Assembly (NCBI GenBank): GCA_041650835.1
Contig: JBAZKL010000002.1
Coordinates: 602,435 to 666,434, forward strand
Length of the DNA stretch: 64,000 nucleotides
Direction of reading: 5' to 3'
DNA from: Candidatus Omnitrophota bacterium
Lineage (GTDB): Bacteria; Omnitrophota; Gorgyraeia; Gygaellales; Profunditerraquicolaceae
A model generated the notes under the pieces. The model was not told the origin of the DNA and ran no database searches. It worked only from the letters and a program-made list of their open reading frames with translations. Below, piece after piece: positions 1 to 64,000 of this stretch. Numbering within the stretch: position 1 is the first letter of the stretch; each line of letters starts with the position of its first letter. The position numbers and the translations under genes were made by a program.

Positions 1-707
1 AGAAAGATCAAATTATGGAATGTCAATGAATCAGCTCCCGCGCGCTCTGCAACGCCAAGCATCTCCTCGAGACGCTGATAATTATACCGATTGATAGTGC
101 ACTGCAGATTAACCAGCGGCTTACCATTACCCGTCTTTTTCTTAAAACCGCGGATCATTTCGAGGCCGGCCATGACCTTTTCGAATAAGCCGGGAAACCC
201 GCGGATCTGATCATGTAAAGCGGCATCCCCGTCAAGAGAAAGATTTAATTCATCCAACCCGCTTTCTACCAACTCACCTGCTTTATCCTGAATGAGAGAA
301 CCATTGGTAATGATCAGGCAATGCATCCCTTTTTGTTTTATATATTTTATGGCCTCAATGCACGCGGGATGCAATAAGGGTTCTCCTCCAAAAAGGGTGA
401 TATTCGGAGAAAATGCCGAGACATCATCAATAACCTCTTTAATCCCGTCAAAAGACAATTCCTCCTGAATAAAGCTTTTACCTTGTTTGGCGGTTACCCC
501 CGACTCCCCCCATTGGCCGCACATATGGCAGCGTAAATTACAACGATGCGTCAAGAATAAAGTTATTGCTTCCGGATATCCGCTGTAGCCGTCAGTCAGG
601 TAATAAGCGGCATACGCGCCCAAGCGCTTCAAAAATACCCGATAGGCATATCCCGGCTGCTTTAATGCCTTACTCGCAAAACGCCTCAAATTTCTCAACG
701 ACAGCAT
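1..707 (-). CDS. Radical SAM (SPASM-type) enzyme, 5'-partial at the window edge. The start codon is at 705-707 and the gene is truncated by the window at position 1.
   Basis: The reverse-strand translation gives MLSLRNLRRF...LTHRCNLRCHMCGQWGES, which is the CxxxCxxC radical-SAM cluster motif. GGEPLL follows downstream. This ORF is not in the supplied track because it is open at the window edge. Confidence 0.75.
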   Translation of the reverse strand, partial: MLSLRNLRRFASKALKQPGYAYRVFLKRLGAYAAYYLTDGYSGYPEAITLFLTHRCNLRCHMCGQWGESGVTAKQGKSFIQEELSFDGIKEVIDDVSAFSPNITLFGGEPLLHPACIEAIKYIKQKGMHCLIITNGSLIQDKAGELVESGLDELNLSLDGDAALHDQIRGFPGLFEKVMAGLEMIRGFKKKTGNGKPLVNLQCTINRYNYQRLEEMLGVAERAGADSLTFHNLIF

Positions 708-754
708 ATACCCCCCCACCGTGTATCAATTACCCGTGAACGCGCCGCTCTTTT

Positions 755-1945
755 TCAACTCGACGCCGCCTCATCAATAATATAGATCATTTTCAAAAGT
801 AAATGATCAGGCACATCAGGATGTACAGGCAGCGTCAAGAGATGAGCCGCTAAATAGCAGGCATGAGGAAAAGCAGCAGGTTGATAACCCAGTTCAAACA
901 TATGATGCAGCGGCCTTAAATACATCCGGGACGCTTCTATGCCGGCTTTCCATAAACGTTTCCTTACTTCTTCTACTTTATTGATATCCTTAAATACCAC
1001 CGGCAGCCGGTTGAAGACCGCGCGCGCATCAGGAGCGATGCGAGGTAAAATAATACCCTTTGATGCCTGCAGCGACTCGATGATCCGCATGCCATAACGG
1101 TTCCTGCGGGTAAAAAACTCCTCAGCCTTCTTCAAAAGCATTAATCCCAGACCGGCTGAAAAATTGGTGATCTTCTCAACGCTGAAATCACGCGGCGGAT
1201 GCGTTGATTTAAACAGAGATATTAACGGAAATCCCGCCCCATACAAAAAGGGATTAACCGCCTGGCCGAAGGCAAAGGTCTTAGCCGCGAGGATGCTGTT
1301 ACCCCATATCCCCTCCCGTTTAAATAACCGGGCATAGAGCCTCGAACTGATCTCGGCCAATTCTTTGGAATTGGTCATAAGCGCCCCGCCCGCATAGGCC
1401 GATAAATTCTTACCCCGGTTAAAGCTCAAGAAACTGATATCACTAAAGCTTCCTACCGGCTTAGCGTCTACCCTGCTGCCCATTGCCTGGGCGCAATCTT
1501 CGATCACAAAAACATCACGCCTGATTTTCTCCCGGATACGCCCGACCGACTGCATGCCTATGCCAAACATATGCACGCAAACAACTGCCAGGGTATCCGC
1601 TGATACCGCAGCAAACAATGATTCGGCATCAGCATTAAAATCGTCCATGCTGATATCGCATAAAACCGGCTTCAACCCTGCTTTTTTAACCGCGACCACA
1701 AGGCTGCCGGCAGTATAAGCAGGCAGAACCACTTCTTTCTTGTCCGATTTCTCCCGCAGGACCATAAGGGCTAAATATAACGAAGCAATGCCTGAATTGA
1801 CCAGGTAGACATATTTTTGCTGCATCTGCAACGATACCGCGAAAGAAAACTCGTTAGAAATAAACGCATCCCTGCTGTGGCGCACAGCATAGGCAAGATC
1901 ACCGAGGTCAAATACCCCTCCTATAATAGGGATTTTCGCGATCAT
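755..1945 (-). CDS. DegT/DnrJ/EryC1/StrS-family PLP-dependent sugar aminotransferase
   Basis: The 396-aa ORF has the family layout, including the SFNRGKNL lysine region and the ...VFVIEDCAQAMGS motif. Confidence 0.85.
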   Translation of the reverse strand: MIAKIPIIGGVFDLGDLAYAVRHSRDAFISNEFSFAVSLQMQQKYVYLVNSGIASLYLALMVLREKSDKKEVVLPAYTAGSLVVAVKKAGLKPVLCDISMDDFNADAESLFAAVSADTLAVVCVHMFGIGMQSVGRIREKIRRDVFVIEDCAQAMGSRVDAKPVGSFSDISFLSFNRGKNLSAYAGGALMTNSKELAEISSRLYARLFKREGIWGNSILAAKTFAFGQAVNPFLYGAGFPLISLFKSTHPPRDFSVEKITNFSAGLGLMLLKKAEEFFTRRNRYGMRIIESLQASKGIILPRIAPDARAVFNRLPVVFKDINKVEEVRKRLWKAGIEASRMYLRPLHHMFELGYQPAAFPHACYLAAHLLTLPVHPDVPDHLLLKMIYIIDEAASS

Positions 1946-2604
1946 AATTTAACAGCCTCCACGATAATAACAGGAGCGCAACGTTTTATTAAGGAACCTG
2001 CATACACCCGCCGAACGGGAGAGAAGCCTAATTCGCTCAGTAAGGATTCAATACGCTGCGGGTGATAGGTATTAAGCGGTAAATCACTGACTGTCCGGTC
2101 ATAGTAGCCTGCCAGGCGGAATTTAAGCCGCATGAACCAATTACGGGAATTACGAAAATCAAAAATAACTTTCCCCGACCGCTTGCATACGCGCCTGATC
2201 TCCTGAAATGCCTGGCGTACGGTGTCAAACGATTCCATATTCAAAAGGACATTCACGCATACCACCGTATCGAAGTATTCGTCTTCGAAAGCCAGCTTCG
2301 GCGCAGATGACTTCAACACGGTAATATTCGTAAGGCCCTGTTCCTTTATTCTTTCCCCGGCCCGGCGCAGCCTCGCCTCATCAAAATCAATACCCCAAAG
2401 ACGCATCTGAGGATTCTGCCTGGCGAGTTGTGTTATAAACAATCCTTCTCCACAGCCGACTTCAAGTCCCCTGCCGGATGCGCCGCGGCACATTTCCAGC
2501 GCCTGCCTGCGGATCTTATCCTGCCAATAACCGCTGGAATATTCTCCCCGCTCATCTTTTTTGGAAACATACCGGTGCAGCCAATAATAAAGCCTGGTGA
2601 TCAT
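1942..2604 (-). CDS. Class I SAM-dependent methyltransferase
   Basis: Motif I is present as LEVGCGEGLF, and the fold is Methyltransf_11/25-like. Confidence 0.8.
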   Translation of the reverse strand: MITRLYYWLHRYVSKKDERGEYSSGYWQDKIRRQALEMCRGASGRGLEVGCGEGLFITQLARQNPQMRLWGIDFDEARLRRAGERIKEQGLTNITVLKSSAPKLAFEDEYFDTVVCVNVLLNMESFDTVRQAFQEIRRVCKRSGKVIFDFRNSRNWFMRLKFRLAGYYDRTVSDLPLNTYHPQRIESLLSELGFSPVRRVYAGSLIKRCAPVIIVEAVKL

Positions 2605-2616
2605 CGTTTGCGCCCT

Positions 2617-3513
2617 TTATATAAGAAATTGTTGAAGGCCCTCGGGGAAACAGGAAAACTTATCTTTTTCATTGATATAAAGCATTTTATAAAGCCAAAT
2701 CAAAAGTAAAACATTTCTCTCCCTCTCCCCCAACCCGACGGATGAAGCGTACTGATTGATCTTTTCTTTAACCATCGCGGACAACGAACTATCCCGCGCG
2801 TAAAACAAATTAAAATATGCCAAAAAACACTCCGGTTGAAGATAAACATCTTTTTTCTGCAACCTGAAGCGCGAATGGACATAGCGTAAAATAAACTCCA
2901 GGAGGTCAAGAAGCGGTAAACCAGAGCGGCGCATATTATCCCAATCGAGGACCACGACCTTGTTTTTTTTAAGCATGATATTAGCGGGCCTGAAATCGCC
3001 ATGGCAGCATACGACGGGAATTGACACATCGTTATGCGGGACACCGACAAAAAGGTCAGCGATATAGAAGCTTATTTTATCGAATAAAAAAGCTATTTTT
3101 TCCGCAGGTATCACCACCGGAGATTGCAGGGTTTTGCGATGAAAACCGGCAAGCCACTCGCCTGCCAAGCCCAGATGCGAGGAAAAACTTCTTTGCCAAA
3201 ACAGTTTTTGCCGTTGCGCAAGCGATTCTAAAGTAACGCCGCTGGTATATTCCTCAAATACCAGGCAGTACCTGCCGGCGTCGATAAGATCAAGCATTTT
3301 CGGGATAGAATCTTTTAACGGCTCTTCGCAGGTAAGCATGACCTGTTGCAACAGCTTCAGCTTCTCCTGAAGGCAGTCTTTTCCTGATCTATCATAAACC
3401 TTAACTATTGAAGTGGGTTCATTCTTGTTCTCCTGAAACGAAAAGAAAGTGACCCGGTCTTTATTCTTATGCAGGATATAACCGCTCATTTTATTATTAT
3501 CGGTAAAAAACAT
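2617..3513 (-). CDS. Aminoglycoside-phosphotransferase/choline-kinase-fold (APH-like) kinase
   Basis: The catalytic loop CCHGDFRPANIML and the downstream VLDWDNM (DxD) match the APH/ChoK family. Confidence 0.75.
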   Translation of the reverse strand: MFFTDNNKMSGYILHKNKDRVTFFSFQENKNEPTSIVKVYDRSGKDCLQEKLKLLQQVMLTCEEPLKDSIPKMLDLIDAGRYCLVFEEYTSGVTLESLAQRQKLFWQRSFSSHLGLAGEWLAGFHRKTLQSPVVIPAEKIAFLFDKISFYIADLFVGVPHNDVSIPVVCCHGDFRPANIMLKKNKVVVLDWDNMRRSGLPLLDLLEFILRYVHSRFRLQKKDVYLQPECFLAYFNLFYARDSSLSAMVKEKINQYASSVGLGERERNVLLLIWLYKMLYINEKDKFSCFPEGLQQFLI

Positions 3514-3515
3514 TC

Positions 3516-4589
3516 TTAATCCCCGGGTTGGGCCAGAATACTAAAATCAGGCACAAAATATTTAACCAGCTTATAAAAAAAGAATGCCCGCGCAAAAGCC
3601 AAAAGGCATGCCTGCATAGTATTGCGGGGCGTCACCAGGTTCTTTAAAAAGAACCTGACCGCGCGGTCATCATCAATGGATACAATATTATGAAAGCGCC
3701 GGTACGCGGGGATCGGGGCAAAAAAACGTATCCGGGAGAAACCTGCTTTTGTGAGCATCCGGATATGGCCTCCATACGTATAGGTATATTCTCTGAAATC
3801 ACGTTTTCTCATATGCCTGCTGTACATATTTGCCAGACGCCGCGGCAAGAGAGGCGCGAAACGCAGGCCCGAATGGGTATCCTTATACCCGAGAAAATTC
3901 AAGAATGACCACCTGTTTTCTATCGCCAAATATAAAAACCCGTCTTTTTTTAAGACCCGGCGTAATTCCTTGAGCGCCTCCAATTGAGCTCGATAGGGAT
4001 CTATCCCTTCCTCGACCGAAGGGATCCATTCCAAAACTCCGTTTAAAACAACCAAGTCAAAATAAGCTTCAGGCAGCGGCAGATGATTGCTCTGCCCGCA
4101 GACCGGAAAAAGATTACTCAGATTTTCGCTCTGCCTCCTCAAAGAAACAAACTCGACCCGGGAAATCGACGTGTCAAAAGCCACGACTTCTTTATAGATC
4201 CGGGAAAGTGCCACTGAAAGGGTCCCCCATCCGCAGCCAAGGTCCAATATCCGCGCGTCATCCTTGAGTGGAACGATAAAGTGCCAGTCCGCCCGTGATT
4301 CATCAAGGATATATTCATAATACGAAGGGTCTGTTTTAAGGAATTTTTCCTTTAAAGCCTCCTGCCAGCCTGCCTGTTTTGCGCGAGCGATCAAATCCTG
4401 CATAACTTCCCGGCTGTATTCACCCCAATATCCGGGTTTCTCCACGCAAAAATCAACAATGCCCTCTTTCACGCTCCAGCTGCGGCCGCAGGCCGGGCAG
4501 GAAAACGATATGCCGGCATTCTGCAGAGGCGCTTTACACAGCGGACAGGCAAATTCAAGACCCTGATATATATTCATAGCTTCACTCAT
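3516..4589 (-). CDS. SAM-dependent methyltransferase with an N-terminal Trm112-like zinc ribbon
   Basis: The ribbon is CPLCKAPL...CPACG and motif I is ILDLGCGWGTLS. The track ORF extends to 4679 but would overlap the upstream gene by 94 bp, so the internal start MSEAMN at 4589 is more plausible. Confidence 0.75.
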   Translation of the reverse strand: MSEAMNIYQGLEFACPLCKAPLQNAGISFSCPACGRSWSVKEGIVDFCVEKPGYWGEYSREVMQDLIARAKQAGWQEALKEKFLKTDPSYYEYILDESRADWHFIVPLKDDARILDLGCGWGTLSVALSRIYKEVVAFDTSISRVEFVSLRRQSENLSNLFPVCGQSNHLPLPEAYFDLVVLNGVLEWIPSVEEGIDPYRAQLEALKELRRVLKKDGFLYLAIENRWSFLNFLGYKDTHSGLRFAPLLPRRLANMYSRHMRKRDFREYTYTYGGHIRMLTKAGFSRIRFFAPIPAYRRFHNIVSIDDDRAVRFFLKNLVTPRNTMQACLLAFARAFFFYKLVKYFVPDFSILAQPGD

Positions 4590-5686
4590 GATTCTCGAGT
4601 TTTCCCGGGTAAAATGCCGGGTGCAAGCAACAGCAATGCTGCCTGCAGGACTGCTTGCGGCTGTATCACTTTTAAGCAACGCATGGTAGAACAGGTCATC
4701 TTATTACACGGCGCGCACACTGCCTTTTGATACAGGACCACCGCCTGAGGGAAAATATTCCTGGGATCAAAACGACGCAGGCTCCCGGGGCCAAAGAGCG
4801 CCACGAGCGGAGTTTTGAGGACAGCTGCGATATGCATCGGCCCGGTATCATTGGAAATATAAAGGCTGCAGCGCGAAATAAGCGCGGCGAGCTCATTAAG
4901 ATCAAGTTTGCCCGCCAGATTCAGCACTGCCGCGCCGGGAACTCCCGCCAATTGCCGGGCGATCCCGGACTCCTGTTTCCCCCCGGTAATCACGAATTTA
5001 AACTCACCTGACTTACTGATACCGGCGATGACCCGGCAAAAGTTTTCTGCCGGCCATCTGCGTGAAAATTCCCCTCCCGGATGAATACCGATAAGGCGGT
5101 CCTCTGCGCTTATATTCGACCGTTCAAGCAAAATAGACACCGCCTGATAACTTTCTTGAGAAATGGATATATTTATATTCCGATCGGGGACAGTGGCTCC
5201 CAACGCAGAAACCATTTCAATATCATATTCCATCTCCCCCTTATCTCCCGGCCAGGATTCAGGTATTTTAACATCAAAGAACCATCCCCGCTTCTGCGTG
5301 TCTCTCCCGGCAGAAACCTTCGCGGCGACCAAGCGGAACAGGAAAAACATCTTTAACGCGCTCACCCGGCTAAGCATGGTCCTCATATTAACTGCCAGGT
5401 CATAACGCTTCTTTCTGAGGAGGAAAAACAAACGCAGCCGGTGAATCGGCCCTTTTTTATAAAAATAAAACGTATCGAAAAGAGCGCGCCCCTGCAATAA
5501 TTCAGCAGCGCGTTCGGTCGCAAGGATATCTATGCGCGCTTGAGGGAATCTGAGCTTTAAAGCCTCAAGAGCAGGAGACGATAAAAGAAGGTCGCCGATC
5601 CCCCCCAGGTTTACCACCAGGATTCTTTTTATATCAGGTAATTCCATACTCTTTTTGTAAAATGATCTTAACTGCCTGAAAAACAT
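4586..5686 (-). CDS. Glycosyltransferase family 9 (heptosyltransferase-like)
   Basis: The N-terminus RILVVNLGGIGDLLLSSPALEALK is the GT9 signature. An alternative start at M14 (5647) would reduce the overlap with the upstream gene. Confidence 0.8.
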   Translation of the reverse strand: MFFRQLRSFYKKSMELPDIKRILVVNLGGIGDLLLSSPALEALKLRFPQARIDILATERAAELLQGRALFDTFYFYKKGPIHRLRLFFLLRKKRYDLAVNMRTMLSRVSALKMFFLFRLVAAKVSAGRDTQKRGWFFDVKIPESWPGDKGEMEYDIEMVSALGATVPDRNINISISQESYQAVSILLERSNISAEDRLIGIHPGGEFSRRWPAENFCRVIAGISKSGEFKFVITGGKQESGIARQLAGVPGAAVLNLAGKLDLNELAALISRCSLYISNDTGPMHIAAVLKTPLVALFGPGSLRRFDPRNIFPQAVVLYQKAVCAPCNKMTCSTMRCLKVIQPQAVLQAALLLLAPGILPGKTRES

Positions 5687-6701
5687 CCTCTATAGAAATA
5701 GCTTTCATGCACGCGTGGCTTAAACAATCGCCTTTTGAACAAGGGCTGCACGCAAGGTCCTTGCGGATAACGGCCGCTTGCTTTCCTGCCGGAGAATAGC
5801 GCAACGGGTCAGTGGGCCCCATCAATGAAACAACCGGGGTTCCTAAGGCGCCTGCCAGGTGCATCGGCCCGGAATTATTGCATATCAAAAGTTTACACCC
5901 GGATAATACCGAAATGAGCGCTTTTATATCAGTTAAGCGCGCCTGGGCCCTGCTGTCATTGATCCCTGCGACGATATCGCTGACCAGGTCTTTTTCTCCG
6001 GGAGCTCCCAGTACAACGATCTTGAGGGAATAGGTTCCCAGCAATTTCTTCGCTAATAAAGCAAAAGAAGATTTATCCCAGCGCTGCGTTGCGTAAAATC
6101 CTCCGGGATGTATGGCGATGATATCATCTTTTGCGCCCCGGCTACCTAGGTCAAGCTTTGGGGTATCGACCGTAACCGGGATCTTTAACCCCTTTAATAA
6201 TTCAAGGTTCAGCTGGGCCATATTTTTTCCGGGGCGCCGTAGCGGGTCGGCCGTATGGGTGAAAAAGATCTCTTTAAAACCAAACCGGAAACCCGCCCGG
6301 ACAGGCGCGGCGCTTATATACGCTAAAAAGGCTGAATCGAACCGGTAATCACAATGCATATCGATCGCCAGGTCATAGCCTGCCCGCCGGATCTTTACGG
6401 CGGCAGGTATTATTTTATCATAGACTTCGATATGGTCGATACTTTTAATCAACTCCGCCAATTCTTTCAAATAGGGGCGCACGACGATACTGATCGCTGC
6501 CTGCGGCAGCGCCAGCTTAAGATTATCAATTAACGGTAACGTTAAGATCAAATCCCCCATACGGTCGATCCTGACGATCAAAATGTTCGCGAAAGAAGCG
6601 CTCGTGCGCGCGCGGGGAGGATAAACGCACTTGAGCAGAAAAATAAACGGCAATCGCAAAACAAAATACACTTCCCTGAGTATTTTCTTAAGTACCGTCA
6701 T
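5634..6701 (-). CDS. Glycosyltransferase family 9 (heptosyltransferase-like), second copy
   Basis: ILIVRIDRMGDLILTLPLIDNLK and the C-terminal GPMHLAGALGTPVVSL match GT9. Confidence 0.8.
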   Translation of the reverse strand: MTVLKKILREVYFVLRLPFIFLLKCVYPPRARTSASFANILIVRIDRMGDLILTLPLIDNLKLALPQAAISIVVRPYLKELAELIKSIDHIEVYDKIIPAAVKIRRAGYDLAIDMHCDYRFDSAFLAYISAAPVRAGFRFGFKEIFFTHTADPLRRPGKNMAQLNLELLKGLKIPVTVDTPKLDLGSRGAKDDIIAIHPGGFYATQRWDKSSFALLAKKLLGTYSLKIVVLGAPGEKDLVSDIVAGINDSRAQARLTDIKALISVLSGCKLLICNNSGPMHLAGALGTPVVSLMGPTDPLRYSPAGKQAAVIRKDLACSPCSKGDCLSHACMKAISIEDVFQAVKIILQKEYGIT

Positions 6702-8674
6702 TTTAAGGGTAACGATCCTTTCAGGCGGGGCCTGGCGTAAACCTCCAGCGAATCAAAGCATAACCGGCCTGAAATAAAAGAAAAAAAGCTGTTGATAAGG
6801 TTCAAAACATGTTCCTGCCAACGCGCGCCGTTACAATCCCCCGATACGGCAATAACCTCAAATCCCGACATTTCTAATAACGCGACGAGTGTTTCTTTCT
6901 TAAAGAAATTCAGGTGTAATTCACGGTCTAAAGGGCTGAAAAGATGCGGCTTTTTCCCCTTGACCAGCCGGTAGATACCTCGAGAAAGCCAGTTATCGAG
7001 ATTGGGAAGGGCCAGAACAAGAATCCCGTCATCCTTGAGCAGGCTGCGCAGCTTCTTGATCACCGCCACGGGGTCCCGGGTATGCTCCAACACGTGCCAA
7101 AGCGTAACCGCGTCGAACTCACTGCCCGGCGACTCATACTCGGTAATGTCCCCCCGGAACACTTCGATACCGTATTTCTCTTTGATAAAACTCACCGCGT
7201 AAGAAGAGAATTCCGTCCCAAAAACGCGCCAACCGGCATTTTGAGCAGTCTCAAGAAACAAGCCGTCACCGCAGCCGACATCTAAAAGCCTGCCCTTATG
7301 CGGCGCTGCCGCATTCAACCGCTTAAGCCGGTTGTGCCACATCTTTTGACGGCTTAGCCTTTGTTGGGTGATCCATGGTTTATAATAATCCTGCGCGTAA
7401 TTCCCTGACAAGAGATCATCGGCAGGCAAAGGCCTCACAAAAGCGAAGCGGCACCCTGAACACTGTAAAACTTTATACCCGCAGCCTGAATCTTCCTTCA
7501 CTTTAAAAGCATACCCGCCGCAGAGCTGGCAAGGAGTATCAACGACTTGCGTATTTGCGGCCTCAGCATAAACTTTTTCAATCAACTCCATATGCCGGGA
7601 AACGGTATAAAACGACTTGTACCGTTTTAACGCCTCTTGTTGCAGGCGAAGTCGCTTAAGAGGATCTTTCAATAACGCGACTAAAGCCTCAGCCAGAGCG
7701 TTCGCGCGAGCCGGTTCCACGAACACTCCTGATAAGCCATCTTCAATGATCTCAGCTAAGCCTCCCACCCGGGAAGCGACAACACAGACCCCCATTGCCA
7801 TAGATTCGATCGCCACCCGCCCAAAACCCTCGGTCAATGTCCCTTGCTCATTCTTGATCTCTACCGAAGGGACAACAGTAATATCAAACGCTGCTATCCC
7901 CGGCAATATATCGCGGCGAAAACCCGGAAATAAAAACCGGTCCTCCAGATGAAATCTCTTCACGCATTCTTGCAACTTATGAAAATACTGTCTTTTATCA
8001 GGATCGGCTTCATTCGTATCGGCGAAAATCGCGAAATAAGCGTCAGGAAATTCTTTTCGCACCATAGCCGCTGCCTCGATGAAATATTCGTAACCCTTCA
8101 CCGGATGGATCCTTCCTACCGCGCCGATGAGTAAAGCGGATTCAGGTATAGACAACTCCCTGCGCAATGCTCCACGATCTAAAGACTGGGATTCCGGGAC
8201 CTCGACCGCATTAGCGATAATGCTGAATTTAGCGATATACTTTTTCCCCTTATCCAGGTGGTCCGCCGCAGCCTCGGATACAGCGATCACCTTTCTGGCG
8301 AGTGAGACAAACAAGCGGTCCCTCCAGCTAAACGGATAGATCACGCGTAAATGGCCGATACAGGGCACACCGGCAAGACATGCGGCAACCCCGGCGCGTA
8401 TATCCAGGGAATTCACATGCACCAGGCTTATCGAATACCGCTTCATAAAGCGCGCCAGTTTCCAGATGATCGTAAAATTGGAAAAAAAAGAACCGCGCTG
8501 AAAAACAAACACCTCAACTCCCTGCCCTTTAAGCGCTTCAACCAGGGCGCCTTCTGCGTAACAAACAACATACGGCCGGAACCTCTTCTTATCGAGGCGC
8601 TTCAAGATCAACTGCAGGCTCACCTCGCCTCCGCCTATATGGGGAAATACCGAAACATATAAGATATTTTCCAT
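6698..8674 (-). CDS. Bifunctional GT4 glycosyltransferase fused to a C-terminal zinc-ribbon plus class I SAM methyltransferase
   Basis: The N-terminal half is a GT4 (EGFGRVAIESMAMGVCVVASRVGG). A CQLCGG...CSGCRF zinc ribbon follows, and then methyltransferase motif I LLDVGCGDGLF. Confidence 0.8.
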   Translation of the reverse strand: MENILYVSVFPHIGGGEVSLQLILKRLDKKRFRPYVVCYAEGALVEALKGQGVEVFVFQRGSFFSNFTIIWKLARFMKRYSISLVHVNSLDIRAGVAACLAGVPCIGHLRVIYPFSWRDRLFVSLARKVIAVSEAAADHLDKGKKYIAKFSIIANAVEVPESQSLDRGALRRELSIPESALLIGAVGRIHPVKGYEYFIEAAAMVRKEFPDAYFAIFADTNEADPDKRQYFHKLQECVKRFHLEDRFLFPGFRRDILPGIAAFDITVVPSVEIKNEQGTLTEGFGRVAIESMAMGVCVVASRVGGLAEIIEDGLSGVFVEPARANALAEALVALLKDPLKRLRLQQEALKRYKSFYTVSRHMELIEKVYAEAANTQVVDTPCQLCGGYAFKVKEDSGCGYKVLQCSGCRFAFVRPLPADDLLSGNYAQDYYKPWITQQRLSRQKMWHNRLKRLNAAAPHKGRLLDVGCGDGLFLETAQNAGWRVFGTEFSSYAVSFIKEKYGIEVFRGDITEYESPGSEFDAVTLWHVLEHTRDPVAVIKKLRSLLKDDGILVLALPNLDNWLSRGIYRLVKGKKPHLFSPLDRELHLNFFKKETLVALLEMSGFEVIAVSGDCNGARWQEHVLNLINSFFSFISGRLCFDSLEVYARPRLKGSLPLK

Positions 8675-8698
8675 CCGCTCACCTTAAATGATCATACG

Positions 8699-9382
8699 TC
8701 ATTGGGCAACTCTTAATTTTAACAGGATCCACAATGCCAGGACACCGTCTTTCCAACTTGTTTTCTTGCCGTCTTCAATAGTCCGGGGATAATACGAGAT
8801 CGGGACTTCTACTATCCTTTTACCTTGCAGCAAAAGTTTAGCGGTAACTTCCGGACAAAATTCAAAGCCCTTGCAGGAAAGCGCCAAAGATTTCAGGACT
8901 TCAGATTTAAAGGCTTTATACCCTGTCGATTCATCGGTAAGGCAGCTGCCGTATAAAAGGTTAGTCCACCAGCTTAATAACCTGCCTCCCCAGTAAAAAG
9001 CCGCGTAAGAGCGTTTATTTGTTTTTTTGAGTATCCGGGAACCATAAACCACATCTGCTTCTCCCGAAAAAAGCGGCTTCAAAAGCGCCGGATAATCCTG
9101 AGGGTCATACTCGCAATCAGCGTCCTGTATCAGAATAAACTCTCCCTTGGCGCTCTTCATGCCTCTCCTGATCGCTAATCCCTTTCCGAGATTTTTGTGC
9201 TGGTTCAGGTAAATTACCGGAAAGCCGCATACTTGGGCCTCTGAGGCGGTCAGATCAGTCGAGCCGTCATCAACGACGATCACTTCGAAATCAAAATCAA
9301 GCTTCAAAGCAAAAATATCACATAAGACCTTTCCAAGCGTATGCTCCTCATTATACGCGGGGATTATAATACTGAGCTTCAT
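8699..9382 (-). CDS. GT2 glycosyltransferase (polyprenyl-phosphate sugar transferase-like)
   Basis: MKLSIIIPAYNEE...VVDDGSTD is the GT2 signature with a DxD. Confidence 0.85.
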   Translation of the reverse strand: MKLSIIIPAYNEEHTLGKVLCDIFALKLDFDFEVIVVDDGSTDLTASEAQVCGFPVIYLNQHKNLGKGLAIRRGMKSAKGEFILIQDADCEYDPQDYPALLKPLFSGEADVVYGSRILKKTNKRSYAAFYWGGRLLSWWTNLLYGSCLTDESTGYKAFKSEVLKSLALSCKGFEFCPEVTAKLLLQGKRIVEVPISYYPRTIEDGKKTSWKDGVLALWILLKLRVAQ

Positions 9383-9842
9383 TACTCTCTCCCTTTATTT
9401 GAACTCAAAAGACACCTGCGACTATTCGAGCCGCTCATTATACCTGGCGCCCCAGAGCCCCAGTCACCAGTAACCAGTAACCAGCTACGATAACTAGTGA
9501 TTTAATATACGGTGAACGGGTCCTGTCTTGGACTATTTTCTCGCGGGGACGTTTGCCCCGCCCCGGCGTGGCGGGGCTGCACTCAGGTCGGCTGCGTCGC
9601 TCTGCCCGACTTCGTTTATCGAGGGGCATCCATGCCCGCCCCGTTAGAAACCACGTTTTCTAACGGGGCCCGCTCCTTGCCTTTATGCCCCGCTCGTAAA
9701 CAGTCCAAGCCACCCGTTCATCCGATACTCTATAACTCCCCGTCTACCATGGACCGGGGACTATGGACCATCGGCTAACTGTTTACCCCGAGCTTGTCGA
9801 GGGGTGTCTTGTGTCATGCGACCTGTTTACTCCGGACACGCT
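9383..9842. other. GC-rich, hairpin-dense structured intergenic element (copy A of a two-member family). It is a candidate ncRNA or MITE-like element.
   Basis: It contains tandem CCAGT heptads at 9449-9487, a 12-bp perfect stem at 9631-9660, a GCCCCGCC/GGCGGGGC stem, a ctaccatggaccggggactatggacc block at 9744-9772, a ccccgagcttgtcgagggg hairpin at 9786-9804 and a terminal hairpin at 9811-9839. Its GC content is far above the flanking genes. Confidence 0.5.
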
Positions 9843-11336
9843 TTAACGCACCACCTGATACACATATGCCTTCGGGTTCTCCGGGCTGACAAAGACCCGC
9901 TTAAAGCTGTCCGGATAATCGAACACTAAAGGCAGCAGGTAATCAGAAGCGCTGTCACGGTAAATCTTATTCCGGTCAATAATAAAATAATCGACCTTAT
10001 TGCTCTTGATATATTCGTATTGCGCCCGGGTATCGGTTGAGAGCATGAACTTTATCCCCCGCAGCCCATCGGTATAAATATACAGCCAGTTCGGCCTGCG
10101 GGACATTACAACGCTGTTTGGGGTGCCATGCTCTTTTATCCAGTCAACAGATGAAATAAATGCTTTTTCAGCAGGCGTAAAAAAAGAAGCTTGAAGGCGC
10201 GAACTTTCCAGGATATTCCCGGATAAACCGGCCATCAACAAGAATGCGACCGCCCAAGCAGCCGGTTTTCCCCCGCGCGCTATCCCTTGAACACCACGAA
10301 GCAAATAATACAATAAAAACGGCAGGATCGGCACCAGGTAGCGCGCGCCGTGATGAGTCCAGGAAAGGTACAAAACAAAAAAATATACCAGGACATAAAC
10401 GTCCGTTGGAAGTATCCCTTGTTTTTTTAAATGCCGCCAAAAACCGGCGATCACGCATAAAGCGATCACGCAGCCTATAACGGCTTTGAAGATAAACTCC
10501 GGGGTCACCGGGTCGATCATGGCAAAAAAAGGATACAGGAACAGATCCGGTAATTCTATGCTTACGGTAGCAAGCAAATTATAGATCCAGCGGTCCAAAA
10601 AGCCTGTTATCCCGGAGGTAGATGAAACAAATTCCGCGGTATACGCTGAATGGCCAAATAAGATATTTCGAATGACCCAGGGGGCAAGCAGCATAATAAA
10701 AACTATCCCGAAAAGTAAGCTTCGTTTCACATCCCTCTTAAATCCGAAAAATACTATCGCCGCTATAAAAAGCGAAACCCCGATCATTCTCGTATAATAA
10801 GCGGTTCCCGCGCTCAAAACAAACAACAAAAAGTACTCATTCAGCAAAGATTTACTTTCCCGGTACCGGAATAAAGAATATACAGCCAGCAAGGAAAATA
10901 AGGTATAGGGAATCTCGGATAACACCTGCCGGGCATATAAAACCATTTGGGGCGACAACGCGGCTAAAACTACCACTGCCAAAGACAAGCGTTTCTCAAA
11001 GAAAAAAGGAGCCGTATGCAAAAGCAGCATGACCAGAATGATCGCGAAAAGCACAGTTATTACCTTCAAAATAAAATAATCATGAGGAAAGAAATAAACC
11101 CAGGGCGATAATAACGAAGAATAAAAGAATGGATAGTAATTGCCCTTAACATCCTGAAGCCCGGATGTATACACATAGCCCAACCCCTTTGCCAGGGATT
11201 TGGCAAAAATAATATAGATCGCGCTGTCCTCCTGAAGCGGCAAGAGATTGTTTATCCCAAAGCAATAAAATATAACCGCCGTCAAAAGCAGGGACCCGCA
11301 GATCACTGTTTTATACCGGCTCAGCCAAAACATCAT
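9843..11336 (-). CDS. Polytopic GT-C-fold membrane glycosyltransferase-like protein (ArnT/PMT_2-like)
   Basis: The 497-aa ORF has more than 10 predicted TM helices and a soluble C-terminal domain. The YYTRMIGVSLF region resembles the PMT_2 family. Confidence 0.55.
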   Translation of the reverse strand: MMFWLSRYKTVICGSLLLTAVIFYCFGINNLLPLQEDSAIYIIFAKSLAKGLGYVYTSGLQDVKGNYYPFFYSSLLSPWVYFFPHDYFILKVITVLFAIILVMLLLHTAPFFFEKRLSLAVVVLAALSPQMVLYARQVLSEIPYTLFSLLAVYSLFRYRESKSLLNEYFLLFVLSAGTAYYTRMIGVSLFIAAIVFFGFKRDVKRSLLFGIVFIMLLAPWVIRNILFGHSAYTAEFVSSTSGITGFLDRWIYNLLATVSIELPDLFLYPFFAMIDPVTPEFIFKAVIGCVIALCVIAGFWRHLKKQGILPTDVYVLVYFFVLYLSWTHHGARYLVPILPFLLYYLLRGVQGIARGGKPAAWAVAFLLMAGLSGNILESSRLQASFFTPAEKAFISSVDWIKEHGTPNSVVMSRRPNWLYIYTDGLRGIKFMLSTDTRAQYEYIKSNKVDYFIIDRNKIYRDSASDYLLPLVFDYPDSFKRVFVSPENPKAYVYQVVR

Positions 11337-12480
11337 CGATTATCCTTTGCAGTTGCCCTTGCATCCTTTCAAGAGTCAATTCTTTCGCCACCCGCTCTCT
11401 TGCTTTATTACCCATTATTTGCCTTGCCTTTTCATCTTGCAGCAGCCTGACGATACAGCCGGCAATGCCTTCGATATCAAGCGGATCAACCAGCAGGCCC
11501 GTTTGACCGTCAATGACCGCCTCGGGAACACCGCCGGTCCTACCTGCGATGGCCGCTTTAGCGGAAGCCGCGGCCTCTAAGAACACAATACCAAACCCCT
11601 CAATTTCGCCTCTCTGGGGGATTTCCCTGCTGGTGAGGACAAAAATATCGCAGGCCTCATAATACGCGGGCAGAAGCTCATCAGTAACGCCTTTCTCAAA
11701 AATAACCGTATTCTCTAATCCCAGCTCTTTAACCAAGGCCCTCAAAACCGGCTCCAACGGGCCCTCCCCCACTATCACGTATTTACATTCAGGGAAATAC
11801 GCGCGCACCCGGAACATCGCCCTGATCACAGACTCATGACCCTTACTTTCCACCAGGCGCGCGACAGTAAGGATGACTTCCTTATTCCCAAGCTTTTTCT
11901 TAAGAGAGGCGCCCTTTTGATCAAAGCGCGAAAGCTCGACTATCGGATAAATAACCGCGGCATTCTCTTGTTTAACAATATTCTCAATCAGTTTTTTTGT
12001 AAACCCGCTGTTAGCTATTACATACGCCGCGTTACCAAGCACCAGCCTCATTAAAGCCATTGTTTTACGGTTTTTCTGAGGCGAGCTGACATCAAAACCG
12101 TGGACAAACACAATATAACGCACGCCAAAAAGCTTTTTGAGTGCAAACGCTGCCACGCCGGCCACCGACCAGGTATTCACAAAAAGCAGGCCTGCCTTAC
12201 GGGCGAGGACAAATTTAAGGCCTTTAAAAAAGAAAGCCGCACAACTGCGCGCGTATGAACAAAAGATCTTCTCCGGTTCTAATCCCCGTATCCGTTCGAT
12301 CAGCATTCCGGAAGGCTGCGGTGACCCGGGCATGGCGCCGCAATCAGGAGCGACAACCGTAAGCGCGCGGCCTATCCCCGTAAGAGCTCGCGCCACATCA
12401 AGGCTATGGCGTGCCATGCCACCCGGCATCGGAGGAAAATCAATCGTTAAGAATAATATTTTTCCTATTTTTTTCTGCAT
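11311..12480 (-). CDS. GT4 glycosyltransferase
   Basis: EGFGIVFLEAAASAKAAIAGRTGGVPEAVIDGQTGLLV is the GT4 signature. The start was trimmed to M23 to avoid an 82-bp overlap with the upstream gene. Confidence 0.8.
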   Translation of the reverse strand: MQKKIGKILFLTIDFPPMPGGMARHSLDVARALTGIGRALTVVAPDCGAMPGSPQPSGMLIERIRGLEPEKIFCSYARSCAAFFFKGLKFVLARKAGLLFVNTWSVAGVAAFALKKLFGVRYIVFVHGFDVSSPQKNRKTMALMRLVLGNAAYVIANSGFTKKLIENIVKQENAAVIYPIVELSRFDQKGASLKKKLGNKEVILTVARLVESKGHESVIRAMFRVRAYFPECKYVIVGEGPLEPVLRALVKELGLENTVIFEKGVTDELLPAYYEACDIFVLTSREIPQRGEIEGFGIVFLEAAASAKAAIAGRTGGVPEAVIDGQTGLLVDPLDIEGIAGCIVRLLQDEKARQIMGNKARERVAKELTLERMQGQLQRIIDDVLAEPV

Positions 12481-13214
12481 ATAAGTAATTGTATCCCCCG
12501 GCCGCTTTGAGGACGGTAGATCCGGTCTATCCAATAGATAAACCACGCCAGGGAATCGATGAGTTTAGCGCATATTCTTGAAGTTATTTTCTTATCATTC
12601 ATACAAGGACTTCTTCCCATAAGATTAAAAACAGGAACAGCTTCCACGATATCAATTCCTTGCCGGCGCAAAGCTTCCCGGTACTCGGGTAATTGCCGGT
12701 AACAAACATGAGCATCGGTTATTGCTTTTTCGCCAAGCGCGTCGGTTATAAAGATCCAGGCTCCGGGACGAGCAAAGCGGCTTATATTTTCTATCGCCTT
12801 ACGGAACCCTTGCGGCTCAATGATATGGTATAAAACATCAAAGACATTGATAATATCAAACTTTTCTTCAAGGGGCGCAGTATCGCTGCCGGCATCAAAG
12901 CGGTAAAAATGCTGCGCGGGAAACAGCTTATTAAGAGAAGCAACACTCACTTCCGAAAAATCAATTCCGGTCACCTTACCTGCCTGTTTTTTAATATACT
13001 GCTTTACAAAAAAGCCGGTTCCCGCGCCGATATCCAAAACAGAGCTGCCTCTGACCTTGATCTTATGGCGCTTGAGCGCTTCTTCCAGTACGCGAACCTT
13101 TAATTTATACATAAACCGGTTATAATACCGGCTAAAACCGATGTGGCCGGAGGCCCCCAGAGAAAAATCACGCTTCAACCTCGTTTCCCAATATTCCCGC
13201 GGCTTATACGTCAT
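12465..13214 (-). CDS. Class I SAM-dependent methyltransferase
   Basis: Motif I is VLDIGAGTGFF. Confidence 0.8.
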   Translation of the reverse strand: MTYKPREYWETRLKRDFSLGASGHIGFSRYYNRFMYKLKVRVLEEALKRHKIKVRGSSVLDIGAGTGFFVKQYIKKQAGKVTGIDFSEVSVASLNKLFPAQHFYRFDAGSDTAPLEEKFDIINVFDVLYHIIEPQGFRKAIENISRFARPGAWIFITDALGEKAITDAHVCYRQLPEYREALRRQGIDIVEAVPVFNLMGRSPCMNDKKITSRICAKLIDSLAWFIYWIDRIYRPQSGRGIQLLICRKK

Positions 13215-13286
13215 CTGCGATAAGCTCCTTTATAATCAGCGATATCCCGGATAAACACCGCTTTCTTTAAACTCATCCCGGCCTTA

Positions 13287-14204
13287 TTATTCCACATTAT
13301 AAATAAAATTAGTATCGTAGAGATACCCCGGGCAATAGCGGTTTGCTTCTGCCGTCTTCCGGGCGACAATATAAAGCTGGTCTCCTTTTTTCTTTTGAAA
13401 AAAAGCGACCGGCAATTTAAACAGCAGCCCGAAGAAAATATATCCCAGGTCCTGCGCGAGATTGACCAAAGTGAAATGCTTTTTACTCATAAACTCCCTG
13501 GAATTATCGCGGCTGTAATTAGAGAACGTATGTATGACCTTCAAATTATTGCCCTCGAGTATATCGCAGGCCTCATTGAGCGCCCAAAGACGGTTATGCC
13601 GGCCATACACCCCGTACTTCGAATACGGCTCCCAAGAGCCGTAAAAAAAGAGTTTATATAAATACTTCCAGAAAAGCCCGTTCGGGGTCGTCAAGATAAG
13701 GACCCCGTTATCTTTAAGGACACGGTTGATCTCACAGATCATGTGCGCGGGGGAATGGATAAGATGTTCCAGGACCTCAGAGCATAAAACCATATCAAAG
13801 GTTTTGTCCGCAAAAGGGAAACGGTCTTTTTCCGCGTTGAGCTGCCAGTAGGGGAATTGATACACCTTCCCTATCGCTCTAATAAAGGCGTTTTCCTGTT
13901 TTATATCGTAGCTGCCGCCCGGCCAGACCCCTTTCGGGGCTGAAATTCCCGTCAGCGTATCATCGCTGAATTCCAACAAGGCGGTCGTTAAAAAGTACGG
14001 GAAACAGCCGATCTCCAGGACCGATCCTTTTTCTTGCCGGTAAAACTTTTTGATCAAACCAAGGGTGTGGGAGATCCGGTTAAAAGAGACGCGCAAATAC
14101 TCGTTTAATTCATGAGAAAGCTCTCCCTGAACGGTCTTTAAAGACTCAATACGGCTCTTTAAAAGCGCTTCCAGCGATTCATCAGTGAACGCCCGCAGTG
14201 CCAT
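13287..14204 (-). CDS. Class I SAM-dependent methyltransferase
   Basis: VLEIGCFPYF and DMVLCSEVLEHL match motifs I and II. Confidence 0.7.
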   Translation of the reverse strand: MALRAFTDESLEALLKSRIESLKTVQGELSHELNEYLRVSFNRISHTLGLIKKFYRQEKGSVLEIGCFPYFLTTALLEFSDDTLTGISAPKGVWPGGSYDIKQENAFIRAIGKVYQFPYWQLNAEKDRFPFADKTFDMVLCSEVLEHLIHSPAHMICEINRVLKDNGVLILTTPNGLFWKYLYKLFFYGSWEPYSKYGVYGRHNRLWALNEACDILEGNNLKVIHTFSNYSRDNSREFMSKKHFTLVNLAQDLGYIFFGLLFKLPVAFFQKKKGDQLYIVARKTAEANRYCPGYLYDTNFIYNVE

Positions 14205-15690
14205 AATCCCTTCCTTGTAACGCGTCTAAGTTCTTTGCCCGGGAAAAAAGCCTGAATAAACAAACAAAAACTAAGGGCAAGAAAATAAACGGTAAAAACC
14301 GCAAGAACGGCTTATGAAAACGCCGCGCCGCGTAATAATACCAGAGGTTAAACTCTTTATAGTATTGCGCCGAAGACGTATCAAAAACACGCTCTCCGGC
14401 AATGCCGAATTCAGATGAGCGGTAAAGATTATCTCCCGCGAATAACTTATGCTTCAAAAGCAGGGCGGCGCCGGCAATGTCTGAAGGCATCTTCAAGGAT
14501 GCTTCTTGGCTACCGGAAGCTGCCAAGGTATAGCGGATATGATGGTATTCCTGGTCGCTCTGTAAAACACCGATGATTTGTATGAACGAAGAAACCAGGA
14601 TCAAGACCGCCATGATCGCGCTGATGAATTTCCCTTTATCAAATACCAGGTACGCCGGTAACAACCACAAAGGAATAAAGGGCACCAGGAAACGCGGCCC
14701 CCACGCCCACCCCCCGCCGGCAGAATGCCACGACGCGAACAGGAACACTGCGGCGGTAATGATTGAAATAAAGAACACCGCCTCCCGCCTGGATATTTTC
14801 ATAAACGAGTGAAATCCGAAAGTGCCGGCAAGTAAAACAGGCGAATAGATAAAAATACCTTTATCAAAAGAAAACAATAAATTGCCTATTCTTCCCGGTA
14901 TATTCGCGCAGGAAAACCCGAAAGCTTCCCTCCCATACCCGGTCTCGAATATATTCCCGAACCGCGCCTGATTCATCAGGCCAAGCAAAAGGACAGCCGC
15001 AACCGGCGCCGTTAACAAATAAGCGAACGTTTTCCGGCGTTTTTCTTTTTCGCGAAAGTTACGGCTTAAACAATAGCCGACAAATAACGGAATAAAGACC
15101 AGATAAACGATCTTTAACAAAACAAGCGCGGACAACGCCCCTGATGCCGTAAGGAGAGACTTCCCGGTATTGCGTAAAACCCCATAAACCGCCAATAGCA
15201 GAAAGAACATCTGCGTTGCTTCTGTTAACTCCCAAACGCTGTACCTCCAGCACAGAGTCGCCAGGCCTAAACATAATACAACGGACAACGCCGGCTCATT
15301 CCCGGATTTAAAGAACCCGAGGATCAGGAACAATAAAACGCACGCTCCCGCCCCGAAGCCGATATTATAAAAAGAAGCCAGAAAATCCATTATTGAAACA
15401 TCCCTGACCGCGGTGAAAAAAGAAAGCAGCTTCGCAACAGCGGCGATAGGCACCCACAAGAGCGCCAGGCCGATGCCGTATTTGGAATATTTTCTCCCGG
15501 CAGCCGTCTCGAATACATAATCTTTTTCATGCTCCCCCGCCTCGATCGCGAAAGTCCCCCGGCTCAAAAGAGCATCCGCGGTCTTAAGCGAAAAAACGCT
15601 GTCGGATGACTGCATATAGCCCTTGGCGGAAATAAAATAAAACATCCCAAAGAACAAGAATATCATCATTGCTATTCTTTTATCACCCAT
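14182..15690 (-). CDS. Polytopic membrane protein, GT-C-like (possible glycosyltransferase or polymerase)
   Basis: The 502-aa ORF has many TM helices and no soluble enzymatic motif. Confidence 0.45.
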   Translation of the reverse strand: MGDKRIAMMIFLFFGMFYFISAKGYMQSSDSVFSLKTADALLSRGTFAIEAGEHEKDYVFETAAGRKYSKYGIGLALLWVPIAAVAKLLSFFTAVRDVSIMDFLASFYNIGFGAGACVLLFLILGFFKSGNEPALSVVLCLGLATLCWRYSVWELTEATQMFFLLLAVYGVLRNTGKSLLTASGALSALVLLKIVYLVFIPLFVGYCLSRNFREKEKRRKTFAYLLTAPVAAVLLLGLMNQARFGNIFETGYGREAFGFSCANIPGRIGNLLFSFDKGIFIYSPVLLAGTFGFHSFMKISRREAVFFISIITAAVFLFASWHSAGGGWAWGPRFLVPFIPLWLLPAYLVFDKGKFISAIMAVLILVSSFIQIIGVLQSDQEYHHIRYTLAASGSQEASLKMPSDIAGAALLLKHKLFAGDNLYRSSEFGIAGERVFDTSSAQYYKEFNLWYYYAARRFHKPFLRFLPFIFLPLVFVCLFRLFSRAKNLDALQGRDYGTAGVH

Positions 15691-15695
15691 AGCCC

Positions 15696-16844
15696 TTAAT
15701 GGTTACCCGATAAAACACCTTGATAAACCTGCAATGTCTTTTCCGCGATACGGAAATAACTAAAACGGGCGCTGTATTCTTCGGTTAACTTTACAAGCTC
15801 GTTCATCCGCGGGAGGTCCCGCAATAACCCCGTTATTTTTTCCCGCGCGTGCGCTGCGTCATCATGGCGAAACAACTCTAAACAGGGGACACGCTCATTG
15901 ATCTCGCGATGCGCCTCGATGTCAGACGCCACGATCGGCTTATGATACCCGATGCATAGGCTCAGCGCGCCGGAGGCGCCGGTTGAAGAAAACGGCGCCA
16001 GGCAAATATCGGTCGAGGCGACAATATCGGGGATATCATGCTCCTGAATATATCCGGAAATCCTCACCCGCTGCTGCAGCTTTTTTTGCGCTATTATTTT
16101 CAAAAGACCATGATAATATTCTTGATCAATGCTGTTATCGGTCATACAGCCTCCGGCAATAAACAAAATAACCTCCGGAGGCAATTGCGGTAAAATATCC
16201 AAAATAAGCTCATAACCTTTTTTCCTGTTAATAAACCCGAAAATTGTAATGACGGCCTTATCTTCCAACCCCAGCCTCCTTTTGGCTTGCGCTTTTTCCG
16301 TCGGGCCTAAAGCCCGTGATAACTCCGGTATCCCGTGAGGAATAAGCACTACCCTTTCACGGTTATCAACAAAACGATTCACCGTTACTTGCTGGCAGAG
16401 GGTATGCACGATAATCTTATCGACCCGGGTATACATCGCCTTATGGTACCAGCCTGCCCAGGCATTCCAAAATAAAAGCGTATGATTAAAAACAAACTTT
16501 TTAAGATCTTCGTTAAATCCGCCCTGTACCGGCTTATATGTCGGCCTTACTTCATGCGCGGTCATAATAACGGGGACATTGACGTTTTTCAAGAAATAAA
16601 GGAACCGGTTACGATAAGGCAATTCACCGTTAAAATAAACATAGTTAAACTGCACATGGCAAATATCCGCGCCGGTAATACTCCTGGCTAATGAAGCGTA
16701 ATACGCTTTATCATTGATATAAAACCCGAGCTTGGCGATCTTGATATGAACGCCGCATCGTTTTAAGCCGGTAACCAGATACTGTGAATAATCCGCGATA
16801 CCGTCACGCGAAGTATCCCAGCCGGTACAAAAGGCAACTTTCAT
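15696..16844 (-). CDS. GT4 glycosyltransferase
   Basis: The C-terminal GT1/GT4 fold includes ...APFSSTGASGALSLCIGYHKPIVASD. The start was trimmed to M24. Confidence 0.7.
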   Translation of the reverse strand: MKVAFCTGWDTSRDGIADYSQYLVTGLKRCGVHIKIAKLGFYINDKAYYASLARSITGADICHVQFNYVYFNGELPYRNRFLYFLKNVNVPVIMTAHEVRPTYKPVQGGFNEDLKKFVFNHTLLFWNAWAGWYHKAMYTRVDKIIVHTLCQQVTVNRFVDNRERVVLIPHGIPELSRALGPTEKAQAKRRLGLEDKAVITIFGFINRKKGYELILDILPQLPPEVILFIAGGCMTDNSIDQEYYHGLLKIIAQKKLQQRVRISGYIQEHDIPDIVASTDICLAPFSSTGASGALSLCIGYHKPIVASDIEAHREINERVPCLELFRHDDAAHAREKITGLLRDLPRMNELVKLTEEYSARFSYFRIAEKTLQVYQGVLSGNH

Positions 16845-16845
16845 C

Positions 16846-17418
16846 TTACTTTTTAACCTCCAATTCCAGGTAAATCCCTTCAGCCCTGAATATATAACAG
16901 AAAACTTCTTCATATAACGCGATATGCCTGTTAAAAAAAGCCTCCAGGAGCTTAAAAAAACGGTGCAGCATGAGCTGCCGCCTCCTCAAGTGAAAACGGC
17001 AAGACGCATAAAAACCGTATTCTTTCGATAGAGGCTCGCCTTCGATAAAGTAATCGAAAGAACGGGCGCTGAAATGATGGATATGCGTCGGGTCTATAAA
17101 AGAGCCGTCATCACTGAAATGAGGCGTTACGATATAGACTACGGCTGCGGGTTTTGAGACCCGATAGATCTCTTTCATAACACCGACCGTATCAGGTAAA
17201 TGTTCAAGGGCATTGATGCAAACCACGGTATCAAACTCATTATCAGCGAACGGCCAGGGGAACACATTGAGGTCGGCAAACACATCAGCGTGAGAATCGC
17301 GGTTATTATCTATACCGATCGACCCGGGATATTTATTCTTTCCGCAACAAACATGAAGCGCTTTGCCGGCGCGTGCGCGCTCTTGTATCTTAAGGATGTT
17401 GTCCGTCCAATGCTTCAT
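16846..17418 (-). CDS. Class I SAM-dependent methyltransferase (Methyltransf_11)
   Basis: LHVCCGKNKYPGSIGID and DTVVCINALEHL match the family motifs. Confidence 0.8.
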   Translation of the reverse strand: MKHWTDNILKIQERARAGKALHVCCGKNKYPGSIGIDNNRDSHADVFADLNVFPWPFADNEFDTVVCINALEHLPDTVGVMKEIYRVSKPAAVVYIVTPHFSDDGSFIDPTHIHHFSARSFDYFIEGEPLSKEYGFYASCRFHLRRRQLMLHRFFKLLEAFFNRHIALYEEVFCYIFRAEGIYLELEVKK

Positions 17419-18581
17419 AGATCACCCGCCATTTCCTTTGAACAAGCTTCCTGATAAACCGCCAGGGTCTTCTCCGCGGTTTTTTTCCACGAGAAGCTTC
17501 TTGTTATATTTGAACAATCTTGCCGGGTGCGCGCAGCCAGGTCTTTATCCGTAAGCAGCACCCGGATTGAACGGGCGATCTCCTCACTCTGGAACGGGTC
17601 AAAGCTCACTACGCGCTCTCCAACCACTTCTAAAGCCCCTGTATTACGGGAACAGGCTACGGGAATGCCGCAAGCCAAAGCCTCTAAAACCGGCAAACCA
17701 AACCATTCATAGAGGGTAGGTAAAACAAAGGCTGCTGCCCCGTTATAAAGAGCAGGAAGGTATTGATGGCTAACATAATCGGTAAAGATAACCCTTTCGG
17801 AGATCCCTGCCTTTCGGGCTTCTCCTATTAACGCCTGATAATTGGCATCGAGCCTGCCTGCCAGCACTAAATAATGCTCACCCAGGCTTTTATCCTGCAA
17901 CACTATTTTGTAAGCATCTAAAAGCCGGGAGAGATTTTTATTTGCCTCCGCCGAACCGGTATACAACAGGAATCGTTTTCCTGAAAGTCCCAGGTCAGAC
18001 AATACCGGCTCGAGCTCTTTTTCATCGGAGATACGCATGAATTTGTCATCGACGCCCGGATGCACGACCGAAACGCGATTGTACGGCAGGGAAATACGCC
18101 CTAAAAGGTCCTTCCTGGCTAATTCCGAGACCGCGATTATCTTATGCGCAACGCGCCCTACCAGCTTGAGCCACCGGCGTATCTTATCAGCGTTATATTC
18201 TACCCACAGCGTCTGCGGCTGGGCCATACCGTGGAAGGTAACAACCATTTTCCCGCGGGCAGGGACCGGCGAATAATGGGTAAGATTATAATTTATCGTA
18301 TTATGGAACAGGTCCAGGTCACCCAAGAAATATTCAACAGGCGGAAACGACAACTTCTCCCATGAGCGGGCAAGGCAACTCCCCGGAAAACGGCACCACA
18401 CCTGTTTTAACCGCGGGTTATTCTCGGGAAAAGCAAATTGCCCTTTTTTAAACCCATTATAAAAAAGCGCATATTCATGCTCTGTGCCTGCCTCCAATAA
18501 ATTCTTGATCAAATAATACGCGTATTGCCCCTGTCCCCGCAACTCATTCTGCAATACCCGAGCATCAATACCTATCCGCAT
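17415..18581 (-). CDS. GT4 glycosyltransferase
   Basis: FVLPTLYEWFGLPVLEALACGIPVACS is the GT4 signature. Confidence 0.85.
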   Translation of the reverse strand: MRIGIDARVLQNELRGQGQYAYYLIKNLLEAGTEHEYALFYNGFKKGQFAFPENNPRLKQVWCRFPGSCLARSWEKLSFPPVEYFLGDLDLFHNTINYNLTHYSPVPARGKMVVTFHGMAQPQTLWVEYNADKIRRWLKLVGRVAHKIIAVSELARKDLLGRISLPYNRVSVVHPGVDDKFMRISDEKELEPVLSDLGLSGKRFLLYTGSAEANKNLSRLLDAYKIVLQDKSLGEHYLVLAGRLDANYQALIGEARKAGISERVIFTDYVSHQYLPALYNGAAAFVLPTLYEWFGLPVLEALACGIPVACSRNTGALEVVGERVVSFDPFQSEEIARSIRVLLTDKDLAARTRQDCSNITRSFSWKKTAEKTLAVYQEACSKEMAGDL

Positions 18582-18583
18582 AA

Positions 18584-19588
18584 TTATTTCCCGCTGCTGT
18601 TAGAAAATAAAGCTTTGATTGCCAAGCCCCAAAGACGCACCTTGCGTAATACGCTCCATCCGCCTTTGTACTTCCGGGGAAAAGCCCGCCTATCCTGCTT
18701 CCAGGCGCCGCTGAGCGCCGAGCAGACCCCATCCATGACCGCGTCCGCTAAATCCTGTTTTCCGCCGGCTGCTAATTGCCGGGATTTATTTACCGAATCA
18801 GAAACATACGTAACGCTGAATTGGAGCTTTCTCAACAACGGCGCGTGCTTCTTAATAAGAAGAAACCGGTTGCGAAAGAGATAAAAATAAACCGATGCCG
18901 AATAGACTCCGCCGGTAGCCCGCGACCCCTTATGATACACCAGGACTTTCGGATATAAAAAAGACTTTATCCCCAGTTTAGCGCCGCGCACCCCCCACTC
19001 CACATCTTCGTAATACGCGAAGAAGTCTTCATCCAGCAACCCGACCCGTTCAATGACTTCACGTTTAAAAAAAACGGCGCACCAGGAAGCAAAATCAATT
19101 TCCAAAAGGCCTTTCTGCGCCGCGATATATTCCCATTCATACTGCCTGCATTGATCGCCGTTGCCCCAATCTATCCTGGACCCGGAAAACTGCATCCTTT
19201 GACGATCATCATAAAATGCGATAAGCGGAGAAACAACCGATAACCGGCTTTGCTGTCTCAGGGAGCCCATTAAATCATGAATGATCCCCGGCTCAACAAC
19301 CGTATCGTTATTAAGAATGAACAAATAATCTGCGCCATGGCGCAAAGCGTATCGGATGCCGATATTGTTAGCCAGGCAAAAGCCTTTATTTTCCTTATTC
19401 TCGATTATCACGGTATCTTTAAAGCGGGCGCGGACATCCTCAAGAGAACCGTCGGTCGACCCATTATCGACCAGGATGACTTCGTAATTCCGGTAATCGA
19501 TGCGCGAAACCGATTCCAGGCACTCTAAGGTATCGTTCTTACCGTTCCAATTTATAATAATTATGCTGACTTTTTGCTCAGTGCTCAT
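18584..19588 (-). CDS. GT2 glycosyltransferase
   Basis: VSIIIINWNGKNDTLECL...VILVDNGSTDGS is the GT2 signature. Confidence 0.85.
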   Translation of the reverse strand: MSTEQKVSIIIINWNGKNDTLECLESVSRIDYRNYEVILVDNGSTDGSLEDVRARFKDTVIIENKENKGFCLANNIGIRYALRHGADYLFILNNDTVVEPGIIHDLMGSLRQQSRLSVVSPLIAFYDDRQRMQFSGSRIDWGNGDQCRQYEWEYIAAQKGLLEIDFASWCAVFFKREVIERVGLLDEDFFAYYEDVEWGVRGAKLGIKSFLYPKVLVYHKGSRATGGVYSASVYFYLFRNRFLLIKKHAPLLRKLQFSVTYVSDSVNKSRQLAAGGKQDLADAVMDGVCSALSGAWKQDRRAFPRKYKGGWSVLRKVRLWGLAIKALFSNSSGK

Positions 19589-19590
19589 AT

Positions 19591-20247
19591 TTACCCGATG
19601 ATCTTGTCTATATTTTTATGCAGGAATTCTTTCAACCGCTGCCGGAAAACCAGCCTCTTAAAGCTGCCGGCGGTTAAATCTTCATCACGCAACTCCTTTA
19701 TCCGCTTGCCCGTGACCATAGAATACAGTAAGAATCCCGAAAGGTCTTGTTCATGAAGGTCCTGTGGCCTGACGCATTTCAATAAAACTCCCGGCTGCAC
19801 GTCGCTCTCAAGCTTCTCTATGCGGCAATCCAGGAAAATAGAGCGCATATCCTCCAGTTCAAATCTCCAGAAATCATAGGGATAGCCATGGTATACAAAT
19901 CCGGGAGAACGCGTCGTGATCACCATAACGCCGCCGGGCTTACAGACGGCTTTCATATTATGGATTGCCAGGCGCCAATCCCTGACGTGCTCTAAGAGTT
20001 CGGTCGAAACGACAAGGTCAAAGCTGCGCTCGCCGAACCGGGAAATCAAAGCAGTCACGTCGCAAACTATATCTACCCCCTGCCCCGCGGCTATATCCAC
20101 GCCGATATATTCTTGAGGCCCGTACTGCTCGATCAAAGGACGCAGGGAGCCGTTAACATTACAGGCGCCTATTTCAATGACCCGCTTACCCCTGACCTCA
20201 TCGGCTAAAAGGTTCTTCATTCCAAACATGAAACAGTTTATATTCAT
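19591..20247 (-). CDS. Class I SAM-dependent methyltransferase
   Basis: RVIEIGACNVNGS and DLVVSTELLEHV match motifs I and II. Confidence 0.75.
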   Translation of the reverse strand: MNINCFMFGMKNLLADEVRGKRVIEIGACNVNGSLRPLIEQYGPQEYIGVDIAAGQGVDIVCDVTALISRFGERSFDLVVSTELLEHVRDWRLAIHNMKAVCKPGGVMVITTRSPGFVYHGYPYDFWRFELEDMRSIFLDCRIEKLESDVQPGVLLKCVRPQDLHEQDLSGFLLYSMVTGKRIKELRDEDLTAGSFKRLVFRQRLKEFLHKNIDKIIG

Positions 20248-20257
20248 TCCTCTACCT

Positions 20258-21259
20258 TCATCCTGATTGCCTGGTTAAATAAACACAAACCTGGTCGCCT
20301 TTCCTCTCTTTATTCAACGCGACAGCTTTTTCCCGGAATTTTTCAACATTCTCCGCGGTAAAAATGCTATGGTGAGGCTCAACGCAATACGACCGCCCGT
20401 CCCTTAAAGGGATATCCTGCGCGTATTGAAGGCTCCCGATGAATTGGAATTCAGTCGAATCAAAATCAATTCTTTTTATCGATAACCCGGAATTCCGCGC
20501 GAGCGTATCAATATTTTGTAGCGTAAACAGGAAGAAATGGCGGGGAGCGTCGATCTGCACCCAGTTTACGCCGAATTCCCTCCAGGCATAGGAAGATACT
20601 GTCGGGATCCTGATCAAAGCATGACCTGCCTTGTTCAAGAGCCGCGCGATATCAAAGAATACCTTTTGGGGCTGGCGCATATGCTCCAAAGAATGATGCA
20701 GCATAATAACATCGAAGGCCCCGGAAACAGCGGATATTTCCTTCTTTTCCACACGCACCGTCCCCCGGGTAAAATCCCCGTCAATAAAACTGTCGGCTCC
20801 GTGAAGCCGGCGAAAACCATACCAGGCTAACTCCGACAAAAGCCTCGCGTTGCCGCATCCCACATCCAGAATCCGGGAATCAAGACGAGCGTTACATAGC
20901 TTAAGCCAGGAGAGATATTCGGCTAACTGCCGCTCCAGCGGCCTATACCGGCAAACCAGCCTTCCGATACAGCTTTTTCGTCCCAAATAATACTCCGTGC
21001 GCTTATGGCGTAAAAACCGGGCAACCGGAAAATCCGGTTTATCCAAAGGTATCACGGCATCTGTTTGAAACGAATAGTACTCTTGCGGATAATAGCCGGA
21101 CATATCCGCGGGTATTTCTTTTATTTGCAAACACCCGCAGGCAGAACATTCAAAATAAACAAATACCTCTGCCGAACCGAACATCATTTCCCTGATGCGG
21201 AATTCCTTATTTTTGTCCCGATTCCCGCAAATCTTACAAACAAATATCCGCTCCTCCAT
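20258..21259 (-). CDS. SAM-dependent methyltransferase with an N-terminal zinc ribbon
   Basis: The ribbon is CKICGN...CSACGC and motif I is ILDVGCGNARLLS. Confidence 0.75.
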   Translation of the reverse strand: MEERIFVCKICGNRDKNKEFRIREMMFGSAEVFVYFECSACGCLQIKEIPADMSGYYPQEYYSFQTDAVIPLDKPDFPVARFLRHKRTEYYLGRKSCIGRLVCRYRPLERQLAEYLSWLKLCNARLDSRILDVGCGNARLLSELAWYGFRRLHGADSFIDGDFTRGTVRVEKKEISAVSGAFDVIMLHHSLEHMRQPQKVFFDIARLLNKAGHALIRIPTVSSYAWREFGVNWVQIDAPRHFFLFTLQNIDTLARNSGLSIKRIDFDSTEFQFIGSLQYAQDIPLRDGRSYCVEPHHSIFTAENVEKFREKAVALNKERKGDQVCVYLTRQSG

Positions 21260-21267
21260 ACAGACTC

Positions 21268-22875
21268 CTACGCCAGGCTCTTTATAATTACGCGCGCAAA
21301 GGGCAGCTTTTCCTGCAAGAACAGGATATCATTCGCGCTCATCGACTTTCCAAAGCGTATCCCCGGGATATAAGCAGCGGTAAAAACGATTCCCCGCGCC
21401 AAAAGCATGATAAAAAGTAAAGGCCGTGACGGGGCAATAACGATATAATTAACCAGCATATCAAAAACATAAACGAATGCCGCGGCAAAGATACCCGCCG
21501 CACAATAAGGAACGATGATCTGGAAGAACTTTCTCACCGGGATCCCCAGGGCCTTATGCAAAGTTACCAGGAAATAGAGCGTACCGGCATTGGAGGCGAT
21601 CATCGTACCCCATGCCACCCCGTAAAAGCCCATCAGTTTGATGAACAAGAAGCTCAAAATAATATTTAAAACAATAATAATGACCGATCCGCGCGCCATC
21701 AGTTGCGGCTTATCAATCGCCAAACATGTCGAAGAAGCGACTTGCGCGATAACATTGATCATCGAGCTCAAAGCCAGTATCTGGACAATAAAAGCCGCCC
21801 GCTCATAGCCTTTCCCCATCCAAACCGACATAATATGGAACGCTGAAATAAACAAAAAGATAAATGCCGGCACCATTAAGAATGCCAGGTATTTTGTTGT
21901 CATTAAATATGCTTCAATAAGCTTTATTCGCTCGCCTTTGCTTTCGATCTCGGTAAAAGCGGGAATAAGAGCGGCAATAAGCACTGACGATATGCCGATA
22001 ACGCTGCCGACGATCCCGCTGCCTAACTGATAAAACGATACTAAACCCAGGGAAAGAAAATATACGATCAAGACCTTGTCGGTCTGAGCGGTTATGACCC
22101 CGGAGATCTTGGTGATCTGAACCCGGAACCCGAAGTTAAATAACGCTTTCATCATAGGCCAATCAAAAAAACTTATCCCTAACCGTATTGAAGGGACTAA
22201 ACGCAAAGCTATCGCCACATTAATAACGGTAACGATGCCGAAAAGAATGATGCTATTGATGATCAGGCCGTTGAGCCCATAGCCTGACTTCAAAAAGAAA
22301 ACCACTCCCGCAACATTAAGGCAAGACATTCCTATAGCGACCTTATTGCTTATGTCCATTCTTTGCAAGCCGCTTTGGATAGAGCTCAAAGGGCCTAATG
22401 CATTATTGCAAACAAAAAGAAAGACTCCCGCAACTACAACGAATTTAGCTTCGCTCAATAATCCCGGAGGGATCTTAAAGAAACCAAGGAATAAATGGAC
22501 AAAGAGCAGCGTCACGGCCATTACCACCAGGCCAAAAATAGAATAAAAAAGTAAGCCGGTATTAATGACCCGGTTAATCTTCCCGAAATCCCTCTTCGTA
22601 TAACAATCCGATATGAATTTAACGAAGGTTGAACCTATCCCGCAATCAAATAAAGCAAAATAACCGGTAATTACCGTCATGATCGCCCAAAGCCCGAAGC
22701 GTTCAAGGCCGATATAATGGATAATATACGGGATGAGGAATAATCCGACGATCGCCCCCCACGCCCTCCCGAAGAAATTATAGATAGTATTACGCACTAT
22801 CTTCCCCGAGACTCCTTGAGAAGGCCCTGAACACTTATCCATGCTGATACGCCCCCTGTATATTTTCTTCAGCAA
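21268..22875 (-). CDS. wzx: Wzx-type oligosaccharide flippase (MOP superfamily)
   Basis: The 535-aa ORF has about 12-14 TM helices and an N-terminus typical of the polysaccharide biosynthesis protein family. The start may instead be M12. Confidence 0.75.
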   Translation of the reverse strand: MLKKIYRGRISMDKCSGPSQGVSGKIVRNTIYNFFGRAWGAIVGLFLIPYIIHYIGLERFGLWAIMTVITGYFALFDCGIGSTFVKFISDCYTKRDFGKINRVINTGLLFYSIFGLVVMAVTLLFVHLFLGFFKIPPGLLSEAKFVVVAGVFLFVCNNALGPLSSIQSGLQRMDISNKVAIGMSCLNVAGVVFFLKSGYGLNGLIINSIILFGIVTVINVAIALRLVPSIRLGISFFDWPMMKALFNFGFRVQITKISGVITAQTDKVLIVYFLSLGLVSFYQLGSGIVGSVIGISSVLIAALIPAFTEIESKGERIKLIEAYLMTTKYLAFLMVPAFIFLFISAFHIMSVWMGKGYERAAFIVQILALSSMINVIAQVASSTCLAIDKPQLMARGSVIIIVLNIILSFLFIKLMGFYGVAWGTMIASNAGTLYFLVTLHKALGIPVRKFFQIIVPYCAAGIFAAAFVYVFDMLVNYIVIAPSRPLLFIMLLARGIVFTAAYIPGIRFGKSMSANDILFLQEKLPFARVIIKSLA

Positions 22876-24211
22876 TTATATCCGGGAGGATCGCCACCAG
22901 GGCCGTTAAAAACCAGAACGGCTCCATGATACGGATAATAATAAACGTTGCTGAAGAAAAAGAATGGAATAAAAGCCCGACCAATCCCGCTAAATACCCT
23001 AAACAGAGCCCTTGAATAAAATTATTATCCCTGGTCTGGACATACGATGTCCAGACCACCCGGAAGATCATCACGATAAGGACCAAAAACGCTGAAAACC
23101 CGATAAGGCCGGTTTCACTCAAAACCCTGGTGTATTGATTATCAACAACACTGCCTATCGGAATACCATAGCCAAGTAACGGTTTCTCTTGCAGGCGCGC
23201 GAAAGCAGTGCTCCACGCGTCAATACGCGCCGCGGCAGATTCCGAAACATCAATACGCTTACCCATCATCTTATAGGAACGATCCGGCGCAAACGTTTCA
23301 TTGACGCGCTTATACACTTTCTGGGGAAAGATAAACGGCGAGAGCAGGATCAAAGAAACAAAAACAGCGACCAATTGCACTTTATATCTTTTGCTCAGCA
23401 TGATAATGACCAGGAACATCGGGAAAAAAGCGAGCCACCCGCCGCGGGAAAGCGTAAGGACAAACACTACCCCGATAAACCCAAGGAAACAAACCAGGAA
23501 TAAACGCTGCATTTTTGTTTCAGGGTATACGATAAATCCCAGCGTTAACGAGATCATAAAAAGCAAATAACCCGCGAACGTATTGGGCTCCCCTCCCCTG
23601 CCTTCAAAAGGCGCCGATAAACGCTCCCCCCCGGGTATTTGCCCCCACGCGTAAACACAAACAAAAAAGCAAGTCAGAAGAATAAAAAAAACAAAGACCT
23701 TAGCCTGCTTTACGGAACGCAGATTATTGACGACCATGAAATAAAGCAGGAAATATTCCACATACTTCAGAAGAAAAAAGAATGAATGCTTTACGTTCAA
23801 ATACCCTTGCAATATACCTAAAAGAGTAGAAAGAAAACAAATAAAAGTATAGATCAGTATCGGCCGGTTCAGCGTCGTGACTTTCAATAAGCCGAATTCT
23901 TTATTGACTGCCATTTTCGCCAGCCACCCGAAGAAAATAACGAATAAAAAAATATCGTCAATACGCACCATGACTGACCTGCCGGAGGCCCCTCCCCCCG
24001 CCTCTATTTCAGGAGACAGGAGCATGGAAAGGATAAGGATAACTAACGCGAAATTGGTATTCGCGAAAGAGACGGCGAATATCAACGCGGCAAAAATAAA
24101 AACAAACGCGTACTGGAGCGGAAGATGCAGAACTACGAAAAGAAGGGATGAGAATACCACGAAGAGAAAAACAACCAAATGGACCGTCTGCGCCTTTTGA
24201 TTATGAACCAT
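22835..24211 (-). CDS. O-antigen ligase/polymerase family membrane protein (Wzy-like)
   Basis: The polytopic protein has the LSRGGWLAF motif of the Wzy_C/O-antigen ligase domain. Confidence 0.7.
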   Translation of the reverse strand: MVHNQKAQTVHLVVFLFVVFSSLLFVVLHLPLQYAFVFIFAALIFAVSFANTNFALVILILSMLLSPEIEAGGGASGRSVMVRIDDIFLFVIFFGWLAKMAVNKEFGLLKVTTLNRPILIYTFICFLSTLLGILQGYLNVKHSFFFLLKYVEYFLLYFMVVNNLRSVKQAKVFVFFILLTCFFVCVYAWGQIPGGERLSAPFEGRGGEPNTFAGYLLFMISLTLGFIVYPETKMQRLFLVCFLGFIGVVFVLTLSRGGWLAFFPMFLVIIMLSKRYKVQLVAVFVSLILLSPFIFPQKVYKRVNETFAPDRSYKMMGKRIDVSESAAARIDAWSTAFARLQEKPLLGYGIPIGSVVDNQYTRVLSETGLIGFSAFLVLIVMIFRVVWTSYVQTRDNNFIQGLCLGYLAGLVGLLFHSFSSATFIIIRIMEPFWFLTALVAILPDIIAEENIQGAYQHG

Positions 24212-24250
24212 AGATGTCCGAATGTATCCGGTATTACCAAATTATATTTT

Positions 24251-24290
24251 CTCTAAAAAAGAAAAGAGGGACATTTCGCCCCTTTCATTA
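24251..24290 (-). terminator. Weak candidate intrinsic terminator or attenuator downstream of the Wzc gene
   Basis: On the minus strand the sequence reads GAAAGGGGCGAAAUGUCCCUCUUUUCUUUUUU, a short stem followed by a U-tract. Confidence 0.3.
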
Positions 24291-24333
24291 CTTCTCAGAA
24301 AACCATAACTGTGCGCATGAACAAAACCCTGCC

Positions 24334-26256
24334 CTACGCCTCCTTCTTTATCGTTTTATACGGCTTCGGAGGCTCTTCTTTACCGTAATAACGGTATTTA
24401 TGAGAATAATACGGATAGGTCGCGATCGCTTCAGTTTGAGGCTTGGTATGATTAAGGACAATCCCCGCGATCTTCGCCCCGACAGATTCTAACTGCCCCT
24501 TCGCCCGGATGAGCGCTTCACGGCTTGTCCTTCCGATCTCGTAAACCACGACCACGCAATCTATCTTAGGCGCCAGAAGGCTCGCGTCAGTAACGGGAAG
24601 GATCGGAGGAGAATCAAAGATGATCACTTCGAACTTCATTTTTAATTTCTCGATCACATTATTTAACTCCCTGGATTCTATCAATTCAGCAGGATTAAAG
24701 GGAAGGCGGCCGGAAGTAAGAAGCCATATATTCTCAAGCCCCGGGGTCATCCTGATCTCTTCAAAATTCATTTCCCCCATCATAAGGTCGGTAACATTCT
24801 TTAATGCCTCTTCAAGAGGAATAGTGCCGGTCAAAAGTTCATTTAAGCCGGGTTCTTTTTTAATACCGAAGGTCTTAGCGATGACCGGACGCCGCAGGTC
24901 AGCGGAAACTAAAAGCGTCTTCAGGCCGGCCTGAGCTATAACGATCGATAAATTGACCGCGATACTGCTCTTTCCTTCCCGGGGTCCGGAACTGGTGACC
25001 ATGATAGTCTTCCTGGAAGGATTAAGCTTTAAATTCGTATGGATATTACGATACGCTTCAGTTGTCGGGGATTTCGGATTATAATGCGCGAATAATCTGA
25101 TGAGCCGTTCCTGCTCTTCAGTTTTCTCAGGCGGAGAGAATTTTTCCCTAATGCGGTCAAGGATCCCGTATCCGTGATCGCTATCGTTGATCACCGAGGG
25201 AATAACTCCTAAAACCGGAAGCTTGACAACATTCTCCACGTCTTCTATGGTCCCGATCGAAGTATCCAAGGTCTCAAGCACAAAGGCCAACGCCACACCT
25301 AAGATCAATCCCATGAACGCTCCTACCACGATCCCCATCTTTTCGTTGCCGGCGACAGGGCCGGAAGGCAGAACAGCGGGATTAACGATCGAGATATCCC
25401 CCACCTTCTGCGCTTCGGTAATGCGGGCTTCCTCAAGTTTTTCCTTAAGCATAGCGTAAAGCTTTTTGTTAACATCGATCTCCCTGGTCAGGCGGGTATA
25501 TTCCAGCTCCTGCCCGGAAAAACCTTTAACCTGGGATTCCATTTGTTCGATTTGTTCACGGGCCTGCATAACACGAGGATGTTTTTCCGTATATTTTTGC
25601 AGTAGATCAGCCAGTTGAAATTCCAATTCCAGCAATTTCTGCTGCATAGGTTCGGCTAATTTAATATTCTTCACTTCATCGCCAAAAATACGCAATTTAT
25701 CTTCGGCTTGGCGCAGGCGGTCCTCTAAAGACGCCAGCTGTTCTTCAATGAACTGACGGGTATGGCGCGCCTGTTTTGCTTTATCAACCAGGTTTTCATC
25801 AATATATACCTGCGCGACATTATTAGCCAGGTCCATTGCCTCTTTGGCATTATCAGCGGTAGCGACGATACGGATCATATTGGTATTACCGACTTTTTCC
25901 GAATCGATACTTCCCTGCAAATTGCTCACGACGCTGTTAACAAGCTCCACCGGAGACTTTTCATCGATCATACCGCGCAATAACGCGACCTTCTTCATAA
26001 CCGGATACCCTTTAATGAATTTAGTCTCCGATTCCATCACATCGCCGGGATTATACATGACCATTTCGGTCAAAAGCCCGGCAATGGTCTTACGTTCTTC
26101 TATTTTAATAGTAGCGCTGGATTGATAGACAGGTTGTTTTTTAGAAAGGTAGTATATACTGCCGATAAAAACAGTAAGGAAGGTAAAAAAAATGATTAAT
26201 TTTCTTTTATGAAAAATACGGACATAATCTCTTAGATTAAGTTCATACTGCGGCAA
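24334..26256 (-). CDS. wzc: Polysaccharide co-polymerase fused to a BY tyrosine autokinase (Wzc/EpsB-like)
   Basis: The N-terminal TM region plus Wzz-like domain is followed by a C-terminal Walker A (SSGPREGKSSIAVNLS) and a Tyr-rich tail YPYYSHKYRYYG. Confidence 0.85.
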   Translation of the reverse strand: MPQYELNLRDYVRIFHKRKLIIFFTFLTVFIGSIYYLSKKQPVYQSSATIKIEERKTIAGLLTEMVMYNPGDVMESETKFIKGYPVMKKVALLRGMIDEKSPVELVNSVVSNLQGSIDSEKVGNTNMIRIVATADNAKEAMDLANNVAQVYIDENLVDKAKQARHTRQFIEEQLASLEDRLRQAEDKLRIFGDEVKNIKLAEPMQQKLLELEFQLADLLQKYTEKHPRVMQAREQIEQMESQVKGFSGQELEYTRLTREIDVNKKLYAMLKEKLEEARITEAQKVGDISIVNPAVLPSGPVAGNEKMGIVVGAFMGLILGVALAFVLETLDTSIGTIEDVENVVKLPVLGVIPSVINDSDHGYGILDRIREKFSPPEKTEEQERLIRLFAHYNPKSPTTEAYRNIHTNLKLNPSRKTIMVTSSGPREGKSSIAVNLSIVIAQAGLKTLLVSADLRRPVIAKTFGIKKEPGLNELLTGTIPLEEALKNVTDLMMGEMNFEEIRMTPGLENIWLLTSGRLPFNPAELIESRELNNVIEKLKMKFEVIIFDSPPILPVTDASLLAPKIDCVVVVYEIGRTSREALIRAKGQLESVGAKIAGIVLNHTKPQTEAIATYPYYSHKYRYYGKEEPPKPYKTIKKEA

Positions 26257-26742
26257 ATTTACCTCCTCGTCTAATGTTCTAACATATCATAGAATCAATG
26301 GGTTATCAAGTGTTTTCTGTCGTTGGATTATGCTAAGATAGGGTTAAAAACATCAGGCGCGATAACACAGGCCGCAAGTGTTCGATAGTCCACAGTCCAT
26401 GGTAGATGAGAAACTTTACGGTTATGCTGGAGCGCACATTAGAAAACTTTCGGCACAGAGTCATATGGGGAGTGCACAAGGAATTACGGCGAGTTGAAGC
26501 ACGCTCTTTACGTAAGTCTATAGCGTAAACGAGCCGTAAACCGCAGTGCACGGCGAAAGTTTTCAGTGCGCGGAAGCATGACCGTAAAGTTTGATCGTAA
26601 AAAAACAGATGACTGGAACACTGGAGACTGGAGCATCCGGAAAACAGGGAATCAGGTTGCAGGTCACCCCTTGACAAACTCGGGGTGAATGAGGCATAAG
26701 CGCGCCATAGGCATGCCTCATTCAAGCTCAAATAACATAGGA
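26257..26742. repeat. Structured intergenic element (copy B), related to 9383-9842. It has a 48-bp imperfect inverted repeat and is MITE-like or a candidate ncRNA.
   Basis: The inverted-repeat arms at 26411-26458 and 26548-26595 are about 85% identical. The element also has ACTGG (CCAGT on the minus strand) heptads at 26611-26635, a ccccttgacaaactcgggg hairpin at 26667-26685, a 12-bp stem hairpin at 26686-26724 and a ccatggac...ggactat block at 26378-26405. Confidence 0.5.
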
Positions 26743-27639
26743 TTAGAAATTCTTGATCTCCTGATTGACATACGAGCCTCGCGATAGCGGTTCAAGTATC
26801 TGGCTGAGGAAGTAATTAAGGTTGGCAATGAATTTCTTCGGGACAAAGATTATATCTTCCGACACAAGAGAAATATTCTGATGAGCATCGCCCCTGAGTA
26901 CCTTGTTGAGCGTGATACGTTTGACCTCGGGCTTTTCCAAGCCTCCGCGGATAATGACAATACTGGAGGCCACCGCGTCCTTGGTCAACCCGCCTGCTAA
27001 GGTAATAGCTTCAACGATCGTTTTAGCGCCGGTGAGAGAATAAACACCCGGCCGGTAGATCTCCCCGAGTACCAGCACTCTTTGGCCGCCGATCTTCTTG
27101 ATCGATATGGAAACCTCCGGATACTTGACAAATTCTTTTAACCGCTCGGTCAGGAGCGCGTCGAGCTCTGTAAGCGTCAACCCTTGCGCCTCTACTTCAC
27201 CGATCAAAGGGAACGAGATCATGCCGTCAGGGCGCACAACCGCTTCCTGGTCCAGGTCCTGGTTCTGCCAGACAGAAATATGCAGGACGTCGTCCTCTCC
27301 AATGGTATATTCCTGAACAGGCTTTCTTTTAACGCTTAAAACCTTAGCTTTACTCTCAGGCGCCGCCGGCGTTACTTCAGGAGCTGTTAAAGCGGAAGCG
27401 GACTGCTTTTGCTCCGGAATAACCTCACTCAAAGCTTCTTCTTTTTGGTTCAAAAGGTCCAATGCTTTCTTAAACTCACCTTGAGCTTCAGGGAACTTAT
27501 CCTGTTGATAATACAGATTACCCTTGAGATAATATTCACGCGCCTGCTCTTGAATATGCTCATCCTGCCCGTAAAGGCCAGGATGAGCCATCCCGGAAAT
27601 TAGTAGAACAAATACCGTTCTCCTGACACAATTAAACAT
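26743..27639 (-). CDS. wza: Wza-type outer-membrane polysaccharide export protein (Poly_export plus SLBB)
   Basis: YTIGEDDVLHISVWQNQDL...PDGMISFPLIGEV is the Poly_export signature, and a signal peptide is present. Confidence 0.8.
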   Translation of the reverse strand: MFNCVRRTVFVLLISGMAHPGLYGQDEHIQEQAREYYLKGNLYYQQDKFPEAQGEFKKALDLLNQKEEALSEVIPEQKQSASALTAPEVTPAAPESKAKVLSVKRKPVQEYTIGEDDVLHISVWQNQDLDQEAVVRPDGMISFPLIGEVEAQGLTLTELDALLTERLKEFVKYPEVSISIKKIGGQRVLVLGEIYRPGVYSLTGAKTIVEAITLAGGLTKDAVASSIVIIRGGLEKPEVKRITLNKVLRGDAHQNISLVSEDIIFVPKKFIANLNYFLSQILEPLSRGSYVNQEIKNF

Positions 27640-27644
27640 AGATA

Positions 27645-29612
27645 TTAGTTTTTGCCGTTTGCCGGTTCTAAGATCACTTCTATCTTTCTTTTTAAATCCT
27701 CAGCATCCTGCTTATCTTTAGAGAAAATATCCGTAGATTCACTCGCGTAAGGGCTGGAACCCAACTTATCCTGCAGAAGAGCGTTAATACGCACCGCGGA
27801 GGCAAGGTCATCAATGGTTTTTTTCTGAAGGCTCTTGGTTATCGTTAATTCTTCCTGTAATTTCTCGGAGCGCACCCGTAAACCGGCGATTTCCTGGCGG
27901 AGCGAACCAAGCTCCCGGTTTTTCTGCTTCAATTCCGATTCTTTATCATTCAAAAGCTGGTTCAATTGAGTGATTTGAGACCGCAGGCTGTTATATAACA
28001 AATTCACTTCATCCACATGCGCCTGTTGTTTGGCTAACTCTTCCTGAGTAGAAGCCTTTGATGCCTGGATCGCGGCAAGACTATTCTCCAAAGACCTTTT
28101 CTCTTCTTCTTTACGCGATATCTGCTGGCTTAAATAATCAAGATTCTTTTGCAAAGAAAGGCTTATTTCCTCTTTCTTGGAGAGCGCTAATTGGGCATCG
28201 CTTAACTGCGACTGTAACGAAATCTTCTGAGTTTCCAGGTCCCGCACTTTATCTTTATTATCCTGCGTTATTTTCAGGTTATTCTCCAATTCCGCGATCT
28301 TATTCTGCAGAGAAAGCATTTTGTCTTTTGATAAGGATAATTCGGTTTTCGCTTTGTCAAGTTCCAACTCCTTACGGACCATGATATCCGCAAGCTGCCG
28401 GGCATCTCCCGTCGATTCCTCAATTGCCGACGATAGTCCGGCATTGCCGGTTTTATTCTGCCGCAGGCGTTCCAGCGAAGAGGATAATCGTTCTTTTTCA
28501 GCGTTGAGCTTGGCGATAATGGAATCCTGGTTGCGGATCTCCTCCTGTGCCTGGCGCAAAGACTCCTCCGACACGCTCTTTACTGATTCCCAATCCCTGA
28601 CCCGCCGCACCGACTGCTTACTGCCGGTCAATTCGTCATCGACCGTCCCCAGGCGCGCCTTTAGATCCGCGACATCACTCTTCAGACGCGCGCTTTCCGC
28701 TTTTTGAGAATCTAATTCCTGCCGCTTCTTCGACAAGTCATCTGAAAGCAGGGACAACTGGCTTTTAAGGTTACGATTAGCCGCCTCCAATGAACTGATG
28801 GAATCCTGATATTGCCTCGACTGTTTTTCCTGGGTGAATTTCGCGGAATTCAACTGTGACAGCTCCGCCTGAAGAGAACTGATCTGGCTCCTCTTTTGGC
28901 TCAATTCTGAATTTAACTGGGCGATATTTTCTTCCAATGATTTGAGCGGCCCGCTCTGGCGGGAGACCGTCTGCTGAAATTCGCTGATCTTAGACTGAAG
29001 GGAAACCTTTTCAAGCCCCAGATCCTTGACCCTTTTCGAAAGCTCTTTATTGTTTGCCGCCGCCGCTTGGGTCTGGCCCCTCAGTTCTTTTAATTCAGCT
29101 TTAGCCTTGGCCAATTCCTCTTCTTTCACCTGGCTGTTGGAGGATAATTTCTCTATTTTCTCCCTTAAGGGGAGTATCTGCATCTTATCCGCGTGCAATA
29201 ACTGCCCTTTTATATTCTTAAGTTCTTCGGTCACCCGGACAAATTCCTTGGTCGTGTTCGCTAAACGATTAGCCATGCCGGAATTACTTTCCTGCAGCGT
29301 GATCCGTTCTTTGTTGACCGCGGCCAGTTCCCGGCTTAACTGGTCTATCGTGGACTGCGCGTTGGTCACTGATTTCCGGATCGCCTCCACGTGCGCGAGC
29401 TCTTTTAACGTCTTTTCTTTTTCTTCAAGGGACATTTGTAATTCCGCAGCCCTGCTCTCAACCTGCTGAGTATAACCCTGCAACTCTTCTTTTTCCTGAT
29501 AGAGTTGGGAACTTAGATCATGGGCGTTCTGCAGCTTTGTGTAAACCGCAAACGCCGCGTAACCCGCGATAACAACCGCCGTAATTATTCCGATCAAACG
29601 AATACGTTTCAT
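27645..29612 (-). CDS. Membrane-anchored long coiled-coil protein
   Basis: An N-terminal TM helix is followed by about 600 aa of heptad-rich, Q/E/L/K-rich sequence with no enzymatic motif. Confidence 0.55.
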   Translation of the reverse strand: MKRIRLIGIITAVVIAGYAAFAVYTKLQNAHDLSSQLYQEKEELQGYTQQVESRAAELQMSLEEKEKTLKELAHVEAIRKSVTNAQSTIDQLSRELAAVNKERITLQESNSGMANRLANTTKEFVRVTEELKNIKGQLLHADKMQILPLREKIEKLSSNSQVKEEELAKAKAELKELRGQTQAAAANNKELSKRVKDLGLEKVSLQSKISEFQQTVSRQSGPLKSLEENIAQLNSELSQKRSQISSLQAELSQLNSAKFTQEKQSRQYQDSISSLEAANRNLKSQLSLLSDDLSKKRQELDSQKAESARLKSDVADLKARLGTVDDELTGSKQSVRRVRDWESVKSVSEESLRQAQEEIRNQDSIIAKLNAEKERLSSSLERLRQNKTGNAGLSSAIEESTGDARQLADIMVRKELELDKAKTELSLSKDKMLSLQNKIAELENNLKITQDNKDKVRDLETQKISLQSQLSDAQLALSKKEEISLSLQKNLDYLSQQISRKEEEKRSLENSLAAIQASKASTQEELAKQQAHVDEVNLLYNSLRSQITQLNQLLNDKESELKQKNRELGSLRQEIAGLRVRSEKLQEELTITKSLQKKTIDDLASAVRINALLQDKLGSSPYASESTDIFSKDKQDAEDLKRKIEVILEPANGKN

Positions 29613-29619
29613 TTTTAGT

Positions 29620-30705
29620 TTAATTATTTAAACATTCATCGACATAAAGCATCGAATTATCCGCCAAGTTTACCTGCTTGGGTTCTTTTAATTCTTTCCC
29701 ATAGGCGTCAACGATGATATTGATCGTCGGCCGAAGCGGCAGTTCAGGATTCTCCCTGATCACTAAACCGATCTCTTTAGTGTTAAGCCTGACCAGAGTC
29801 CCCATAGGAAATACCCCGATGCGCTCGATCAAAAGCTTAATGACTTTATGGTCAAAACATGACTTATTCTTTAAAATCGTCTTTATCGTTTCCAAAGGGC
29901 TGAATTTCGCGCGGTACGGCCGTTTATGGATCATCGCTTCATAAACATCGACTAATCCGACAATGCGCGCATATTCACCGATCTGCTCATCCTTAAGGCC
30001 GGCAGGATACCCTGAGCCGTCCATACGTTCATGTTCCTGGCGCACAACATCGAAGACCCGTTGGCTGAACGGGCCTCCTGACTGCTGCAGTATCTCAATT
30101 CCCGATAACGGGTGTTCTTTAACACGTTTGCTTTCTTCCTGAGATAAACAATCCGGCTTATTGATGACAGCCAAACATTTCACCATACCCAGGTCATGCA
30201 GCAAAGAGGCAACGCCCAATTCAATTACCCCGGGTTGATCAAAACGCAGCGCTATCCCCAGCTCAAGGGAAATAACGCACACATTGACCGTATGATAATA
30301 AAAATAATCCTGAACTTGAGGATAATCGATCAAAGCGCAGCGCAATAGATTCTTGCTGCCCCCTTGCAGTAAACCAACCGCTTTCTCGACCAACGGGGTG
30401 AGGCCGGCAAGAAATCCTTCTTCATATTTTAAATCGGGATTATACAATACGCGGGCTGCCGCTACAAGCTGGTCATACAACTCCACGGCCTTGGCGCCGT
30501 TAATAGAATTCAATTCTTTATGGACAGCCGCGGAAATATTGATCTTATGCGAATGAGAAGCTTGATTTTGACAGGAAGGTTCTTCACGGCCTTGCGGATG
30601 AGGGCCTCGAGCGCCTCCAAGGGGGTCCTGGCCTAACCCTAATTCAGCATCAAGGTCCTTCTTGGGCTCTTTAAGTTTTTTAAAGATATCTGATATTCTA
30701 AGCAT
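29620..30705 (-). CDS. HD-GYP domain phosphohydrolase (probable c-di-GMP phosphodiesterase)
   Basis: HDLGM and HERMDGSGYP match the HD and GYP motifs. Confidence 0.8.
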   Translation of the reverse strand: MLRISDIFKKLKEPKKDLDAELGLGQDPLGGARGPHPQGREEPSCQNQASHSHKINISAAVHKELNSINGAKAVELYDQLVAAARVLYNPDLKYEEGFLAGLTPLVEKAVGLLQGGSKNLLRCALIDYPQVQDYFYYHTVNVCVISLELGIALRFDQPGVIELGVASLLHDLGMVKCLAVINKPDCLSQEESKRVKEHPLSGIEILQQSGGPFSQRVFDVVRQEHERMDGSGYPAGLKDEQIGEYARIVGLVDVYEAMIHKRPYRAKFSPLETIKTILKNKSCFDHKVIKLLIERIGVFPMGTLVRLNTKEIGLVIRENPELPLRPTINIIVDAYGKELKEPKQVNLADNSMLYVDECLNN

Positions 30706-31540
30706 TCGTTTTGTCTACCGGGAGTTGATTGCTGAAATTCGAGGCTTCGAGGTCATCATTAATCTTGGTAATTGTTTTCTTCTCGATAACGCCCATTTCA
30801 CTGCCAAAACCAACCAATAATGCCAGATCGCAAATATTATTGATCCGCCGCGGTATGCCCCCGGAACAAAGGAATATTTCTTTATACGCGTCTTCTTCAA
30901 AGATCTGCTTTATTGCTCCCGCGATATTTAAACGGTGCAGGATATATTCTTTGACTTCCTGCTCGCTTAATGCCTTCAAATGGAAACGCACCGCCATGCG
31001 CTGGCTCAACTGAGGTAAATTCGATACCGCGTAATTGAGCTCCGGCTGGCCTAACAAAATAAGCGTCAAAAGAAAAGCGTTATCAAGTTGAAAATTCAAT
31101 AAAAGCCGCAATTCCTCGAATATCTCTTTGCTCTCGATAGCCTGGGCTTCATCGATCATGATCACGCTATGCTTGCCCATACTATGGTTTGAATACAGGA
31201 TCTTATGCAGGCAATGAAAAAGGTCGATCTTGGTCGCCAACTCTTCTCCCCCCAGCTGATGGATGATCTCACGGATGAATTCCAGACCGGACAGCCTCGG
31301 GTTAAGGATAAAAACCGACTGGTATAAATGCTCCTGTTGTAATTCCTGCCAGAGTATACGGTTCAAAAGGGTCTTCCCGCTGCCGTATTCTCCGGTAATT
31401 AAACCCGCCCCCTTACGTTCGCGCACCACATACAGCATACGCGCCAAAGCCTCTTTATGCTGCTGGGAATAATACACGAACCGCGGGTCAGGAGTATTCT
31501 CAAAGGGTTTCTCTTTTAACCCCCAATATGCTTCATACAT
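30698..31540 (-). CDS. ExeA/GspA/MshM-like AAA+ ATPase
   Basis: Walker A is GEYGSGKT and Walker B is VIMIDEAQ. The size and layout match the ExeA family. Confidence 0.75.
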   Translation of the reverse strand: MYEAYWGLKEKPFENTPDPRFVYYSQQHKEALARMLYVVRERKGAGLITGEYGSGKTLLNRILWQELQQEHLYQSVFILNPRLSGLEFIREIIHQLGGEELATKIDLFHCLHKILYSNHSMGKHSVIMIDEAQAIESKEIFEELRLLLNFQLDNAFLLTLILLGQPELNYAVSNLPQLSQRMAVRFHLKALSEQEVKEYILHRLNIAGAIKQIFEEDAYKEIFLCSGGIPRRINNICDLALLVGFGSEMGVIEKKTITKINDDLEASNFSNQLPVDKTNA

Positions 31541-31543
31541 AGT

Positions 31544-32128
31544 TTAGTTCCCGCTGACCGGGATGCCTTTTTTGCTGATGCTGACAAACGAATAATCTGT
31601 TTTGGTCTTTTCGTCGATCTGATAGCTCAAGACCCCGCGCATACCCTGCATATCCGGGGACATTTCACCGCGCCAGAAACAAACTCCTGTTTTCTCGGAA
31701 GTCTGCATAGTCTCCCAGACCACCTGATTTTCATCCTGGACCGTCAAAGTATAATTGGTGGAAGGAAATCCCTTTTTCCCGAAATTCATGAAAGAAACCT
31801 GGCTGTTCTTAAAGGAAACCGTTTCTTTTTCTTTCTTACCAGCACCGGTAAGCGGAGATAACTCGATAAGCCATTCGGTATTGTTCAATTCACCGCGCTT
31901 TTTCTCAGCCATCGCCTTTTGGTTCCTGTCAGCCGCTTCCTTGGCTTTATCAACTTTCTTTTCCACGGCTTTTTTGGCTGCGGGAGCAGCTTTTACTGCA
32001 GCAGCCGAAGACTCAACCTGAGGCGCAGCATCATCGGCCTTTTTCTTATTCCCGAACCAGGCCTGCGCGTCATTCATATAAATAAACATAAAACTTAAAA
32101 CCACCGTCACTGCTAACCCTTTTTTCAT
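31544..32128 (-). CDS. Secreted protein of unknown function with an Ala/Lys-rich low-complexity region
   Basis: A signal peptide is followed by an AAPQVESSAAAVKAAPAAKKAVEKKVDKAKE linker and a C-terminal domain. Confidence 0.5.
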   Translation of the reverse strand: MKKGLAVTVVLSFMFIYMNDAQAWFGNKKKADDAAPQVESSAAAVKAAPAAKKAVEKKVDKAKEAADRNQKAMAEKKRGELNNTEWLIELSPLTGAGKKEKETVSFKNSQVSFMNFGKKGFPSTNYTLTVQDENQVVWETMQTSEKTGVCFWRGEMSPDMQGMRGVLSYQIDEKTKTDYSFVSISKKGIPVSGN

Positions 32129-32150
32129 TTCTTCCTCCTTTAATGAAAGA

Positions 32151-33137
32151 TTAATTCATGGGCTTTTTACCTTCCCATGTCTGCCATGTTAAAATATACT
32201 TCTTGACCCAGTCGACATCTTTATCGCTGCCTTTGGTTAAACTTAAATATTTCCTGAAATGCTCTATTGCCTTCGGACGATTAACCAGGTATTCCGAATA
32301 AATGTAGCCGATATTATAATGAGACGAGGCATCTTCGGGATTTAATTCCGTTGATTTTTCGAATTCCGCGATCGCGCGCGAGAATTCCTTATTTTTGGTA
32401 TAGAAAACACCCAGGTTATAATGCATCAGCGCTGTTTCTTTTATCAAGACCTTATTTTCCCGCGCGATCTCAGCGATACGCGCCGGCAGAGCTTCCGCTT
32501 TTTTCTCAAGTGAACGGTTCTTGATGAGCGCTTCCTCATACCTGCGCTTGAATTCTTTTACCTGGCGGCGGTAGACTTCGATCTGCGCGTCACTATCGAG
32601 CTTACGCTCCTCATAACGCTTGAGTTGAGCTTCAATACCCCCGTATTTCCTCTGTAGATCTTTTTTATCATTTTGTAACCGGCCGATCTCTTTTCTTGTC
32701 TCAGGGACAACCTTATATTCAACCTCAAGTTTATCAACAGCGCTCTCCAGAGATTGTTTTTCCTGCGCCAGCAGGGTTACCCGGTCTTCCAGGTCTTTCA
32801 CGCCTTTTTTTAAAGCGGCATTTTCTTCTTCTAAGACCCTGGATGCCTCTGCCGACTGGGACTTATTCGTGTCATATGCTGATTGCAGCTTCATATTTTC
32901 TTCCTGCAATTGCTTGATCTTCACGTCTACCTCTAAATATTTCGCTTTATACTCAAGAAGATTCTTCGACTGCGCCAGGACATTATCCCGGTCAGCGACA
33001 ACTTTTTCGTATTCTTTTTTCAGCTTATCGTATTCTGTTTTAAGGTTATCCTGCGCGTAAACCCGCGGTATGAAACCGATGACCATGGCCACAATAAATA
33101 AGGTTTTTATTTTCATAGGTAAGGGATTATGCTCCAT
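32151..33137 (-). CDS. Secreted coiled-coil protein with C-terminal TPR repeats. It is a paralog of the C-terminus of the 35153-38230 protein.
   Basis: It has a signal peptide and coiled coil. The C-terminus HYNLGVFY...SHYNIGYIYSE...KAIEHFRKYLSL matches the C-terminus of the 1025-aa protein. Confidence 0.6.
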   Translation of the reverse strand: MEHNPLPMKIKTLFIVAMVIGFIPRVYAQDNLKTEYDKLKKEYEKVVADRDNVLAQSKNLLEYKAKYLEVDVKIKQLQEENMKLQSAYDTNKSQSAEASRVLEEENAALKKGVKDLEDRVTLLAQEKQSLESAVDKLEVEYKVVPETRKEIGRLQNDKKDLQRKYGGIEAQLKRYEERKLDSDAQIEVYRRQVKEFKRRYEEALIKNRSLEKKAEALPARIAEIARENKVLIKETALMHYNLGVFYTKNKEFSRAIAEFEKSTELNPEDASSHYNIGYIYSEYLVNRPKAIEHFRKYLSLTKGSDKDVDWVKKYILTWQTWEGKKPMN

Positions 33138-33138
33138 G

Positions 33139-34932
33139 TTAAAAATTCTTGACCGGTTTTAATACCGGCAAACGATCCATATCCTGTTTTACCGGTTGAT
33201 AATTCTGGTACGCCTTCAACTCTACCGGTGTATTTTCCTCGGAAAAATCCTGGTATTTCTGGTACTCTTTATCCAAGGTATGGCCAAAATCACGGTCATA
33301 ACCGGTAACAAGTTCATCGCCTTCCACGACATGAGGGGTCAATAAGATCACCAATTCCGCCCGCACCTTCTTATTGGTTTTCGTCTTAAAAGCCTCACCG
33401 ATGAACGGGATCTTGCTTAAAAACGGCGTGCCGCTGGAATCAAGGGTCTTTTCTTCTTTACTTAAACCGCCGATCAAGATACTGGAACCGTCCTTGACCA
33501 TAACGATCGTTTCCGCGGTCGATGTGTCGATTATCGGGATCTTATTCTTACTGGAAGTTTCCAGGAATGAGATAACGCTTGAGATCTCCGGTTTTATTTT
33601 AACGGTAACGAAACCATCATCATTGATCGTAGGAGTGACCATCATTTGTATACCGACATCAACATAGGTGACTGCTTCCGATACGGTCGTGCTTGTCTGC
33701 GTTTGAGTAGTTGTCGTCGTTATATAGGCCTGCCGCTCGCCGACATGGATCTTGGCTTCCTGATTGTTGACCACGGCCAGCTTCGGGTTGGAAAGTATGC
33801 GCGTTTCTCCTAAAGTCTGCAAATAATGGATAATGACGTCAAAATCATTCTTGCCGACAACGCCCAAATGGATCTCTTCGGTCGAGGTTTTCGGAGTCGA
33901 GGAGGAAAAATCAGTTGTCGTCCCGGAAAAGGGGTACGCACCGACATATCCGGTATCCTCAACGACCTCCTTGCGGGAACGCCAGGTATTGCTCGTTGCC
34001 GTCGTAGACGGGCCGACTGAACTCAAAGGAGTCGATCCAAGATACGTAGTCCCCCATCTCTTTCCGAGGTTAAACAAGCCCTCCCATTCAACGCCGGAAC
34101 CGACGGAATCGGTCAGTTTGACCTGGATGATCTTTGCGTCAATAAGTATCTGCTTGGTCTTTTTATCCAGGCTCTGTATTAAACGGCTGATATCCTCCAT
34201 GCGCTCAGGCAGGGTTTGCACGATAACCTGGTTTGTCCGCTCATCAGCTTTAATAGAGCCTAATTTCTTTACATCGATTTGAGGCTTTAATTGCTCTTCA
34301 ATGTCCTTGGCGCGGGCGTATTTCAGGTCAAAGACCATAATAACATTCTTTTTCTCCATCGCCTGCAAGGTGGCCTCCATGCTCTTGACACGCTCCGCGG
34401 TATCCATAACCAGGATAACCCCGGAATCCTGGTCCAGGAGTATCTTACCTATCTCGCTCTTAAGCGTGTTCAAAAGATTATACGCCTGTTCGGGGATCGC
34501 GTATTTTAGATTAAAGACGCGGGTGACCCTGGTATCAATAAAATTCTTGCCGTAGCGGGCCTTATATTCATTCTCGGTCATTACATTATAAATATCGCCT
34601 TTTTTCTCATACGCCAGGTTATTACTGCGCAAGATAATGTCAAAAACATCCTTGGCAGGCACATTATCGACCATAAGCGATGTCCGGCCGGAAACTTCTT
34701 TTGTAGGGATGATATTCAAACTCGCTTTTGTGGCGATATATTTCAATGCTTCGATTATTTCCATGTCCCGCAGGTCTAAAGAGATCGTTACCTTGGGAAA
34801 ATCATCGTTTATGGCAGCTGCTTCCTTTTGAAAAGGGAGCTTATCCGCGCGCTGTAACCCCTGCGCGTAAGAATTCATTATCCCGCAAAAAACGGGAATA
34901 ATCAATAAAGAATACACCTTAAATAATTTCAT
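33139..34932 (-). CDS. Secretin (GspD/PilQ/MshL family)
   Basis: Secretin_N repeats are followed by the C-terminal secretin domain ...TAETIVMVKDGSSILIGGL...PFLSKIPFIGEAF...LVILLTPHVV. Confidence 0.85.
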   Translation of the reverse strand: MKLFKVYSLLIIPVFCGIMNSYAQGLQRADKLPFQKEAAAINDDFPKVTISLDLRDMEIIEALKYIATKASLNIIPTKEVSGRTSLMVDNVPAKDVFDIILRSNNLAYEKKGDIYNVMTENEYKARYGKNFIDTRVTRVFNLKYAIPEQAYNLLNTLKSEIGKILLDQDSGVILVMDTAERVKSMEATLQAMEKKNVIMVFDLKYARAKDIEEQLKPQIDVKKLGSIKADERTNQVIVQTLPERMEDISRLIQSLDKKTKQILIDAKIIQVKLTDSVGSGVEWEGLFNLGKRWGTTYLGSTPLSSVGPSTTATSNTWRSRKEVVEDTGYVGAYPFSGTTTDFSSSTPKTSTEEIHLGVVGKNDFDVIIHYLQTLGETRILSNPKLAVVNNQEAKIHVGERQAYITTTTTQTQTSTTVSEAVTYVDVGIQMMVTPTINDDGFVTVKIKPEISSVISFLETSSKNKIPIIDTSTAETIVMVKDGSSILIGGLSKEEKTLDSSGTPFLSKIPFIGEAFKTKTNKKVRAELVILLTPHVVEGDELVTGYDRDFGHTLDKEYQKYQDFSEENTPVELKAYQNYQPVKQDMDRLPVLKPVKNF

Positions 34933-34935
34933 ATC

Positions 34936-35163
34936 TTATATGCCTAAGAGGCGCTTACGGATCAACATAAGCGAATAGCCTTCTTTGGAAAGTGCAATGA
35001 TCTGTTTAACGCGTTTATGAGCCAGGAGGCGTTCGTAATAACGCACATTACCTTTCTTAAAGGCCAGGCTCAACAGCCCCGCATCGCAATAACGGTTTAT
35101 CGTCTGTGAAGATATACCGTATAACTGTGATAACTCTTTTACCGTGATAAATTTATCTGGCAT
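34936..35163 (-). CDS. Small MerR/excisionase-type HTH DNA-binding protein. It is a paralog of the 41632-41871 protein.
   Basis: The 75-aa protein reads ITVKELSQLYGISSQTINRYCDAGLL...KKGNVRYY...EGYSL, close to the other small HTH protein. Confidence 0.65.
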   Translation of the reverse strand: MPDKFITVKELSQLYGISSQTINRYCDAGLLSLAFKKGNVRYYERLLAHKRVKQIIALSKEGYSLMLIRKRLLGI

Positions 35164-38100
35164 TTTTTAGTTCCTGATCCGCGGTCTCCCACGTAAGCAC
35201 GAACCTTCTGACCTGTTCGGCTTCGGGGTCATTGGGCGCTAACGCTAAATATTTCCTGAAATGGACGATCGCCTTCTTACGGTCATTTAATTGCTCGCTG
35301 AAGATAACGCCTAAATTATAATGGCTCTCAGCGTCATCCGGTTTTAATTCCAAGACTTTCTGGAATTCCTTGACCGCCTTATCATATTCCTGCTTCTGGG
35401 CATACATGACCCCCAGGTTATACCGTAACACGGTATTTTCCTGAGGCAATTCAGCGTACCGGTTGGTCAGTGTCTCATGCCTGTCCTTGGCCTCTTCGGT
35501 GATCTTGAAACGCTGCGTTAACTGGTCATAATTATTTTTCAAATTCTGATAATCCTCCATTAATTCCTTATATTGCTTTTCCACCTCTTCTTTATTCTTG
35601 ACCCGCTGTTCATAATCCTGGAGCTTGCGGTTATATTCTTTTGTTTTCTCAAGTAATTCGTTTTTCGAAGCCTCCAAGTCAGCCACTTTCTTAGTCATTG
35701 CGGGAGGCGGCATTCCGCCCATCTTTTCTTTATCTTTTTCTAACCGGGTGAACTGATTTTGTAAATCATTGACCTGTTCGGAAACAGCCACGTATTGATT
35801 TTTCAAGAAAGTATTTTGCTCAAGCAGCTTCTTATTTTCATCCGTTAAAAGATTCTTTTGAGCTTCCAATTCTTTAAGCTGGGAGAGATTCTGTTTTTGC
35901 TGGTTCAAGAGAGTGCTTTTTTCCTGCACGAGCTGATAAGAGAGGTCCTGAGAACTGCGCAGATCAGACTGGACTTTATTAAGCGAATCGGTAAGTGAAC
36001 GCGTATCCGCTTCTTGGAGGGATTTATATTCCCTGAACTTGTCATTAAGCTGCGCCCACTCGCCCTCTTTATGCGCTTTCACCTGCGCGATCTCGGCATC
36101 AAGGAGCGCCCTATCCTGCTCCTTATTGGTTTTTAACTTTGTGATCTGATCAAAAAGCCCGTCCCGCCCCCGTTTAAGCTCATCACATTCCTGCCGAAGC
36201 TGGGCCTTCTCTTTTTCATTCTGGGATATTTGCGCCAGCAATTGCTCGGTCTTTTGCTGGTAACTTTGGGCTTGGGCCGCTGAACCTGTTTTGAGATTTT
36301 CCGCGTCCGCAAGCCTGACCATGGCGCGCGCTAACTGTTCGGAGATCCTGGTGCGCTCCTCAAGGATAGTCAGGTTTTTCTGCATACAATCCTGATACTG
36401 CTCTTCTAAAACCGCGTTCGCGCTCTCTAACGCTTTGGTCTTAGCGCTCAACACATTCTCCTGGCTCTGATAAACCGCTTTTTCCTGGATCAATTGCCCG
36501 GAAAGCTCCTGCGCGACCTTCAGGTCCTTTTGCAGCTTACTTATCTGTTGCGCAAAAGTATTATCGCTCTGGGCTTCAGAGAGAGAAGCTTCTTTTTCCC
36601 TGCTTTCTTTGAGCTGCGCCGATAGGACAGTAATGCTGTTTTTAAGCTCATCGGCCTGTTTCTGGGCGGTTAAACGCTCCTTTTCCAACTGTTCGGATCT
36701 ATTGCGCAGCTGCGCTAATTCCTGCGATGAAATATTTTTCTGTTTACTCGTAAGGGCTTCCTGCCGCGAGAGATTGCGCTCCGCTTCAAGATGAACCAGC
36801 TTCTGGCGTAACTGCGCGATATCCCGGTCAGACCCCAGTTGCTTCTTTAACTCCTCAGCCTGCGCCGCTATCTGGTCCCGTTCAGATTCAACCTTAGCTA
36901 ACTTTGCGCGTAACTGATCCAGATCCTTGGGCGAAGACAGCTGTTTCTTTAACGCCGCCCCTTCATCCCGCAGATGGTCGCGCTCTTCCTCCAATTTCAT
37001 CACCTTGTTACGCAACACGGAAACTTCTTTTTCCGAACCCAGCTGTTTCTTTAAAACTTCAACCTGCTTCTGTAAAACATTACGGTCTTCTTCTATTGCC
37101 GCGAATTTAGAGCGCACCCGCGCGATATCATCCTCAGAGCCTATCTGCGATCTCACCGTTTTAACTTCAGACTGCAAAGAATTACGTTCTTCTTCTAATT
37201 GAGCGAATTTCTCCCGCAATTTTTCAATTTCTTTTTGAGAGACCAGTTGTTTTTTAAGGCCTGCTGCTTCCTGCTGAAGCCGGTTACGCTCTTCCTCAAG
37301 CTTTGAGGCCTTATCACGCAGAGCGTCAAAATCACGTTTCGCGATGATCTCTTTTTTCAGGCGCGCGGCATCTTCTTTTAACGTATCGCGTTCTTCTTCG
37401 ACGAGCGACAATCTTTCGCGAAGTTCTTTTGCTTCCTGAGAAGCAACCGACAGCTCCTTAAAACGGATATCTTTTTCTTTCAAATCATCCGTCAACTGCC
37501 GGCGCTCTTCCTGGAGTTCCGATACCCGCAGGCGTATCTGGTCAATATCTTTTTGCGCGACGATCTTCCTTTTCAGCGAATTTGACTCTTCCTGCAGCTG
37601 GACGCGCTCGGTCACCGCGTCTGCCAATTTATCACGCAGCGCCTCGAGTTCTTTCTGCGGCACCTGTTTTTTCTTAAGGGCGTTTAATTTAACATTAAGC
37701 TCATTGCGCTCTAATTCGACGCCGGTGAGCTTATCGCGCAGCTGTTCAATCTCTTTCCTTAACGACTGGACCTCCCCTCCTAAGACAACCCTGACTGTTT
37801 CAAGGTCACTGAGCTGCCCGGAAACATCCTTTTGTTTACTTTGAATAAATTCTTTCTCTTGGGTCAAGCGGTTGATCAATTCCTGAAAGCTCTTAAAATC
37901 ATCCTGAAGCTTGAATATCTTCTCATTCAAAGACCTGTTTTCCTGTTCCTTCAACCCGCAGAGCTCCTTAAGCTGTAAAAGCGCCTGCTGAGAGAGCAAA
38001 AGCTCATCCTTTGCTTTTTTAAGCAAATTAATAAGCTTGTCTTTGCTCAAGGCTGAATCAACGCTATCAAGATCGGCCGTGATCGCCTTGAGATCGTCTT

Positions 38101-38230
38101 TTGCCTGTGCCCGATCAAACGGTCCAGGAAAAAACGCCATAGCTGCGGATAATAGAATACTCATGCTCAAAAGCACTCCCCGTGAACCAGGTTTTCTCTT
38201 CATAGAGTCTCCGCTTAAAATTGAAATCAC
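35153..38230 (-). CDS. Giant secreted coiled-coil protein with about ten 33-aa tandem repeats and C-terminal TPR
   Basis: The 1025-aa ORF has a signal peptide and repeats of the pattern LRxKxxxLEEERNxLxxExxxLKKQLxSxKE. The C-terminal TPR is paralogous to the 32151-33137 protein. Confidence 0.65.
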   Translation of the reverse strand: MISILSGDSMKRKPGSRGVLLSMSILLSAAMAFFPGPFDRAQAKDDLKAITADLDSVDSALSKDKLINLLKKAKDELLLSQQALLQLKELCGLKEQENRSLNEKIFKLQDDFKSFQELINRLTQEKEFIQSKQKDVSGQLSDLETVRVVLGGEVQSLRKEIEQLRDKLTGVELERNELNVKLNALKKKQVPQKELEALRDKLADAVTERVQLQEESNSLKRKIVAQKDIDQIRLRVSELQEERRQLTDDLKEKDIRFKELSVASQEAKELRERLSLVEEERDTLKEDAARLKKEIIAKRDFDALRDKASKLEEERNRLQQEAAGLKKQLVSQKEIEKLREKFAQLEEERNSLQSEVKTVRSQIGSEDDIARVRSKFAAIEEDRNVLQKQVEVLKKQLGSEKEVSVLRNKVMKLEEERDHLRDEGAALKKQLSSPKDLDQLRAKLAKVESERDQIAAQAEELKKQLGSDRDIAQLRQKLVHLEAERNLSRQEALTSKQKNISSQELAQLRNRSEQLEKERLTAQKQADELKNSITVLSAQLKESREKEASLSEAQSDNTFAQQISKLQKDLKVAQELSGQLIQEKAVYQSQENVLSAKTKALESANAVLEEQYQDCMQKNLTILEERTRISEQLARAMVRLADAENLKTGSAAQAQSYQQKTEQLLAQISQNEKEKAQLRQECDELKRGRDGLFDQITKLKTNKEQDRALLDAEIAQVKAHKEGEWAQLNDKFREYKSLQEADTRSLTDSLNKVQSDLRSSQDLSYQLVQEKSTLLNQQKQNLSQLKELEAQKNLLTDENKKLLEQNTFLKNQYVAVSEQVNDLQNQFTRLEKDKEKMGGMPPPAMTKKVADLEASKNELLEKTKEYNRKLQDYEQRVKNKEEVEKQYKELMEDYQNLKNNYDQLTQRFKITEEAKDRHETLTNRYAELPQENTVLRYNLGVMYAQKQEYDKAVKEFQKVLELKPDDAESHYNLGVIFSEQLNDRKKAIVHFRKYLALAPNDPEAEQVRRFVLTWETADQELKNAR
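36730..37740 (-). repeat. Intragenic tandem repeat with a period of about 99 bp (about 10 diverged units) that encodes the 33-aa coiled-coil repeats
   Basis: The unit recurs about every 99-102 bp, with the cagctgtttctttaa/ccagttgttttttaa motif at about 36838, 36941, 37040, 37242 and 37343. Confidence 0.6.
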
Positions 38231-40044
38231 CGTGAAAGCGATTTAGGCCCTTTCATTTCCAATCTTTGTTTCTCAACCGGCATAAAAACCGGAGCCGCCG
38301 GTTCAACAAGTTCTTCTTTCTTCAATGCGCGGTAATCTTTCGGCGGCTTGACTGCGCCACCGCCGACTTCCTTCAAAACAGGGCCGGCTACCAAAACTTC
38401 TCCGGAGATCATTTTTGGCGTCAGAATGATCAATAACTCCGTCTTTTCTTTTGACTTCGATTTTACACTGAAGAAGCGGCCAAGTAAAGGAATATCTCCC
38501 AATACCGGAGTCTGCTGCGCGGTAGAACTTTCCGTTTCTTTACGCAGCCCCCCGATAATAACGGTTGAACCGTCTTTAACCATAACGGTGGTTTCCGCAA
38601 GCGACGTATCGATGATAGGGATCTGATTTTTAGTCGGAGTAATCAGCATCTCCAGGACGCTGTTGATCTCAGCTTTTATTTTCAGGGTGATGAAGCCTTC
38701 ATCGTTTATGATCGGAACGACGGAAATGATAACGCCGACGTCGACAAAGGTCACCTGTTCGGAAACAGTATTGGTAGTCTGTCCGGTTGTCGTCGTTGTC
38801 GTCACATAGGCTTCTTTCTGTCCGACATGGATCTTCGCTTCCTGATTATTAATTATGGCGAGTTTTGGATTGGAAATAACCTTGGTCTTTCCTTTTGTCT
38901 GCAAATACTTAATGACCGTATCAAAATCATGCTTACCGACAACCCCCAGGTGCATTTCTTCGGTCCCGATCTTCGAACTGCTGGAAGAATAATTGGTTGT
39001 CGTACCGCTAAAAGGATATGAACCTACGTTTCCCACGGTATCCCATACCGAACTGCGTGAACGCCAGGTATCGGTTGACGCCTGCACCGACGCAAACGGC
39101 GTAGACCCCAGGTAACTCATGCCGAATTGCCGGCCTAAATCAAATAATCCTTCCCACTGTATTCCTTCGCTGGTATCATCCGATAATTTCACATTGACGA
39201 TATTGATATCAACAATGATCTCCTTTGTCTTCTGGTCAAGGGCTTTGATCAGCTTTTCGATCTGATCCATACGCTTCGGAAGAGTCTGCACGATTAATTG
39301 ATTACCCCGCTCATCCGCCTTGATCAAGCCGACCTTCTTGGAATCAAGCTGATTCTTCAAGGCTTCTTCCACATCCTTAGCCTTGGCGTAATTCAATTTG
39401 AAGACTTTAACGGTATTTTTTTCCTCAAAATCCTTCAACACCTTATCCATAATTTCGATGCGAGCGGCGGAATCGATCACTAATACATTACCGGATTCCG
39501 GATCGACTAATACCCTGCCGATCTCGCTTTTAAGCATATCCAGCAAGCTGAAAGCCTGTTCCGGAACGATGTAATTCAAATAAAAGACCTTTACCTGGCG
39601 GATATCGGCAAAATTCTTCCCGTAAAGCACCCGGTATTCTTCCTGAGTCATGACATTATAGATCTCCCCCTGCTTATCGTACGCGAGATTATTACTGCGA
39701 AGCATAAGATCGAAGACATCCTGGATAGGGGCATTCTCGACCATAAGCGTTACCCTGCCTATGACGGCCTTTGTCGTAACAATATTCATTCCGGCCTTCA
39801 TAGACAAAAACTTTAACGCATCAACAACATCGATATTTCTTAAATCAAGGGAGATCTTCCCCGCGAGGACAGTTACCGGAGGAGCGACCATGGGTTGCAG
39901 GAGCGTCGCTTGAGCTAATTGTATTAATTTATTATCGGCTGAGCCCGCAGGCTCAGCATGAAGGCCGGGAGTAACGCAAAGGCTTACGCAGGCAAAGGAA
40001 GGGATGAAAACAAGGTATTTTAAGAACTTTTTCTTTAATATCAT
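38227..40044 (-). CDS. Secretin (second paralog)
   Basis: LAETTVMVKDGSTVIIGGL...PVLGDIPLLGRFF...LLIILTPKMI is the secretin signature, preceded by N-terminal Secretin_N-type domains. Confidence 0.85.
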   Translation of the reverse strand: MILKKKFLKYLVFIPSFACVSLCVTPGLHAEPAGSADNKLIQLAQATLLQPMVAPPVTVLAGKISLDLRNIDVVDALKFLSMKAGMNIVTTKAVIGRVTLMVENAPIQDVFDLMLRSNNLAYDKQGEIYNVMTQEEYRVLYGKNFADIRQVKVFYLNYIVPEQAFSLLDMLKSEIGRVLVDPESGNVLVIDSAARIEIMDKVLKDFEEKNTVKVFKLNYAKAKDVEEALKNQLDSKKVGLIKADERGNQLIVQTLPKRMDQIEKLIKALDQKTKEIIVDINIVNVKLSDDTSEGIQWEGLFDLGRQFGMSYLGSTPFASVQASTDTWRSRSSVWDTVGNVGSYPFSGTTTNYSSSSSKIGTEEMHLGVVGKHDFDTVIKYLQTKGKTKVISNPKLAIINNQEAKIHVGQKEAYVTTTTTTGQTTNTVSEQVTFVDVGVIISVVPIINDEGFITLKIKAEINSVLEMLITPTKNQIPIIDTSLAETTVMVKDGSTVIIGGLRKETESSTAQQTPVLGDIPLLGRFFSVKSKSKEKTELLIILTPKMISGEVLVAGPVLKEVGGGAVKPPKDYRALKKEELVEPAAPVFMPVEKQRLEMKGPKSLSR

Positions 40045-40637
40045 CGTAATTCGATCAATTCTTCTCCATAGCGCAAAATTATCTTATCTTTAAATACACT
40101 TTCTACTTTAAGATCTCCGATCATCTGCCCTTTTTTGACGAAAGAAGTGCGCGCGGACTTAACGTCTTCTATCATGATATCGGGATTATCCGACCAGGAG
40201 ATCCCGACGAGCCTTAAATTTTGCATTACTTCAGCCGCTTTAGAAGAAATGACCTCATTGACCGATGAAGATGAATTAAGCCCCATTTTGAATATATCCC
40301 TGCTTTGTGTTTTTCCTATATAATAGGCGAGATCTTTTAACCGGGGCGTCTCTTTTCTGACTTGTGCGTCTTTCACTAACTCAGGAGCCGCCCATTTTCC
40401 CGGGTTGATCTTCTTTATACCCTGGGAAAGGCTATACACAAAATAAACGGACAAGAGAATAACACATAATAAAAGAACAAGATTGATTACTTTAATATCG
40501 ACTTCATTCTGCTTTTTCTTGAAGAGCTTCAGTATATTTTCTTTGAGAGCAGAAAAAGCCGAACCCAATTGCTCCGGTGAAAAAACGCCTAAAATATTCG
40601 TTTTTACCGCCATAATGCCTTGCCGCAAGCCGCTCAA
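40041..40637 (-). CDS. GspC/PilP-like secretin-interacting protein
   Basis: A single TM helix is followed by a C-terminal beta-sandwich-like segment LRLVGISWS...FVKKGQMIGDLKVESVFKDKIILRYGEELIEL, which resembles the GspC HR and PilP C-domains. Confidence 0.5.
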   Translation of the reverse strand: MSGLRQGIMAVKTNILGVFSPEQLGSAFSALKENILKLFKKKQNEVDIKVINLVLLLCVILLSVYFVYSLSQGIKKINPGKWAAPELVKDAQVRKETPRLKDLAYYIGKTQSRDIFKMGLNSSSSVNEVISSKAAEVMQNLRLVGISWSDNPDIMIEDVKSARTSFVKKGQMIGDLKVESVFKDKIILRYGEELIELR

Positions 40638-41623
40638 TTGGCCTTTCCAGGCGGAGATCCGGCCTCAAGAAATTGAGGATATACCAGGATCTTTGCTTCA
40701 ACCTTTAATTTCTCCAGCCAAACATTCAACTCATCGTATTTCTTTATCATCTCTACCTGCTTAAAATACGAATCCCGCAGTTTCGGGAAATCCTCTTTAA
40801 GCGCAAGCCTCTTTTTCAAGATACGGATCACACCATACCCCTTATATACGGGGATAGGAGGATAGACGGTATTGACCTCTCGCTCGAGCATTTTATATAA
40901 ATCATCCTTGGGGATCTTCCACATATTAATAAGGAACTCAAGGGAAACGAACCCCGGATGCTTGGCGAATTTCGGGTCTTTCTTGGCTTCGGCATCCCAA
41001 AGAGCAGGATCGGCCATTTTAGCATAAAAAGCATCCGCGTCTTTTTTCTCGTCAAACTGTACCAGCTCCAGTTCCAGAGTATTGTATTCATTCAAGAACT
41101 CCTGGTAGGCTTCTTCCTCGGTGACTGCCGGCTTAAACGTCTCCAGGACCTGCTGGCGCAATTTTTCTAATTGTATCAAATGGCGCATTTGATTTTCAAA
41201 AAGCTCGGAATTCCCGCCGGTTTTCTCTTTGAGCCATTTATCGTATTCAGCTTTATCTTTTTGCCAATCGAAGGTTACCTTTTCGCTTTTAAGCGTCTTG
41301 GAGACTTCCTGTTCCACCTCTTCCCTGCTGACAGTGATATTACGGCGGAACGCTTCGTAAGAAAGAAGCAACTGCTCCCATGTCCTATCCTCAAACTCCA
41401 CTTCAGTCTGAGGAGGCTGCCCCCAGCGCGTCCCAAAAACACCGATCACTCTTTTAATAAAATAATAATTACCCGCGGTGACCTTAACGCCGTAACCGCT
41501 CAATTCCCCGGCAAATTCCTCCGGCTTCCCCTGGATTTGCTGGCAAAGGGCTTGCCTGCAATCATACATAGGCCCGGCGCACGCAAAGATTAAAATAAAA
41601 ATTATGTCGAGATACTTCCTCAT
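40634..41623 (-). CDS. Periplasmic or lipoprotein-like protein of unknown function
   Basis: It has a signal peptide with a possible lipobox cysteine and a helical soluble domain (SurA-N-like at best). Confidence 0.45.
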   Translation of the reverse strand: MRKYLDIIFILIFACAGPMYDCRQALCQQIQGKPEEFAGELSGYGVKVTAGNYYFIKRVIGVFGTRWGQPPQTEVEFEDRTWEQLLLSYEAFRRNITVSREEVEQEVSKTLKSEKVTFDWQKDKAEYDKWLKEKTGGNSELFENQMRHLIQLEKLRQQVLETFKPAVTEEEAYQEFLNEYNTLELELVQFDEKKDADAFYAKMADPALWDAEAKKDPKFAKHPGFVSLEFLINMWKIPKDDLYKMLEREVNTVYPPIPVYKGYGVIRILKKRLALKEDFPKLRDSYFKQVEMIKKYDELNVWLEKLKVEAKILVYPQFLEAGSPPGKAN

Positions 41624-41631
41624 AAAACCTT

Positions 41632-41871
41632 TTAAACTCCTATTAGCCTTTTTTTGATCAGGCGCAGCGAATAACCTTCACGCGACAGCCGGGTGATCAA
41701 AGCAATGCGCTGCTTCACCAACTTAGAATCATAAAAGCGTATATTCCCCTTTTTAAAAGCAAGCGGCAGCAAGCCAAAATCGGTATAATGATTTACCGTC
41801 TGGTAAGTCAAATGATACCTGTTCATGATCTCTTTCGCCGAAACTAATGTATTTTCGTCTGCCATACTCAC
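41632..41871 (-). CDS. Small MerR/excisionase-type HTH DNA-binding protein
   Basis: The 79-aa protein reads SAKEIMNRYHLTYQTVNHYTDFGLLPLAFKKGNIRFY...EGYSLRLIKKRLIGV. Confidence 0.65.
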   Translation of the reverse strand: MSMADENTLVSAKEIMNRYHLTYQTVNHYTDFGLLPLAFKKGNIRFYDSKLVKQRIALITRLSREGYSLRLIKKRLIGV

Positions 41872-41905
41872 CTATTCACGCGCATTTCACTTGTGATAAC
41901 CTTTG

Positions 41906-41949
41906 TATATATAAGACTTATTGTACCTACCATAAGTCTTATATATACT
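41906..41949. promoter_or_regulatory. 16-bp perfect inverted-repeat candidate operator
   Basis: The two arms, gtatatataagactta and taagtcttatatatac, are separated by a 12-nt spacer and overlap the predicted -10 element. Confidence 0.6.
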
Positions 41950-41970
41950 ACAGATTCCGGGCTTGTCAAT
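41940..41970 (-). promoter_or_regulatory. Sigma70-like promoter for the HTH-secretin operon
   Basis: On the minus strand the -35 is TTGACA (41964-41969), the spacer is 16-17 nt, and the -10 is TATATA/TATAAT-like (about 41942-41947). It lies about 70 nt upstream of the ATG. Confidence 0.55.
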
Positions 41971-42111
41971 AGTTTTTTTAATATTTTTTAGGGAGGCAGA
42001 TGTGAGCGGCTGCGGCACGCCATTGCCGGTCACCCATGACCGCAGCCCGGGTTTAAACCCGGGCTACGTGACATAAACGAGCATCATTGCAAAACGATCT
42101 TTTTAACAAGC

Positions 42112-42143
42112 AAAAAACCGGGCTTATACGCAATAAGGCCCGG
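42112..42143 (-). terminator. Rho-independent terminator after the response-regulator gene
   Basis: On the minus strand the stem CCGGGCCUUAU/AUAAGCCCGG is followed by UUUUUU. Confidence 0.5.
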
Positions 42144-42261
42144 CCTTAAGCTGTGACCTTTTAAGTTACAGATAAGTCCGGGCCTTGAATATCCTGCCCG
42201 TCTTTCCAGTCCGCGCAAAGCAGACGGCAAAGAACCTTGCTTTAGGCGCCGATAACTGAGA

Positions 42262-42651
42262 TCACTTCTTCAGCTTCTTATGCGTGCGTAAAGCAGCCTC
42301 AAGAAGGGATAGCCCCTCCTGAAAATCAGTACCCTTGTAAAACACGCCTGAAACACCGTAACCCATTGCTTCATTGACGCGCTTATCATCGACAAAAGCG
42401 CTGATAAAGATCACCGGCACATTCGCGTTGAATTTTCTGATCCTTTTTAACGATTCTACGCCGTCCATAACCGGCATATTCAGGTCCAGGAAAATAATAT
42501 CGGGTGACTGTTCCTTCACCATGACCAAAGCGTTCTCCCCGTTAGAAGCAGAAATAACGCTATAGCCTTTTGATTGCAGCCAAAACGTCATCACCTGGCG
42601 GAAATCAGATTCATCATCAACCACTAAAACTTTAATATCATTATTTTCCAT
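42262..42651 (-). CDS. Stand-alone response-regulator receiver domain protein (CheY-like)
   Basis: KVLVVDDESDFRQ...DIIFLDLNMPVMDG carries the phospho-acceptor Asp. Confidence 0.85.
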   Translation of the reverse strand: MENNDIKVLVVDDESDFRQVMTFWLQSKGYSVISASNGENALVMVKEQSPDIIFLDLNMPVMDGVESLKRIRKFNANVPVIFISAFVDDKRVNEAMGYGVSGVFYKGTDFQEGLSLLEAALRTHKKLKK

Positions 42652-44719
42652 CCGTAACCTCCATCATAGGCATTCCCGAGAAAGGAAGCGTAAAAGTAAA
42701 GACCGTCCCCTCCCCCCGCTTGCTCTCAACCCGGATTTTTCCGCCATGCAACTCTACGATCTCTTTGGCTACCGCTAAACCAATACCGGTGCCTCCCACA
42801 TCAGCCGTGGACTTCTCCCCTATCTGATAGAATTTATCAAAAACCTTTTTGAGGTTTTGCTCTTCGATCCCGATCCCGTTATCTTTAACCAGGACATAGC
42901 ACTCTTGTTTTTCCGGCGAGGCTTTGGCTTCTACGGTGATCAAACCGTTTTGAGGCGTAAATTTGATTGAATTACCGATAAGATTATTTAAGACCTGGAT
43001 GATCCTGTTAGCGTCTATATTGATTTCAGGAAGGCCCTCCTGAACGGACTTACGTATTTCTATCGCTTTGGTCTTTGCCCAGATATTCAGGCTCTCGGTT
43101 GAATCGCCGATCACCTTATCGATCCGGCACAAAGAACGCTTGATCCGCATCTGGCCCGCCTCAAGCTTGGAAAGATCCAGCAGGTCATTGATCAAAAGGC
43201 TCAAACGCTTGAGGTTGCGTTCCGCGATGGAAAGGAATTGCTCCTGAGGCTCCGATATCTCTCCCGCGGTTTTCTCCAATATCAATGAAATTGACTTCTG
43301 AATAGCTACCAGCGGCGTGCGCAATTCATGCGAGACATTGGCGACAAAATTCGACTTTATCTGGTCAAGCTCTTTCTGCTTAGTGACATCATTGAGTATC
43401 GTCACCATACCGACGGTCTTGCCAAAGCTGTCCTCGACAACCGCGGAACTTGTGCGCAGGATCTTTTTTGTCGTTTCATTGCTGCCGACTAATTCGATAT
43501 CCTTCTGCATGACTTCATCTTTGGCGGTAGGGATATCTTTTACCACGGTCAAGAGATGGTCATCTTTAACCAGGTCTTTGATCGGAGTCCCTGAATATTG
43601 ATGATTAACTCCCAGCATTGTTTCCGCCTGGGGGTTCATTAACAGTATTTTACCCTGCGGATCAACGACCACTAAACCATCAGCCATATGGTGGATAATA
43701 TTATCAATACGGTCCTTCTCGCTCTGAACGACTTTACTGTGTTTTTTCACCTGCTCCAACTCAAGGTTGAAGCGGTCCCGCTCCTCCTGGATCCGGCGAA
43801 GCTTTACCCTTAACTCCTCATTTTCCTTCTTAAGGCTCTCTGATTCTCCCGTACCCGTAGCCGAACCCGTACCCGGCCCCCCGCCCGAACCTTCACCCGC
43901 GCCCCCTCCCCCGCCCGCAGCCGGACCGCGCCCCTTCTTCACCGGGCGGGCGATCTCATCCTGGATCTTATTCACCAGCGCTTCAACTTCCTTCGACGGA
44001 CAGCCGTAGCCGATCAACGCTTCTTTTAAAACCTGCAGCGTATCAGTTTTATCTCTTGAAGCCACAGAGATGAATTTTTTAAACAGGCTTTTCGTTGCCG
44101 GGCTTATTTTATTCTTTTCTTTAAACTCAGCGCTCATCATAGTAAAAAGCTCTTTTTCTATCCCGCCGACATCCTGCGATTTAACTGCCTTGCCTGACGA
44201 TAATTCTTTTATTTTATCTTTTAAAGCGTTCCAAGCGTTTAATTCGGCGCCCAAGAGCGCTTCTTTATCTTTATTGATCTTAATATAGGAATACTGGTCT
44301 GCTTTAATATGCTGAATATTCTTGTCGGCGAATATTTTATTGATATCCCCCAGGCCCTTTAACTGCGCGGCGTCCAAAAGCAATAACTGCAGAAAATCTT
44401 CGACCTCCTGTTCAGTGATTCCTCTCTGAAAAGTCATATTCTCTATGTCGATTTTTTTAAGATACGGAAGGATATCCTTGGCAAGCCCGGGATTTTTATC
44501 GTTCAAAGGCTCCCCATCAATAAGCACCTTATTGTCCTGTGACAAGCTTAAGCTTAACGCTTCTTTACCGGAGAATATCTCGGATATCACCGCATAGACA
44601 TTTGTAATCGATTCCACCACTATAGGATGTTTCGCGGGATAAATAGAGATCTTTCGGATAGCGGTTACAAGGTTTGAAATGAATTGAGAGGGTTTATTTT
44701 GAGGGGATTGATTCTCCAT
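42641..44719 (-). CDS. Sensor histidine kinase with an N-terminal soluble domain, a Gly-rich linker, PAS, HisKA and HATPase_c
   Basis: The H-box is HELRTPL and the G-box is GGTGIGLAVAKEIVELHGGKI. PAS follows a GGGGGAGEGSGGGPGTGSATGTG linker. Confidence 0.85.
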   Translation of the reverse strand: MENQSPQNKPSQFISNLVTAIRKISIYPAKHPIVVESITNVYAVISEIFSGKEALSLSLSQDNKVLIDGEPLNDKNPGLAKDILPYLKKIDIENMTFQRGITEQEVEDFLQLLLLDAAQLKGLGDINKIFADKNIQHIKADQYSYIKINKDKEALLGAELNAWNALKDKIKELSSGKAVKSQDVGGIEKELFTMMSAEFKEKNKISPATKSLFKKFISVASRDKTDTLQVLKEALIGYGCPSKEVEALVNKIQDEIARPVKKGRGPAAGGGGGAGEGSGGGPGTGSATGTGESESLKKENEELRVKLRRIQEERDRFNLELEQVKKHSKVVQSEKDRIDNIIHHMADGLVVVDPQGKILLMNPQAETMLGVNHQYSGTPIKDLVKDDHLLTVVKDIPTAKDEVMQKDIELVGSNETTKKILRTSSAVVEDSFGKTVGMVTILNDVTKQKELDQIKSNFVANVSHELRTPLVAIQKSISLILEKTAGEISEPQEQFLSIAERNLKRLSLLINDLLDLSKLEAGQMRIKRSLCRIDKVIGDSTESLNIWAKTKAIEIRKSVQEGLPEINIDANRIIQVLNNLIGNSIKFTPQNGLITVEAKASPEKQECYVLVKDNGIGIEEQNLKKVFDKFYQIGEKSTADVGGTGIGLAVAKEIVELHGGKIRVESKRGEGTVFTFTLPFSGMPMMEVTDGK

Positions 44720-44787
44720 GAAATAGATTATATAGCAGCAGTCTATACTTTACAACAAGAAAATAGTACGTCCGGGATGATACAGAG

Positions 44788-44930
44788 CAAGTCTAAAGTT
44801 TAAAGTCTAAATATCCAAGGAAGGTTCAAGACTAAAGGCTAAATTTTAAAATTACCTGCCGGCCGGCAGGCAGGAACCTTTAACCTTCAAACTTCCTTTG
44901 TTATTTATACTTTGGCCTTTAAAATTAAAA
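44788..44930. repeat. AT-rich palindromic intergenic repeat of about 140 bp, family copy 1
   Basis: The arms are built from taaag/ctttaa words with aaggaagg and cttccttt cores, around a GC palindromic centre cctgccggccggcagg. The other three copies are at 54235, 57385 and 61960. Confidence 0.65.
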
Positions 44931-44991
44931 TGAGATACGGGAAGAAATCAAAATAATGCCATGAGGATAGTACCCCTGAGAAAACTGGGGT

Positions 44992-46185
44992 TTACAGCCT
45001 GACGCGGTCGACCTTCTCTTGCAGCTTCTTTGAGATATCGGAAAGCTGCACCGCGGCTCCCGCGATTTCTTCGGTAGCGGCTGTCTGCTCTTCGGCAACA
45101 GCAGTAACCTCTTCCGAGGAACTGGCGGTTTCCTGCACCGCAGAGGCAATACGCTCTACCTGGGACGTAATAACATTGACGCCCAAGGCAATTTCATCGA
45201 ACTGTTTAGCGACAGTCGCGATCAATACCGCCCCTACCTGTATCCGCTGTTTGGTTTCCCCGGCGGTAGTTGTTGCCTGTACGATCGATTCCTGGACCTG
45301 CTGAACGATTTTCTTTATTTCCTGGACCGACTCAGCGGAGTTTTCAGCCAGCTTTCGCACTTCATCGGCAACTACGGCAAATCCCACCCCTGCCTCACCG
45401 GCGCGCGCGGCTTCAATAGCGGCGTTTAACGCCAAAAGATTTGTCTGTTCGGCTATCTTAGTGATCATATTGACCATTTTACTGATCTGTTCGGAATATT
45501 CTGAAACCCGCTGCATGATCTTAGTATTGAAGTCGGCGTGGGACTGGAGCTGTTTTACCTGTTCTGTAAACTTATCGATATTTTCTTTGCCCTTTTCGGT
45601 GAAACTATGCGTCTCCTTGGCGCTATTCAACGCCTTCAGGGAACTGCCTGAAATATCCGAGATCGATTGCGAGATCAGATAAACAGTTTCGGTAAACTGG
45701 CTGACGCGCTCTTTAAACGAGTTGGAAGTGCTTGCCAAAACACCGGAATGGTTGGCGACGACCATGGATGACTCCTGCAAGTGCTGGATTAAATCCCTTA
45801 AATACTCCAAGATGCGGTTAGTTGTTTTCCCTAAAGACCTTAATAATTCATCGTCTACAGCCTCATTTGCTACTACCGTAAAATCGCCTTCGCTGACACT
45901 CTTTAAGGTCTTAAAGAAATCGGTCAAATAACACGCCATATTCATGGAATTATTATGAAGCCCGTCTTTTTCTGAACTTATATTACCCAACTCCCGGGCA
46001 GCGTCCTTTACCCAATTAAAAACTAAAATAAAACATACCCCTGCCAGGGCTGAAACAACACGGACCACGAGATCAACCTTCCCCAGATTTATTACGAGCA
46101 GTAAAAGAAAACCGACAAAAAGAAAGAATTGCGCTCCGATCTTGATTTTCTGCGGCGCGGGGATGGTCCGGAAATTCATGCCCAT
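44992..46185 (-). CDS. Methyl-accepting chemotaxis protein (2 TM helices, minimal periplasmic loop)
   Basis: The signalling domain reads [32 protein letters not shown]. Confidence 0.85.
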
Positions 46186-46346
46186 AAAGAATATCCTTTG
46201 TTTACAGGTTAAAAATATCGCGTTTTAACCTTCTCTCGTATAATTATCGCTCAAAATATCCTTTTCAACAGCAAAACTGAAATTATTATCTTTGATAAAA
46301 AACCGTAAAACCCGTCAGTGAAAGAACAGCAAAGAACTTTGCGCGG

Positions 46347-46571
46347 CTAGAACTGGATTTGCGCCCTGCTCCTCCCATCGCCTTCATCCCGGCAAAACAA
46401 TAAAGTTTTCTTCGAACGCTCGCACCACATTTGGACATCTTTCGGGAATGACGGGCAATCCGCCATAACTTCTAAAACATCCGCCGGTTTCAACTCAGGG
46501 ACTTTAGCCGCTATTTTTAGCACCGGTTGCGGGCATTTTAAACCTGTCGCGTCTAATCGTATCACTGCCAT
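46347..46571 (-). CDS. TusA-family sulfurtransferase-like protein
   Basis: LDATGLKCPQPVLK contains the CPxP motif. Confidence 0.75.
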   Translation of the reverse strand: MAVIRLDATGLKCPQPVLKIAAKVPELKPADVLEVMADCPSFPKDVQMWCERSKKTLLFCRDEGDGRSRAQIQF

Positions 46572-46684
46572 AATTTTCCTCCCTTTTATCTTCTCTTACG
46601 AAAAACATAACCCTTCAATGATTGCCAATTCTACCTTTACGGGTATGCTTTGTCAAGTTAAATTAATCCTTACAAATCAGCGTT

Positions 46685-46933
46685 TTATTCCCCTTCAATC
46701 GACGCTAATGCGGCTAATTTAGAGTCTACCGTTTCAATATCAAACCTGCATCCATAGACACAGCCTGCTTCTTTTTGCGCCAAAACCATCAAACAATCAC
46801 GAAATTCATCTATACCTATATGTAAACGCCTGCCCAGTTTTATTTCTGCCGCAACGACTTTGGTAAGCCCATTTTCCGAAGCGCTCTCTTTGATCTTCTC
46901 GATAATATCCGCTGCGATCCCCCATTCATGCAT
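46685..46933 (-). CDS. Small HypA-like (N-terminal-domain-like) protein. The assignment is uncertain.
   Basis: MHEWGIAADIIEKIKESASENGLTKV resembles the HypA N-terminus, but the canonical double CxxC zinc finger is absent. The start was trimmed to the internal Met. Confidence 0.35.
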   Translation of the reverse strand: MHEWGIAADIIEKIKESASENGLTKVVAAEIKLGRRLHIGIDEFRDCLMVLAQKEAGCVYGCRFDIETVDSKLAALASIEGE

Positions 46934-47414
46934 AAAGCCTGTCTCCCTCCCGGGGCATTCCGGGGAACTCATTTTTAATGATTTCAGATAAAATATCCGG
47001 CACCTTGTTCATGATCTGCTCGCTGATCTGTTCGGAGAAATCATAGATTGTCCTGGCGGCGACCGCGTATACAACGATCCGGGCCGCCGTGACCATGCCT
47101 GTCTGCCGGGCAAGCTCAAGCATTTCGAGAAAACCGACATTATGAGAGCTTTGACGGTGTAAAGGAATAGTTTTGGGAAGGTCCATCTTAAAACATTCCC
47201 CCGGCTGGTGCAACGGATCGCAAATCACATCAATAATAATGATCTTTTCATACCCCGGAAAGAAATCGATACAACGCCAGCCCGCGTACGATGATTCGAT
47301 AAAATCCACAGACTCCGACTTGACCCGGGCATAGACTTCCCGCGCGATCAAAAGCCCGGCAGCGTCATCGCTGAGGATCGTATTGCCTAAACCGACAATA
47401 AGCGTCTTACCCAC
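46926..47414 (-). CDS. [NiFe] hydrogenase maturation endopeptidase (HyaD/HybD/HycI family)
   Basis: MGKTLIVGLGNTILSDDAAG is the family N-terminus. Confidence 0.8.
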   Translation of the reverse strand: MGKTLIVGLGNTILSDDAAGLLIAREVYARVKSESVDFIESSYAGWRCIDFFPGYEKIIIIDVICDPLHQPGECFKMDLPKTIPLHRQSSHNVGFLEMLELARQTGMVTAARIVVYAVAARTIYDFSEQISEQIMNKVPDILSEIIKNEFPGMPREGDRLYA

Positions 47415-47418
47415 TCGA

Positions 47419-48879
47419 TCAGTCCCTTCGCAGAGAATATATTACTTGAGCGCGACTATCGTAAACATTCACGATCAACGGCGTTTCCCCGATAGCATGG
47501 GTCGCGCAGGAAAAACACGGGTCATACGCCCGGAAAGCCATCTCTACCATATTCAACAACCCGTCATTGACCTGCCCCTTCTTAATGACCCCACGTGCTG
47601 CGTCTCTTATCGACATGCAGATCGCGGCATGATTATTACAGGTAGCGACAATTAAATTAACCGCTTGCGTAGTACCCGACTCATCAGTTTTATAATGATG
47701 GAACAGCGTTCCCCGGGGAGCTTCCACCACCCCCGTTCCTTCATCAGGCGTCTGAGATGGAATAGTCCTTACCTGCGTAGAAGTGATTTCCGGGTCCCTG
47801 CTCAACTGCAGCATGCGTTCTGAAGCATAGAGCAATTCAATGATCCGCGCCCAATGCATGGACATCGTATGATGGACCGGTTTACCGCCGAAAGTATGGT
47901 ACATCTTATCGTATTCAGCCTGGGCTAAAGGAGTCGCCATACCGTCTGCCGCGTTTAAACGGGCAAGAGGAGCTACCCGGAAAACACCGCTATCCCGCCC
48001 GGCCTTAAGACCATGCCAACCGATTTTCTTCAAATACGTAAACTTCAAATACGTCCATGGCTCGACAACTTCACCGATATGCTCCAGGTAATCCTGCGGT
48101 TTGAATTTCAGGAATTCCTTCCCGTCCGGATAGACGACCCTGATATCTCCGTCGTAAAAATTCACCTTATTATCCTTATCCACCAGCCCCATATAATATG
48201 TTTCCATATAATAAAGGTCTTTTGCCAGGATAAGGTCAACATATTGTTTATTCTTTAAAACAATATTTTCAAAGATCTTCTGGGTGAATTGAGAAAACTC
48301 GACACAAGAGGCTGATTTCTCCTCAATTATTTTTCTTTCCTCTTCGTTCAGCGCTTTTGAACAGCCCCCCGGAAGGCCGCAAACCGGCTGCGTTGCCCTG
48401 CCTCCGATAAGCGCCTGGATATCCTGAGCGTAGGCACGGTGTTTAATAACTTCTTTCCCTATATCCAAACCGACCCGAGCGATGACTCCCAGGATATTGC
48501 GTTCTGACGCGGGAGCATCCGGCCCGACTATAAAATCAGGGCCGGCCAAGGCGTAAAAATGAGCGATATGCGAATGGATCATATGAGCGCAATAAAACAA
48601 TTCCCGTAATTTCTTTGCCGCAGACGGTGGATCGACCTTATATACCGCATCGACCGCTTTCGCTGAAGCCAAATGATGGGCCTCAGGACATACCCCGCAT
48701 ATTTTCGGGGTTATTCTCGGTAATTCTTCAACATTCCTGCCTTCGCAGAATTTTTCAAAACCGCGCAGCTCCGGCACCTGAAAATAAGCATTTTCAACGT
48801 CACCTGCGTCATTCAAGAAGATATCAATCTTACCATGCCCTTCAAGCCGGGTAACAGGATCTATGGTGATCTTTTTCAT
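47419..48879 (-). CDS. mvhA: [NiFe] hydrogenase large subunit (MvhA-like, group 3c)
   Basis: RLEGHG, the N-terminal RxCGxC (CGVCPEAH) and the C-terminal DPCFSCATH are all present. Confidence 0.9.
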   Translation of the reverse strand: MKKITIDPVTRLEGHGKIDIFLNDAGDVENAYFQVPELRGFEKFCEGRNVEELPRITPKICGVCPEAHHLASAKAVDAVYKVDPPSAAKKLRELFYCAHMIHSHIAHFYALAGPDFIVGPDAPASERNILGVIARVGLDIGKEVIKHRAYAQDIQALIGGRATQPVCGLPGGCSKALNEEERKIIEEKSASCVEFSQFTQKIFENIVLKNKQYVDLILAKDLYYMETYYMGLVDKDNKVNFYDGDIRVVYPDGKEFLKFKPQDYLEHIGEVVEPWTYLKFTYLKKIGWHGLKAGRDSGVFRVAPLARLNAADGMATPLAQAEYDKMYHTFGGKPVHHTMSMHWARIIELLYASERMLQLSRDPEITSTQVRTIPSQTPDEGTGVVEAPRGTLFHHYKTDESGTTQAVNLIVATCNNHAAICMSIRDAARGVIKKGQVNDGLLNMVEMAFRAYDPCFSCATHAIGETPLIVNVYDSRAQVIYSLRRD

Positions 48880-49835
48880 TTAACAACCCCTTTAAGTATC
48901 GATTTAGCCAGGCTGAATTGATAAAAAATGCCGACCGGATCCTTAATGTCGGAAACAATGCGGGCAATTTCCTGTTCATCATTAGAATCAATAGCGCACG
49001 CGATCACGCTTAACATTTTCGCGCCCTGGTCGCTGATCCCCGGAGGCGGCCCGTAACAGCCGCGGCAGGGCATATTGACTTCCATGCATTTGGCGCCGCA
49101 GCCGCCCCGCGTGGCAGGGCCGCAACAGATGAGCCCCTGATCAAGCAGGCATTGCTTTGTATCGGCGATTATCTCATGCGGGCGAAAGAACTTCAGGATC
49201 TTCCGGTCAGAAGACCTCTCTCGGGGGCACTCATCACAGAGCGTCTTCTCCAAGCCGATCACCGAGCCCGCGGAAGGAAGCGTATGAGACGCGATCGCTT
49301 CAACGGTTTTAAGCACCCACTCTACTGTCGGCGGACAGCCGGGAAGGTAATACTCGACTCCGACTATCTCATCAAGCGGAAAAACCTTATCGTAGAATTT
49401 CGGGATTTCCAATTCGCCTTCCGGAACCGCTGTCTTCATAGCGGGACGAATACGCCGCGGATTATCGGTGGAAGGCGTGGTTTCATACACCCGCGTTAAG
49501 ATATCTTCGGCATGGAATTGATTCGCTAACCCGGGAATGCCTCCCCAGCTGGCACAGGCTCCATAAGCGATCATTATTTTCGATTTCTGCCGCAAAAGCT
49601 TTGCCAAATGTTCGGCTTCAGAATTCCTGATACCGCCGTTAAAAAAACAGATATCGATCCCCTTCTCAGGTAAGGCCTCAATATCCTTATATTTCCCGTC
49701 AAAAGCAACCGGCATTATTAATACATCAACCAAAGCGCTTACCTCAAGTATCTTCTCATTAATATCCAAGAAAGACACCTCGCATCCGCCGCAGGAAGCT
49801 CCCCAATAAAAAGCGATCTTCAATTTAGCGTTCAT
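48876..49835 (-). CDS. mvhG: [NiFe] hydrogenase small subunit (MvhG-like)
   Basis: WGASCGGCEVSFLD is the proximal cluster motif. The start was trimmed to MNAKLK to avoid a 108-bp overlap with the upstream gene. Confidence 0.8.
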   Translation of the reverse strand: MNAKLKIAFYWGASCGGCEVSFLDINEKILEVSALVDVLIMPVAFDGKYKDIEALPEKGIDICFFNGGIRNSEAEHLAKLLRQKSKIMIAYGACASWGGIPGLANQFHAEDILTRVYETTPSTDNPRRIRPAMKTAVPEGELEIPKFYDKVFPLDEIVGVEYYLPGCPPTVEWVLKTVEAIASHTLPSAGSVIGLEKTLCDECPRERSSDRKILKFFRPHEIIADTKQCLLDQGLICCGPATRGGCGAKCMEVNMPCRGCYGPPPGISDQGAKMLSVIACAIDSNDEQEIARIVSDIKDPVGIFYQFSLAKSILKGVVK

Positions 49836-50254
49836 CGCCGATCCCCCGTGTTCCCCGCCAGAGGACCCAGCTTCTTGACTGCTTCGACCATCTCCCGCGC
49901 CAGGAGTGAAAAACGCTCCGCTTCGTCGGCAGATACCCAATCAAGGAGGACGCGCTCCTTTTCAATACCAAACTGCCCAAGCATTACCTCTAACAATCTT
50001 TTGCGCCTCAGCGCTTTATAATTACCCTCTTTATAATGACAGTCGCCGGGGTGGCAGCCTAAGATCATTACTGCGTCCGCGCCCTCGCGGAACGCCTTAA
50101 GGACAAACTGCGGGTCAACCCTTCCCGAACACATAACTCGAATGACCGTAATATTACTCGGGACGTCTTTGTGCTGATTTCCCGCTAAATCAGCGCCCGC
50201 GTAACTGCACCAATTACACAAAAACCCTACGATCCTGGGTTGGAATCCGTTCAT
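49832..50254 (-). CDS. mvhD: MvhD/FlpD-type hydrogenase iron-sulfur subunit
   Basis: IVGFLCNWCSYAGADLAG...IRVMCSGRVD is the MvhD signature. Confidence 0.8.
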   Translation of the reverse strand: MNGFQPRIVGFLCNWCSYAGADLAGNQHKDVPSNITVIRVMCSGRVDPQFVLKAFREGADAVMILGCHPGDCHYKEGNYKALRRKRLLEVMLGQFGIEKERVLLDWVSADEAERFSLLAREMVEAVKKLGPLAGNTGDRR

Positions 50255-52188
50255 GACAATAACCCCTCGATCTCGCCGAATATTTGTTCATCGGTAAAAT
50301 GCTTACTTCTGATCGCCCCTGCCGGACAGGCAGCAGTACAAACCCCGCAGCCGAGGCATAAAACCTCGTTAATGACCGCGACCCTTTTCTCTTGGTCGAA
50401 TTTGATCGCCTGGAACGGGCACAAAGAAATACAGCTGCGGCATCCGCCGCAACGCTTCTCATCGACAGTTGATGTAAAGACTTCCAGGTCCAGCTTCTCG
50501 CCAGGGACGATCAAACTGAGTGCCATAGCAGCTGCGGCCTGCGCGTGTAATACCGATTGAGTAATATCTTTCGGCCCGGCAGCGCATCCCGCGATATATA
50601 TACCGCGTAAGTTGGCAGAAGACGGCCCTAATTTGTCATGCAAAGCGGTATAAAAACCATACGTATCAACCGATATCCCTAAAACAGACGCAAATCTGGC
50701 AGCATCAGGCGGACAGACCATTGCCGTAGCTAAAACACACATATCGACCGTAAAGGTACTATCGCCATTTCTAACGGCAAGGGCGTTTCCCTGAGGATAT
50801 ATCGCGACCTCGTTGGTATTATTCACCCGGATATATTCAGCCCCCGCGCCAAAAACCTTCTTGCAAAAAGAGGGATACTCTTTCCCGGGAAAGCACCAAT
50901 CAGAATAGATCTCATATATCTTTACATCGGGGAGTTTTTTCTTTGCCAGATACGCTAACTTCAATGAATAAGCGCAACAGACTCCGCTGCAGTATTCCTG
51001 ATAATTCTTATCTCTGCCTCCCGAACAATGCACAAACGCAATACTCCGGGGATTGTTTCCGGAAGCAGTCAATATTTTGCCTGCGGTCGGGCCGGTAGAA
51101 CTCATTAAACGCTCAAATTGGAAAGCGTCAACAATATCAGGATTATCGGCGGCAATATTCTTAAGTATAGCTTTATCCAAAAGTTCAAATCCGGTTGCCA
51201 CGACGATCGCTGCGACTTCCACCGAAAAAGACCGGTCTTGCTGTTCATAGTCAACCGCGCCAAAAGAACAAGCCTGCCGGCACTTACGGCAATCCTGGCC
51301 TTTTGACCTCAGGCAATTTTGATGATCTATTGCGGGTAAATTCGGAAGAGCTCCCGCAAAAGGAGTATATATCGCGTGGCGCAAGGACAGATTACCGTTA
51401 AACTTATTCTGGACGCTTACCGGGCATACTTCAAAGCACTCACCGCAACCGATGCATTTTTCAGCGTCAATACCGCGCGCCTTCTGCTTGATCTGGACAG
51501 TAAAGTTACCGAAAAACCCCGTGATATTCTCTACCGTACTATTGGTCAGAAGTACGATACGCTCATGATGCATGACACTGTCCATGGCAGGCTCAAGCAT
51601 ACAGGGAGCGCATTCCATATTCGGGAACACCTCTTCATACGCGACGGTCTTACCCCCGATCCATGCTTCTTTTTCAACAAGGTAAACTTTGCGGCTTTTT
51701 TGCTGCGCAAGGGTCAAAGCGGCAGTCATTCCGGCAACACCGGCGCCGATAACCAGGAAATCAGTCTTACATTCGATCTGTGATTTTTCCAGAGGTTCGT
51801 GCAATTGGACGCGTTTTATAGCGGCGTACAGTTGAGCGATCGCTTTTTGTGTAGCTGATACTTTATCTTTAGTTACCCAGGCAATCTGCTCCCGGATGTT
51901 GACGACCTGCAAGAGGAACGGGTTTAACCCCGCTTGGGCGAGGAGATTCTGAAAAGTTAATTCGTGCTGTTTGGGAGAGCACGCGGCGATAATAACACGG
52001 GAAATATCTTTTTCTTTGATCGCTCGCTTTAGTTCTTCCCGGCCTTCTTCTGAACACCAAAGCCGGTGGATCTTACTTTCAACCACGCCGGGTATAGACC
52101 GGGCGGCAACTGATAATGCTTGCGTATCGATAATCTCGGAGATATTATTGCCGCAATCGCAAATAAAAACACCGGTTTTTACATCCAT
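50251..52188 (-). CDS. hdrA: HdrA-like heterodisulfide reductase subunit A (FAD plus multiple 4Fe-4S)
   Basis: FAD/NAD fingerprint VIGAGVAGMTAAL and several CxxCxxCxxxCP ferredoxin motifs. Confidence 0.85.
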   Translation of the reverse strand: MDVKTGVFICDCGNNISEIIDTQALSVAARSIPGVVESKIHRLWCSEEGREELKRAIKEKDISRVIIAACSPKQHELTFQNLLAQAGLNPFLLQVVNIREQIAWVTKDKVSATQKAIAQLYAAIKRVQLHEPLEKSQIECKTDFLVIGAGVAGMTAALTLAQQKSRKVYLVEKEAWIGGKTVAYEEVFPNMECAPCMLEPAMDSVMHHERIVLLTNSTVENITGFFGNFTVQIKQKARGIDAEKCIGCGECFEVCPVSVQNKFNGNLSLRHAIYTPFAGALPNLPAIDHQNCLRSKGQDCRKCRQACSFGAVDYEQQDRSFSVEVAAIVVATGFELLDKAILKNIAADNPDIVDAFQFERLMSSTGPTAGKILTASGNNPRSIAFVHCSGGRDKNYQEYCSGVCCAYSLKLAYLAKKKLPDVKIYEIYSDWCFPGKEYPSFCKKVFGAGAEYIRVNNTNEVAIYPQGNALAVRNGDSTFTVDMCVLATAMVCPPDAARFASVLGISVDTYGFYTALHDKLGPSSANLRGIYIAGCAAGPKDITQSVLHAQAAAAMALSLIVPGEKLDLEVFTSTVDEKRCGGCRSCISLCPFQAIKFDQEKRVAVINEVLCLGCGVCTAACPAGAIRSKHFTDEQIFGEIEGLLS

Positions 52189-52421
52189 AAAATCGGCTCC
52201 TGTTTTTTATCTGTGGCTATAATATTTTGATTATCAATAACTTATTACTACTTAATAAATCTATTAAAGAACTTTTCCGCGTAAAAAACGAATTAATATC
52301 GCTTAATTTATTAAAATAATTGTAACAAATCCCTATCAAAAGTAAAGGTAATTTATTGGGCCATGATTACGAAAATATACATTTCCAGCGCAAGGTTTAC
52401 TCACATAAACACGCGCCTGGA

Positions 52422-53231
52422 TTACGGCCGCTCCATTTCTGTAAGGCAATCGGCTAAACGCGCGAAATCTTCCAAAGATAACCGTTCAGGCCGGGTATTT
52501 CTATCAATACGGCAGCGCAGGAAAAACTCGGCAAGGCTGCTTTCTTTCACCGTATCCTGAAGGCTGTTGCGCAGGGTCTTACGCCTCTGTTGAAAGGAGG
52601 TCCTGATAATATTGAACATTAACGCTTCATCTTTTACCTGAACGGGCGGCTCAGAGCGCACCTCTAATCTTAACAAACACGAATCAACCTTTGGCCGCGG
52701 ATTAAAACAACCCTTAGGGATCATCATCACGATACGCGGCAGCGTAAAATAACGAACAAAACAACTGAAAGACCCAAACAGCTTCGTTCCGGCTTCAGCG
52801 GTTATTCTCTCGGCAAATTCTTTTTGCACGGTAATAAAAATAACACTGATGTGCTCACGCGCGGCGAAAAGATGCTCAATGATCGGAGTAGTAATATAAT
52901 AGGGGATATTACCGAATACTTTAACCTTACGCTCCCCCGCCAGCCCGCACTCTCCTGCTATATCCGCTGTCAATATGTCCTTGTCATGGATATGGACATG
53001 CCGGTTCCCTTTAAACATATCGGATAAAACACTCTTGAGCCTGCGGTCTATCTCAAAAGCGTGGAGCTCACCTGTAACCGCTGCCAGCAATTGCGTCATT
53101 ATCCCGGTGCCTGCCCCTATTTCCACGACAGTATCCGACGCGGTAAAAGCGCAGGTAGCGATAATCTTCCTTTGAATATTCTTATCAACAAGGAAATTCT
53201 GGCCTAAACTTTTTCTGGGTTTGATCTGCAT
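52422..53231 (-). CDS. rsmA: 16S rRNA (adenine1518/1519-N6)-dimethyltransferase RsmA/KsgA
   Basis: SLGQNFLVD and VVEIGAGTGIMT match the KsgA motifs. Confidence 0.9.
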   Translation of the reverse strand: MQIKPRKSLGQNFLVDKNIQRKIIATCAFTASDTVVEIGAGTGIMTQLLAAVTGELHAFEIDRRLKSVLSDMFKGNRHVHIHDKDILTADIAGECGLAGERKVKVFGNIPYYITTPIIEHLFAAREHISVIFITVQKEFAERITAEAGTKLFGSFSCFVRYFTLPRIVMMIPKGCFNPRPKVDSCLLRLEVRSEPPVQVKDEALMFNIIRTSFQQRRKTLRNSLQDTVKESSLAEFFLRCRIDRNTRPERLSLEDFARLADCLTEMERP

Positions 53232-54208
53232 TGAATGGCTTGCTTAACCGCCGCGATTAAAGAACGGGGATCGGCATTGCCGGTAGCGGCGATATCAAAG
53301 GCAGTGCCGTGCAAAGGAGATGTCCGCACAAAGCCAAGCCCCAGGGTAATATTAACTCCGCTTGAAGCGTCAAGCAGCTTTAAAGGGATCAATGCCTGGT
53401 CATGATAACAGGCAATGACACAATCATATTCCTTCTTGTATGCTTGGGCAATAGCGGTATCCGCGGAAACCGGGCCCTTCAAACCGGGGAATTCTTTTTT
53501 GAGCGCGTCGACCGCTGGAAAGATAATATCGTTCTCTTCCCTGCCTAAAAGGCCGTTATCGGAAGCGTGCGGATTCAAGCCGCAGATGATAATACGCGGC
53601 TTGCGAATGCCGAATAATGTCTTTAAAGAATCATGCGTGAGCCTGAGCGTATCGCAGATAGAATCCTTACTTAAACGCCCTGATACATTCTTAAGCGGGA
53701 CATGCCTGGTCAATAAACTGAATCTTATATATTTATTTAACAGCATCATCACGGTATTGCCGGCATGCGCGTGGCGGGCGAAATATTCGGTATGCCCTGA
53801 ATAATGAAACCCCGCCAGGTTAATCGCTTCTTTAGAGATCGGGCAGGTCACCAGGCAATCGACGGCATTGCCCCTTATGAGTTCCATCGCCTTATCCAGG
53901 TATTCCACCGAAGCCCGGCCATAATCCGCGCTCACGCGGCCGAAGGAAAAATTTTTGCGCGGGACATTAGCTAAATCGATAAAGGTGGAATAATACGGTT
54001 TTTGGCGGCCGGGAAAAGGTGATCGGCGCCTGGAGTTCGCTTGGCGGCAAAGCGCTTGAGCTTTATCGAATACCCACTGGTCGCCGATGACCACAAACTC
54101 AACTCTTGAGCCGAAGTGGCCAAGCGCTAATGCGATGATAGACGGCCCGATACCGGAGGGATCTCCCATCGTGATACCGACTCTTATGGGGACTTGTTTT
54201 CTATGCAT
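53204..54208 (-). CDS. pdxA: 4-hydroxythreonine-4-phosphate dehydrogenase PdxA
   Basis: ITMGDPSGIGP, and the C-terminus matches the PdxA family. Confidence 0.85.
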   Translation of the reverse strand: MHRKQVPIRVGITMGDPSGIGPSIIALALGHFGSRVEFVVIGDQWVFDKAQALCRQANSRRRSPFPGRQKPYYSTFIDLANVPRKNFSFGRVSADYGRASVEYLDKAMELIRGNAVDCLVTCPISKEAINLAGFHYSGHTEYFARHAHAGNTVMMLLNKYIRFSLLTRHVPLKNVSGRLSKDSICDTLRLTHDSLKTLFGIRKPRIIICGLNPHASDNGLLGREENDIIFPAVDALKKEFPGLKGPVSADTAIAQAYKKEYDCVIACYHDQALIPLKLLDASSGVNITLGLGFVRTSPLHGTAFDIAATGNADPRSLIAAVKQAIQCRSNPEKV

Positions 54209-54234
54209 GAGTTCAGAAATTAAGGATACGATAT

Positions 54235-54376
54235 AAATTTTAAAGTTTAAAGGTTAAATAACAAAGGAAGTCTCAAGTTTAAAGGATAAATTTTAAAATT
54301 TCGTACCTGCCGGTAAGCAGGAACCTTTGGACTTTGAACTTCCTTTATTCTTTGGATTTTAACCTTTGATCTTTAC
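54235..54376. repeat. AT-rich palindromic intergenic repeat, family copy 2
   Basis: It has the same arm words as copy 1 and the centre cctgccggtaagcagg. Confidence 0.65.
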
Positions 54377-54409
54377 TAACGACCTGGCATGCAAACACAA
54401 GAATAAAAC

Positions 54410-55345
54410 TTATAAGATTTTAATGTAGGCCTGTTTTCTTAACCCTTCTACCCATTTGAGAAGCTCTTCCTGCATCTTCTTTTCGAAAATAAACCGGTAG
54501 ATCTCCTGTTGAGCCTCTTCAAAGCTCTGCTCTTTCGGCGGGATGATATTATTCAGTCTAAAAACATAAAAATAACCTTCACTCTTTACCGGATGGCTTA
54601 GTTCGCCGACCTTAAGATTAAAAACAGCCTCTTCGATCTCTTTACGTAATTCCTGGCCGCCGCCGCGCGCGCTCAACTTAGTGATCTTTATCGGATATTT
54701 AAGGGAAAGGTCGATAAAACTCTCTCCCGCGGCGATCTTTGCATAAACTTCCTGAGCGGTCGCGGCATCCTCCGCTTCAATAGAATCAAACTCACGCTGC
54801 TCGGGAACCCTAAAATCTTTAATGTTCTTGTAATAGAAATCCGTAACCTCTCCCGGATTAATACTGATCTTAGCGCGGACCTGTGTTTCGACAATAGCAT
54901 ACATGAGCATCTGCTCACGGATCCTCTTTTCCAGGTCAGCGGTTACCAGCCCTTGGGCAGCCAAAGAGCTCTGATATTCCGCTTCACTATTATAGCGCTT
55001 ACGGATCTCCGCCAATTTATCTTTGACCCTGGTCTCATCGATCCCGGTATCTTTCTTCTTAGCCTCCTGAAGGATAAGCCGGTCTTCGATCAAACGCTCC
55101 AACAGGTCTGATTTTATCGACGCGATCTTTTGCTGGACCTGGTCTTCGGGATATTCGCGCGAAAGCTGCACATAGGTAAAATTAATAAAATCATTCAGGT
55201 CTTTTTGCGTGATAATATCGCTATTGACCACCGCGATCATTTTATCCGCGGCGACGGCCTGCGAAGAGAATACAAAAAAAACAGAACATACAATAAGAAA
55301 AATAAGGGGCGCGAGCGCCTGGTTTTGAGCGTTACATTTGCGCAT
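54410..55345 (-). CDS. SurA/PrsA-like periplasmic chaperone with a PpiC-type PPIase domain
   Basis: A signal peptide, a SurA-N-like helical region and a parvulin-like SHPVKSEGYFYVF are present. The start was trimmed to M23. Confidence 0.7.
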   Translation of the reverse strand: MRKCNAQNQALAPLIFLIVCSVFFVFSSQAVAADKMIAVVNSDIITQKDLNDFINFTYVQLSREYPEDQVQQKIASIKSDLLERLIEDRLILQEAKKKDTGIDETRVKDKLAEIRKRYNSEAEYQSSLAAQGLVTADLEKRIREQMLMYAIVETQVRAKISINPGEVTDFYYKNIKDFRVPEQREFDSIEAEDAATAQEVYAKIAAGESFIDLSLKYPIKITKLSARGGGQELRKEIEEAVFNLKVGELSHPVKSEGYFYVFRLNNIIPPKEQSFEEAQQEIYRFIFEKKMQEELLKWVEGLRKQAYIKIL

Positions 55346-57239
55346 GGTTAAAAACTCCTGCTTGTTTAAAATTGTCAATCGCTTCTCTGAGCAGCCGGCA
55401 ATACAGGTCAAATCCGACGGCGTTAATAAAACCGTGCTGTTGCACGCCCAAAAGATTACCTGCGCCTCTGATCTCCAGATCTTCCATCGCGATCTTAAAG
55501 CCGGAACCTAATTGCGTGTATTCCTGAATAGCATGCAGCCGTTTATGGGCATCCGTGCTTAAAACCCGGTGCCGGGGGACTAAAAAAAAGGCGTAGGCCG
55601 GACGGTTAAACCTGCCTACCCTTCCCCTGAGCTGATGCAGATCAGACACCCCGAACGTATGCGCGTCATCAATAATGATGGTATTCACATTCGGGATATC
55701 GATCCCTGATTCAATGATCATGGTGCATAAAAGGACGTCGATCTTGCCTTTTAAAAGCTCGGACATTACCTTTTCCAGGTATTGCGGCGGCATCTTTCCG
55801 TGCGCCACCTCTATCACGGTAGTCACCGGAAGGAGTTTTACCAGGCGCTGGCGCACCTTCTCAATATCATGGATGCGGTTATGCAAAAAATAGACCTGCC
55901 CCTTACGGTTGAGCTCCCGCGAGATCGCCTGGAGGATAATATCTTCGTCATATTCTATCACAATCGTTTTTATAGGCAATCTATTTTCAGGAGGAGTATT
56001 GATCACGGAAAAATCCTTGGCGTTCATCAGGCTTAAATATAATGTCCGGGGTATAGGCGTGGCCGTCAAGGTCAAAACATCGGTGGTCAAGCGAAGCGAT
56101 TTGAGCTTTTCCTTGGCTTTGACGCCGAAACGCTGCTCTTCATCGATGATCACCAGGCCCAGGTCTTTAAACCTGACATCATCGGACAATAAGCGGTGCG
56201 TCCCGATGACAATATCGATCGCGCCGGCGCTAATACCTTCAATGATCTGTTTTTGCTCACCCGGAGTCTTGAACCTAGAGAGCATTTCGACATTAACGGG
56301 AAAATCTTTAAGCCGCTGAGTGAAATTCTGGTAATGCTGCTCAGCCAGGATAGTCGTCGGGACTAAATACGCCACCTGTTTATTATCCATGACAGCCTTA
56401 AATGCGGCTCGCATCGCGACTTCCGTCTTGCCGTAACCTACGTCGCCGCACAAAAGGCGGTCCATCGGCTTAATACTTTCCATATCTTTTTTTACTTCGG
56501 AAGCTGCGGTAATCTGGTCCGGCGTCTCTTTATAGGGGAATGTCCGCTCAAATTCTTTCTGCCAGGGGGTATCCACGGCGAATGAAAAACCCTGGATCGA
56601 TAAACGCATCGCCTGTAACGATAACAGCTCGATCGCCAGCTTTTGGATCCCCTTCTTTGCCCGCTCTTTGATCCTCTGCCATTCTTTACTTCCCAAGCGG
56701 TAGAGCTTTGGCCTGCGCAGCTGGAAAGCCACATATTTTTGCACCAGGTTCATGCTCTCGACAGGGACAAAAAGCTTTTCCTGCCGGTCGTATTCAATGA
56801 CCAGATGCTCCTGCATCTTTTCCCTGACCTTGATCTTTTCAAAGCCGAGGAACCTGCCGATACCATGCTGGTTATGGACGACATAATCTCCTCTGTGCAA
56901 ATCAAGGAAGTTATCCAGAGGGAAGGATTCATTAAAAGCAGCCGCCTTAAAAGAATGCAGCTTCTTCACCGGCAGGATAATGACCATGGTGTGGGGCCAC
57001 AGAGGGTTGCCTTCCGCGGGATTATACGTCTTTATCGAGAGGACCACATCATCCTCAAGTTCAATGCGGACAGGCAGCTCAAAAGTATAGGGAAAGATAT
57101 CGACAATAGAGCCGCGACAGGCGAAATCGCCTTCTTCAGCAGCAAAATCCTGCCGCTTATACCCGAATTCGGCCAGCAAACGGATGATCGCTTCCAGCCC
57201 AAGGGAGCTACCGATATGTAGTTTAAGGGATTTAAACAC
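55332..57239 (-). CDS. mfd: Transcription-repair coupling factor Mfd, short form lacking the UvrB-homology N-terminal domains
   Basis: A CarD/TRCF RNAP-interaction domain is followed by a DEAD-box helicase (GDVGYGKTEVAMRAAF, DEEQRFG). The protein is only 635 aa. Confidence 0.75.
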   Translation of the reverse strand: MFKSLKLHIGSSLGLEAIIRLLAEFGYKRQDFAAEEGDFACRGSIVDIFPYTFELPVRIELEDDVVLSIKTYNPAEGNPLWPHTMVIILPVKKLHSFKAAAFNESFPLDNFLDLHRGDYVVHNQHGIGRFLGFEKIKVREKMQEHLVIEYDRQEKLFVPVESMNLVQKYVAFQLRRPKLYRLGSKEWQRIKERAKKGIQKLAIELLSLQAMRLSIQGFSFAVDTPWQKEFERTFPYKETPDQITAASEVKKDMESIKPMDRLLCGDVGYGKTEVAMRAAFKAVMDNKQVAYLVPTTILAEQHYQNFTQRLKDFPVNVEMLSRFKTPGEQKQIIEGISAGAIDIVIGTHRLLSDDVRFKDLGLVIIDEEQRFGVKAKEKLKSLRLTTDVLTLTATPIPRTLYLSLMNAKDFSVINTPPENRLPIKTIVIEYDEDIILQAISRELNRKGQVYFLHNRIHDIEKVRQRLVKLLPVTTVIEVAHGKMPPQYLEKVMSELLKGKIDVLLCTMIIESGIDIPNVNTIIIDDAHTFGVSDLHQLRGRVGRFNRPAYAFFLVPRHRVLSTDAHKRLHAIQEYTQLGSGFKIAMEDLEIRGAGNLLGVQQHGFINAVGFDLYCRLLREAIDNFKQAGVFNHAQM

Positions 57240-57263
57240 GATCGTTAATGTCGTTATTTTCGT

Positions 57264-57330
57264 TACTATCGTTTAGTTCGTTAAACGAAACTAATGATGT
57301 TACCGAAAACAACGAACTAAACGATAGTAA
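57264..57330. promoter_or_regulatory. 20-bp perfect inverted repeat immediately upstream of the mfd start
   Basis: The arms ttactatcgtttagttcgtt and aacgaactaaacgatagtaa are separated by a 27-nt spacer. Confidence 0.4.
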
Positions 57331-57364
57331 AAAGGACGCGAGGGAAATCCCTTGCGTCCTTTTA
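57331..57364 (-). terminator. Rho-independent terminator downstream of secDF
   Basis: The stem aaaggacgcgaggg/cccttgcgtccttt is followed on the minus strand by UUUUUAC. Confidence 0.55.
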
Positions 57365-57384
57365 GAGACGAGAATTGACACTTA

Positions 57385-57548
57385 AAATAACTATTTAAAA
57401 TTAAAGTCTAAAGGTTAAAGTCTAAATAATAAAGGAAGATTAAAGGCCTAATGTTCCTATCTGTTGGTAGGCAGGTAATTTTAAAATTTATCCTTTAAAC
57501 TTTAAGCTTCCTTTGTTATTTAACCTTTAGGCTTTAACCTTAACTTAC
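57385..57548. repeat. AT-rich palindromic intergenic repeat, family copy 3 (rearranged or inverted core)
   Basis: It contains taaagtctaaaggttaaagtctaaata ... cttcctttgttatttaacctttaggctttaacc and the centre ggtaggcagg. Confidence 0.6.
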
Positions 57549-57569
57549 TATTAGCAATTACCTGAAATC

Positions 57570-59777
57570 CTAAGCTTTCTTTACTCCTCGAGCTGTCCAG
57601 GCCAATACCAACGGGGAAGCGATATAAACAGTAGAATAAACACCGGAAATAAATCCTACCAGTAACGCAAAAGCAAAGTTACTTAAGACTTCTCCGCCGT
57701 ACAAGAGAATTGAAATGACGGTCAAAAGAGTAATTCCGGAAGTCAAAACAGTCCTTCCCAAACACTGATTTACGCTCAAATTGATCTGTTCATACAGGCT
57801 TTTTTTCGGGAACAGACGTATATTCTCGCGCACCCGGTCATAAATAACTATCGTATCATTAATAGAGTAACCGGCAATGGTCAAGAACGCGGTCACACTT
57901 AAAAGATCGATTTGCCGTGAGGTCAACGCCATGAATCCCAACGCTACTAATACGTCATGGAATAAGGCGACCACGCCTGCGGCGGCAAAATTAAAATGCT
58001 TAAACCGGAAGGCGACATACACTAAAATTCCCAGCAACGACCACAAAAGAGACCATGACGCTTTTTCCTTTAAATGCTTGCCGGCAACAGGCCCGACCCG
58101 CTCGATCCGCAACATTTGAATGTCCTGGTCAGGAAAAGCTTCCTTTAATTTCTGGGTCATCACATTACTCTTATCCTGGCTCGTCTTTACCAGGATCACC
58201 GCGGGAGTATCTTTAAATTGCTGGATCGTGGCGTCAGCCAAACCCAGGTCTTTTAAGGCCTGGCGCACCAGCTCGATCTTGGGAGGATTCTTGAACTTAT
58301 ATTCCTGGATCTGGCCCCCCGAGAAATCAATGCCGTACGCTTTAGGCCCCTTCTGGAAACACACTGTCAAGCCAATACAGATCACCAGAAGCGACAGGGC
58401 ATAAAAGATCTTCCTTTTACCGATAAAATCAAACTTTGTTTCTTTGATCAAGGACAGCATCGGCAGGGACTTGACCAGATTAAAATGTAATAACACCTCG
58501 AAAATAGCACGGGTAACCACGATCGCCGTAAACAAACTCGAGAGTAAACCGATAGTCAAGGTAACCGCAAAGCCTCGAATTGGGCCGGTCCCGAATTGAA
58601 ACAATAAGAAAGCGGCAATTAAAGTTGTAACGTTAGAATCAAAAATGGCGCTGAATGCCTTATGATACCCGTTTTGGATTGCCGCGCGCAAGGTTTTACC
58701 CGTTAACAATTCTTCACGAATACGCTCATTGATCAGGACATTGGCATCAACCGCCATGCCCAAAGACAAAACAATACCGGCAATACCCGGCAAGGTCAAC
58801 GTTGCGGCGATACCCGGGAATAAAACAGGAAGGACGCCTAATCCGCCCAAGACCATGACCAGGTTACACAAAAGCGCAATATCGGATATCACGCCCGCAA
58901 GAAGATAATATCCCGCCATAAAAACAAAGACTAACACGATCCCCACAATGCTGGCTTTGACGCCTTTATTGATCGAATCCTGGCCTAATAAAGGGCCGAT
59001 AGTCCTTTCTTCCTCAACGATCATAGGAGCGGGAAGCGCGCCCACCCTTAAGACAAGCGCTAAATCCTGCGCCTGGACAACGTCAAACCGCCCTGAAATA
59101 ACCGCCTCCCCGGAGGGGATAGCTTCTTTTATGTTCGGGGCTGATTGCACTTTTCCGTCCAGGACTATCGCCAGCCTCCTGCCGATATTATTCGCGGTGA
59201 TCTCTCCGAACTTTTTGGCGCCGGCCGCGTTAAATTTTAAACCCACCACCGGCTCATTGAATTGGGCGGAGCTGAAATTCACCGAAGCGTCGGTCAAAGC
59301 ATCACCGGTCAAAACCGCCTGTTTTTCCAGGAGTATCGGTTCATTGTTTTCTTCCGTATATTTCAACTCCAGGCCTTCAGGAACAGTGCCGGCGAGGGCA
59401 TCTTTGAGTTTTTGCGGATCGGCAACGGCAAGTTTAAATTCAAGCATCGCGGTCTTGCCGATGATCTCAAGGGCGCGTTCACGATCGGTAACGCCCGGCA
59501 ATTGCACAATAACTTCATCATCCCCTTGTTTCTGAATGGCGGTCTCTCTGACGCCAAATTGATCGATCCTGCCGCGGATCACTTCAACAGCCCTGTCAGC
59601 AGCGTCGAGTTTAGCCTTATCGGACAAATGGCTGGTATCGATCTTAAGCAAAAGATGCATTCCCCCCTGGAGGTCCAGGCCCAAGTTAATTCTCTTATTG
59701 ACCGGAAAAGCATAAAAAGCACAGGTGCCTAAGACTGCGAGAATTAAGATTATCTTACCAAGTAACTTACGCTCCAT
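57570..59777 (-). CDS. secDF: Fused SecD/SecF protein-export membrane protein
   Basis: The 735-aa ORF has two 6-TM bundles and a periplasmic P1 domain, matching both the SecD and SecF families. Confidence 0.85.
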   Translation of the reverse strand: MERKLLGKIILILAVLGTCAFYAFPVNKRINLGLDLQGGMHLLLKIDTSHLSDKAKLDAADRAVEVIRGRIDQFGVRETAIQKQGDDEVIVQLPGVTDRERALEIIGKTAMLEFKLAVADPQKLKDALAGTVPEGLELKYTEENNEPILLEKQAVLTGDALTDASVNFSSAQFNEPVVGLKFNAAGAKKFGEITANNIGRRLAIVLDGKVQSAPNIKEAIPSGEAVISGRFDVVQAQDLALVLRVGALPAPMIVEEERTIGPLLGQDSINKGVKASIVGIVLVFVFMAGYYLLAGVISDIALLCNLVMVLGGLGVLPVLFPGIAATLTLPGIAGIVLSLGMAVDANVLINERIREELLTGKTLRAAIQNGYHKAFSAIFDSNVTTLIAAFLLFQFGTGPIRGFAVTLTIGLLSSLFTAIVVTRAIFEVLLHFNLVKSLPMLSLIKETKFDFIGKRKIFYALSLLVICIGLTVCFQKGPKAYGIDFSGGQIQEYKFKNPPKIELVRQALKDLGLADATIQQFKDTPAVILVKTSQDKSNVMTQKLKEAFPDQDIQMLRIERVGPVAGKHLKEKASWSLLWSLLGILVYVAFRFKHFNFAAAGVVALFHDVLVALGFMALTSRQIDLLSVTAFLTIAGYSINDTIVIYDRVRENIRLFPKKSLYEQINLSVNQCLGRTVLTSGITLLTVISILLYGGEVLSNFAFALLVGFISGVYSTVYIASPLVLAWTARGVKKA

Positions 59778-59821
59778 AGCATATTCCCCTTTATGTTGTA
59801 AATTTCATTGTCACGGGACAC

Positions 59822-60109
59822 TTACGCGCTTTGCGCTTTCTTGACAAAAGAAACGCAATTCTTTTCAACTTCAACCTTAACATTTTCATCAATGCGTATG
59901 ATCACTGTTTTTTCTTTTACCGTAACGACCGTCCCATGTATTCCCCCGGTAGTAACCACTTCGTCATTTTTGTTCAAGCTGCTGATCATTTTCTGCCGGT
60001 CTTTCTCCTGCTTTTTCTGCGGGCGGATGATGAGAAAATAAAAAATAACGAACAACAGGGCTAACGGGACTAAATTCAAGATCGGATTAACCGGTGTTTG
60101 CGGCGGCAT
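59822..60109 (-). CDS. yajC: Preprotein translocase subunit YajC
   Basis: LALLFVIFYFLIIRPQKK is the YajC signature. Confidence 0.85.
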   Translation of the reverse strand: MPPQTPVNPILNLVPLALLFVIFYFLIIRPQKKQEKDRQKMISSLNKNDEVVTTGGIHGTVVTVKEKTVIIRIDENVKVEVEKNCVSFVKKAQSA

Positions 60110-60140
60110 ACTTCTACCTCCTCTATAAAATTAATGGTTA

Positions 60141-60377
60141 TTATGCAGTTTTATCAACAAGCCGGGCAATTGTCTGAGAAACAAGCGCTCCCTTGCTCTT
60201 CCAGAACGAAAGCCTTTCTTTATCGACCTTGATAGCGCCGGATATCGGATTATAATAACCGATCTCCTCGACAAACCTGCTGTCTCTGCCGGCTTCGCTG
60301 TTAAAGACCGAAACGCGAAAATGCGGATTTTTCTTCGGATTCTTACCTATTCTTCTTAACCTGATGCGTACTGCCAT
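60141..60377 (-). CDS. rpsP: 30S ribosomal protein S16
   Basis: MAVRIRLRRIGKNPKKNPHFRV matches S16. Confidence 0.9.
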   Translation of the reverse strand: MAVRIRLRRIGKNPKKNPHFRVSVFNSEAGRDSRFVEEIGYYNPISGAIKVDKERLSFWKSKGALVSQTIARLVDKTA

Positions 60378-60433
60378 GATACCTCCCTTTATTTTTTTAA
60401 TTACCCAAGATACTTAAAACAGCGGGCATCTTT

Positions 60434-61957
60434 TTAACAACGCAACGCCTCTAATAATACCTTGGCCTTATTAACCGATTCCATATATTCCCGTTCGGGT
60501 ATGGAATCAGCGACAATACCCGCGCCTGCCTGAACATAGGCGACCTTGTTTTTCACCAGGATCGTGCGTATGGTAATACACGTATCCATATTATGCGAAA
60601 AGCTGAAATACCCCACAGCTCCCGCATAGGTAGCGCGTTTAACATTCTCTAACTCATCAACGATCTCCATCGCCCTGATCTTGGGGCTGCCGGAAACAGT
60701 GCCGGCAGGAAAACACGCCCGCAAAGCATCATAGAGGTCCTTACCTTTTTGTAACTGGCCGCTGACGTCGCTGACCAGGTGCATAACGTGGGAATAGCGT
60801 TCTACTGCCATAAAGGTATTGACCTTCACCTTCCCCTGGACAGAAACCCTGCCGACGTCGTTTCTTCCCAGGTCAACCAGCATGATATGCTCTGCTTTTT
60901 CCTTGGCATCCCCTAAAAGCTCTTTTTCTAAAAGGGCGTCTTCGCTTTCAGTCGCGCCGCGCCTGCGGGTACCGGCAATAGGCCGGGTCTCGACACGCGT
61001 GTCTTCACAACGTACCAGCATTTCAGGGGAAGAACCGATCAAAGTGATCGCATCCAACTTCAAAAAGAACATATACGGAGAAGGATTAAGGCTGCGCAGG
61101 TCCCGGTAAATATCAAAGGGGTCCTTAGAGATCAGGGCTTTAAACCTCTGTGAAAGAACAACCTGGATAATATCGCCTTTACGGATATATTCTTTGGCCT
61201 TATTTACTATACCACAAAACTCGGCTTTTTTAAAATTAGATTCTATTTTTAACTCGCAGTCCGCTCTCGGCTCTCTTCTCTCCTGTTTGAGCGTTTTCTT
61301 GAAACCATCGCTGATAGAATCGATATTCCTGAGCGCTAAGCGGTAAATCTTCTCCTTTTCCTTCAAGGAAAGCTTTTGCCCCCCTTGAGGCAGGATAATA
61401 TTTGAAACGATCTTAATGGTATGATTGACATGGTCAAAAACCAGGAGGGTATCCGTTAAGATAAAGATACAATCCGGCACTTCCAGGTCATCAGGGTTCT
61501 TATCCGGGATCTCTTCAAAAAACCTCACCATATCATAACCGATATAACCGACAAACCCTCCGTAAAAACGCGGCAGGCCTTTAATACGAGCCGCGCGGAA
61601 ATCCTTCATGATCTTTTTGATCTCATCCAAGGGATCAGTTGCAGTGGCATACTGCTCGCGTTTCTTTAACGCCGCCCCAAAGTTGTTTATCTGGTCTTTC
61701 CCCGCGCCGCGGAATTCAATACTGATATTCTTACCTTTACTCTGGAAGACCAAACAGGGATTACTTCCTAAAAAAGAGAAGCGGGCGATATTTTCCTGCC
61801 CTTCAACGGATTCCAGTAAAAAAGCGTAAGCATCCTTCTTTATTTTCAGGTAAGCCGATACCGGCGTATCCAGGTCGGCATTGATCTCCTTGTAAACAGG
61901 GATAATGTTGCACTGTTTCGACAATTTAATGAATTCTTTGAGTGATGGGGTGTACAT
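60434..61957 (-). CDS. trpE: Anthranilate synthase component I-like chorismate-binding enzyme
   Basis: The N-terminal LLESVEG...RFSFLG is followed by the chorismate-binding C-domain PIAGTRRRG...GAVGYFSF. Confidence 0.8.
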   Translation of the reverse strand: MYTPSLKEFIKLSKQCNIIPVYKEINADLDTPVSAYLKIKKDAYAFLLESVEGQENIARFSFLGSNPCLVFQSKGKNISIEFRGAGKDQINNFGAALKKREQYATATDPLDEIKKIMKDFRAARIKGLPRFYGGFVGYIGYDMVRFFEEIPDKNPDDLEVPDCIFILTDTLLVFDHVNHTIKIVSNIILPQGGQKLSLKEKEKIYRLALRNIDSISDGFKKTLKQERREPRADCELKIESNFKKAEFCGIVNKAKEYIRKGDIIQVVLSQRFKALISKDPFDIYRDLRSLNPSPYMFFLKLDAITLIGSSPEMLVRCEDTRVETRPIAGTRRRGATESEDALLEKELLGDAKEKAEHIMLVDLGRNDVGRVSVQGKVKVNTFMAVERYSHVMHLVSDVSGQLQKGKDLYDALRACFPAGTVSGSPKIRAMEIVDELENVKRATYAGAVGYFSFSHNMDTCITIRTILVKNKVAYVQAGAGIVADSIPEREYMESVNKAKVLLEALRC

Positions 61958-61959
61958 AG

Positions 61960-62092
61960 TTAATTTTAAAGTCTAAAGTTTAAAGATCAAAGGAAGGTTT
62001 AAAATTAAAGTTTAAATTTTAAAATTGATCATTAAACCTTTAATCTTCCTTTGATATTTAGACTTTAACCTTTAAACTTTAGCTTTTAAAGC
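61960..62092. repeat. AT-rich palindromic intergenic repeat, family copy 4. Its right end overlaps the hisI 3' end and stop codon.
   Basis: ttttaaagtctaaagtttaaagatcaaaggaagg...cttcctttgatatttagactttaacctttaaacttt. The last 7 codons of hisI (KIALKAKV*) are encoded by the repeat. Confidence 0.65.
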
Positions 62093-62422
62093 TATTTTTC
62101 TATAAAAACACGAACGGTTTCCGGTGTGGCAGGCAACTCCGATCTGCCGTACCTTGATCAACAAAGCGTCCATATCGCAATCATAGGAAATTGATTTTAC
62201 ATATTGGAAATTCCCTGAAGTTGCGCCCTTGATCCAATATTCCTTGCGCGAGCGGGACCAAAAACAGGTCTTACCAAGCTTGATCGTCCGCCTGACCGAT
62301 TCAGCGTTCATATAGGCGACCATTAAAACTTCAAGGTCTTTATAATCCTGGATAATAGCAGGGATCAATCCTTTTTCATCAAATTTAAGGTCTTTCACTT
62401 TAAATACCTCTTTTTTTTCCAC
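62072..62422 (-). CDS. hisI: Phosphoribosyl-AMP cyclohydrolase HisI
   Basis: GLIPAIIQD...[10 protein letters not shown]...[10 protein letters not shown] matches HisI. Confidence 0.9.
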
Positions 62423-62446
62423 GAACCTTCCCTCCTTTTTTCAAGC

Positions 62447-63292
62447 TCACAATCTGACTGCCACGCCTTTTTCCTTTAAATATTCCTTCACCTGCTTAAC
62501 ATCCAATTCCTGATAATGAAAAAGAGACGCTGCTAAACAAGCATCCGCATTTGCTTTATCAATGACCTCATAAAAATCCGACAGCTTACCTGCTCCCCCT
62601 GAAGCAATTACAGGGATGTTGACCGCTTCAGCCACAGCCTTGGTCAAAGCGATATCATAACCGTCTTTTGTCCCGTCAAAATCCATACTGGTCAAAAGGA
62701 TCTCACCCGCCCCCAAAGAAGCGGCTTGCCTTGCCCAATCCAGGGCGTCAATTCCCGTCGCGGTCCTTCCCCCATTAATATAGACTTCCCATTTGTCAGT
62801 CCACGGTCCCTGCCTGTCCGGCAGGCAGGCATGGTCGATAGTCGACGGTTCATCCTTTTTCTCGCTATGGACTATCGACTGTGGGCTACTGACTGCTTTA
62901 GCGTCGATCGCCACGACGATACATTGACTGCCGAACCTGGCCGCGGCATCGCTGATCAAGTCAGGGCATTTAACGGCAGAAGTATTCATGGATACTTTTT
63001 CCGCTCCCGCGTTAAGCAGATTACGGATATCCGCGACAGAACCGATACCGCCGCCCACGGTGAAAGGCATGAATATATTTTGGGCGATGCGTTCAACCAG
63101 CTCCACGAAAGTCTTACGCTTCTCAAAACTTGCCGTAATATCAAGGAACACCAACTCATCAGAGCCTTGAGCGTCATAAACTTTGGCAACCTCGACAGGG
63201 TCACCCGCGTCCCGCAAACCTAAAAACTTCACTCCCTTGACAACCCTGCCCTCTTTAATATCCAGGCAGGGAATAATACGCTTCGTAAGCAT
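62447..63292 (-). CDS. hisF: Imidazole glycerol phosphate synthase cyclase subunit HisF (with an insertion of about 30 aa)
   Basis: [19 protein letters not shown]...[20 protein letters not shown] matches HisF. An extra segment, [31 protein letters not shown], is inserted. Confidence 0.9.
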
Positions 63293-63302
63293 ATGTTTAG
63301 AA

Positions 63303-63749
63303 TTATTTCTCTTTCTGGTATAAATAAGGGCTCAACAATTCCCAGGTCTTCTTGCCGACTGCACCGTCGGGTTTTAAACTATTGGCTCTTTGAAAAGATT
63401 TGATCGCTTCCCGCGTTTTCCTTCCCTTACGGCCGTCAATGGAACCGGGGTCAAAACCGGCGTTTCTTAAAGCAAGCTGTATTTGTTTCATTGTCGGGCG
63501 CATGACTTTTAAAGAACCTGTCTCAATAAACGTTGCCTTAGATGAAGCGGTTTCTTCAGTCACCCTGCGCAAAGCATCGCGCAAGCTGCTGATCTCCTGG
63601 TCCTTAGCCTGAAGCTGCGCTTCCAGAACGCCGACTTGATTACGTAACCCCTGGTTTTCCAGATCTGCCGGCTTACCGGTCGTAGCGCATCCGTTTAAAA
63701 GCAATAAAGCGAATAAAAACATCGAAAATCCTATTGTCTGCTTCACCAT
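63303..63749 (-). CDS. Lipoprotein with a coiled coil and a C-terminal peptidoglycan-binding (PG_binding_1) domain
   Basis: A signal peptide with a lipobox is followed by [43 protein letters not shown]. Confidence 0.7.
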
Positions 63750-63790
63750 CGTCTCCTCCTTCGTATTTCAAATACAATTGCACCGCGTAC

Positions 63791-64000
63791 CTATGCTAAC
63801 CGCAGCGCTTCCTGAAGCGTAAACTTCCCTTCATACAACGCTTTCCCGATAATAACCCCCGTAACACCTTCCTTTTCTAATGACTTCAGCTTCCCAATAT
63901 CAACAAGGCAAGATATTCCTCCCGAAGCGACAACGCCGATACCGACTTTCTTCAGCAGATCACTGATCGCCTCAATATTAGGGCCTTTCAGCGTCCCGTC
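63791..64000 (-). CDS. hisA: HisA (ProFAR isomerase) C-terminus, partial at the window edge
   Basis: The reverse-strand translation is DGTLKGPNIEAISDLLKKVGIGVVASGGISCLVDIGKLKSLEKEGVTGVIIGKALYEGKFTLQEALRLA*. Confidence 0.75.
   Translation of the reverse strand, partial: DGTLKGPNIEAISDLLKKVGIGVVASGGISCLVDIGKLKSLEKEGVTGVIIGKALYEGKFTLQEALRLA

Follow-up and report, generated by a model that had tools for sequence, protein, structure and literature searches.

A methyltransferase-rich cell-surface glycan gene cluster in an uncultured Omnitrophota bacterium

The window analysed here, a stretch of 64,000 nucleotides from a Candidatus Omnitrophota metagenome contig, holds the larger part of a glycan locus of about 35 kb, which extends from the Wza/Wzc genes (up to position 27639) across the window start and about 7 kb farther, to the gene of a WecA-like initiating transferase. 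Past this start the remainder of a radical-SAM/SPASM gene, a GT4 gene, WbqC, PIG-L and the WecA-like gene are found. An earlier note on this DNA had assigned a glycan locus to positions 1-22875; the locus is there, only its boundaries have to be moved, since it runs on past both ends. Eight class I SAM-dependent methyltransferase (MT) domains among ten glycosyltransferases (GTs), together with a DegT aminotransferase, an APH-fold kinase, a Wzx flippase and a Wzy_C protein, were confirmed in this region, which is a real cell-surface glycan gene cluster of an uncultured Omnitrophota bacterium. Every gene of the locus is on the minus strand, the intergenic gaps do not exceed 72 nt from Wzy to the GT-C gene and 47 nt from the small GT2 to the radical-SAM gene, and MT genes touch GT genes or share nucleotides with them (4-23 nt in several pairs). 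With one strand, such tiny gaps and these overlaps, the region behaves as a single locus and not as a set of unrelated operons. Larger gaps of 460 nt (9383-9842), 122 nt (24212-24333) and 486 nt (upstream of wzc) may separate transcription units; promoter and terminator scans of the locus gave results no better than those of shuffled sequence. About 3 kb past the locus there is an open reading frame (ORF) of 8192 amino acids, with a transposase gene between the two.

At the window start lies the 5' part of the radical-SAM/SPASM gene (3-707; Radical_SAM E=6e-21), for which the earlier note gave no coordinates, carrying the cluster motif CNLRCHMC; the full protein has 384 amino acids and extends past the window start, and the full-length gene, with its SPASM domain, is present in L003. 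Its closest solved relative is the cytosylglucuronate decarboxylase BlsE (E=2.5e-11), followed by BtrN at 3e-4, and a B12 domain is absent. It is therefore of the SPASM type, resembling the sugar-tailoring enzymes BlsE and BtrN and not the methylase type, and should not be counted toward methylation, as had been done earlier. In all homologous loci it adjoins the gene of the DegT/DnrJ/EryC1-family sugar aminotransferase (755-1945; Pfam E=2.5e-47, dN/dS 0.125), a protein below all NCBIfam equivalog cut-offs (PseC, WecE, ArnB and others). MT1 (1942-2604; 220 aa; Methyltransf_25/11 E about 1e-20, NodS E=1e-7; dN/dS 0.21), a member of the conserved core described below, shares 4 nt with the start of DegT, and its orthologs stand directly upstream of DegT in L005, L007, L018, L020 and L023.

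The next genes form a second conserved group. Kin (2617-3513; APH E=1.4e-6) is a kinase of the APH/choline-kinase fold with an intact HGDFRPAN...LDWD (HGDxxxxN...DWD) signature. MT2z (3516-4589; 357 aa; Methyltransf_11 E=1.4e-16) has an N-terminal zinc ribbon with Trm112p/RlmA matches, and its start is overlapped by 4 nt by the end of GT9a (4586-5647; Glyco_transf_9 E=5e-32), a heptosyltransferase-like GT. MT2z and Kin make up a two-gene module: a kinase-family gene stands immediately downstream of an MT2z-family gene in all seven contexts examined (the window, L005, L023, L025, L027, L028 and L029), where family membership was confirmed by profile (E 1e-113 to 2e-11) and the HxDxxxxN motifs are intact. 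Furthermore, MT-kinase fusions exist (P0229, P0291, P0344, P0179), and P0223 is a GT9-MT-kinase triple fusion, 48, 54 and 38% identical to GT9a, MT2z and Kin respectively, with its domains in the order of the genes. Kin has 531 relatives at E<=1e-3, several of them fused to MT, GT9, GT4 or deacetylase domains. Against the PDB the best matches of the Kin profile were choline kinases (E about 1e-4), and for the AF2 model of MT2z (pLDDT 95) Foldseek returned RlmA(I) on top and then many phosphoethanolamine MTs (TM <=0.46). The MT-kinase domain order is that of E. coli WbdD, with which the earlier note had suggested a comparison, but no relationship to WbdD was detectable for MT2z or for Kin. Nor was Kin detectable as a relative of WaaP; Kdo/WaaP (PF06293) was not significant in the Pfam scan (E<=0.01).

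Ten GTs were counted, in agreement with the earlier estimate: two GT9, four GT4 (one of them fused), two GT2, one GT-C/PMT_2 enzyme and one membrane protein of nine segments. GT9b (5634-6701; Glyco_transf_9 E=2e-28) is heptosyltransferase-like as well. Heptose is not established, since both GT9 proteins stay slightly under the heptosyltransferase cut-offs of NCBIfam (GT9a 124 bits vs 134.6 for heptosyltransferase II and 125 vs 170 for III; GT9b 115 vs 134.6 for II). Next to GT9b a protein of 658 aa (6698-8674) combines a GT4 (Glycos_transf_1 E=1e-29, residues 168-350), a zinc ribbon and MT3 (Methyltransf_23 E=1.6e-24, residues 444-609); this fusion is kept in about 14 protein clusters (42-82% identity), and its GT4 half occurs unfused elsewhere. 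A small soluble GT2 (8699-9382; Glycos_transf_2 E=2e-31) is of the polyprenyl-phosphate sugar synthase type (DPM1/AglJ/PpgS-like; best NCBIfam matches AglJ at 1.9e-36, dolichyl-phosphate hexose transferase and PpgS, all under the cut-off), and in homologous loci it always adjoins the gene of the GT-C enzyme, here a PMT_2/ArnT-like membrane GT with several hydrophobic segments (9843-11336; PMT_2 E=8e-9). Upstream of this a GT4 (11311-12480; Glycos_transf_1 E=2e-39) has its start overlapped by 16 nt by MT4 (12465-13214; 249 aa; Methyltransf_23 E=2.5e-14; dN/dS 0.19), which is present in L005 and L007 and missing from the close relative L006. MT5 (13287-14204; 305 aa; Methyltransf_11 E=1.6e-11, Methyltransf_23 E=6.5e-10; dN/dS 0.094) has the methyltransferase fold and matches only the C-terminal half of the Methyltransf_11 profile; it may be non-catalytic, because its motif I is degenerate (GCFPY) and the acidic residue after strand 2, which usually binds the SAM ribose, is missing.

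The array continues with a polytopic membrane protein of 502 aa and nine hydrophobic segments (14182-15690), a putative GT-C-like transferase or polymerase with no Pfam match and a weak, below-cut-off match to LA_3751/LA_3752, a putative GT family of Leptospira (E=2.6e-12). It is followed by a GT4 (15696-16844; Glycos_transf_1 E=1.6e-11), the short MT6 (16846-17418; 190 aa; Methyltransf_11 E=6e-10; motif I CCGKN; dN/dS 0.097) and another GT4 (17415-18581; Glycos_transf_1 E=4.5e-30), so that MT6 sits between two GT4 genes with gaps of -4 and +1 nt. After a GT2 (18584-19588; Glycos_transf_2 E=1.9e-21) come MT7 (19591-20247; 218 aa; Methyltransf_23 E=9e-13), with orthologs in L018 (62% identity) and L025 (53%), and MT8z (20258-21259; 333 aa; Methyltransf_23 E=1e-17), which has an N-terminal zinc ribbon and is distantly paralogous to MT3 of the fusion protein (25% identity, E=3e-13). 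The Wzx-type (MOP) flippase (21268-22842; Polysacc_synt E=5e-10, about 10 hydrophobic segments) is, like DegT and the kinase, present as claimed before; Wzy had been placed with it in the first 22,875 nucleotides, but the Wzy_C-domain membrane protein (22835-24211; Wzy_C E=4e-13), a polymerase, ligase or O-oligosaccharyltransferase, lies just outside that end. Its NCBIfam matches, an exosortase-associated O-glycosylation ligase and RfaL, are weak. A Wzc-type chain-length/tyrosine-kinase co-polymerase (24334-26256; Wzz, GNVR and AAA_31 domains) and a Wza-type outer-membrane polysaccharide export protein (26743-27639; Poly_export E=1.7e-24, SLBB domains) complete this side of the locus.

The eight MT domains passed the curated Pfam cut-offs in all eight ORFs, at exactly the coordinates given by the earlier note, and its three zinc ribbons were recovered as CxxC pairs at residues 15/31 (MT2z), 8/38 (MT8z) and 382/405 (the fusion protein). 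An MT domain is present in 8 of the 20 complete genes, such domains account for 29% of the DNA, and, under an assumed genome-wide MT-gene frequency of 1-3%, the probability of at least 8 in 20 is 1e-11 to 6e-8; no match to any of the eight domains was found by phmmer in the remaining 41 kb of the window. The domains are mutually very divergent (pairwise identity <=30%); all MTs lack hydrophobic segments, and they are probably soluble and cytoplasmic. None reached the curated cut-off of an NCBIfam equivalog (UbiE, UbiG, MenG, TrmB, BioC and others), the best scores being 28-51 bits vs cut-offs of 100-420, and PDB sequence and fold searches gave generic class I matches only. The suspicion that they are recognisable non-sugar MTs was thus not borne out, and their specificity cannot be read from sequence, the proposed substrates resting on context. 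Canonical motifs were found in five of the eight domains, and motif I is non-canonical in MT5, MT6 and MT7 (GACNV in the last). For the six MT genes with an ortholog in L005, which does not cover MT7 and MT8z, dN/dS is 0.09-0.21, indicating purifying selection; the GTs gave 0.13-0.26 in the same comparison, where lengths are intact and identities are 67-89%.

Homologous loci of other Omnitrophota (43-82% identity) contain 4-7 MT domains each and share the core GT2s, GT4-MT, GT9, GT9, MT1, DegT, radical-SAM, GT4, x, WbqC, PIG-L, WecA. MT genes are conserved inside these glycan loci, and further GT-MT links occur in the relatives, such as GT2-Methyltransf_24, GT9-MT-kinase and other fusions. As the sister loci combine a conserved core with 4-7 MT domains, the high MT density is, judged from the sequences compared, a trait of the lineage and not a one-off. 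The density, called exceptional in the earlier note, is well above that of characterised clusters but represents the norm of this lineage. In Tannerella forsythia a 27-kb cluster has three MTs (PMC6120980); these, MtfJ, MtfO and MtfY, are class I MTs of small size whose genes alternate with GT genes, Wzx being encoded there too, knock-outs showed that they O-methylate the glycan even where motif I is missing, and MtfO and MtfY are the functional glycan MTs that lack its canonical form (PMC6120980). Loci of this kind are familiar; the MT-rich one is an interesting variation on them and does not represent a new type of system.

The reading that we prefer, with a probability of roughly 0.65, is that we see the larger part of an envelope-glycan locus of about 35 kb in which the MTs are GT-coupled tailoring enzymes, with two sub-modules. 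By analogy to established Wzx/Wzy-dependent pathways we infer the route of assembly, and the substrates, the reaction order and the product chemistry are proposed in the same manner. The WecA-like phosphoglycosyl transferase, whose gene lies just beyond the window, would initiate the glycan on undecaprenyl phosphate; then soluble enzymes of the families GT4, GT2 and GT9 would extend it at the cytoplasmic face; Wzx would flip it across the membrane, the Wzy_C protein would polymerise or ligate it, and Wzc and Wza would export it. The small GT2 might make a polyprenyl-phosphate sugar, from which one or more GT-C enzymes would add a sugar in the periplasm. As the GTs add residue after residue, the MTs would methylate single ones on the lipid-linked glycan, or else its nucleotide-sugar precursors; this could be the reason that almost all MT genes adjoin or overlap a GT gene or are fused to one. 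GT9a, MT2z and Kin might form a working unit for the residue that GT9a attaches: Kin would phosphorylate it, and MT2z would methylate that phosphate (a methyl-phosphate group, as made by WbdD) or a neighbouring position. MT1, DegT and the radical-SAM/SPASM enzyme may form a conserved amino-sugar tailoring trio, acting through radical-SAM oxidation or decarboxylation, transamination and possibly N-methylation. Heavy O- or N-methylation, heptose, phosphate and a hydrophobic surface, all foreseen by the earlier note, might be among the properties of such a product.

Concerning the kind of glycan, the locus or its conserved half could be an LPS core/O-antigen (waa/rfb-like) region instead of a capsule or exopolysaccharide locus, the GT9 proteins being core heptosyltransferases, Kin a WaaP/WaaY-like heptose kinase, Wzy_C a WaaL ligase, and the methyl groups residing on LPS. 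The set of GT9, kinase, GT4 and Wzy_C genes found here resembles the make-up of the enterobacterial waa locus; the two GT9 proteins just under the heptosyltransferase II/III cut-offs, RfaL among the weak matches of the Wzy_C protein, and a core half kept at 43-82% identity across divergent Omnitrophota, which is more core-like than a strain-variable capsule, point in the same direction. We nevertheless consider it unlikely: Wzc and Wza, which are hallmark proteins of capsule/EPS export, lie directly next to the array, genes for Kdo transferase, lipid A and ADP-heptose synthesis are all absent from the 64-kb window, Kin lacks a significant Kdo/WaaP match, and the WecA-like initiating enzyme indicates an undecaprenyl-linked glycan. 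The same Wzc and Wza favour an exported polymer over a methylated oligosaccharide for general protein O-glycosylation (for instance on an S-layer, or on the giant surface proteins that are typical for Omnitrophota), where Wzy_C would be a PglL-type oligosaccharyltransferase, and the DPM1-like GT2 with PMT_2 a system similar to protein O-mannosylation. The Wzy_C domain is common to the PglL/PilO O-oligosaccharyltransferases, 'putative O-glycosylation ligase' is the second-best NCBIfam match of this protein, and the small GT2, closest to AglJ and polyprenyl-phosphate sugar synthases, is always paired with the PMT_2 GT-C; yet PMT_2 includes ArnT-like modifiers of lipid A or glycans too, and no S-layer or acceptor protein was identified. 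The 8192-aa ORF about 3 kb away would suit this reading, but its proximity is perhaps coincidental, because the transposase gene separates it from the locus. Although clusters of this sort are the source of characterised methylated protein glycans, in T. forsythia (PMC6120980) and in Kuenenia (PMC5088730), whose S-layer glycan bears as many as 5 methyl groups on 6 sugars, protein O-glycosylation seems quite unlikely to us.

Regarding the function of the MTs, several of the proteins with this fold might have no catalytic activity, serving a structural or scaffolding purpose, or might act on substrates other than glycans, leaving a methyl content much below the gene count. The three degenerate motifs I, one of them accompanied by the loss of the acidic SAM-binding residue, would fit this, as would the lack of an assignable substrate specificity for any of the eight MTs and the observation that the three MTs of T. 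forsythia install only two methyl groups (PMC6120980). On the other hand, MtfO and MtfY work on the glycan without canonical motif I (PMC6120980), the most degenerate domains here are under the strongest purifying selection (dN/dS 0.094 and 0.097) and five domains have canonical motifs, which leaves this as a rather doubtful reading, to be kept in mind. Still less can be said for the de novo synthesis of phosphocholine (or N-methylated phosphoethanolamine) by MT2z and Kin as a decoration of the glycan, with Kin as ethanolamine/choline kinase and MT2z as phosphoethanolamine N-methyltransferase, an enzyme known from plants, nematodes and Plasmodium. The profile of the MT-kinase fusions matches phosphoethanolamine N-methyltransferases of Arabidopsis (E=5e-13 and 1e-11) and, with its kinase half, a choline kinase; the kinase-only profile has choline kinases as its three best PDB matches, the pneumococcal LicA among them; many phosphoethanolamine MTs of Plasmodium, Haemonchus, C. 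elegans and Arabidopsis are among the top 50 Foldseek matches of the MT2z model; Pfam assigns the neighbouring kinase of L027 to Choline_kinase; and two consecutive small-molecule steps would equally predict an MT-kinase fusion. However, these similarities are all weak (kinase E about 1e-4, TM <=0.46, 12-19% identity), generic MTs (RlmA, RebM, AtmM, FPP-MTs) rank equal to the phosphoethanolamine MTs, no Pfam match to a LicC-type cytidylyltransferase or a LicD-type phosphocholine transferase was found in the window or its continuation, and the GT9-MT-kinase, GT4-kinase and deacetylase-kinase fusions point to a glycan substrate, so we regard this explanation as decidedly improbable.

The gap inside the gene array between the small GT2 and the GT-C gene (9383-9842, read on the minus strand) is a GC-rich stretch of 460 nt (GC 56%) that contains no ORF, has no Rfam match and is missing from the orthologous locus L005; it is strongly structured, with a predicted RNA fold of -194.7 kcal/mol (z=-5.0).

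The clustering of class I SAM-methyltransferase (MT) domains in this glycan locus was clearly confirmed. Between 755 and 22875 an MT domain was found in eight of the 20 complete genes, these domains made up 29% of the DNA, and the binomial tail for such a count ranged from 1e-11 to 6e-8 when a background of 1-3% MT genes was assumed. Since, in addition, a phmmer search with the eight MT domains as queries had no match across the remaining 41 kb of the window, the clustering goes far beyond chance. All elements listed by the earlier note, which had described a glycan locus at 1-22875 with eight MT domains, a radical-SAM enzyme and about ten glycosyltransferases (GTs), were recovered by Pfam in the window, and the three zinc ribbons proved to be genuine CxxC...CxxC pairs.

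According to ORF calling the whole array of interest is co-directional on the minus strand, and it is transcribed from the high toward the low coordinates, with Wza as the first and the radical-SAM gene as the last member. It consists of Wza (26743-27639; Poly_export and SLBB domains), Wzc (24334-26256; Wzz, GNVR and AAA_31 domains), a Wzy_C protein (22835-24211; Wzy_C E=4e-13), Wzx (21268-22842; Polysacc_synt and Polysacc_synt_3, E ~5e-10 and better than the Pfam cut-offs, about ten hydrophobic segments), MT8z (20258-21259, where z marks the N-terminal zinc ribbon), MT7 (19591-20247), a GT2 (18584-19588), a GT4 (17415-18581), MT6 (16846-17418), another GT4 (15696-16844), a 502-aa polytopic membrane protein (14182-15690), MT5 (13287-14204), MT4 (12465-13214), a further GT4 (11311-12480) and a PMT_2-type GT-C (9843-11336). 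These are followed by a small GT2 (8699-9382), a GT4-zinc ribbon-MT3 fusion protein (6698-8674), GT9b (5634-6701), GT9a (4586-5647), the zinc-ribbon enzyme MT2z (3516-4589), the APH-fold kinase Kin (2617-3513), MT1 (1942-2604), a DegT aminotransferase (755-1945) and the first 235 codons of the radical-SAM gene (3-707); the GTs, Kin and DegT were assigned by Pfam.

The genes are tightly packed: gaps measure at most 72 nt in the stretch of 15 genes from Wzy to GT-C and at most 47 nt in the stretch of ten genes from the small GT2 to the radical-SAM gene, and several MT genes overlap with their neighbours (the overlap is 4 nt for each of GT4/MT6, GT9a/MT2z and MT1/DegT, 23 nt for the membrane protein and MT5, and 16 nt for MT4 and its GT4). 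Three larger gaps were recognized: one of 486 nt precedes wzc, one of 122 nt separates wzc from wzy, and the third, of 460 nt, lies between GT-C and the small GT2. Scans for consensus promoters and terminators gave results no better than shuffled sequence and cannot define the transcription units; there may be three or four of these, co-directional, contiguous and functionally coherent. A splitting of the locus into unrelated operons does not agree with the single strand, the small gaps or overlaps and the coherent functions.

Two of the gaps deserve a separate description. The one between wza and wzc (26257-26742, 486 nt) has as its sole ORF an implausible 132-aa one with a TTG start (26333-26731), and it probably contains the promoter or regulatory sequences of wzc. 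The stretch at 9383-9842 (460 nt), located inside the tightly packed array, is ORF-less; its GC content is 56% compared to about 47% around it, it folds far more stably than shuffled sequence (z=-5.0), and it contains several perfect GC hairpins. A small GtrA-like flippase ORF was looked for in it and none is present. No Rfam match was obtained either in a gathering scan of the whole window or in a permissive scan of this gap, and an exact-match scan of metagenome contigs with its central hairpin returned nothing. The stretch is missing from L005, the related locus of the closest species-level genome (an Omnitrophota MAG with about 80% protein identity), and its first ~140 nt alone are kept in the related locus L006.

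The locus runs about 7 kb past the window start on the contig continuation L003, where the radical-SAM gene is completed, including its SPASM domain, and where a GT4, a 479-aa protein weakly matching a metallohydrolase, WbqC, a PIG-L deacetylase and a WecA-like phosphoglycosyl transferase are also encoded. The last one, a 342-aa Glycos_transf_4 protein at the distal end (L003 16895-17923, outside the window), matches the WecA model with E=9e-38, under the equivalog cut-off. The locus thus totals about 35 kb, of which the earlier finding covers the central 23 kb. Residue-for-residue identical Wzc and DegT sequences occur on an ENA metagenome contig and on Logan contigs. Immediately after the glycan locus ends, some 9-10 kb outside the window start (L003 19504-21191), a Y1 (IS200-type) transposase gene and a 155-aa ORF are found together with the start of an 8192-aa ORF; proteins of such giant size are known as a peculiarity of the Omnitrophota.

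The idea that a high MT count is unique to this genome had to be rejected, since sister Omnitrophota loci carry 4-7 MT domains each: seven were found in L018, two of them FkbM-type, five in L020 together with a B12-binding radical-SAM enzyme, and four in L023, one of them in a GT2-Methyltransf_24 fusion. Other loci from a GT4-based genome scan had 0-2 MT-like ORFs per ~20 kb, the comparison being based on a small and biased sample of other Omnitrophota, Planctomycetota-labelled MAGs, Desulfobacterales, Sulfurospirillum, Saprospiraceae and Bacillus. The density had been called exceptional, and eight domains in 22 kb do lie at the high end, but within this small, biased sample the window locus is the extreme of a lineage-wide habit and not an isolated oddity. 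In a preprint on complete Omnitrophota genomes the polysaccharide cassettes are described as hypervariable regions, with MT richness going unmentioned (10.64898/2026.06.07.730766). Single MT genes come and go between near-identical loci, as L006 (CAZPNW010000226.1), with about 80% identity to the window, is without MT4 between MT5 and GT4. This contig is labelled 'uncultured Planctomycetales', a label that looks doubtful on account of its similarity to Omnitrophota genomes.

As regards the nature of the MTs, none of the eight domains reached any curated NCBIfam cut-off, including those of UbiE, UbiG, MenG, TrmB, RlmA and TlyA; their best scores were 20-51 bits, with UbiE/UbiG/BioC-type models on top at 28-51 bits, against cut-offs of 100-420 bits. 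The alternative that they are quinone, tRNA or rRNA enzymes therefore finds no recognisable identity behind it. PDB searches with the MTs gave generic class I matches only, and single-sequence PDB searches with MT8z, MT2z, MT1 and the kinase gave generic matches or none. With pairwise identities of 30% or less the eight domains are mutually divergent, for which reason recent tandem duplication was rejected; the different MTs probably have different substrates. Since no hydrophobic segment was detected in any of them, their place of action would be the cytoplasm, and their substrates would be nucleotide sugars or the lipid-linked glycan prior to flipping.

The orthologous locus L005 retains MT1, MT2z, MT3, MT4, MT5 and MT6 in full length, and in comparison with it the dN/dS values of the MTs (0.09-0.21) and of the GTs (0.13-0.26) cover what we regard as the same range. 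The covalent GT4-MT3 fusion is kept at 42-82% identity in about 14 protein clusters, some of its relatives carrying an added GT2 or GT9 domain. A core was found to be conserved at 43-62% identity in the Omnitrophota loci L018/L019 (GWF2_43_52-like and GCA_003499645.1), L020 and L023 (GCA_016929115.1), and it includes the small GT2, the GT4-MT fusion, two GT9, MT1, DegT, the radical-SAM/SPASM enzyme, GT4, one protein of no assigned family, WbqC, PIG-L and the WecA-like enzyme; the more variable half with further MTs lies Wzx-proximal, as directly seen for L018 only. MT5, MT6 and MT7 have a non-canonical motif I, and MT5 is also without the acidic residue after strand 2, so the catalytic competence of these three, judged from their motifs, is uncertain; MT5 and MT6 are at the same time the two most constrained MT genes by dN/dS. 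In the 27-kb protein O-glycosylation cluster of Tannerella forsythia, knock-outs demonstrated that three small class I MTs interleaved with GTs O-methylate defined residues, and two of these three are without canonical motif I (PMC6120980). On the whole, the contextual evidence for the MTs being glycan enzymes is strong, while their specificity is not readable from sequence.

The trio of MT1, DegT and the radical-SAM enzyme is kept in every homologous locus. The radical-SAM enzyme had been counted along with the MTs, and its role as a ninth methylating enzyme was rejected: the full-length protein has only Radical_SAM, Fer4_12 and SPASM domains and no B12-binding domain, and among solved structures the cytosylglucuronate decarboxylase BlsE matches it best (E=2.5e-11), with BtrN also matching (3e-4). 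BlsE and BtrN are sugar-tailoring radical-SAM enzymes which work beside DegT-type aminotransferases, and the adjoining of the two genes here resembles the BtrS/BtrN and BlsH/BlsE pairs of aminoglycoside and nucleoside sugar tailoring; nevertheless the similarity is low, and the context in the window is a cell-envelope glycan rather than an antibiotic. MT1 resembles NodS weakly, and N-methylation of the amino sugar is plausible. Genes of B12-binding radical-SAM proteins (class B methylase-like) recur in related loci (L020 1-1008; L022 107-1495; L027 6914-8635; L029 5911-7386), three of the four near an MT2z-kinase pair and none in the window locus.

The closest similarity of the small GT2 is to AglJ and polyprenyl-phosphate sugar synthases, and the gene is always paired with the PMT_2 GT-C, which together point to a periplasmic glycosylation step from a lipid-phosphate sugar. 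GT9a scored 124.2 against the cut-off of 134.6 for heptosyltransferase II and 125.4 against 170.2 for heptosyltransferase III, and GT9b 115.2 against 134.6 for heptosyltransferase II; the Pfam GT9 domain itself is clearly present in both, and heptose in the product is possible. The Wzy_C protein had every NCBIfam match below cut-off, its domain being common to polymerases, WaaL ligases and PglL oligosaccharyltransferases.

A part of the locus that stands out is the unit formed by GT9a, MT2z and Kin. Kin has four close relatives in a word-indexed database and 531 relatives at E<=1e-3 in an exhaustive HMMER scan. Among these, the protein clusters P0229, P0291 and P0344 are MT-kinase fusions (P0179, another such fusion, was found independently as an MT2z homolog), and others are fused to GT4 or polysaccharide deacetylase. 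In P0223 (983 aa) GT9, MT and kinase domains with 48%, 54% and 38% identity to GT9a, MT2z and Kin follow each other in the order of the adjacent window genes. The MT2z homologs examined, with identities of 89% (L005), 57% (L023), 43% (L027), 38% (L025, labelled Elusimicrobia), 38% (L028) and 33% (L029), have a kinase-family gene immediately downstream in all cases with DNA available, which together with the window makes 7/7 contexts. These neighbours match the kinase profile with E-values from 1e-113 to 2e-11, although one of them has no Pfam domain; the HxDxxxxN catalytic motif is intact in all, and the D[WF][DE] motif further downstream was recovered in 4/5. Almost every one of these neighbourhoods is a glycan locus, and Wzx is also encoded in three. 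Both genes are absent from the sister loci L018 and L020, hence the pair is gained or lost as a unit. There is good evidence from gene order and fusions that MT2z and Kin would act consecutively, with GT9a supplying the substrate.

A high-confidence AlphaFold2 model was obtained for MT2z (357 aa; pLDDT 95), and its nearest solved relatives among the best 50 Foldseek matches are RlmA(I), which shares the zinc-ribbon-plus-MT layout, and a broad class I MT set including phosphoethanolamine N-methyltransferases and farnesyl-diphosphate MTs, none of them exceeding a TM of 0.46. The Arg and His positions R151, R226, H239 and R250 are invariant within the MT2z family; in WbdD of E. coli a basic pocket involves R203, H132 and H133. 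The model of Kin built from four close homologs was discarded (mean pLDDT 35); the nearest solved relatives of Kin are choline kinases (E ~1e-4). These similarities raise the question of whether the pair serves de novo phosphocholine synthesis, since both partners resemble the characterised enzymes of that route, even if weakly (MT E 5e-13, kinase E 1e-4, TM <=0.46). We rate this explanation lower, because no cytidylyltransferase (LicC) or LicD-type Pfam match was found in the locus, and because a glycan is suggested as the substrate by the fusions with GT9, GT4 and deacetylase domains.

The pair was also compared with WbdD of E. coli O9a, which phosphorylates the terminal mannose and then methylates that phosphate, a precedent that an MT-kinase pair can make a methyl-phosphate on a sugar (PDB 4AZS; PMC3482155). 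The likeness consists in a class I MT and a kinase-fold domain forming a unit in a glycan pathway, the MT N-terminal and the kinase C-terminal, which matches the window gene pair and the fused relatives. The differences are numerous. In the window there are two separate genes; MT2z carries a zinc ribbon at its N-terminus and is extended by 130 residues at its C-terminus; Kin falls nearest to the APH/choline-kinase branch, while the kinase domain of WbdD is eukaryotic protein-kinase-like (Src/ROCK); and the window module is linked to GT9, WbdD to a mannosyltransferase polymerase. WbdD was not among the 60 best PDB matches of either the fusion profile or the kinase profile, nor among the 50 best Foldseek matches of the MT2z model. 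Kin (298 aa) ends with the kinase fold and has no coiled-coil or membrane-binding tail; MT2z has no transmembrane segment, and Kin has one borderline hydrophobic stretch (140-158) within the kinase fold. ABC-transporter (Wzm/Wzt) genes are absent from the window and its continuation, which have Wzx instead, and the same holds for L025, L027 and L029. The comparison with WbdD therefore bore out the MT-then-kinase arrangement, while sequence or structure kinship, the coiled-coil tail and the ABC pathway were not found; the module would on paper work like WbdD but appears unrelated to it.

A bolder reading goes further: the GT9/zinc-ribbon-MT/APH-fold-kinase unit would be an undescribed, WbdD-independent module, widespread in uncultured bacteria, which caps a specific residue of glycans exported through Wzx with a methyl-phosphate (or phospho plus O-methyl), and together with 4-8 further MTs it would give this Omnitrophota clade a heavily methylated, low-polarity surface relevant to an ultra-small, host-attached lifestyle. 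We regard this as a tentative proposal, with a chance of roughly one in five. To our knowledge, phosphorylation coupled to methylation of sugars is so far known from WbdD, in ABC-transporter O-antigen systems, and the recurrent MT-kinase/GT9-MT-kinase module suggests that it is not confined to these.

In kind, the locus is a Wzx/Wzy-type envelope glycan locus, distinguished by the number and diversity of its MTs, the repeated GT-MT fusions, the conserved MT-kinase module and the core conserved across an Omnitrophota clade; the interpretation given in the earlier note is reasonable. The product may be a capsule or EPS, an O-antigen or core of LPS, or a glycan attached to protein. It shares with group 1 capsule/EPS loci (E. 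coli colanic acid, K30) Wzx, a Wzy_C protein, Wzc, Wza, a WecA-like initiator and GT2 and GT4 genes in one co-directional array; however, it has eight MT domains, whereas the characterised examples have none or one, and it also has two GT9, a kinase, two GT-C-type membrane proteins and a radical-SAM/SPASM enzyme. Half of it is conserved across a phylum-level clade, thus it is not serotype-variable. In the enterobacterial LPS core (waa) the heptosyltransferases WaaC/F/Q and the heptose kinases WaaP/WaaY occur, and there as here GT9 enzymes adjoin a kinase-fold enzyme, with the logic of adding a residue and then phosphorylating it; on the other hand, the window GT9 scores are below the curated heptosyltransferase cut-offs, Kin has no significant Pfam match to Kdo/WaaP, and its MT partner is without counterpart in waa loci. 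The T. forsythia general protein O-glycosylation cluster (gtfSMILE, mtfJOY, wzx) is likewise polycistronic and Wzx-containing, with small MTs among GTs, but it belongs to a different phylum, contains three MTs in its 27 kb, compared with eight domains in 22 kb of the window locus, and is without GT-MT fusions, kinase, GT9 and Wza/Wzc; its authors called methylation of bacterial glycans 'a rarely reported event' (PMC6120980). [quoted passage not shown]

These findings leave the general picture of how such loci work unchanged. Glycan-methylating enzymes are not predictable from sequence and methylated bacterial glycans have rarely been reported, and the window with its Omnitrophota relatives offers a compact set of eight divergent glycan-associated MTs, each paired with a GT, as a natural test bed for specificities. 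The Omnitrophota are uncultured, very small and probably host-dependent, and a conserved surface glycan with such heavy tailoring may be a determinant of how cells attach to each other, and possibly a chemical biomarker.

Several features outside the glycan genes were also observed in the window. Directly upstream of Wza, on the same strand, the region 27645-41623 encodes a 655-aa coiled-coil protein, an HD-domain protein, an AAA_22 (ExeA-like) ATPase, TPR proteins, among them a 1025-aa one, and a pair of secretin paralogs (33139-34932 and 38227-40044) that are 70% identical at the nucleotide level over 245 nt, and it is possibly a second export apparatus beside the glycan locus. AT-rich palindromic repeats of ~65-170 nt, with units like AAGTCTAAAGTTTAAAG...CAAAGGAAG, sit in intergenic gaps at 44789-44957, 54236-54404, 57365-57541 and 61958-62089, and have the appearance of a dispersed hairpin element of REP/MITE type or of shared terminators. 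At 46926-52188 there is a hydrogenase cluster with a maturation protease, the NiFe large and small subunits, an MvhD/FlpD-like protein and an HdrA-like flavoprotein with 4Fe-4S domains, which is consistent with an anaerobic lifestyle.

Follow-up and report, generated by a model that had tools for sequence, protein, structure and literature searches.

A predicted GT4 glycosyltransferase, Cys4 ribbon and class I methyltransferase joined in one protein of an Omnitrophota surface-polysaccharide cluster

The window, i.e., the whole 64-kb stretch of Candidatus Omnitrophota DNA that was analysed, carries a large surface-polysaccharide cluster of the Wza/Wzc/Wzx/Wzy_C type, which is rich in glycosyltransferases and methyltransferases. 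The pathway type is defined by a run of export and assembly genes (21268-27639), all on the minus strand, which encode Wzx (21268-22875; Polysacc_synt), a Wzy_C protein (22835-24211; Wzy_C), a Wzc-like protein (24334-26256; Wzz, GNVR and AAA_31) and Wza (26743-27639; Poly_export and SLBB). The Wzy_C protein could act as a ligase or O-oligosaccharyltransferase rather than as a polymerase. No ABC transporter of the Wzm/Wzt type was present among the sizeable annotated ORFs of the whole 64-kb window, and none was seen in the regions flanking those related loci that were inspected. A kinase-like gene and a methyltransferase gene (2617-4679) were considered as a WbdD analogue, and this was rejected since PDB sequence searches gave no WbdD match.

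Within this cluster, an ORF at 6698-8674 on the minus strand (ATG start, stop codon included) encodes a protein of 658 aa in which a GT4 glycosyltransferase is followed by a Cys4 ribbon and this in turn by a class I methyltransferase. It is listed as a single ORF, bearing out the reading of the earlier note, and its product is identical to P0001, named 'MAG: glycosyltransferase [Candidatus Omnitrophota bacterium]'. The ATG is preceded by a Shine-Dalgarno-like AGGTGA, and the protein has 0 transmembrane segments. Directly downstream lies a heptosyltransferase-like GT9 glycosyltransferase (5634-6701, minus strand; Glyco_transf_9, 2e-28), whose ATG overlaps the TGA of the fusion (ATGA; overlap sequence AAATGACGG). 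A second GT9 of the conserved block follows (4586-5686, minus strand; Glyco_transf_9, 5e-32). Loci L001 and L009 keep this order, as do L003/L004, where a GT87 gene separates the two GT9 genes. Two further genes conserved in the block encode a DegT aminotransferase and a radical SAM/SPASM protein.

Upstream of the fusion is a 227-aa GT2 of the polyprenyl-phosphate sugar synthase type (8699-9382, minus strand; Glycos_transf_2, 2e-31), whose best NCBIfam matches (AglJ, dolichyl-P hexose transferase, PpgS and ArnC) all fall below their cut-offs. In the Omnitrophota loci this GT2 always lies directly upstream of the GT4 gene, with or without its methyltransferase. Its partner is a GT-C (PMT_2) membrane glycosyltransferase (9843-11336, minus strand; PMT_2, 8e-9), and a protein of about 490-498 aa occupies the same position in L001, L003/L004 and L005/L006, annotated as PMT_2 in L003-L006 and unannotated in L001. 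The 460-nt gap between the two genes (9383-9842) matched no Rfam family, and its promoter and terminator motifs were at background level.

The N-terminal domain of the fusion (aa 1-372; 7559-8674, minus strand) is assigned to CAZy family GT4, a retaining family of GT-B fold, by Pfam, motifs and predicted fold. Glyco_transf_4 matched aa 13-158 (2e-13; 51.0 bits against a cut-off of 28.5) and Glycos_transf_1 matched aa 168-350 (1e-29; 103.7 bits against a cut-off of 26.4), while E282 and E290 of the EX7E motif, G187-R188...K193-G194 and H108 are invariant across 14 fusion homologues. The predicted model of this half superposes on solved GT4 enzymes as a two-Rossmann GT-B fold. The best solved-structure match in Foldseek is Anabaena HepE/Alr3699 (4xso; E 8e-27, target TM 0.88, 25% identity), which was solved with UDP-glucose bound, followed by BshA, PimB' and MshA. 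These enzymes, together with MMP ManT, share the GT-B GT4 fold and EX7E motif of the window protein, but they are single-domain proteins without a methyltransferase. No single PDB chain covering both halves was found (query TM ≤0.50), and NCBIfam offered no precise name for the fusion, giving only sub-threshold generic matches (stp2, MshA, EpsE and UbiG).

The Cys4 ribbon (CQLC-19-CSGC) was delimited at aa 382-415 (7430-7531, minus strand) by its conserved cysteines and predicted strands. The CxxC-19-CxxC pattern itself spans aa 382-408, and C382, C385, C405 and C408 are invariant in the 14 fusions; in 104 sequences based on stand-alone methyltransferases, three of the four cysteines are invariant and the fourth is at least 90% conserved. 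Short beta-strands are predicted at 389-395, 401-405 and 411-414 (pLDDT >90), and the four conserved cysteines form two CxxC knuckles on predicted beta-hairpins, i.e., a zinc-ribbon pattern, which suggests that the ribbon may bind zinc. For the ribbon alone, no curated Pfam zinc family matched, the best Pfam matches having E-values of 0.08-0.5, far under the cut-offs, and assignment to PF08421 (the TcaB9-type domain) was rejected, there being no Pfam signal even at E ≤10. As the stand-alone methyltransferase genes of split loci carry the same ribbon, it belongs natively to the methyltransferase as its N-terminus and is not a separate linker module.

The remainder of the protein (aa 416-658; 6698-7429, minus strand, stop codon included) comprises a helical N-terminal extension together with the core and lid of a class I SAM methyltransferase, the class I fold running over about aa 416-650. 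This domain is assigned to the class I SAM methyltransferases by Pfam, motif I and predicted fold. Methyltransf_23 matched aa 444-609 (1.6e-24; 87 bits against a cut-off of 27). Motif I, L463-L464-D465-x-G467-C468-x-x-G471 (LLDVGCGDG), is invariant in the 14 fusions, as are the acidic E488, W526-H527..E530-H531, P557-N558 and R584-E585-L586-H587. Among 104 methyltransferase-family sequences, D92 and G94 are invariant, and L90, V93, C95 and G98 are at least 90% conserved. The model of this half (pLDDT 95.1, pTM 0.92) matched class I methyltransferases in Foldseek, including 3l8d, 3cc8 and 2p7h (E ~1e-14).

The motifs on which the earlier note had based its reading are all present in the translation (C382-QLC385-GG, C405-SGC408-RF and L463-LDVGCGDGLF473), and the domain scan it had suggested placed all three Pfam families (Glyco_transf_4, Glycos_transf_1 and Methyltransf_23) far over their gathering cut-offs. 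Domain scan, alignments and models, including an AlphaFold2 model of the fusion protein with a mean pLDDT of 95.6 and a pTM of 0.87, thus agree that the single polypeptide contains a complete GT4 domain, the Cys4 ribbon and a methyltransferase of class I.

A database search for the same fusion, also suggested at that time, returned 14 homologue clusters (42-100% identity) in which the domains run in the same collinear order. The fusion is also collinear with about 17 representatives at greater distance (31-49% identity), and the order glycosyltransferase then methyltransferase occurs in 32 proteins among those fetched. In the split form, the GT4 gene lies directly upstream of the ribbon-methyltransferase gene in all six loci checked, with a 4-nt ATGA stop/start overlap in five; the products are a GT4 of about 375 aa and a ribbon-methyltransferase of about 275-290 aa. 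When concatenated, the split pairs of L007, L008 and L009 are collinear with the fusion at 47% identity. Since the two genes are direct neighbours in split loci and mostly overlap by ATGA, we read the window gene, on these sequence comparisons, as having arisen when two translationally coupled adjacent genes lost their stop/start overlap and fused. Functional coupling of sugar transfer and methylation, as proposed earlier, is well supported by the same arrangement.

The junction, a short linker (aa 373-381; 7532-7558, minus strand), stands in place of the ATGA overlap of the split relatives and falls inside the zone at 7500-7700 that had been flagged earlier for a possible frameshift. In L007, L008 and L009 the GT4 ends ...K/E/T-stop and the methyltransferase restarts MSxK..., while the fusion is continuous (...EAANTQVVDTP...) and about 5-6 residues shorter than the concatenated pairs. 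With these 5-6 residues gone and no counterpart to the MSxK with which the split methyltransferase begins, the junction is not a simple read-through. The other two frames are stop-rich in this region, leaving no alternative open frame, and GC and GC3 are equal across both halves of the gene. Three assembly records encode an identical protein of 658 aa (676-kb NCBI/JGI contig).

Other single-protein fusions of the same neighbours were also found, namely GT2+GT4+MT (the 883-aa P0012), GT2+GT4, and GT4+GT9 (P0042, P0115 and, judged by length, probably P0250 and P0251). Conversely, some GT4 orthologues have no ribbon-methyltransferase: in L005/L006 an unrelated methyltransferase gene of the CmcI family lies two genes downstream, and in L015 no methyltransferase gene is adjacent. 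The GT4 step therefore does not require methylation. Among stand-alone methyltransferase relatives, one (37% identity) lies outside any glycan cluster. By their MAG labels, the bearers of the GT4, ribbon-methyltransferase and GT9 triad are Omnitrophota, Verrucomicrobiae and Deltaproteobacteria, and stand-alone methyltransferase relatives also occur in Nitrospirota. Neighbour-joining trees (no bootstrap) group the 14 close fusions together for the methyltransferase and scatter the distant fusions. On such unbootstrapped trees we do not claim a single fusion origin; the only claim we make is that GT4 and methyltransferase appear to have undergone recurrent fusion or fission.

Our preferred reading, to which we give a probability of about 0.6, is that the protein is a soluble or peripheral cytoplasmic bifunctional enzyme that combines GT4 sugar addition with SAM-dependent methylation and hands its product to GT9. 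We infer that both domains are active. The acceptor is presumably lipid-linked, with O-methylation following transfer and the steps running in the order GT4, methyltransferase, GT9. Working at the inner membrane face, the N-terminal GT-B domain would take one sugar from a nucleotide sugar and attach it to an oligosaccharide carried on polyprenyl diphosphate, and the linkage would probably be alpha because GT4 is a retaining family. The C-terminal domain, with SAM, would then methylate the sugar added by GT4 or the one next to it; the most likely site is a hydroxyl, and the methyl group would serve as a decoration or regiochemical block and not as a polymer cap. Next to receive the methylated product would be GT9, encoded by the gene that overlaps the stop codon of the fusion. 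Flipping of the finished unit would then fall to Wzx, its polymerisation or ligation to the Wzy_C protein and its export to Wzc/Wza.

A precedent, with interleaved glycosyltransferase (Gtf) and methyltransferase (Mtf) genes, is the protein O-glycosylation cluster of Tannerella forsythia, where the glycan is assembled stepwise, cluster-encoded methyltransferases decorate specific sugars with methyl groups, and the cluster also carries wzx (PMC6120980). However, the T. forsythia glycosyltransferases and methyltransferases are separate genes and the glycan goes onto proteins (PMC6120980), and the likeness is one of gene arrangement, not of enzyme families shown to be orthologous.

The target could instead be the LPS core, with the enzyme building and methylating a core or outer-core oligosaccharide on lipid A and not a Wzx/Wzy repeat unit. 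This is suggested by the two adjacent GT9 genes, which resemble the LPS-core heptosyltransferases: the first scored 115 bits against the NCBIfam heptosyltransferase II model and the second 125 bits against that for heptosyltransferase III. The LPS core is a target of GT4 enzymes such as WaaG, and the Wzy_C family, whose member here has a weak match to RfaL, includes WaaL ligases. However, both GT9 scores lie under the cut-offs (134.6 and 170.2, respectively), no Kdo transferase or lipid A genes were seen in the window, and the block sits between the Wzx/Wzy_C/Wzc/Wza genes on one side and the DegT and radical SAM genes on the other. Furthermore, a WecA-type initiating transferase (PF00953) follows in relatives, which argues for a polyprenyl-linked pathway. 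We therefore regard a core target as unlikely, while giving it more weight than the other alternatives.

Less likely again is that methylation precedes transfer, the ribbon-methyltransferase half methylating the nucleotide-sugar donor and handing it to the fused GT4. The idea arises because, among the Foldseek matches listed, the only solved structures aligning over nearly the whole ribbon and methyltransferase half are the NDP-sugar C3-methyltransferases MtmC, KijD1 and TcaB9, which also give the longest alignments (~300-318 columns including the ribbon, query TM 0.58-0.66). These enzymes C-methylate dTDP-4-keto sugars and have a Cys4 zinc domain at the N-terminus ahead of a class I methyltransferase fold, a layout that the ribbon-methyltransferase half may share. 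There are also weak sequence matches to TcaB9 and MtmC, the pTM of the fusion model suggests a fixed inter-domain arrangement, and the conserved DegT aminotransferase and radical SAM/SPASM gene could act in nucleotide-sugar modification. It is thus conceivable, though improbable, that this half is a trimmed relative of TcaB9, KijD1 and MtmC which channels a methylated donor into the fused GT4 active site. Against this, the alignments have an RMSD of 6-8 Å and 15-18% identity, and generic class I methyltransferases score equally well. The C3-methyltransferases have 405-419 residues and an extra C-terminal domain that helps bind the dTDP-sugar, whereas the window domain has 285, i.e., about 120-135 aa fewer, and ends after the methyltransferase fold; Pfam detected neither PF08421 nor the C-terminal PF08484 in the window protein. 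In addition, characterised O-methylation of bacterial glycans follows transfer, as in WbdD (PMC3482155), WsaE (PMC2943079) and the T. forsythia Mtfs (PMC6120980).

The earlier note had offered chain termination of the WbdD/WbdA kind as an example of the coupling, and this part found no support. The methyltransferase half would then cap the non-reducing end, stop elongation and license export, with GT4 as the polymerase or its partner. Capping proteins that join a glycosyltransferase and a methyltransferase, as the window protein does, are indeed known. WsaE, from the S-layer glycan pathway of Geobacillus stearothermophilus NRS 2004/3a, unites an N-terminal O-methyltransferase with two rhamnosyltransferase domains in one polypeptide (PMC2943079), and ORF6 of Klebsiella pneumoniae O7 combines an N-terminal methyltransferase-kinase terminator, a coiled coil and two glycosyltransferase modules of GT2 type (PMC11231755). 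WbdD of E. coli O8/O9a is likewise a class I SAM methyltransferase; its substrate is a nascent polyprenyl-linked glycan, and it associates physically with a glycosyltransferase (PMC3482155). However, WbdD stands as a protein of its own, bears a kinase domain (in O9a) and recruits WbdA non-covalently, and its type of termination belongs to the ABC-transporter pathway, requiring a C-terminal coiled-coil ruler and a CBM-bearing Wzt that reads the cap (PMC3482155).

All of these systems depend on an ABC transporter, and WbdD and ORF6 both use the coiled-coil ruler, whereas the window and the flanks of related loci lack Wzm/Wzt, with Wzx, Wzy_C, Wzc and Wza in its place in the window. The window protein also has no kinase; the longest helices of its model are 15-18 residues, which leaves no coiled-coil ruler, and it ends right after the methyltransferase fold. 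It differs further from WsaE, whose methyl caps the chain, in its C-terminal methyltransferase, its single GT4 and the coupled downstream GT9, and from ORF6 in having a GT4 in place of GT2-type modules. WbdD was absent from the PDB phmmer matches (E ≤0.01) and from the 50 Foldseek matches listed for the methyltransferase half. Moreover, the translational coupling of GT9 and the existence of GT4+GT9 fusions argue for further extension after the GT4/methyltransferase step. With neither Wzm/Wzt in the cluster nor a ruler in the protein, a WbdD-style cap is not supported, and we consider it very improbable.

Lastly, although the source is a metagenome-assembled genome and the split relatives overlap by just 4 nt (ATGA), so that one sequencing or assembly indel could have joined two separate genes, such an artefact has practically no chance of being the explanation and is rejected on the three identical records, the closed other frames, the shape of the junction and the continuous frame of homologues from many samples (82%, 81%, 53% and down to 42% identity).

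The literature searched yielded no described GT4-methyltransferase fusion and no glycan study of Omnitrophota. The architecture is uncharacterised, yet of a known and fairly ordinary type in which two pathway neighbours have been made one protein, and no new principle is involved, as glycosyltransferase-methyltransferase fusions and gene pairs are already established in glycan assembly. If both halves are active, as our preferred reading of a bifunctional GT4 and methyltransferase enzyme holds, the fusion and its split relatives would be a "Rosetta stone" that pairs a particular GT4 with a particular methyltransferase, and this pairing would extend to GT2 and GT9 in a glycan cluster that occurs in several little-studied phyla, most of them uncultured. 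Were the donor methylated before transfer, the protein would be a self-contained enzyme for a methylated sugar, and the GT4, ribbon-methyltransferase and GT9 triad an uncharacterised methylated-glycan module common to several phyla (by MAG labels). As an expressible single protein, the fusion offers a handle on the sugar and the methylation site in the surface polysaccharides of Omnitrophota.

One open reading frame (ORF) of 658 amino acids with an ATG start occupies positions 6698..8674 (ORF listing) on the minus strand, which the earlier note had left unstated. That note had described a single polypeptide combining a GT4 glycosyltransferase (GT), a Cys4 ribbon and a class I methyltransferase (MT), and the domain scan it proposed bore this out. 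Pfam placed Glyco_transf_4 (aa 13-158), Glycos_transf_1 (aa 168-350, 1e-29) and Methyltransf_23 (aa 444-609, 1.6e-24) in this one ORF, each far above its gathering score, and the three quoted motifs were all located there: CQLCGG (aa 382), CSGCRF (aa 405) and LLDVGCGDGLF (aa 463). NCBIfam matches were generic and all sub-threshold, and no transmembrane segment was found in the protein. A Shine-Dalgarno-like AGGTGA lies upstream of the start codon, and the ORF's stop codon and the ATG of the downstream GT9 gene overlap.

All sizeable genes of the window lie on the minus strand; GC skew is negative in 32 of 32 two-kb bins, and both are consistent with a single replichore with co-oriented genes. 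One glycan cluster runs from 27639 down to the left edge, beginning, in order of transcription, with Wza, a small ORF, a Wzc-like protein, a Wzy_C protein and Wzx, followed by two MTs, a GT2, a GT4, an MT, a GT4, a putative membrane GT, two MTs and a GT4. Next come a GT-C enzyme (PMT_2) and a 227-aa GT2 of the polyprenyl-phosphate sugar synthase type, then the GT4-MT fusion, and finally two GT9 genes, an MT, an APH-like kinase, a NodS-like MT, DegT and a radical SAM/SPASM gene. The order GT-C, GT2, GT4(-MT), GT9, GT9, NodS-like MT, DegT and radical SAM is also kept in other Omnitrophota loci, and in relatives the block runs on into WbqC, PIG-L and a WecA-type initiating transferase. In other fusions these same neighbours are themselves joined, as GT2+GT4+MT in P0012 (883 aa), GT2+GT4 in P0026, GT4+GT9 in P0042 and P0115, and probably GT4+GT9 in P0250 and P0251, from length and match position only. 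Together, these neighbour fusions argue that GT2, GT4, MT and GT9 would act consecutively or as a complex.

Several other features of the region were recorded. The membrane GT-C and GT2 genes (8699-11336, minus) look like an extracytoplasmic glycosylation module and are kept directly upstream of the GT4(-MT) gene; the GT2 resembles the polyprenyl-phosphate sugar synthases AglJ, PpgS and ArnC, all sub-threshold. A non-coding gap of about 460 nt (9383-9842) interrupts the otherwise tight, overlapping operon, where the same junction measures 19-35 nt in the related loci L001 and L003; the gap matched no Rfam family, and its promoter and terminator motifs were at background frequency. Nine class I MT genes or domains fall within about 20 kb of the cluster (1942-21259, minus), which implies a heavily methylated product, and one of them (20258-21259, 333 aa) carries an N-terminal CxxC...CxxC ribbon and shares 25% identity with the MT half of the fusion. 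The radical SAM/SPASM gene (1 to ~707, minus; CNLRCHMC motif) continues past the left edge, and in related Omnitrophota loci it is kept beside the DegT aminotransferase. Downstream of Wza, an uncharacterised secretion- or pilus-like block (27645-41623, minus) adjoins the polysaccharide cluster. Two secretin genes lie in it, at 33139-34932 and at 38227-40044, together with genes for a 1025-aa TPR protein, an AAA_22 ATPase, a protein with an HD domain and a coiled-coil protein of 655 aa.

The best-supported reading of the fusion is a cytoplasmic bifunctional enzyme. The domains, their conserved motifs, the fused and adjacent gene arrangements and the type of cluster are shown by the data, whereas we infer donor and acceptor, whether the methyl group goes to O or C, the sequence of the steps, and that the enzyme is active. 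The GT4 domain would take one sugar from its nucleotide-sugar donor and add it to an oligosaccharide linked to polyprenyl-PP, presumably in alpha linkage since GT4 is a retaining family, and the MT domain would use SAM to methylate the added sugar or its neighbour. The coupled GT9 would then extend the product, Wzx would flip the unit, the Wzy_C protein would polymerise or ligate it, and Wzc/Wza would export it. Methyl decoration by cluster-encoded MTs has a precedent in Tannerella forsythia, whose glycan cluster also carries wzx (PMC6120980). The same chemistry might be directed at the LPS core, as the heptosyltransferase-like GT9 genes would allow, but these genes score below heptosyltransferase cut-offs and we consider this target unlikely.

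Both halves retain the residues expected of their families across an alignment of 14 fusion homologues. Invariant positions are H108, G187-R188...K193-G194 and E282/E290 (the GT4 EX7E pair) in the GT4 half, C382, C385, C405 and C408 in the ribbon, and L463-L464-D465-x-G467-C468-x-x-G471, E488, W526-H527, E530-H531, P557-N558 and R584-E585-L586-H587 in the MT half. The AlphaFold2 model of the full protein, built from a 142-sequence alignment, had a mean pLDDT of 95.6 and a pTM of 0.87, which for a two-domain protein suggests a defined mutual arrangement of the predicted domains. In Foldseek searches of the PDB the closest fold to the GT half was Anabaena HepE/Alr3699 (E 8e-27, target TM 0.88, 25% identity), followed by BshA, PimB', MshA and the mycobacterial methylmannose-polysaccharide mannosyltransferase, and no PDB chain spanning both halves was found. 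Modelled separately (pLDDT 95.1, pTM 0.92), the ribbon+MT half matched generic class I MTs, its longest alignments being to the NDP-sugar C3-methyltransferases MtmC, KijD1 and TcaB9 (~300-318 columns, query TM 0.58-0.66), enzymes that begin with a Cys4 zinc domain. This resemblance would fit methylation at the level of the NDP-sugar, feeding the GT4 domain; however, those enzymes are ~120-135 residues longer, by an additional C-terminal domain that the window protein lacks, identity to them is low, and Pfam gave no signal for PF08421 or PF08484 in the window protein, so that we rate this route as rather improbable.

Known systems that couple a GT to an MT offer only a loose likeness, the coupling itself. 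WsaE joins an N-terminal MT to two rhamnosyltransferase domains (PMC2943079), in ORF6 of K. pneumoniae O7 an MT-kinase is combined with a coiled coil and two GT modules (PMC11231755), and WbdD, an MT(-kinase) bearing a coiled-coil ruler, recruits WbdA and has its cap read by Wzt (PMC3482155); all three are terminators of the ABC-transporter pathway. The window protein differs from them in domain order, GT family and pathway type, and has no coiled coil (longest predicted helix 18 residues); WbdD was absent from its sequence matches and from the listed structural matches. Judged by sequence and model, it is for these reasons not a member of the WsaE, O7 ORF6 or WbdD family. Chain termination of the WbdD/WbdA kind, which the earlier note had offered as an example, is not supported by this evidence, nor by the annotated ORFs of the 64-kb window, among which there is no ABC transporter, and we leave it only a slim chance.

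The two activities of WbdD(O9a), kinase and MT, do occur in the cluster as separate genes. Between the second GT9 and the NodS-like MT lies an inserted pair: an MT at 3516-4679 (minus; gene call from 4589, 357 aa, with a CPLC..CPAC pair of its own) and, at 2617-3513 (minus), an APH/EcKL-like kinase. This pair is missing in L001, L003 and L005, and an MT (360 aa) and APH (325 aa) pair recurs in the related locus L015. By analogy with WbdD(O9a), methyl-phosphate or phospho-sugar modification is a candidate function of the pair, for which no WbdD match came up in PDB sequence searches.

The fusion itself is conserved. A public collection lists an identical protein, encoded on a 676-kb contig, under the name 'MAG: glycosyltransferase [Candidatus Omnitrophota bacterium]', and the same ORF is present in two more assembly records, a 354-kb ENA contig and the Logan assembly of SRR8542065. 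The database search suggested in the earlier note recovered 14 cluster representatives, spanning 42-100% identity, that contain both domains at 86-100% query coverage with an uninterrupted GT4/MT junction. HMMER, run exhaustively against 1.84 billion representatives, added ~17 collinear single-stretch matches (31-49% identity). GT preceded MT in 32 of the 379 fetched proteins and followed it in one. With identical ORFs in three records, continuous homologues, both alternative frames full of stops at the junction, and equal GC and GC3 in the two halves, a frameshift or assembly error joining two genes is very unlikely and carries practically no weight.

Each half has many stand-alone relatives. 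Those of the N-terminal half are GT4 proteins of ~375 aa (38-52% identity), and those of the C-terminal 285 aa number in the hundreds (~275-290 aa, 35-48% identity, ~95% coverage) and carry labels from several phyla. In L007, L008 and L009, loci reached from the GT4 side, a GT4 gene is followed by a 278-aa MT gene with an ATGA stop/start overlap. The split MTs start MSxx...C.LC, hence the Cys4 ribbon is the native N-terminus of the MT, and the two split proteins, once concatenated, are collinear with the window protein (47% identity). The same arrangement is found in three loci that were reached from the MT side (Deltaproteobacteria, Omnitrophota and Verrucomicrobiae MAGs), two of them with a 4-nt overlap. 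Because the two genes are adjacent, and mostly overlapping, in the split loci, the sequence comparison identifies the window ORF as a fusion of two neighbouring, translationally coupled genes. In neighbour-joining trees without bootstrap, 14 close Omnitrophota fusions grouped together in the MT tree and distant fusions were scattered, which suggests that fusion or fission has recurred. The two halves are not paired everywhere: the GT4 orthologue of L015 has no adjoining ribbon MT, one MT relative (37% identity) lies outside any glycan cluster, and the GT4 orthologue of an Omnitrophota relative (L005/L006) lacks the ribbon MT altogether and has behind it a GT2 and, after that, an unrelated MT gene of the CmcI family. 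These two additional genes (L005 11192-12794, L006 3370-4972) lie between GT4 and GT9, and the RMNT_CmcI/Methyltransf_24 MT may stand in for the methylation step as a non-orthologous substitute.

The architecture is already present in public databases under generic names, no published description of it was found in the literature searched, and it is apparently uncharacterised. Both domains and their context are very common, and neighbouring genes of a pathway fuse routinely in evolution. We group the window protein with the bifunctional GT/MT enzymes of glycan assembly; it is useful chiefly as a Rosetta-stone link and, being a single, convenient protein, for first biochemistry on the surface glycans of Omnitrophota.

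Follow-up and report, generated by a model that had tools for sequence, protein, structure and literature searches.

We show that, judged by its sequence, the 460-bp spacer between a PMT_2-type gene and a GT2 gene in an Omnitrophota glycan operon combines three kinds of sequence in a mosaic and is not a single element. At its centre lies a GC-rich core with a predicted three-helix fold, and we give about an even chance to the reading that this core is a new structured non-coding RNA, held within a nest of repeats that splits the operon. The original prediction had taken the spacer as one hairpin-dense element of 460 bp, which did not hold, because the spacer is a mosaic and the closest relatives have other sequence in place of its GT2-distal 300 nt. 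Throughout, the window is the whole 64,000-nt stretch of DNA that was analysed.

Composition and folding of the spacer

The spacer occupies exactly 9383-9842 (460 bp) between the two genes. Its main parts and neighbours are:

8699-9382, minus strand: GT2 gene, with its ATG at 9382-9380
9383-9842, minus strand: whole spacer, a derived insertion of ~430-460 bp at an ancestrally tight PMT_2/GT2 junction
9383-9523, minus strand: GT2-proximal block, the one stretch of the spacer that its nearest spacer-bearing relatives retain (89%)
9514-9719, minus strand: structured core (206 nt, 61% GC, three-helix), a probable non-coding RNA of a five-copy family
9843-11336, minus strand: PMT_2-type gene

The GC-richness first noticed in the spacer was borne out, with values of 56% for the spacer (0.561) and 61% for its centre (core, 0.61) against 47% (0.467) for the window. 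In 200-nt windows GC is 0.57-0.605 across 9400-9799 and 0.44-0.50 in the flanks, and the surplus is limited to ~9505-9728. The spacer also folds far better than shuffled sequence on both strands (minimum free energy z-scores of -5.0 for minus and -5.2 for plus, matched by 0 of 100 shuffles). Three of the stems originally listed were found, namely GCCCCGTTAGAAA/TTTCTAACGGGGC, with 13-nt arms that are 100% complementary (9638-9650 and 9657-9669), GCCCCGCC.../...GGCGGGGC at 9555-9577, and GGGGCAT..ATGCCC. To call the spacer almost entirely perfect stems was an overstatement, as most helices carry bulges or mismatches. Long-range arm pairs absent from that list join 9524-9548 with 9688-9712 and 9496-9521 with 9712-9737.

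A derived insertion in the operon

The orthologous junction is short in four relatives (18 bp in L133, 28 bp in L044, and genes overlapping by 4 bp in both L131 and L132) and long in the window (460 bp), L045 (493 bp) and L046 (540 bp). Since the junction is tight in four relatives, the spacer is a derived and recent insertion. Comparison of these empty (L044, L131, L132, L133) and filled (window, L045, L046) sites shows it to be lineage-specific, and the ancestral PMT_2/GT2 junction was probably translationally coupled. The polymorphic block is the entire ~430-bp mosaic rather than the core alone: in L045 and L046 only 9383-9523 is kept, and the remainder consists of other arrangements of the same repeat vocabulary. 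A contig of an independent assembly (L002) begins inside the element, at window position 9539.

Structure of the core

The covariance-model match for the core spans 9505-9728 (186 bits), and RNAalifold predicts a three-way junction in its interior. The predicted parts are:

9687-9719, minus strand: 5' arm of the closing helix P1 (P1a 9712-9719, P1b 9687-9709), with conserved tandem G.A/A.G
9514-9550, minus strand: 3' arm of P1 (P1b 9527-9550, bulge 9522-9526, P1a 9514-9521)
9551-9582, minus strand: hairpin P3 (helices 5 and 6; 11 pairs, 6 of them compensatory, 100% paired)
9634-9642 with 9590-9600, minus strand: helix P2, enclosing the variable hairpin P2b at 9601-9633 (helices 3 and 4)
9638-9669, minus strand: perfect 13-bp hairpin, a lineage-specific insert within the core

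P1 (helices 1 and 2) has 28 pairs, 11 of which show compensatory changes, and its tandem G.A pairs are conserved across the alignment; the closing helix (~31 bp) is predicted to be very stable. The lower stem of P3 covaries through GCCCC/GGGGC, GCCAC/GUGGC, GUUUU/AAAAC and AUUUU/AAAAU, and its loop reads ACGCYGG in four copies and UCGCAGG in L130. The 13-bp hairpin insert is present in the window and L129 only, with a direct repeat G(A/G)GCGGGC on its flanks. We found no support for reading the 27-nt palindromic insert as a dispersed mini-element, its 11-mer occurring only inside the copies and at one chance-level site. The core has no 7-nt periodicity (lag-7 z -1.8).

The core family

Including the window, the core family has five copies, each at a different locus on related Omnitrophota contigs. 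The other four are:

L047, 1723-1904
L129, 470-706
L041, 3820-4004
L130, 643-829

Copies are 164-219 nt long and share 59-87% pairwise identity. The L130 copy was found independently of the covariance model and scores 134 bits against it out of sample. In the five-copy alignment 96.8% of base-pair cells hold standard pairs and 21 of 52 pairs have changed on both sides, a level reached by 0 of 500 shuffles; slid controls gave at most 5 compensatory pairs. Alignment A7 is fitted to the covariance model; with a plain MAFFT alignment of four copies, RNAalifold finds 16 compensatory pairs out of 52. The junctions and loops are conserved, and 28 of 58 ungapped unpaired columns are invariant. The core thus shows what is looked for in structured RNAs generally, compensatory substitutions above controls, and its predicted fold is shown to be conserved across the family; as the five copies all come from closely related genomes, a small number of events may account for the compensatory changes. 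The lack of further copies and of covariation had been named beforehand as grounds for abandoning the original prediction. Copies and strong covariation do exist, but for the central ~206 nt only, so that the non-coding RNA, MITE and cis-regulatory options which it offered for the whole spacer are supported in part.

Predicted folds and pairing both favour, indirectly, the minus (operon) strand for the core: it has 9 G-U against 2 A-C cells, and it is 6-12.5 kcal/mol more stable in five of five copies. The copies in L129, L041 and L130 lie antisense to both neighbours, beside ruvB, recA and a PilZ gene, while in L047 the copy comes after an ABC operon on its own strand and a convergent gene points towards it. 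These contexts (three of four antisense to both neighbours, the fourth after the ABC operon) are easier to reconcile with a free-standing small-RNA gene than with a leader.

With filters off, a covariance-model search detected a single copy in the 64-kb window, and another ~20 kb from the same contig gave none. L050 has a 37-nt fragment from the 5' part of the core and L045 a remnant of its 3' part; these fragments, together with a second core type upstream of recA in a close relative, suggest two or more copies per genome. The core is always or nearly always found among dispersed repeats.

Searches for a known family covered the window, both spacers and five related loci. Rfam 15 at gathering thresholds gave no match in the window, a permissive search of 9300-9900 gave chance-level matches only (E 2-8, 12.7-15 bits), and no Rfam match covered the element in the homologues from L129, L047 and L041 at E up to 0.1. 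A plus-strand Guanidine-II match (14.7 bits) was dismissed, as was an Actino-pnp match in L041 (29.9 bits against a threshold of 47.7) that lies outside the element. ARAGORN found no tRNA or tmRNA gene. The known RNA family that would have displaced the original prediction was therefore not encountered, and the core family appears from these searches to be small, without an Rfam counterpart and previously uncatalogued. The core had no counterpart in a scan of viral contigs or in BLAST against phages and plasmids. Directly upstream of it, a consensus scanner run on both strands of the five loci detected no consistent site of sigma-70 type.

The 63-aa and 88-aa ORFs were correctly suspected to be artefacts, since they have no Pfam match and their frame is not kept between copies. 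Plus-strand open frames of 76-90 codons cross the core in every copy, as its high GC would lead one to expect; L047 changes frame twice relative to the window, and public assemblies annotate two of the core-crossing ORFs (P0153, P0155) as genes. For a type I toxin-antitoxin peptide, inspection of the core by eye showed only a 5-codon ORF that is not conserved, and this reading was rejected.

Repeats around the core and in the wza-wzc spacer

The repeats that flank the core, and the second spacer with which they are shared, are:

9742-9769, minus strand: heptad array GGTCCAT AGTCCCC GGTCCAT GGTAGAC, also in the wza-wzc spacer at 26386-26407, plus strand
9447-9487, minus strand: heptad array CTGGTTA/CTGGTGA (CCAGTAA on the plus strand), overlapping the -35-like hexamer
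9785-9806, minus strand: small hairpin repeat CACCCCTCGACAAGCTCGGGGT, with a second copy at 26665-26686, plus strand
9810-9836, minus strand: half copy of the hairpin repeat with AAACAGGTCGCATGACAC, of which 21 nt are identical in L045 and L046
26257-26742, no strand assigned: wza-wzc spacer, sharing with the PMT_2/GT2 spacer only the heptads and the small hairpin, inverted

Both of the repeats first noticed were recovered, the ATGGACC direct repeat at 9746-9755 and 9760-9769 and the tandem CCAG heptads; for the latter Tandem Repeats Finder reports 3.6 copies of CCAGTAA at 9460-9484, and five units with CCAG can be counted by eye. L045 has one unit more in this CTGGTTA/CTGGTGA array. The small hairpin repeat lies in a 39-nt block that is 100% identical in L129, with variants in L045, L046 and L050. 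The flanks of the core are 7-nt periodic (lag-7 z 2.8-3.8, with 3.8 for 9729-9842), and lag-7 z is 2.8-9 in spacers against ~0 in coding DNA. Period 7 is the commonest tandem period in the window (8 of 21 arrays), the arrays lying at 9460, 26611, 44789, 54234, 57402, 57480, 61965 and 62063 (Tandem Repeats Finder). The flanks contain recurring 7-nt arrays confined to intergenic DNA, as is typical of heptanucleotide tandem repeats. A metagenome scan gave 41 loci that are generic (RGTCCAT)n arrays, L041 alone also containing the core, and an exact-pattern scan of representative genomes with the shared heptad module had no match. The heptad and small-hairpin repeats are scattered through the intergenic DNA of the Omnitrophota lineage, and the heptad flanks may well be neutral.

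Cyanobacterial STRR sequences are likewise heptanucleotide tandem repeats. Like them, and like the TAACTGA direct repeats that the abstract of MacGregor 2015 (PMC4679880) places in Beggiatoaceae, Cyanobacteria and Bacteroidetes, the arrays described here are short, of 7-nt period, intergenic only and often just upstream of genes. Compared with what that abstract describes, they differ in their units, which include CCAGTAA, GTCCATA, TGTGTCT, TTTAAAG and others, many flavours in one genome, in flanking long hairpin modules, and in their phylum, Omnitrophota being absent from the abstract.

The wza-wzc spacer had been taken for a second copy of the element. It is not a copy of the core, as the covariance-model search with filters off gives nothing in 26257-26742 beyond a 4-bit match to a small hairpin. 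The modules said to be common to both spacers are present, one match covering 28 nt (86%) and another 25 nt (88%), and the wza-wzc spacer carries them reordered and on the other strand. Two occurrences of the hairpin CACCCCTYGACAARCTCGGGGT were counted where 0.00 were expected, the wza-wzc spacer has a 7-nt array at 26611-26633, and in one genome a 181-nt segment common to both spacers is duplicated in inverted orientation (94%). The wza-wzc spacer also has a different long hairpin (26411-26592) and a conserved wzc promoter (26309-26281, minus strand). An inverton was rejected here, the hairpin having the same orientation in the window and L050 and no bracketing inverted repeats.

The GT2-proximal block

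In the 140 nt beside GT2 the spacer contains three candidate expression signals, the first and last of which are read from the sequence:

9437-9467, minus strand: promoter-like site GTGACT-N19-TATAAT (-10 at 9442-9437, -35-like hexamer at 9467-9462)
9408-9434, minus strand: terminator-like hairpin GCGGCUCGAAUAGUCGC followed by AGGUGUCUUUU, starting within the initiation region of the promoter
9383-9396, minus strand: ribosome-binding region AAAGGGAGAGAGUA, before the GT2 ATG

The TATAAT noticed beside GT2 was confirmed on the gene strand (9442-9437), where it precedes the GT2 ATG by 55 nt. Because its spacer is 19 nt, the promoter-like site of the window escapes the scanner; the L045 orthologue, GTGACT-18-TATAAT, is called with 10 of 12 matches. 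A G.U pair of the terminator-like hairpin in the window is A-U in L045. The suggestion that the spacer acts as an insulator gains some support from the overlap of promoter-like site and terminator-like hairpin.

Interpretation

If the core is a structured non-coding RNA, it would be made as RNA, transcribed either from its own weak promoter or by PMT_2 read-through, and would form a very stable domain that persists as a ~200-320-nt RNA ending at the hairpin and U-run at ~9408. GT2 and the downstream transferase genes would restart from the TATAAT promoter, and their transcript, beginning inside the terminator-like hairpin, would escape termination. With the core RNA ending at the hairpin and GT2 restarting at TATAAT, the insertion would split one operon into two units. 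The differing loci, the fragments, the dispersed-repeat setting and the nearby RAYT-like gene are also expected of a hairpin-type mobile DNA element.

The main rival reading, possible although we hold it doubtful, makes the core, and perhaps the nest in its entirety, a non-autonomous mobile DNA element of REPIN, MITE or IS200/IS605-derivative type. Such an element would move as single-stranded hairpin DNA, a RAYT-like Y1 transposase nearby might mobilise it, and the RNA fold and operon effects would be by-products. The presence/absence polymorphism at the PMT_2/GT2 junction, the five core copies at five unrelated loci, the contig break inside the element in the independent assembly (L002), and the core fragments together with the 181-nt inverted duplicate across two spacers of one genome all agree with this. 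Its long terminal inverted arms (9514-9550 with 9687-9719) are the same feature as P1, and terminal inverted repeats of such elements can also covary. The core is nevertheless found once in 64 kb and in none of the ~20 kb more of contig, and its three-way junction with conserved tandem G.A is unlike a simple REPIN hairpin. A RAYT-like tyrosine transposase gene does lie on the same contig ~19 kb away (L134 19504-20697; NF047646, E 6e-20; PF01797, 45.6 bits), but at 71.6 its NCBIfam score misses the curated cut-off of 80. The 19-nt repeat GAAAGTGCCAGGCACAAGC that flanks this gene was found nowhere else in 136 loci, which include the PMT_2/GT2 spacer region (L001, L134) and not the wza-wzc spacer, and it is thus not dispersed there as the flanking repeat of a REP/REPIN-RAYT system would be. 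Y1 enzymes act on one-strand hairpins and without target duplication, which fits the strand asymmetry and the duplication-free borders; on the other side, the five insertion borders (GGATG|...|CACCG, CTACT|...|ACCTG, TTGCT|...|ACCTA, GCTAA|...|TGGTT and GCCTC|...|GAAAC) have neither a target-site duplication nor a common target motif. Conservation is lowest at the outermost termini (AACGGG... against CAGCGG...) and highest in the inner junctions and loops, the reverse of what is expected of transposase-bound ends.

Like the RAYT-linked BIME, REP and REPIN clusters of enterobacteria and pseudomonads, the spacer is a mosaic of short palindromic and other repeats. As in those clusters, the units face either way and sit between genes, also within operons, their composition differs between close relatives, and a RAYT-like gene is present in the same genome. 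Unlike them, its units are 7-nt tandem arrays and long hairpins instead of 35-nt REPs, its apparent copy number is low, its centre is a 206-nt three-helix structure with conserved loops, and no REP-type sequence is common to the spacer and the flanks of the RAYT-like gene. MITEs of the Correia/ERIC type are hairpin elements that, once co-transcribed, change how mRNA is processed, and they also bring in promoters; the spacer resembles them in its place at an operon junction, its long terminal inverted arms, its promoter-like end and its presence or absence among relatives. The core differs from them in lacking a target-site duplication, in having termini less conserved than its interior, and in being of low apparent copy number, GC-rich and branched, with covarying inner helices.

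More tentatively, and on balance we think it unlikely, the core could be a new Omnitrophota class of structured non-coding RNA whose gene is itself mobile. It would then relocate between intergenic sites with heptanucleotide arrays, without a protein gene of its own.

That the core is a highly diverged form of a known housekeeping RNA, of which 6S RNA fits best by size and shape, is improbable. 6S RNA, which binds the RNA polymerase holoenzyme, is built from a closing stem, a large central bubble and a terminal stem; its long closing helix leads to a junction that is single-stranded on the 5' side and bears a hairpin on the 3' side, followed by an inner stem. The core is similar in its length of 164-219 nt, its closing helix, its single-stranded junction strands (junction AUAAAGGCAA), its 3'-side P3 hairpin, its GC above the genome average and the free-standing position of most copies. 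Against this, a 601-nt region gave no match to 6S (RF00013) even at E up to 10, the position of the core is not syntenic even among close relatives, fragments and probably at least two paralogous types exist in one species, the prediction is branched and not rod-like, and extra hairpins fall within the would-be open-promoter strand.

We consider it a little less probable again that the core is a cis-acting RNA of the glycan operon, whether an EAR-like processive antiterminator, a riboswitch or an mRNA stabiliser for the flanking transferase genes. Like EAR (the eps-associated RNA of Bacillus, Rfam epsC), it is structured, lies on the sense strand and sits between genes of a polysaccharide cluster; its closing helix is predicted to be very stable, and in the same cluster the JBAZTA01 copy precedes wzc by ~2 kb. 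The contexts of the homologues largely refute this reading. An EAR-type RNA would keep a consistent location, whereas the homologues lie mostly outside glycan clusters, three of the four (L129, L041 and L130) standing beside ruvB, recA and the PilZ gene and being antisense to these neighbours, which are unrelated to glycan synthesis. Relatives and outgroups, moreover, have the same operon without the spacer, and the core has no sequence or structure match in Rfam to EAR or any riboswitch. An RfaH/ops (JUMPstart) element was also rejected, as no ops-like GGCGGTAG with at most one mismatch was found in 9383-9842 or 26257-26742.

Finally, that the spacer is non-functional hairpin-rich filler, or that its 63-aa and 88-aa Arg/Pro-rich ORFs are real small proteins, is very improbable and is refuted for the core, despite open frames of 76-90 codons in every copy and two gene calls (P0153, P0155), by frame shifts between copies, the lack of a Pfam match and substitutions that compensate for base pairs, with 96.8% of pairs kept at 59-87% conservation excluding neutral filler there.

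Implications

Omnitrophota are uncultured, and their non-coding RNAs and repeat biology are almost unknown. This locus yields a covariance model for a structured element outside all Rfam families, and indicates that heptanucleotide arrays, reported (in the abstract cited above) from Cyanobacteria, Beggiatoaceae and Bacteroidetes, also shape the intergenic DNA of Omnitrophota. If the core were a mobile hairpin of RAYT type, that system would extend to a new phylum and to a cargo of far more complex structure; if instead it is an RNA whose gene is mobile, the repeat nests would be footprints of an undescribed mechanism of RNA- or hairpin-based mobility. The spacer would also be a clean natural example of a repeat or RNA insertion that splits a tightly coupled glycan operon, apparently adding a new promoter, and such insertions may be one route by which the expression of surface polysaccharides diversifies between close relatives.

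Insertion at the PMT_2/GT2 junction

Every long ORF in the window is on the minus strand. Public records assign proteins identical to the PMT_2 and Wzc of the window to a Candidatus Omnitrophota metagenome-assembled genome. Spacer A (9383-9842) separates two members of a long transferase/methyltransferase cluster located downstream of wza and wzc, the relevant genes being:

8699-9382, minus, GT2 gene
9843-11336, minus, GT39/PMT_2-type membrane glycosyltransferase gene
24334-26256, minus, wzc
26743-27639, minus, wza

The extent of the spacer, its GC excess, stems, heptads, ATGGACC repeats and TATAAT were all found in the sequence as originally predicted. The GC excess is limited to approximately 9505-9728 (61%, versus 47% window-wide), and folding of spacer A is ∼5 standard deviations better than that of dinucleotide shuffles on both strands. 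The observation as a whole is real, and the centre is more interesting than the entire spacer. Rfam gave no match in the whole window at gathering thresholds and only chance-level matches in spacers A and B at E up to 10; a search for tRNA and tmRNA genes found none.

Spacer A is a derived insertion, with the orthologous junction varying among relatives.

Length of the PMT_2/GT2 junction in relatives
L044 (Omnitrophota JBAZTA01; PMT_2 80% identical): 28 bp
L131 and L132 (more distant Omnitrophota): 4-bp gene overlap
L133 (more distant Omnitrophota): 18 bp
L045 (close relative): 493 bp
L046 (same close relative as L045): 540 bp

The difference between L045 and L046 is a 47-bp tandem duplication of a small hairpin. 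Only the GT2-proximal ∼140 nt of spacer A (9383-9523) is conserved in these two loci, at 89%; the remainder is replaced by two tandem ∼190-nt units that use the same vocabulary of hairpin repeat, AAACAGGTCG and GTCCATA-type heptads.

A five-copy family with a covarying fold

Within spacer A lies a structured core, one of a family of five:

9514-9719, minus, core of the window
L047 1733-1894, core copy in JBAZTA01
L129 470-706, core copy adjoining ruvB
L041 3820-4004, core copy upstream of recA
L130 643-829, core copy adjoining a PilZ gene

BLAST of the spacer against relatives' loci identified the L047 copy, which belongs to JBAZTA01, itself an "empty-site" genome, and sits in a 588-bp gap ∼2 kb upstream of wzc; it is 87% identical to the window core over shared columns. 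The L129 and L130 copies were found by translating the spurious 88-codon ORF and searching protein collections for other mis-called ORFs, and the L129 copy as BLAST query gave the fifth, L041. Four copies were used to build a covariance model, which scored L130 at 134 bits and found no additional match in the 781 kb of loci examined. The expectation of further copies holds for the core, which makes five copies with that of the window, and fails for the wza-wzc spacer (spacer B, 26257-26742), where the same model recognises nothing.

In a model-based alignment of the five copies, standard pairs make up 96.8% of pair cells and 21 of the 52 pairs show changes on both sides; no shuffle attains these values, and slid controls reach at most 5. 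Plain MAFFT with RNAalifold on four copies gave 16/52. The closing helix P1 (∼31 bp) contains a conserved tandem G.A/A.G and the inner helix P2 bears a variable hairpin, while the lower stem of P3 covaries throughout (GCCCC/GGGGC, GCCAC/GUGGC, GUUUU/AAAAC, AUUUU/AAAAU) beneath a loop that reads ACGCYGG in 4 copies and UCGCAGG in L130. The junctions AUAAAGGCAA, GAGCGGGC and GAGCGACGCAGCC are near-invariant. We conclude that 9514-9719 has very probably been selected for a single-strand fold.

An extra perfect 13-bp hairpin, the 12-bp stem of the original prediction, occurs at the same insertion site in the window and L129. This insert (window 9634-9678) is bordered by a direct repeat, G(A/G)GCGGGC, and is identical in the two copies though the rest of them is only 75% identical.

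The strand favoured is the window's minus strand, which is that of the operon, since G-U cells number 9 against 2 A-C cells, this strand of the core is the more stable by 6-12.5 kcal/mol in 5/5 copies, and the tandem G.A pairs become C.U/U.C if read from the opposite strand. Long plus-strand ORFs are present in every core copy. L047 shifts frame twice relative to the window and Pfam gave no match for the core ORFs, which bears out the suspicion that the small ORFs are artefacts; the plus-strand ORFs are by-products of high GC.

Genomic contexts

The L129, L041 and L130 cores are antisense to both neighbours, and that of L047 lies 3' of an ABC-transporter operon, facing a convergent gene; the window copy is the only one of the five within an operon. 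These contexts argue against a leader, a riboswitch or an EAR-like antiterminator, and are compatible with a free-standing gene for a small RNA or with a DNA element that is blind to orientation. A sigma-70 scanner found no consistent promoter adjoining the core on either strand at the five loci, so that transcription of the core is something we infer.

Directly 5' of the core, the L047 and L129 loci share two features missing from the window (L047 1938-2172, L129 797-998): another long hairpin module with arms AACCTATCGATTTTTCTCGCTC... / ...GCTCGAAAAACCGATAGGTT, and a 96%-identical 47-nt block, TTTGCTCTAGCAAAAAACCCTCGAACAGCATCGCC.

Spacer B and the wzc promoter

The sharing of modules between spacers A and B, put at three in the original prediction, was recovered as two short BLAST matches of the spacer in spacer B, on the opposite strand. 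The hairpin CACCCCTYGACAARCTCGGGGT occurs exactly twice versus 0 expected. In the same relative orientation, A (minus strand) runs hairpin, heptads, core, heptads, and B (plus strand) runs heptads, long hairpin, heptads, hairpin. Spacer B contains:

26281-26309, minus, wzc promoter-like block, CTTGATAAC..(N)..TATGATATGTT
26411-26592, rod-like imperfect hairpin of ∼180 nt, distinct from the core

The wzc-proximal 60 nt carries TTGATA-17-TATGTT with an upstream TG, and a dyad, TTCTA-N8-TAGAA, covers the -10. The block recurs in L049, L050, L054, L062, L063, L067, L070 and L087, and is conserved 5' of wzc in many Omnitrophota, with Wzc only ∼60% identical; it may be a conserved promoter/operator. 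JBAZTA01 keeps the site with a divergent ABC transporter as the upstream gene, suggesting that wzc begins its own unit. The rest of spacer B comprises heptads, the small hairpin, a perfect hairpin of 12 bp that follows wza, and the rod-like hairpin, a 46-nt piece of which (91%) adjoins the L129 core copy.

Heptad repeats

Autocorrelation at lag 7 reaches significance in both core flanks (z 2.8 and 3.8) and in the wza-wzc spacer, is strong in relatives' spacers (up to z 9), and gives no signal in the core or in coding DNA. More tandem arrays of the window have period 7 (8/21, every one intergenic) than any other period. A metagenome scan for the shared heptad pattern gave 41 loci, which are plain (RGTCCAT)n arrays, frequently in inverted pairs. 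STRR are heptamer repeats, and the heptads found here are similar to these and to TAACTGA repeats. The latter are described from Beggiatoaceae, Cyanobacteria and Bacteroidetes with no assigned function (PMC4679880).

Six further intergenic 7-nt arrays in the window have the units AAGTCTA (44789-44811), TAAAGTT (54234-54258), TAAAGTC (57402-57434), TTTAAAC (57480-57509), TTTAAAG x8.9 (61965-62023) and CTTTAAC (62057-62090). Very long arrays lie 5' of wzc in another Omnitrophota locus (L077 2275-2688; AAAGCTC x15.6, CTTTACA x7.6 and two others). Elsewhere in the window the ORFs 55332-57239 and 54410-55411 overlap and together make up an Mfd-like gene (54410-57239); this gene could be genuinely split, or the break could come from a frameshift or an error in the assembly.

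The GT2-proximal block

This block carries GTGACT-N19-TATAAT in the window; the orthologous site in L045 has N18 spacing and is called by the scanner at 10/12 matches. A terminator-like hairpin with a U-run (9434-9408) directly follows the TATAAT and is kept in L045, with G.U replaced by A-U. As this hairpin starts ahead of the expected transcription start, a read-through transcript would include all of it and a promoter-derived transcript would hold it incomplete, which suggests an insulator model. Part of the heptad array coincides with the -35-like hexamer, and the window and L045 differ by one unit in this array, so repeat slippage could tune the promoter.

Possible mobility or rearrangement

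In the L045 genome the spacer between wza and wzc (L050 2033-3000) measures 968 bp, compared with 486 bp in the window and 320 bp in the contig of a further relative. Part of the PMT_2/GT2 spacer of its own genome recurs in it as an inverted 181-nt copy (94%), together with a truncated 37-nt 5' core piece with the 5' flank seen in the window, long heptad runs, and an orthologue of the spacer-B rod-like hairpin (88% conserved, with one compensatory change and the outer stem lost). Also present are (TGTGTCT)7 and an unbroken run of ∼12 degenerate NNNNNCC units. These arrays and the length differences indicate that wza-wzc spacers are hypervariable in length. In L045, ∼12 nt of the core 3' end remain. 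The recA of L041 is 90% identical in nucleotides to that of the window genome, so a close relative combines fragments of the window-type copy with a core copy ahead of recA that is intact but diverged (59%).

L002, from an independent Logan assembly, begins at window 9539, within the core, and L048, from another such assembly of a 71%-identical relative, begins 156 nt upstream of wzc. These breaks suggest that assembly of these spacers is confused by sequence common to several loci or strains.

On the window's contig (L134), a RAYT-like gene (19504-20697) lies ∼19 kb from spacer A and ∼10 kb beyond window position 1. Its 397-aa product has an N-terminal Y1 transposase domain and best matches the REP-associated tyrosine transposase model, at 71.6 bits against a cut-off of 80. 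Two direct copies of a 19-nt unit, GAAAGTGCCAGGCACAAGC, precede the gene, with no other occurrence in the loci examined. Directly 5' of it is a c-di-GMP-I riboswitch match (RF01051, L134 19258-19384; 36 bits, gathering score 35) followed by a terminator-like hairpin, an unusual target for such control. Just past the RAYT-like gene, from 21171, gene calling places an ORF of 8192 residues, of the giant kind found in this phylum.

That the core is a hairpin-type mobile DNA element we regard as a tentative second choice; it is improbable that it is a cis-regulator, a 6S RNA that has diverged, or junk. The core family is new to Rfam, though of a known general kind, and our best explanation of the full arrangement, to which we give an even chance, is that the operon is split by a repeat nest with a non-coding RNA inside it.
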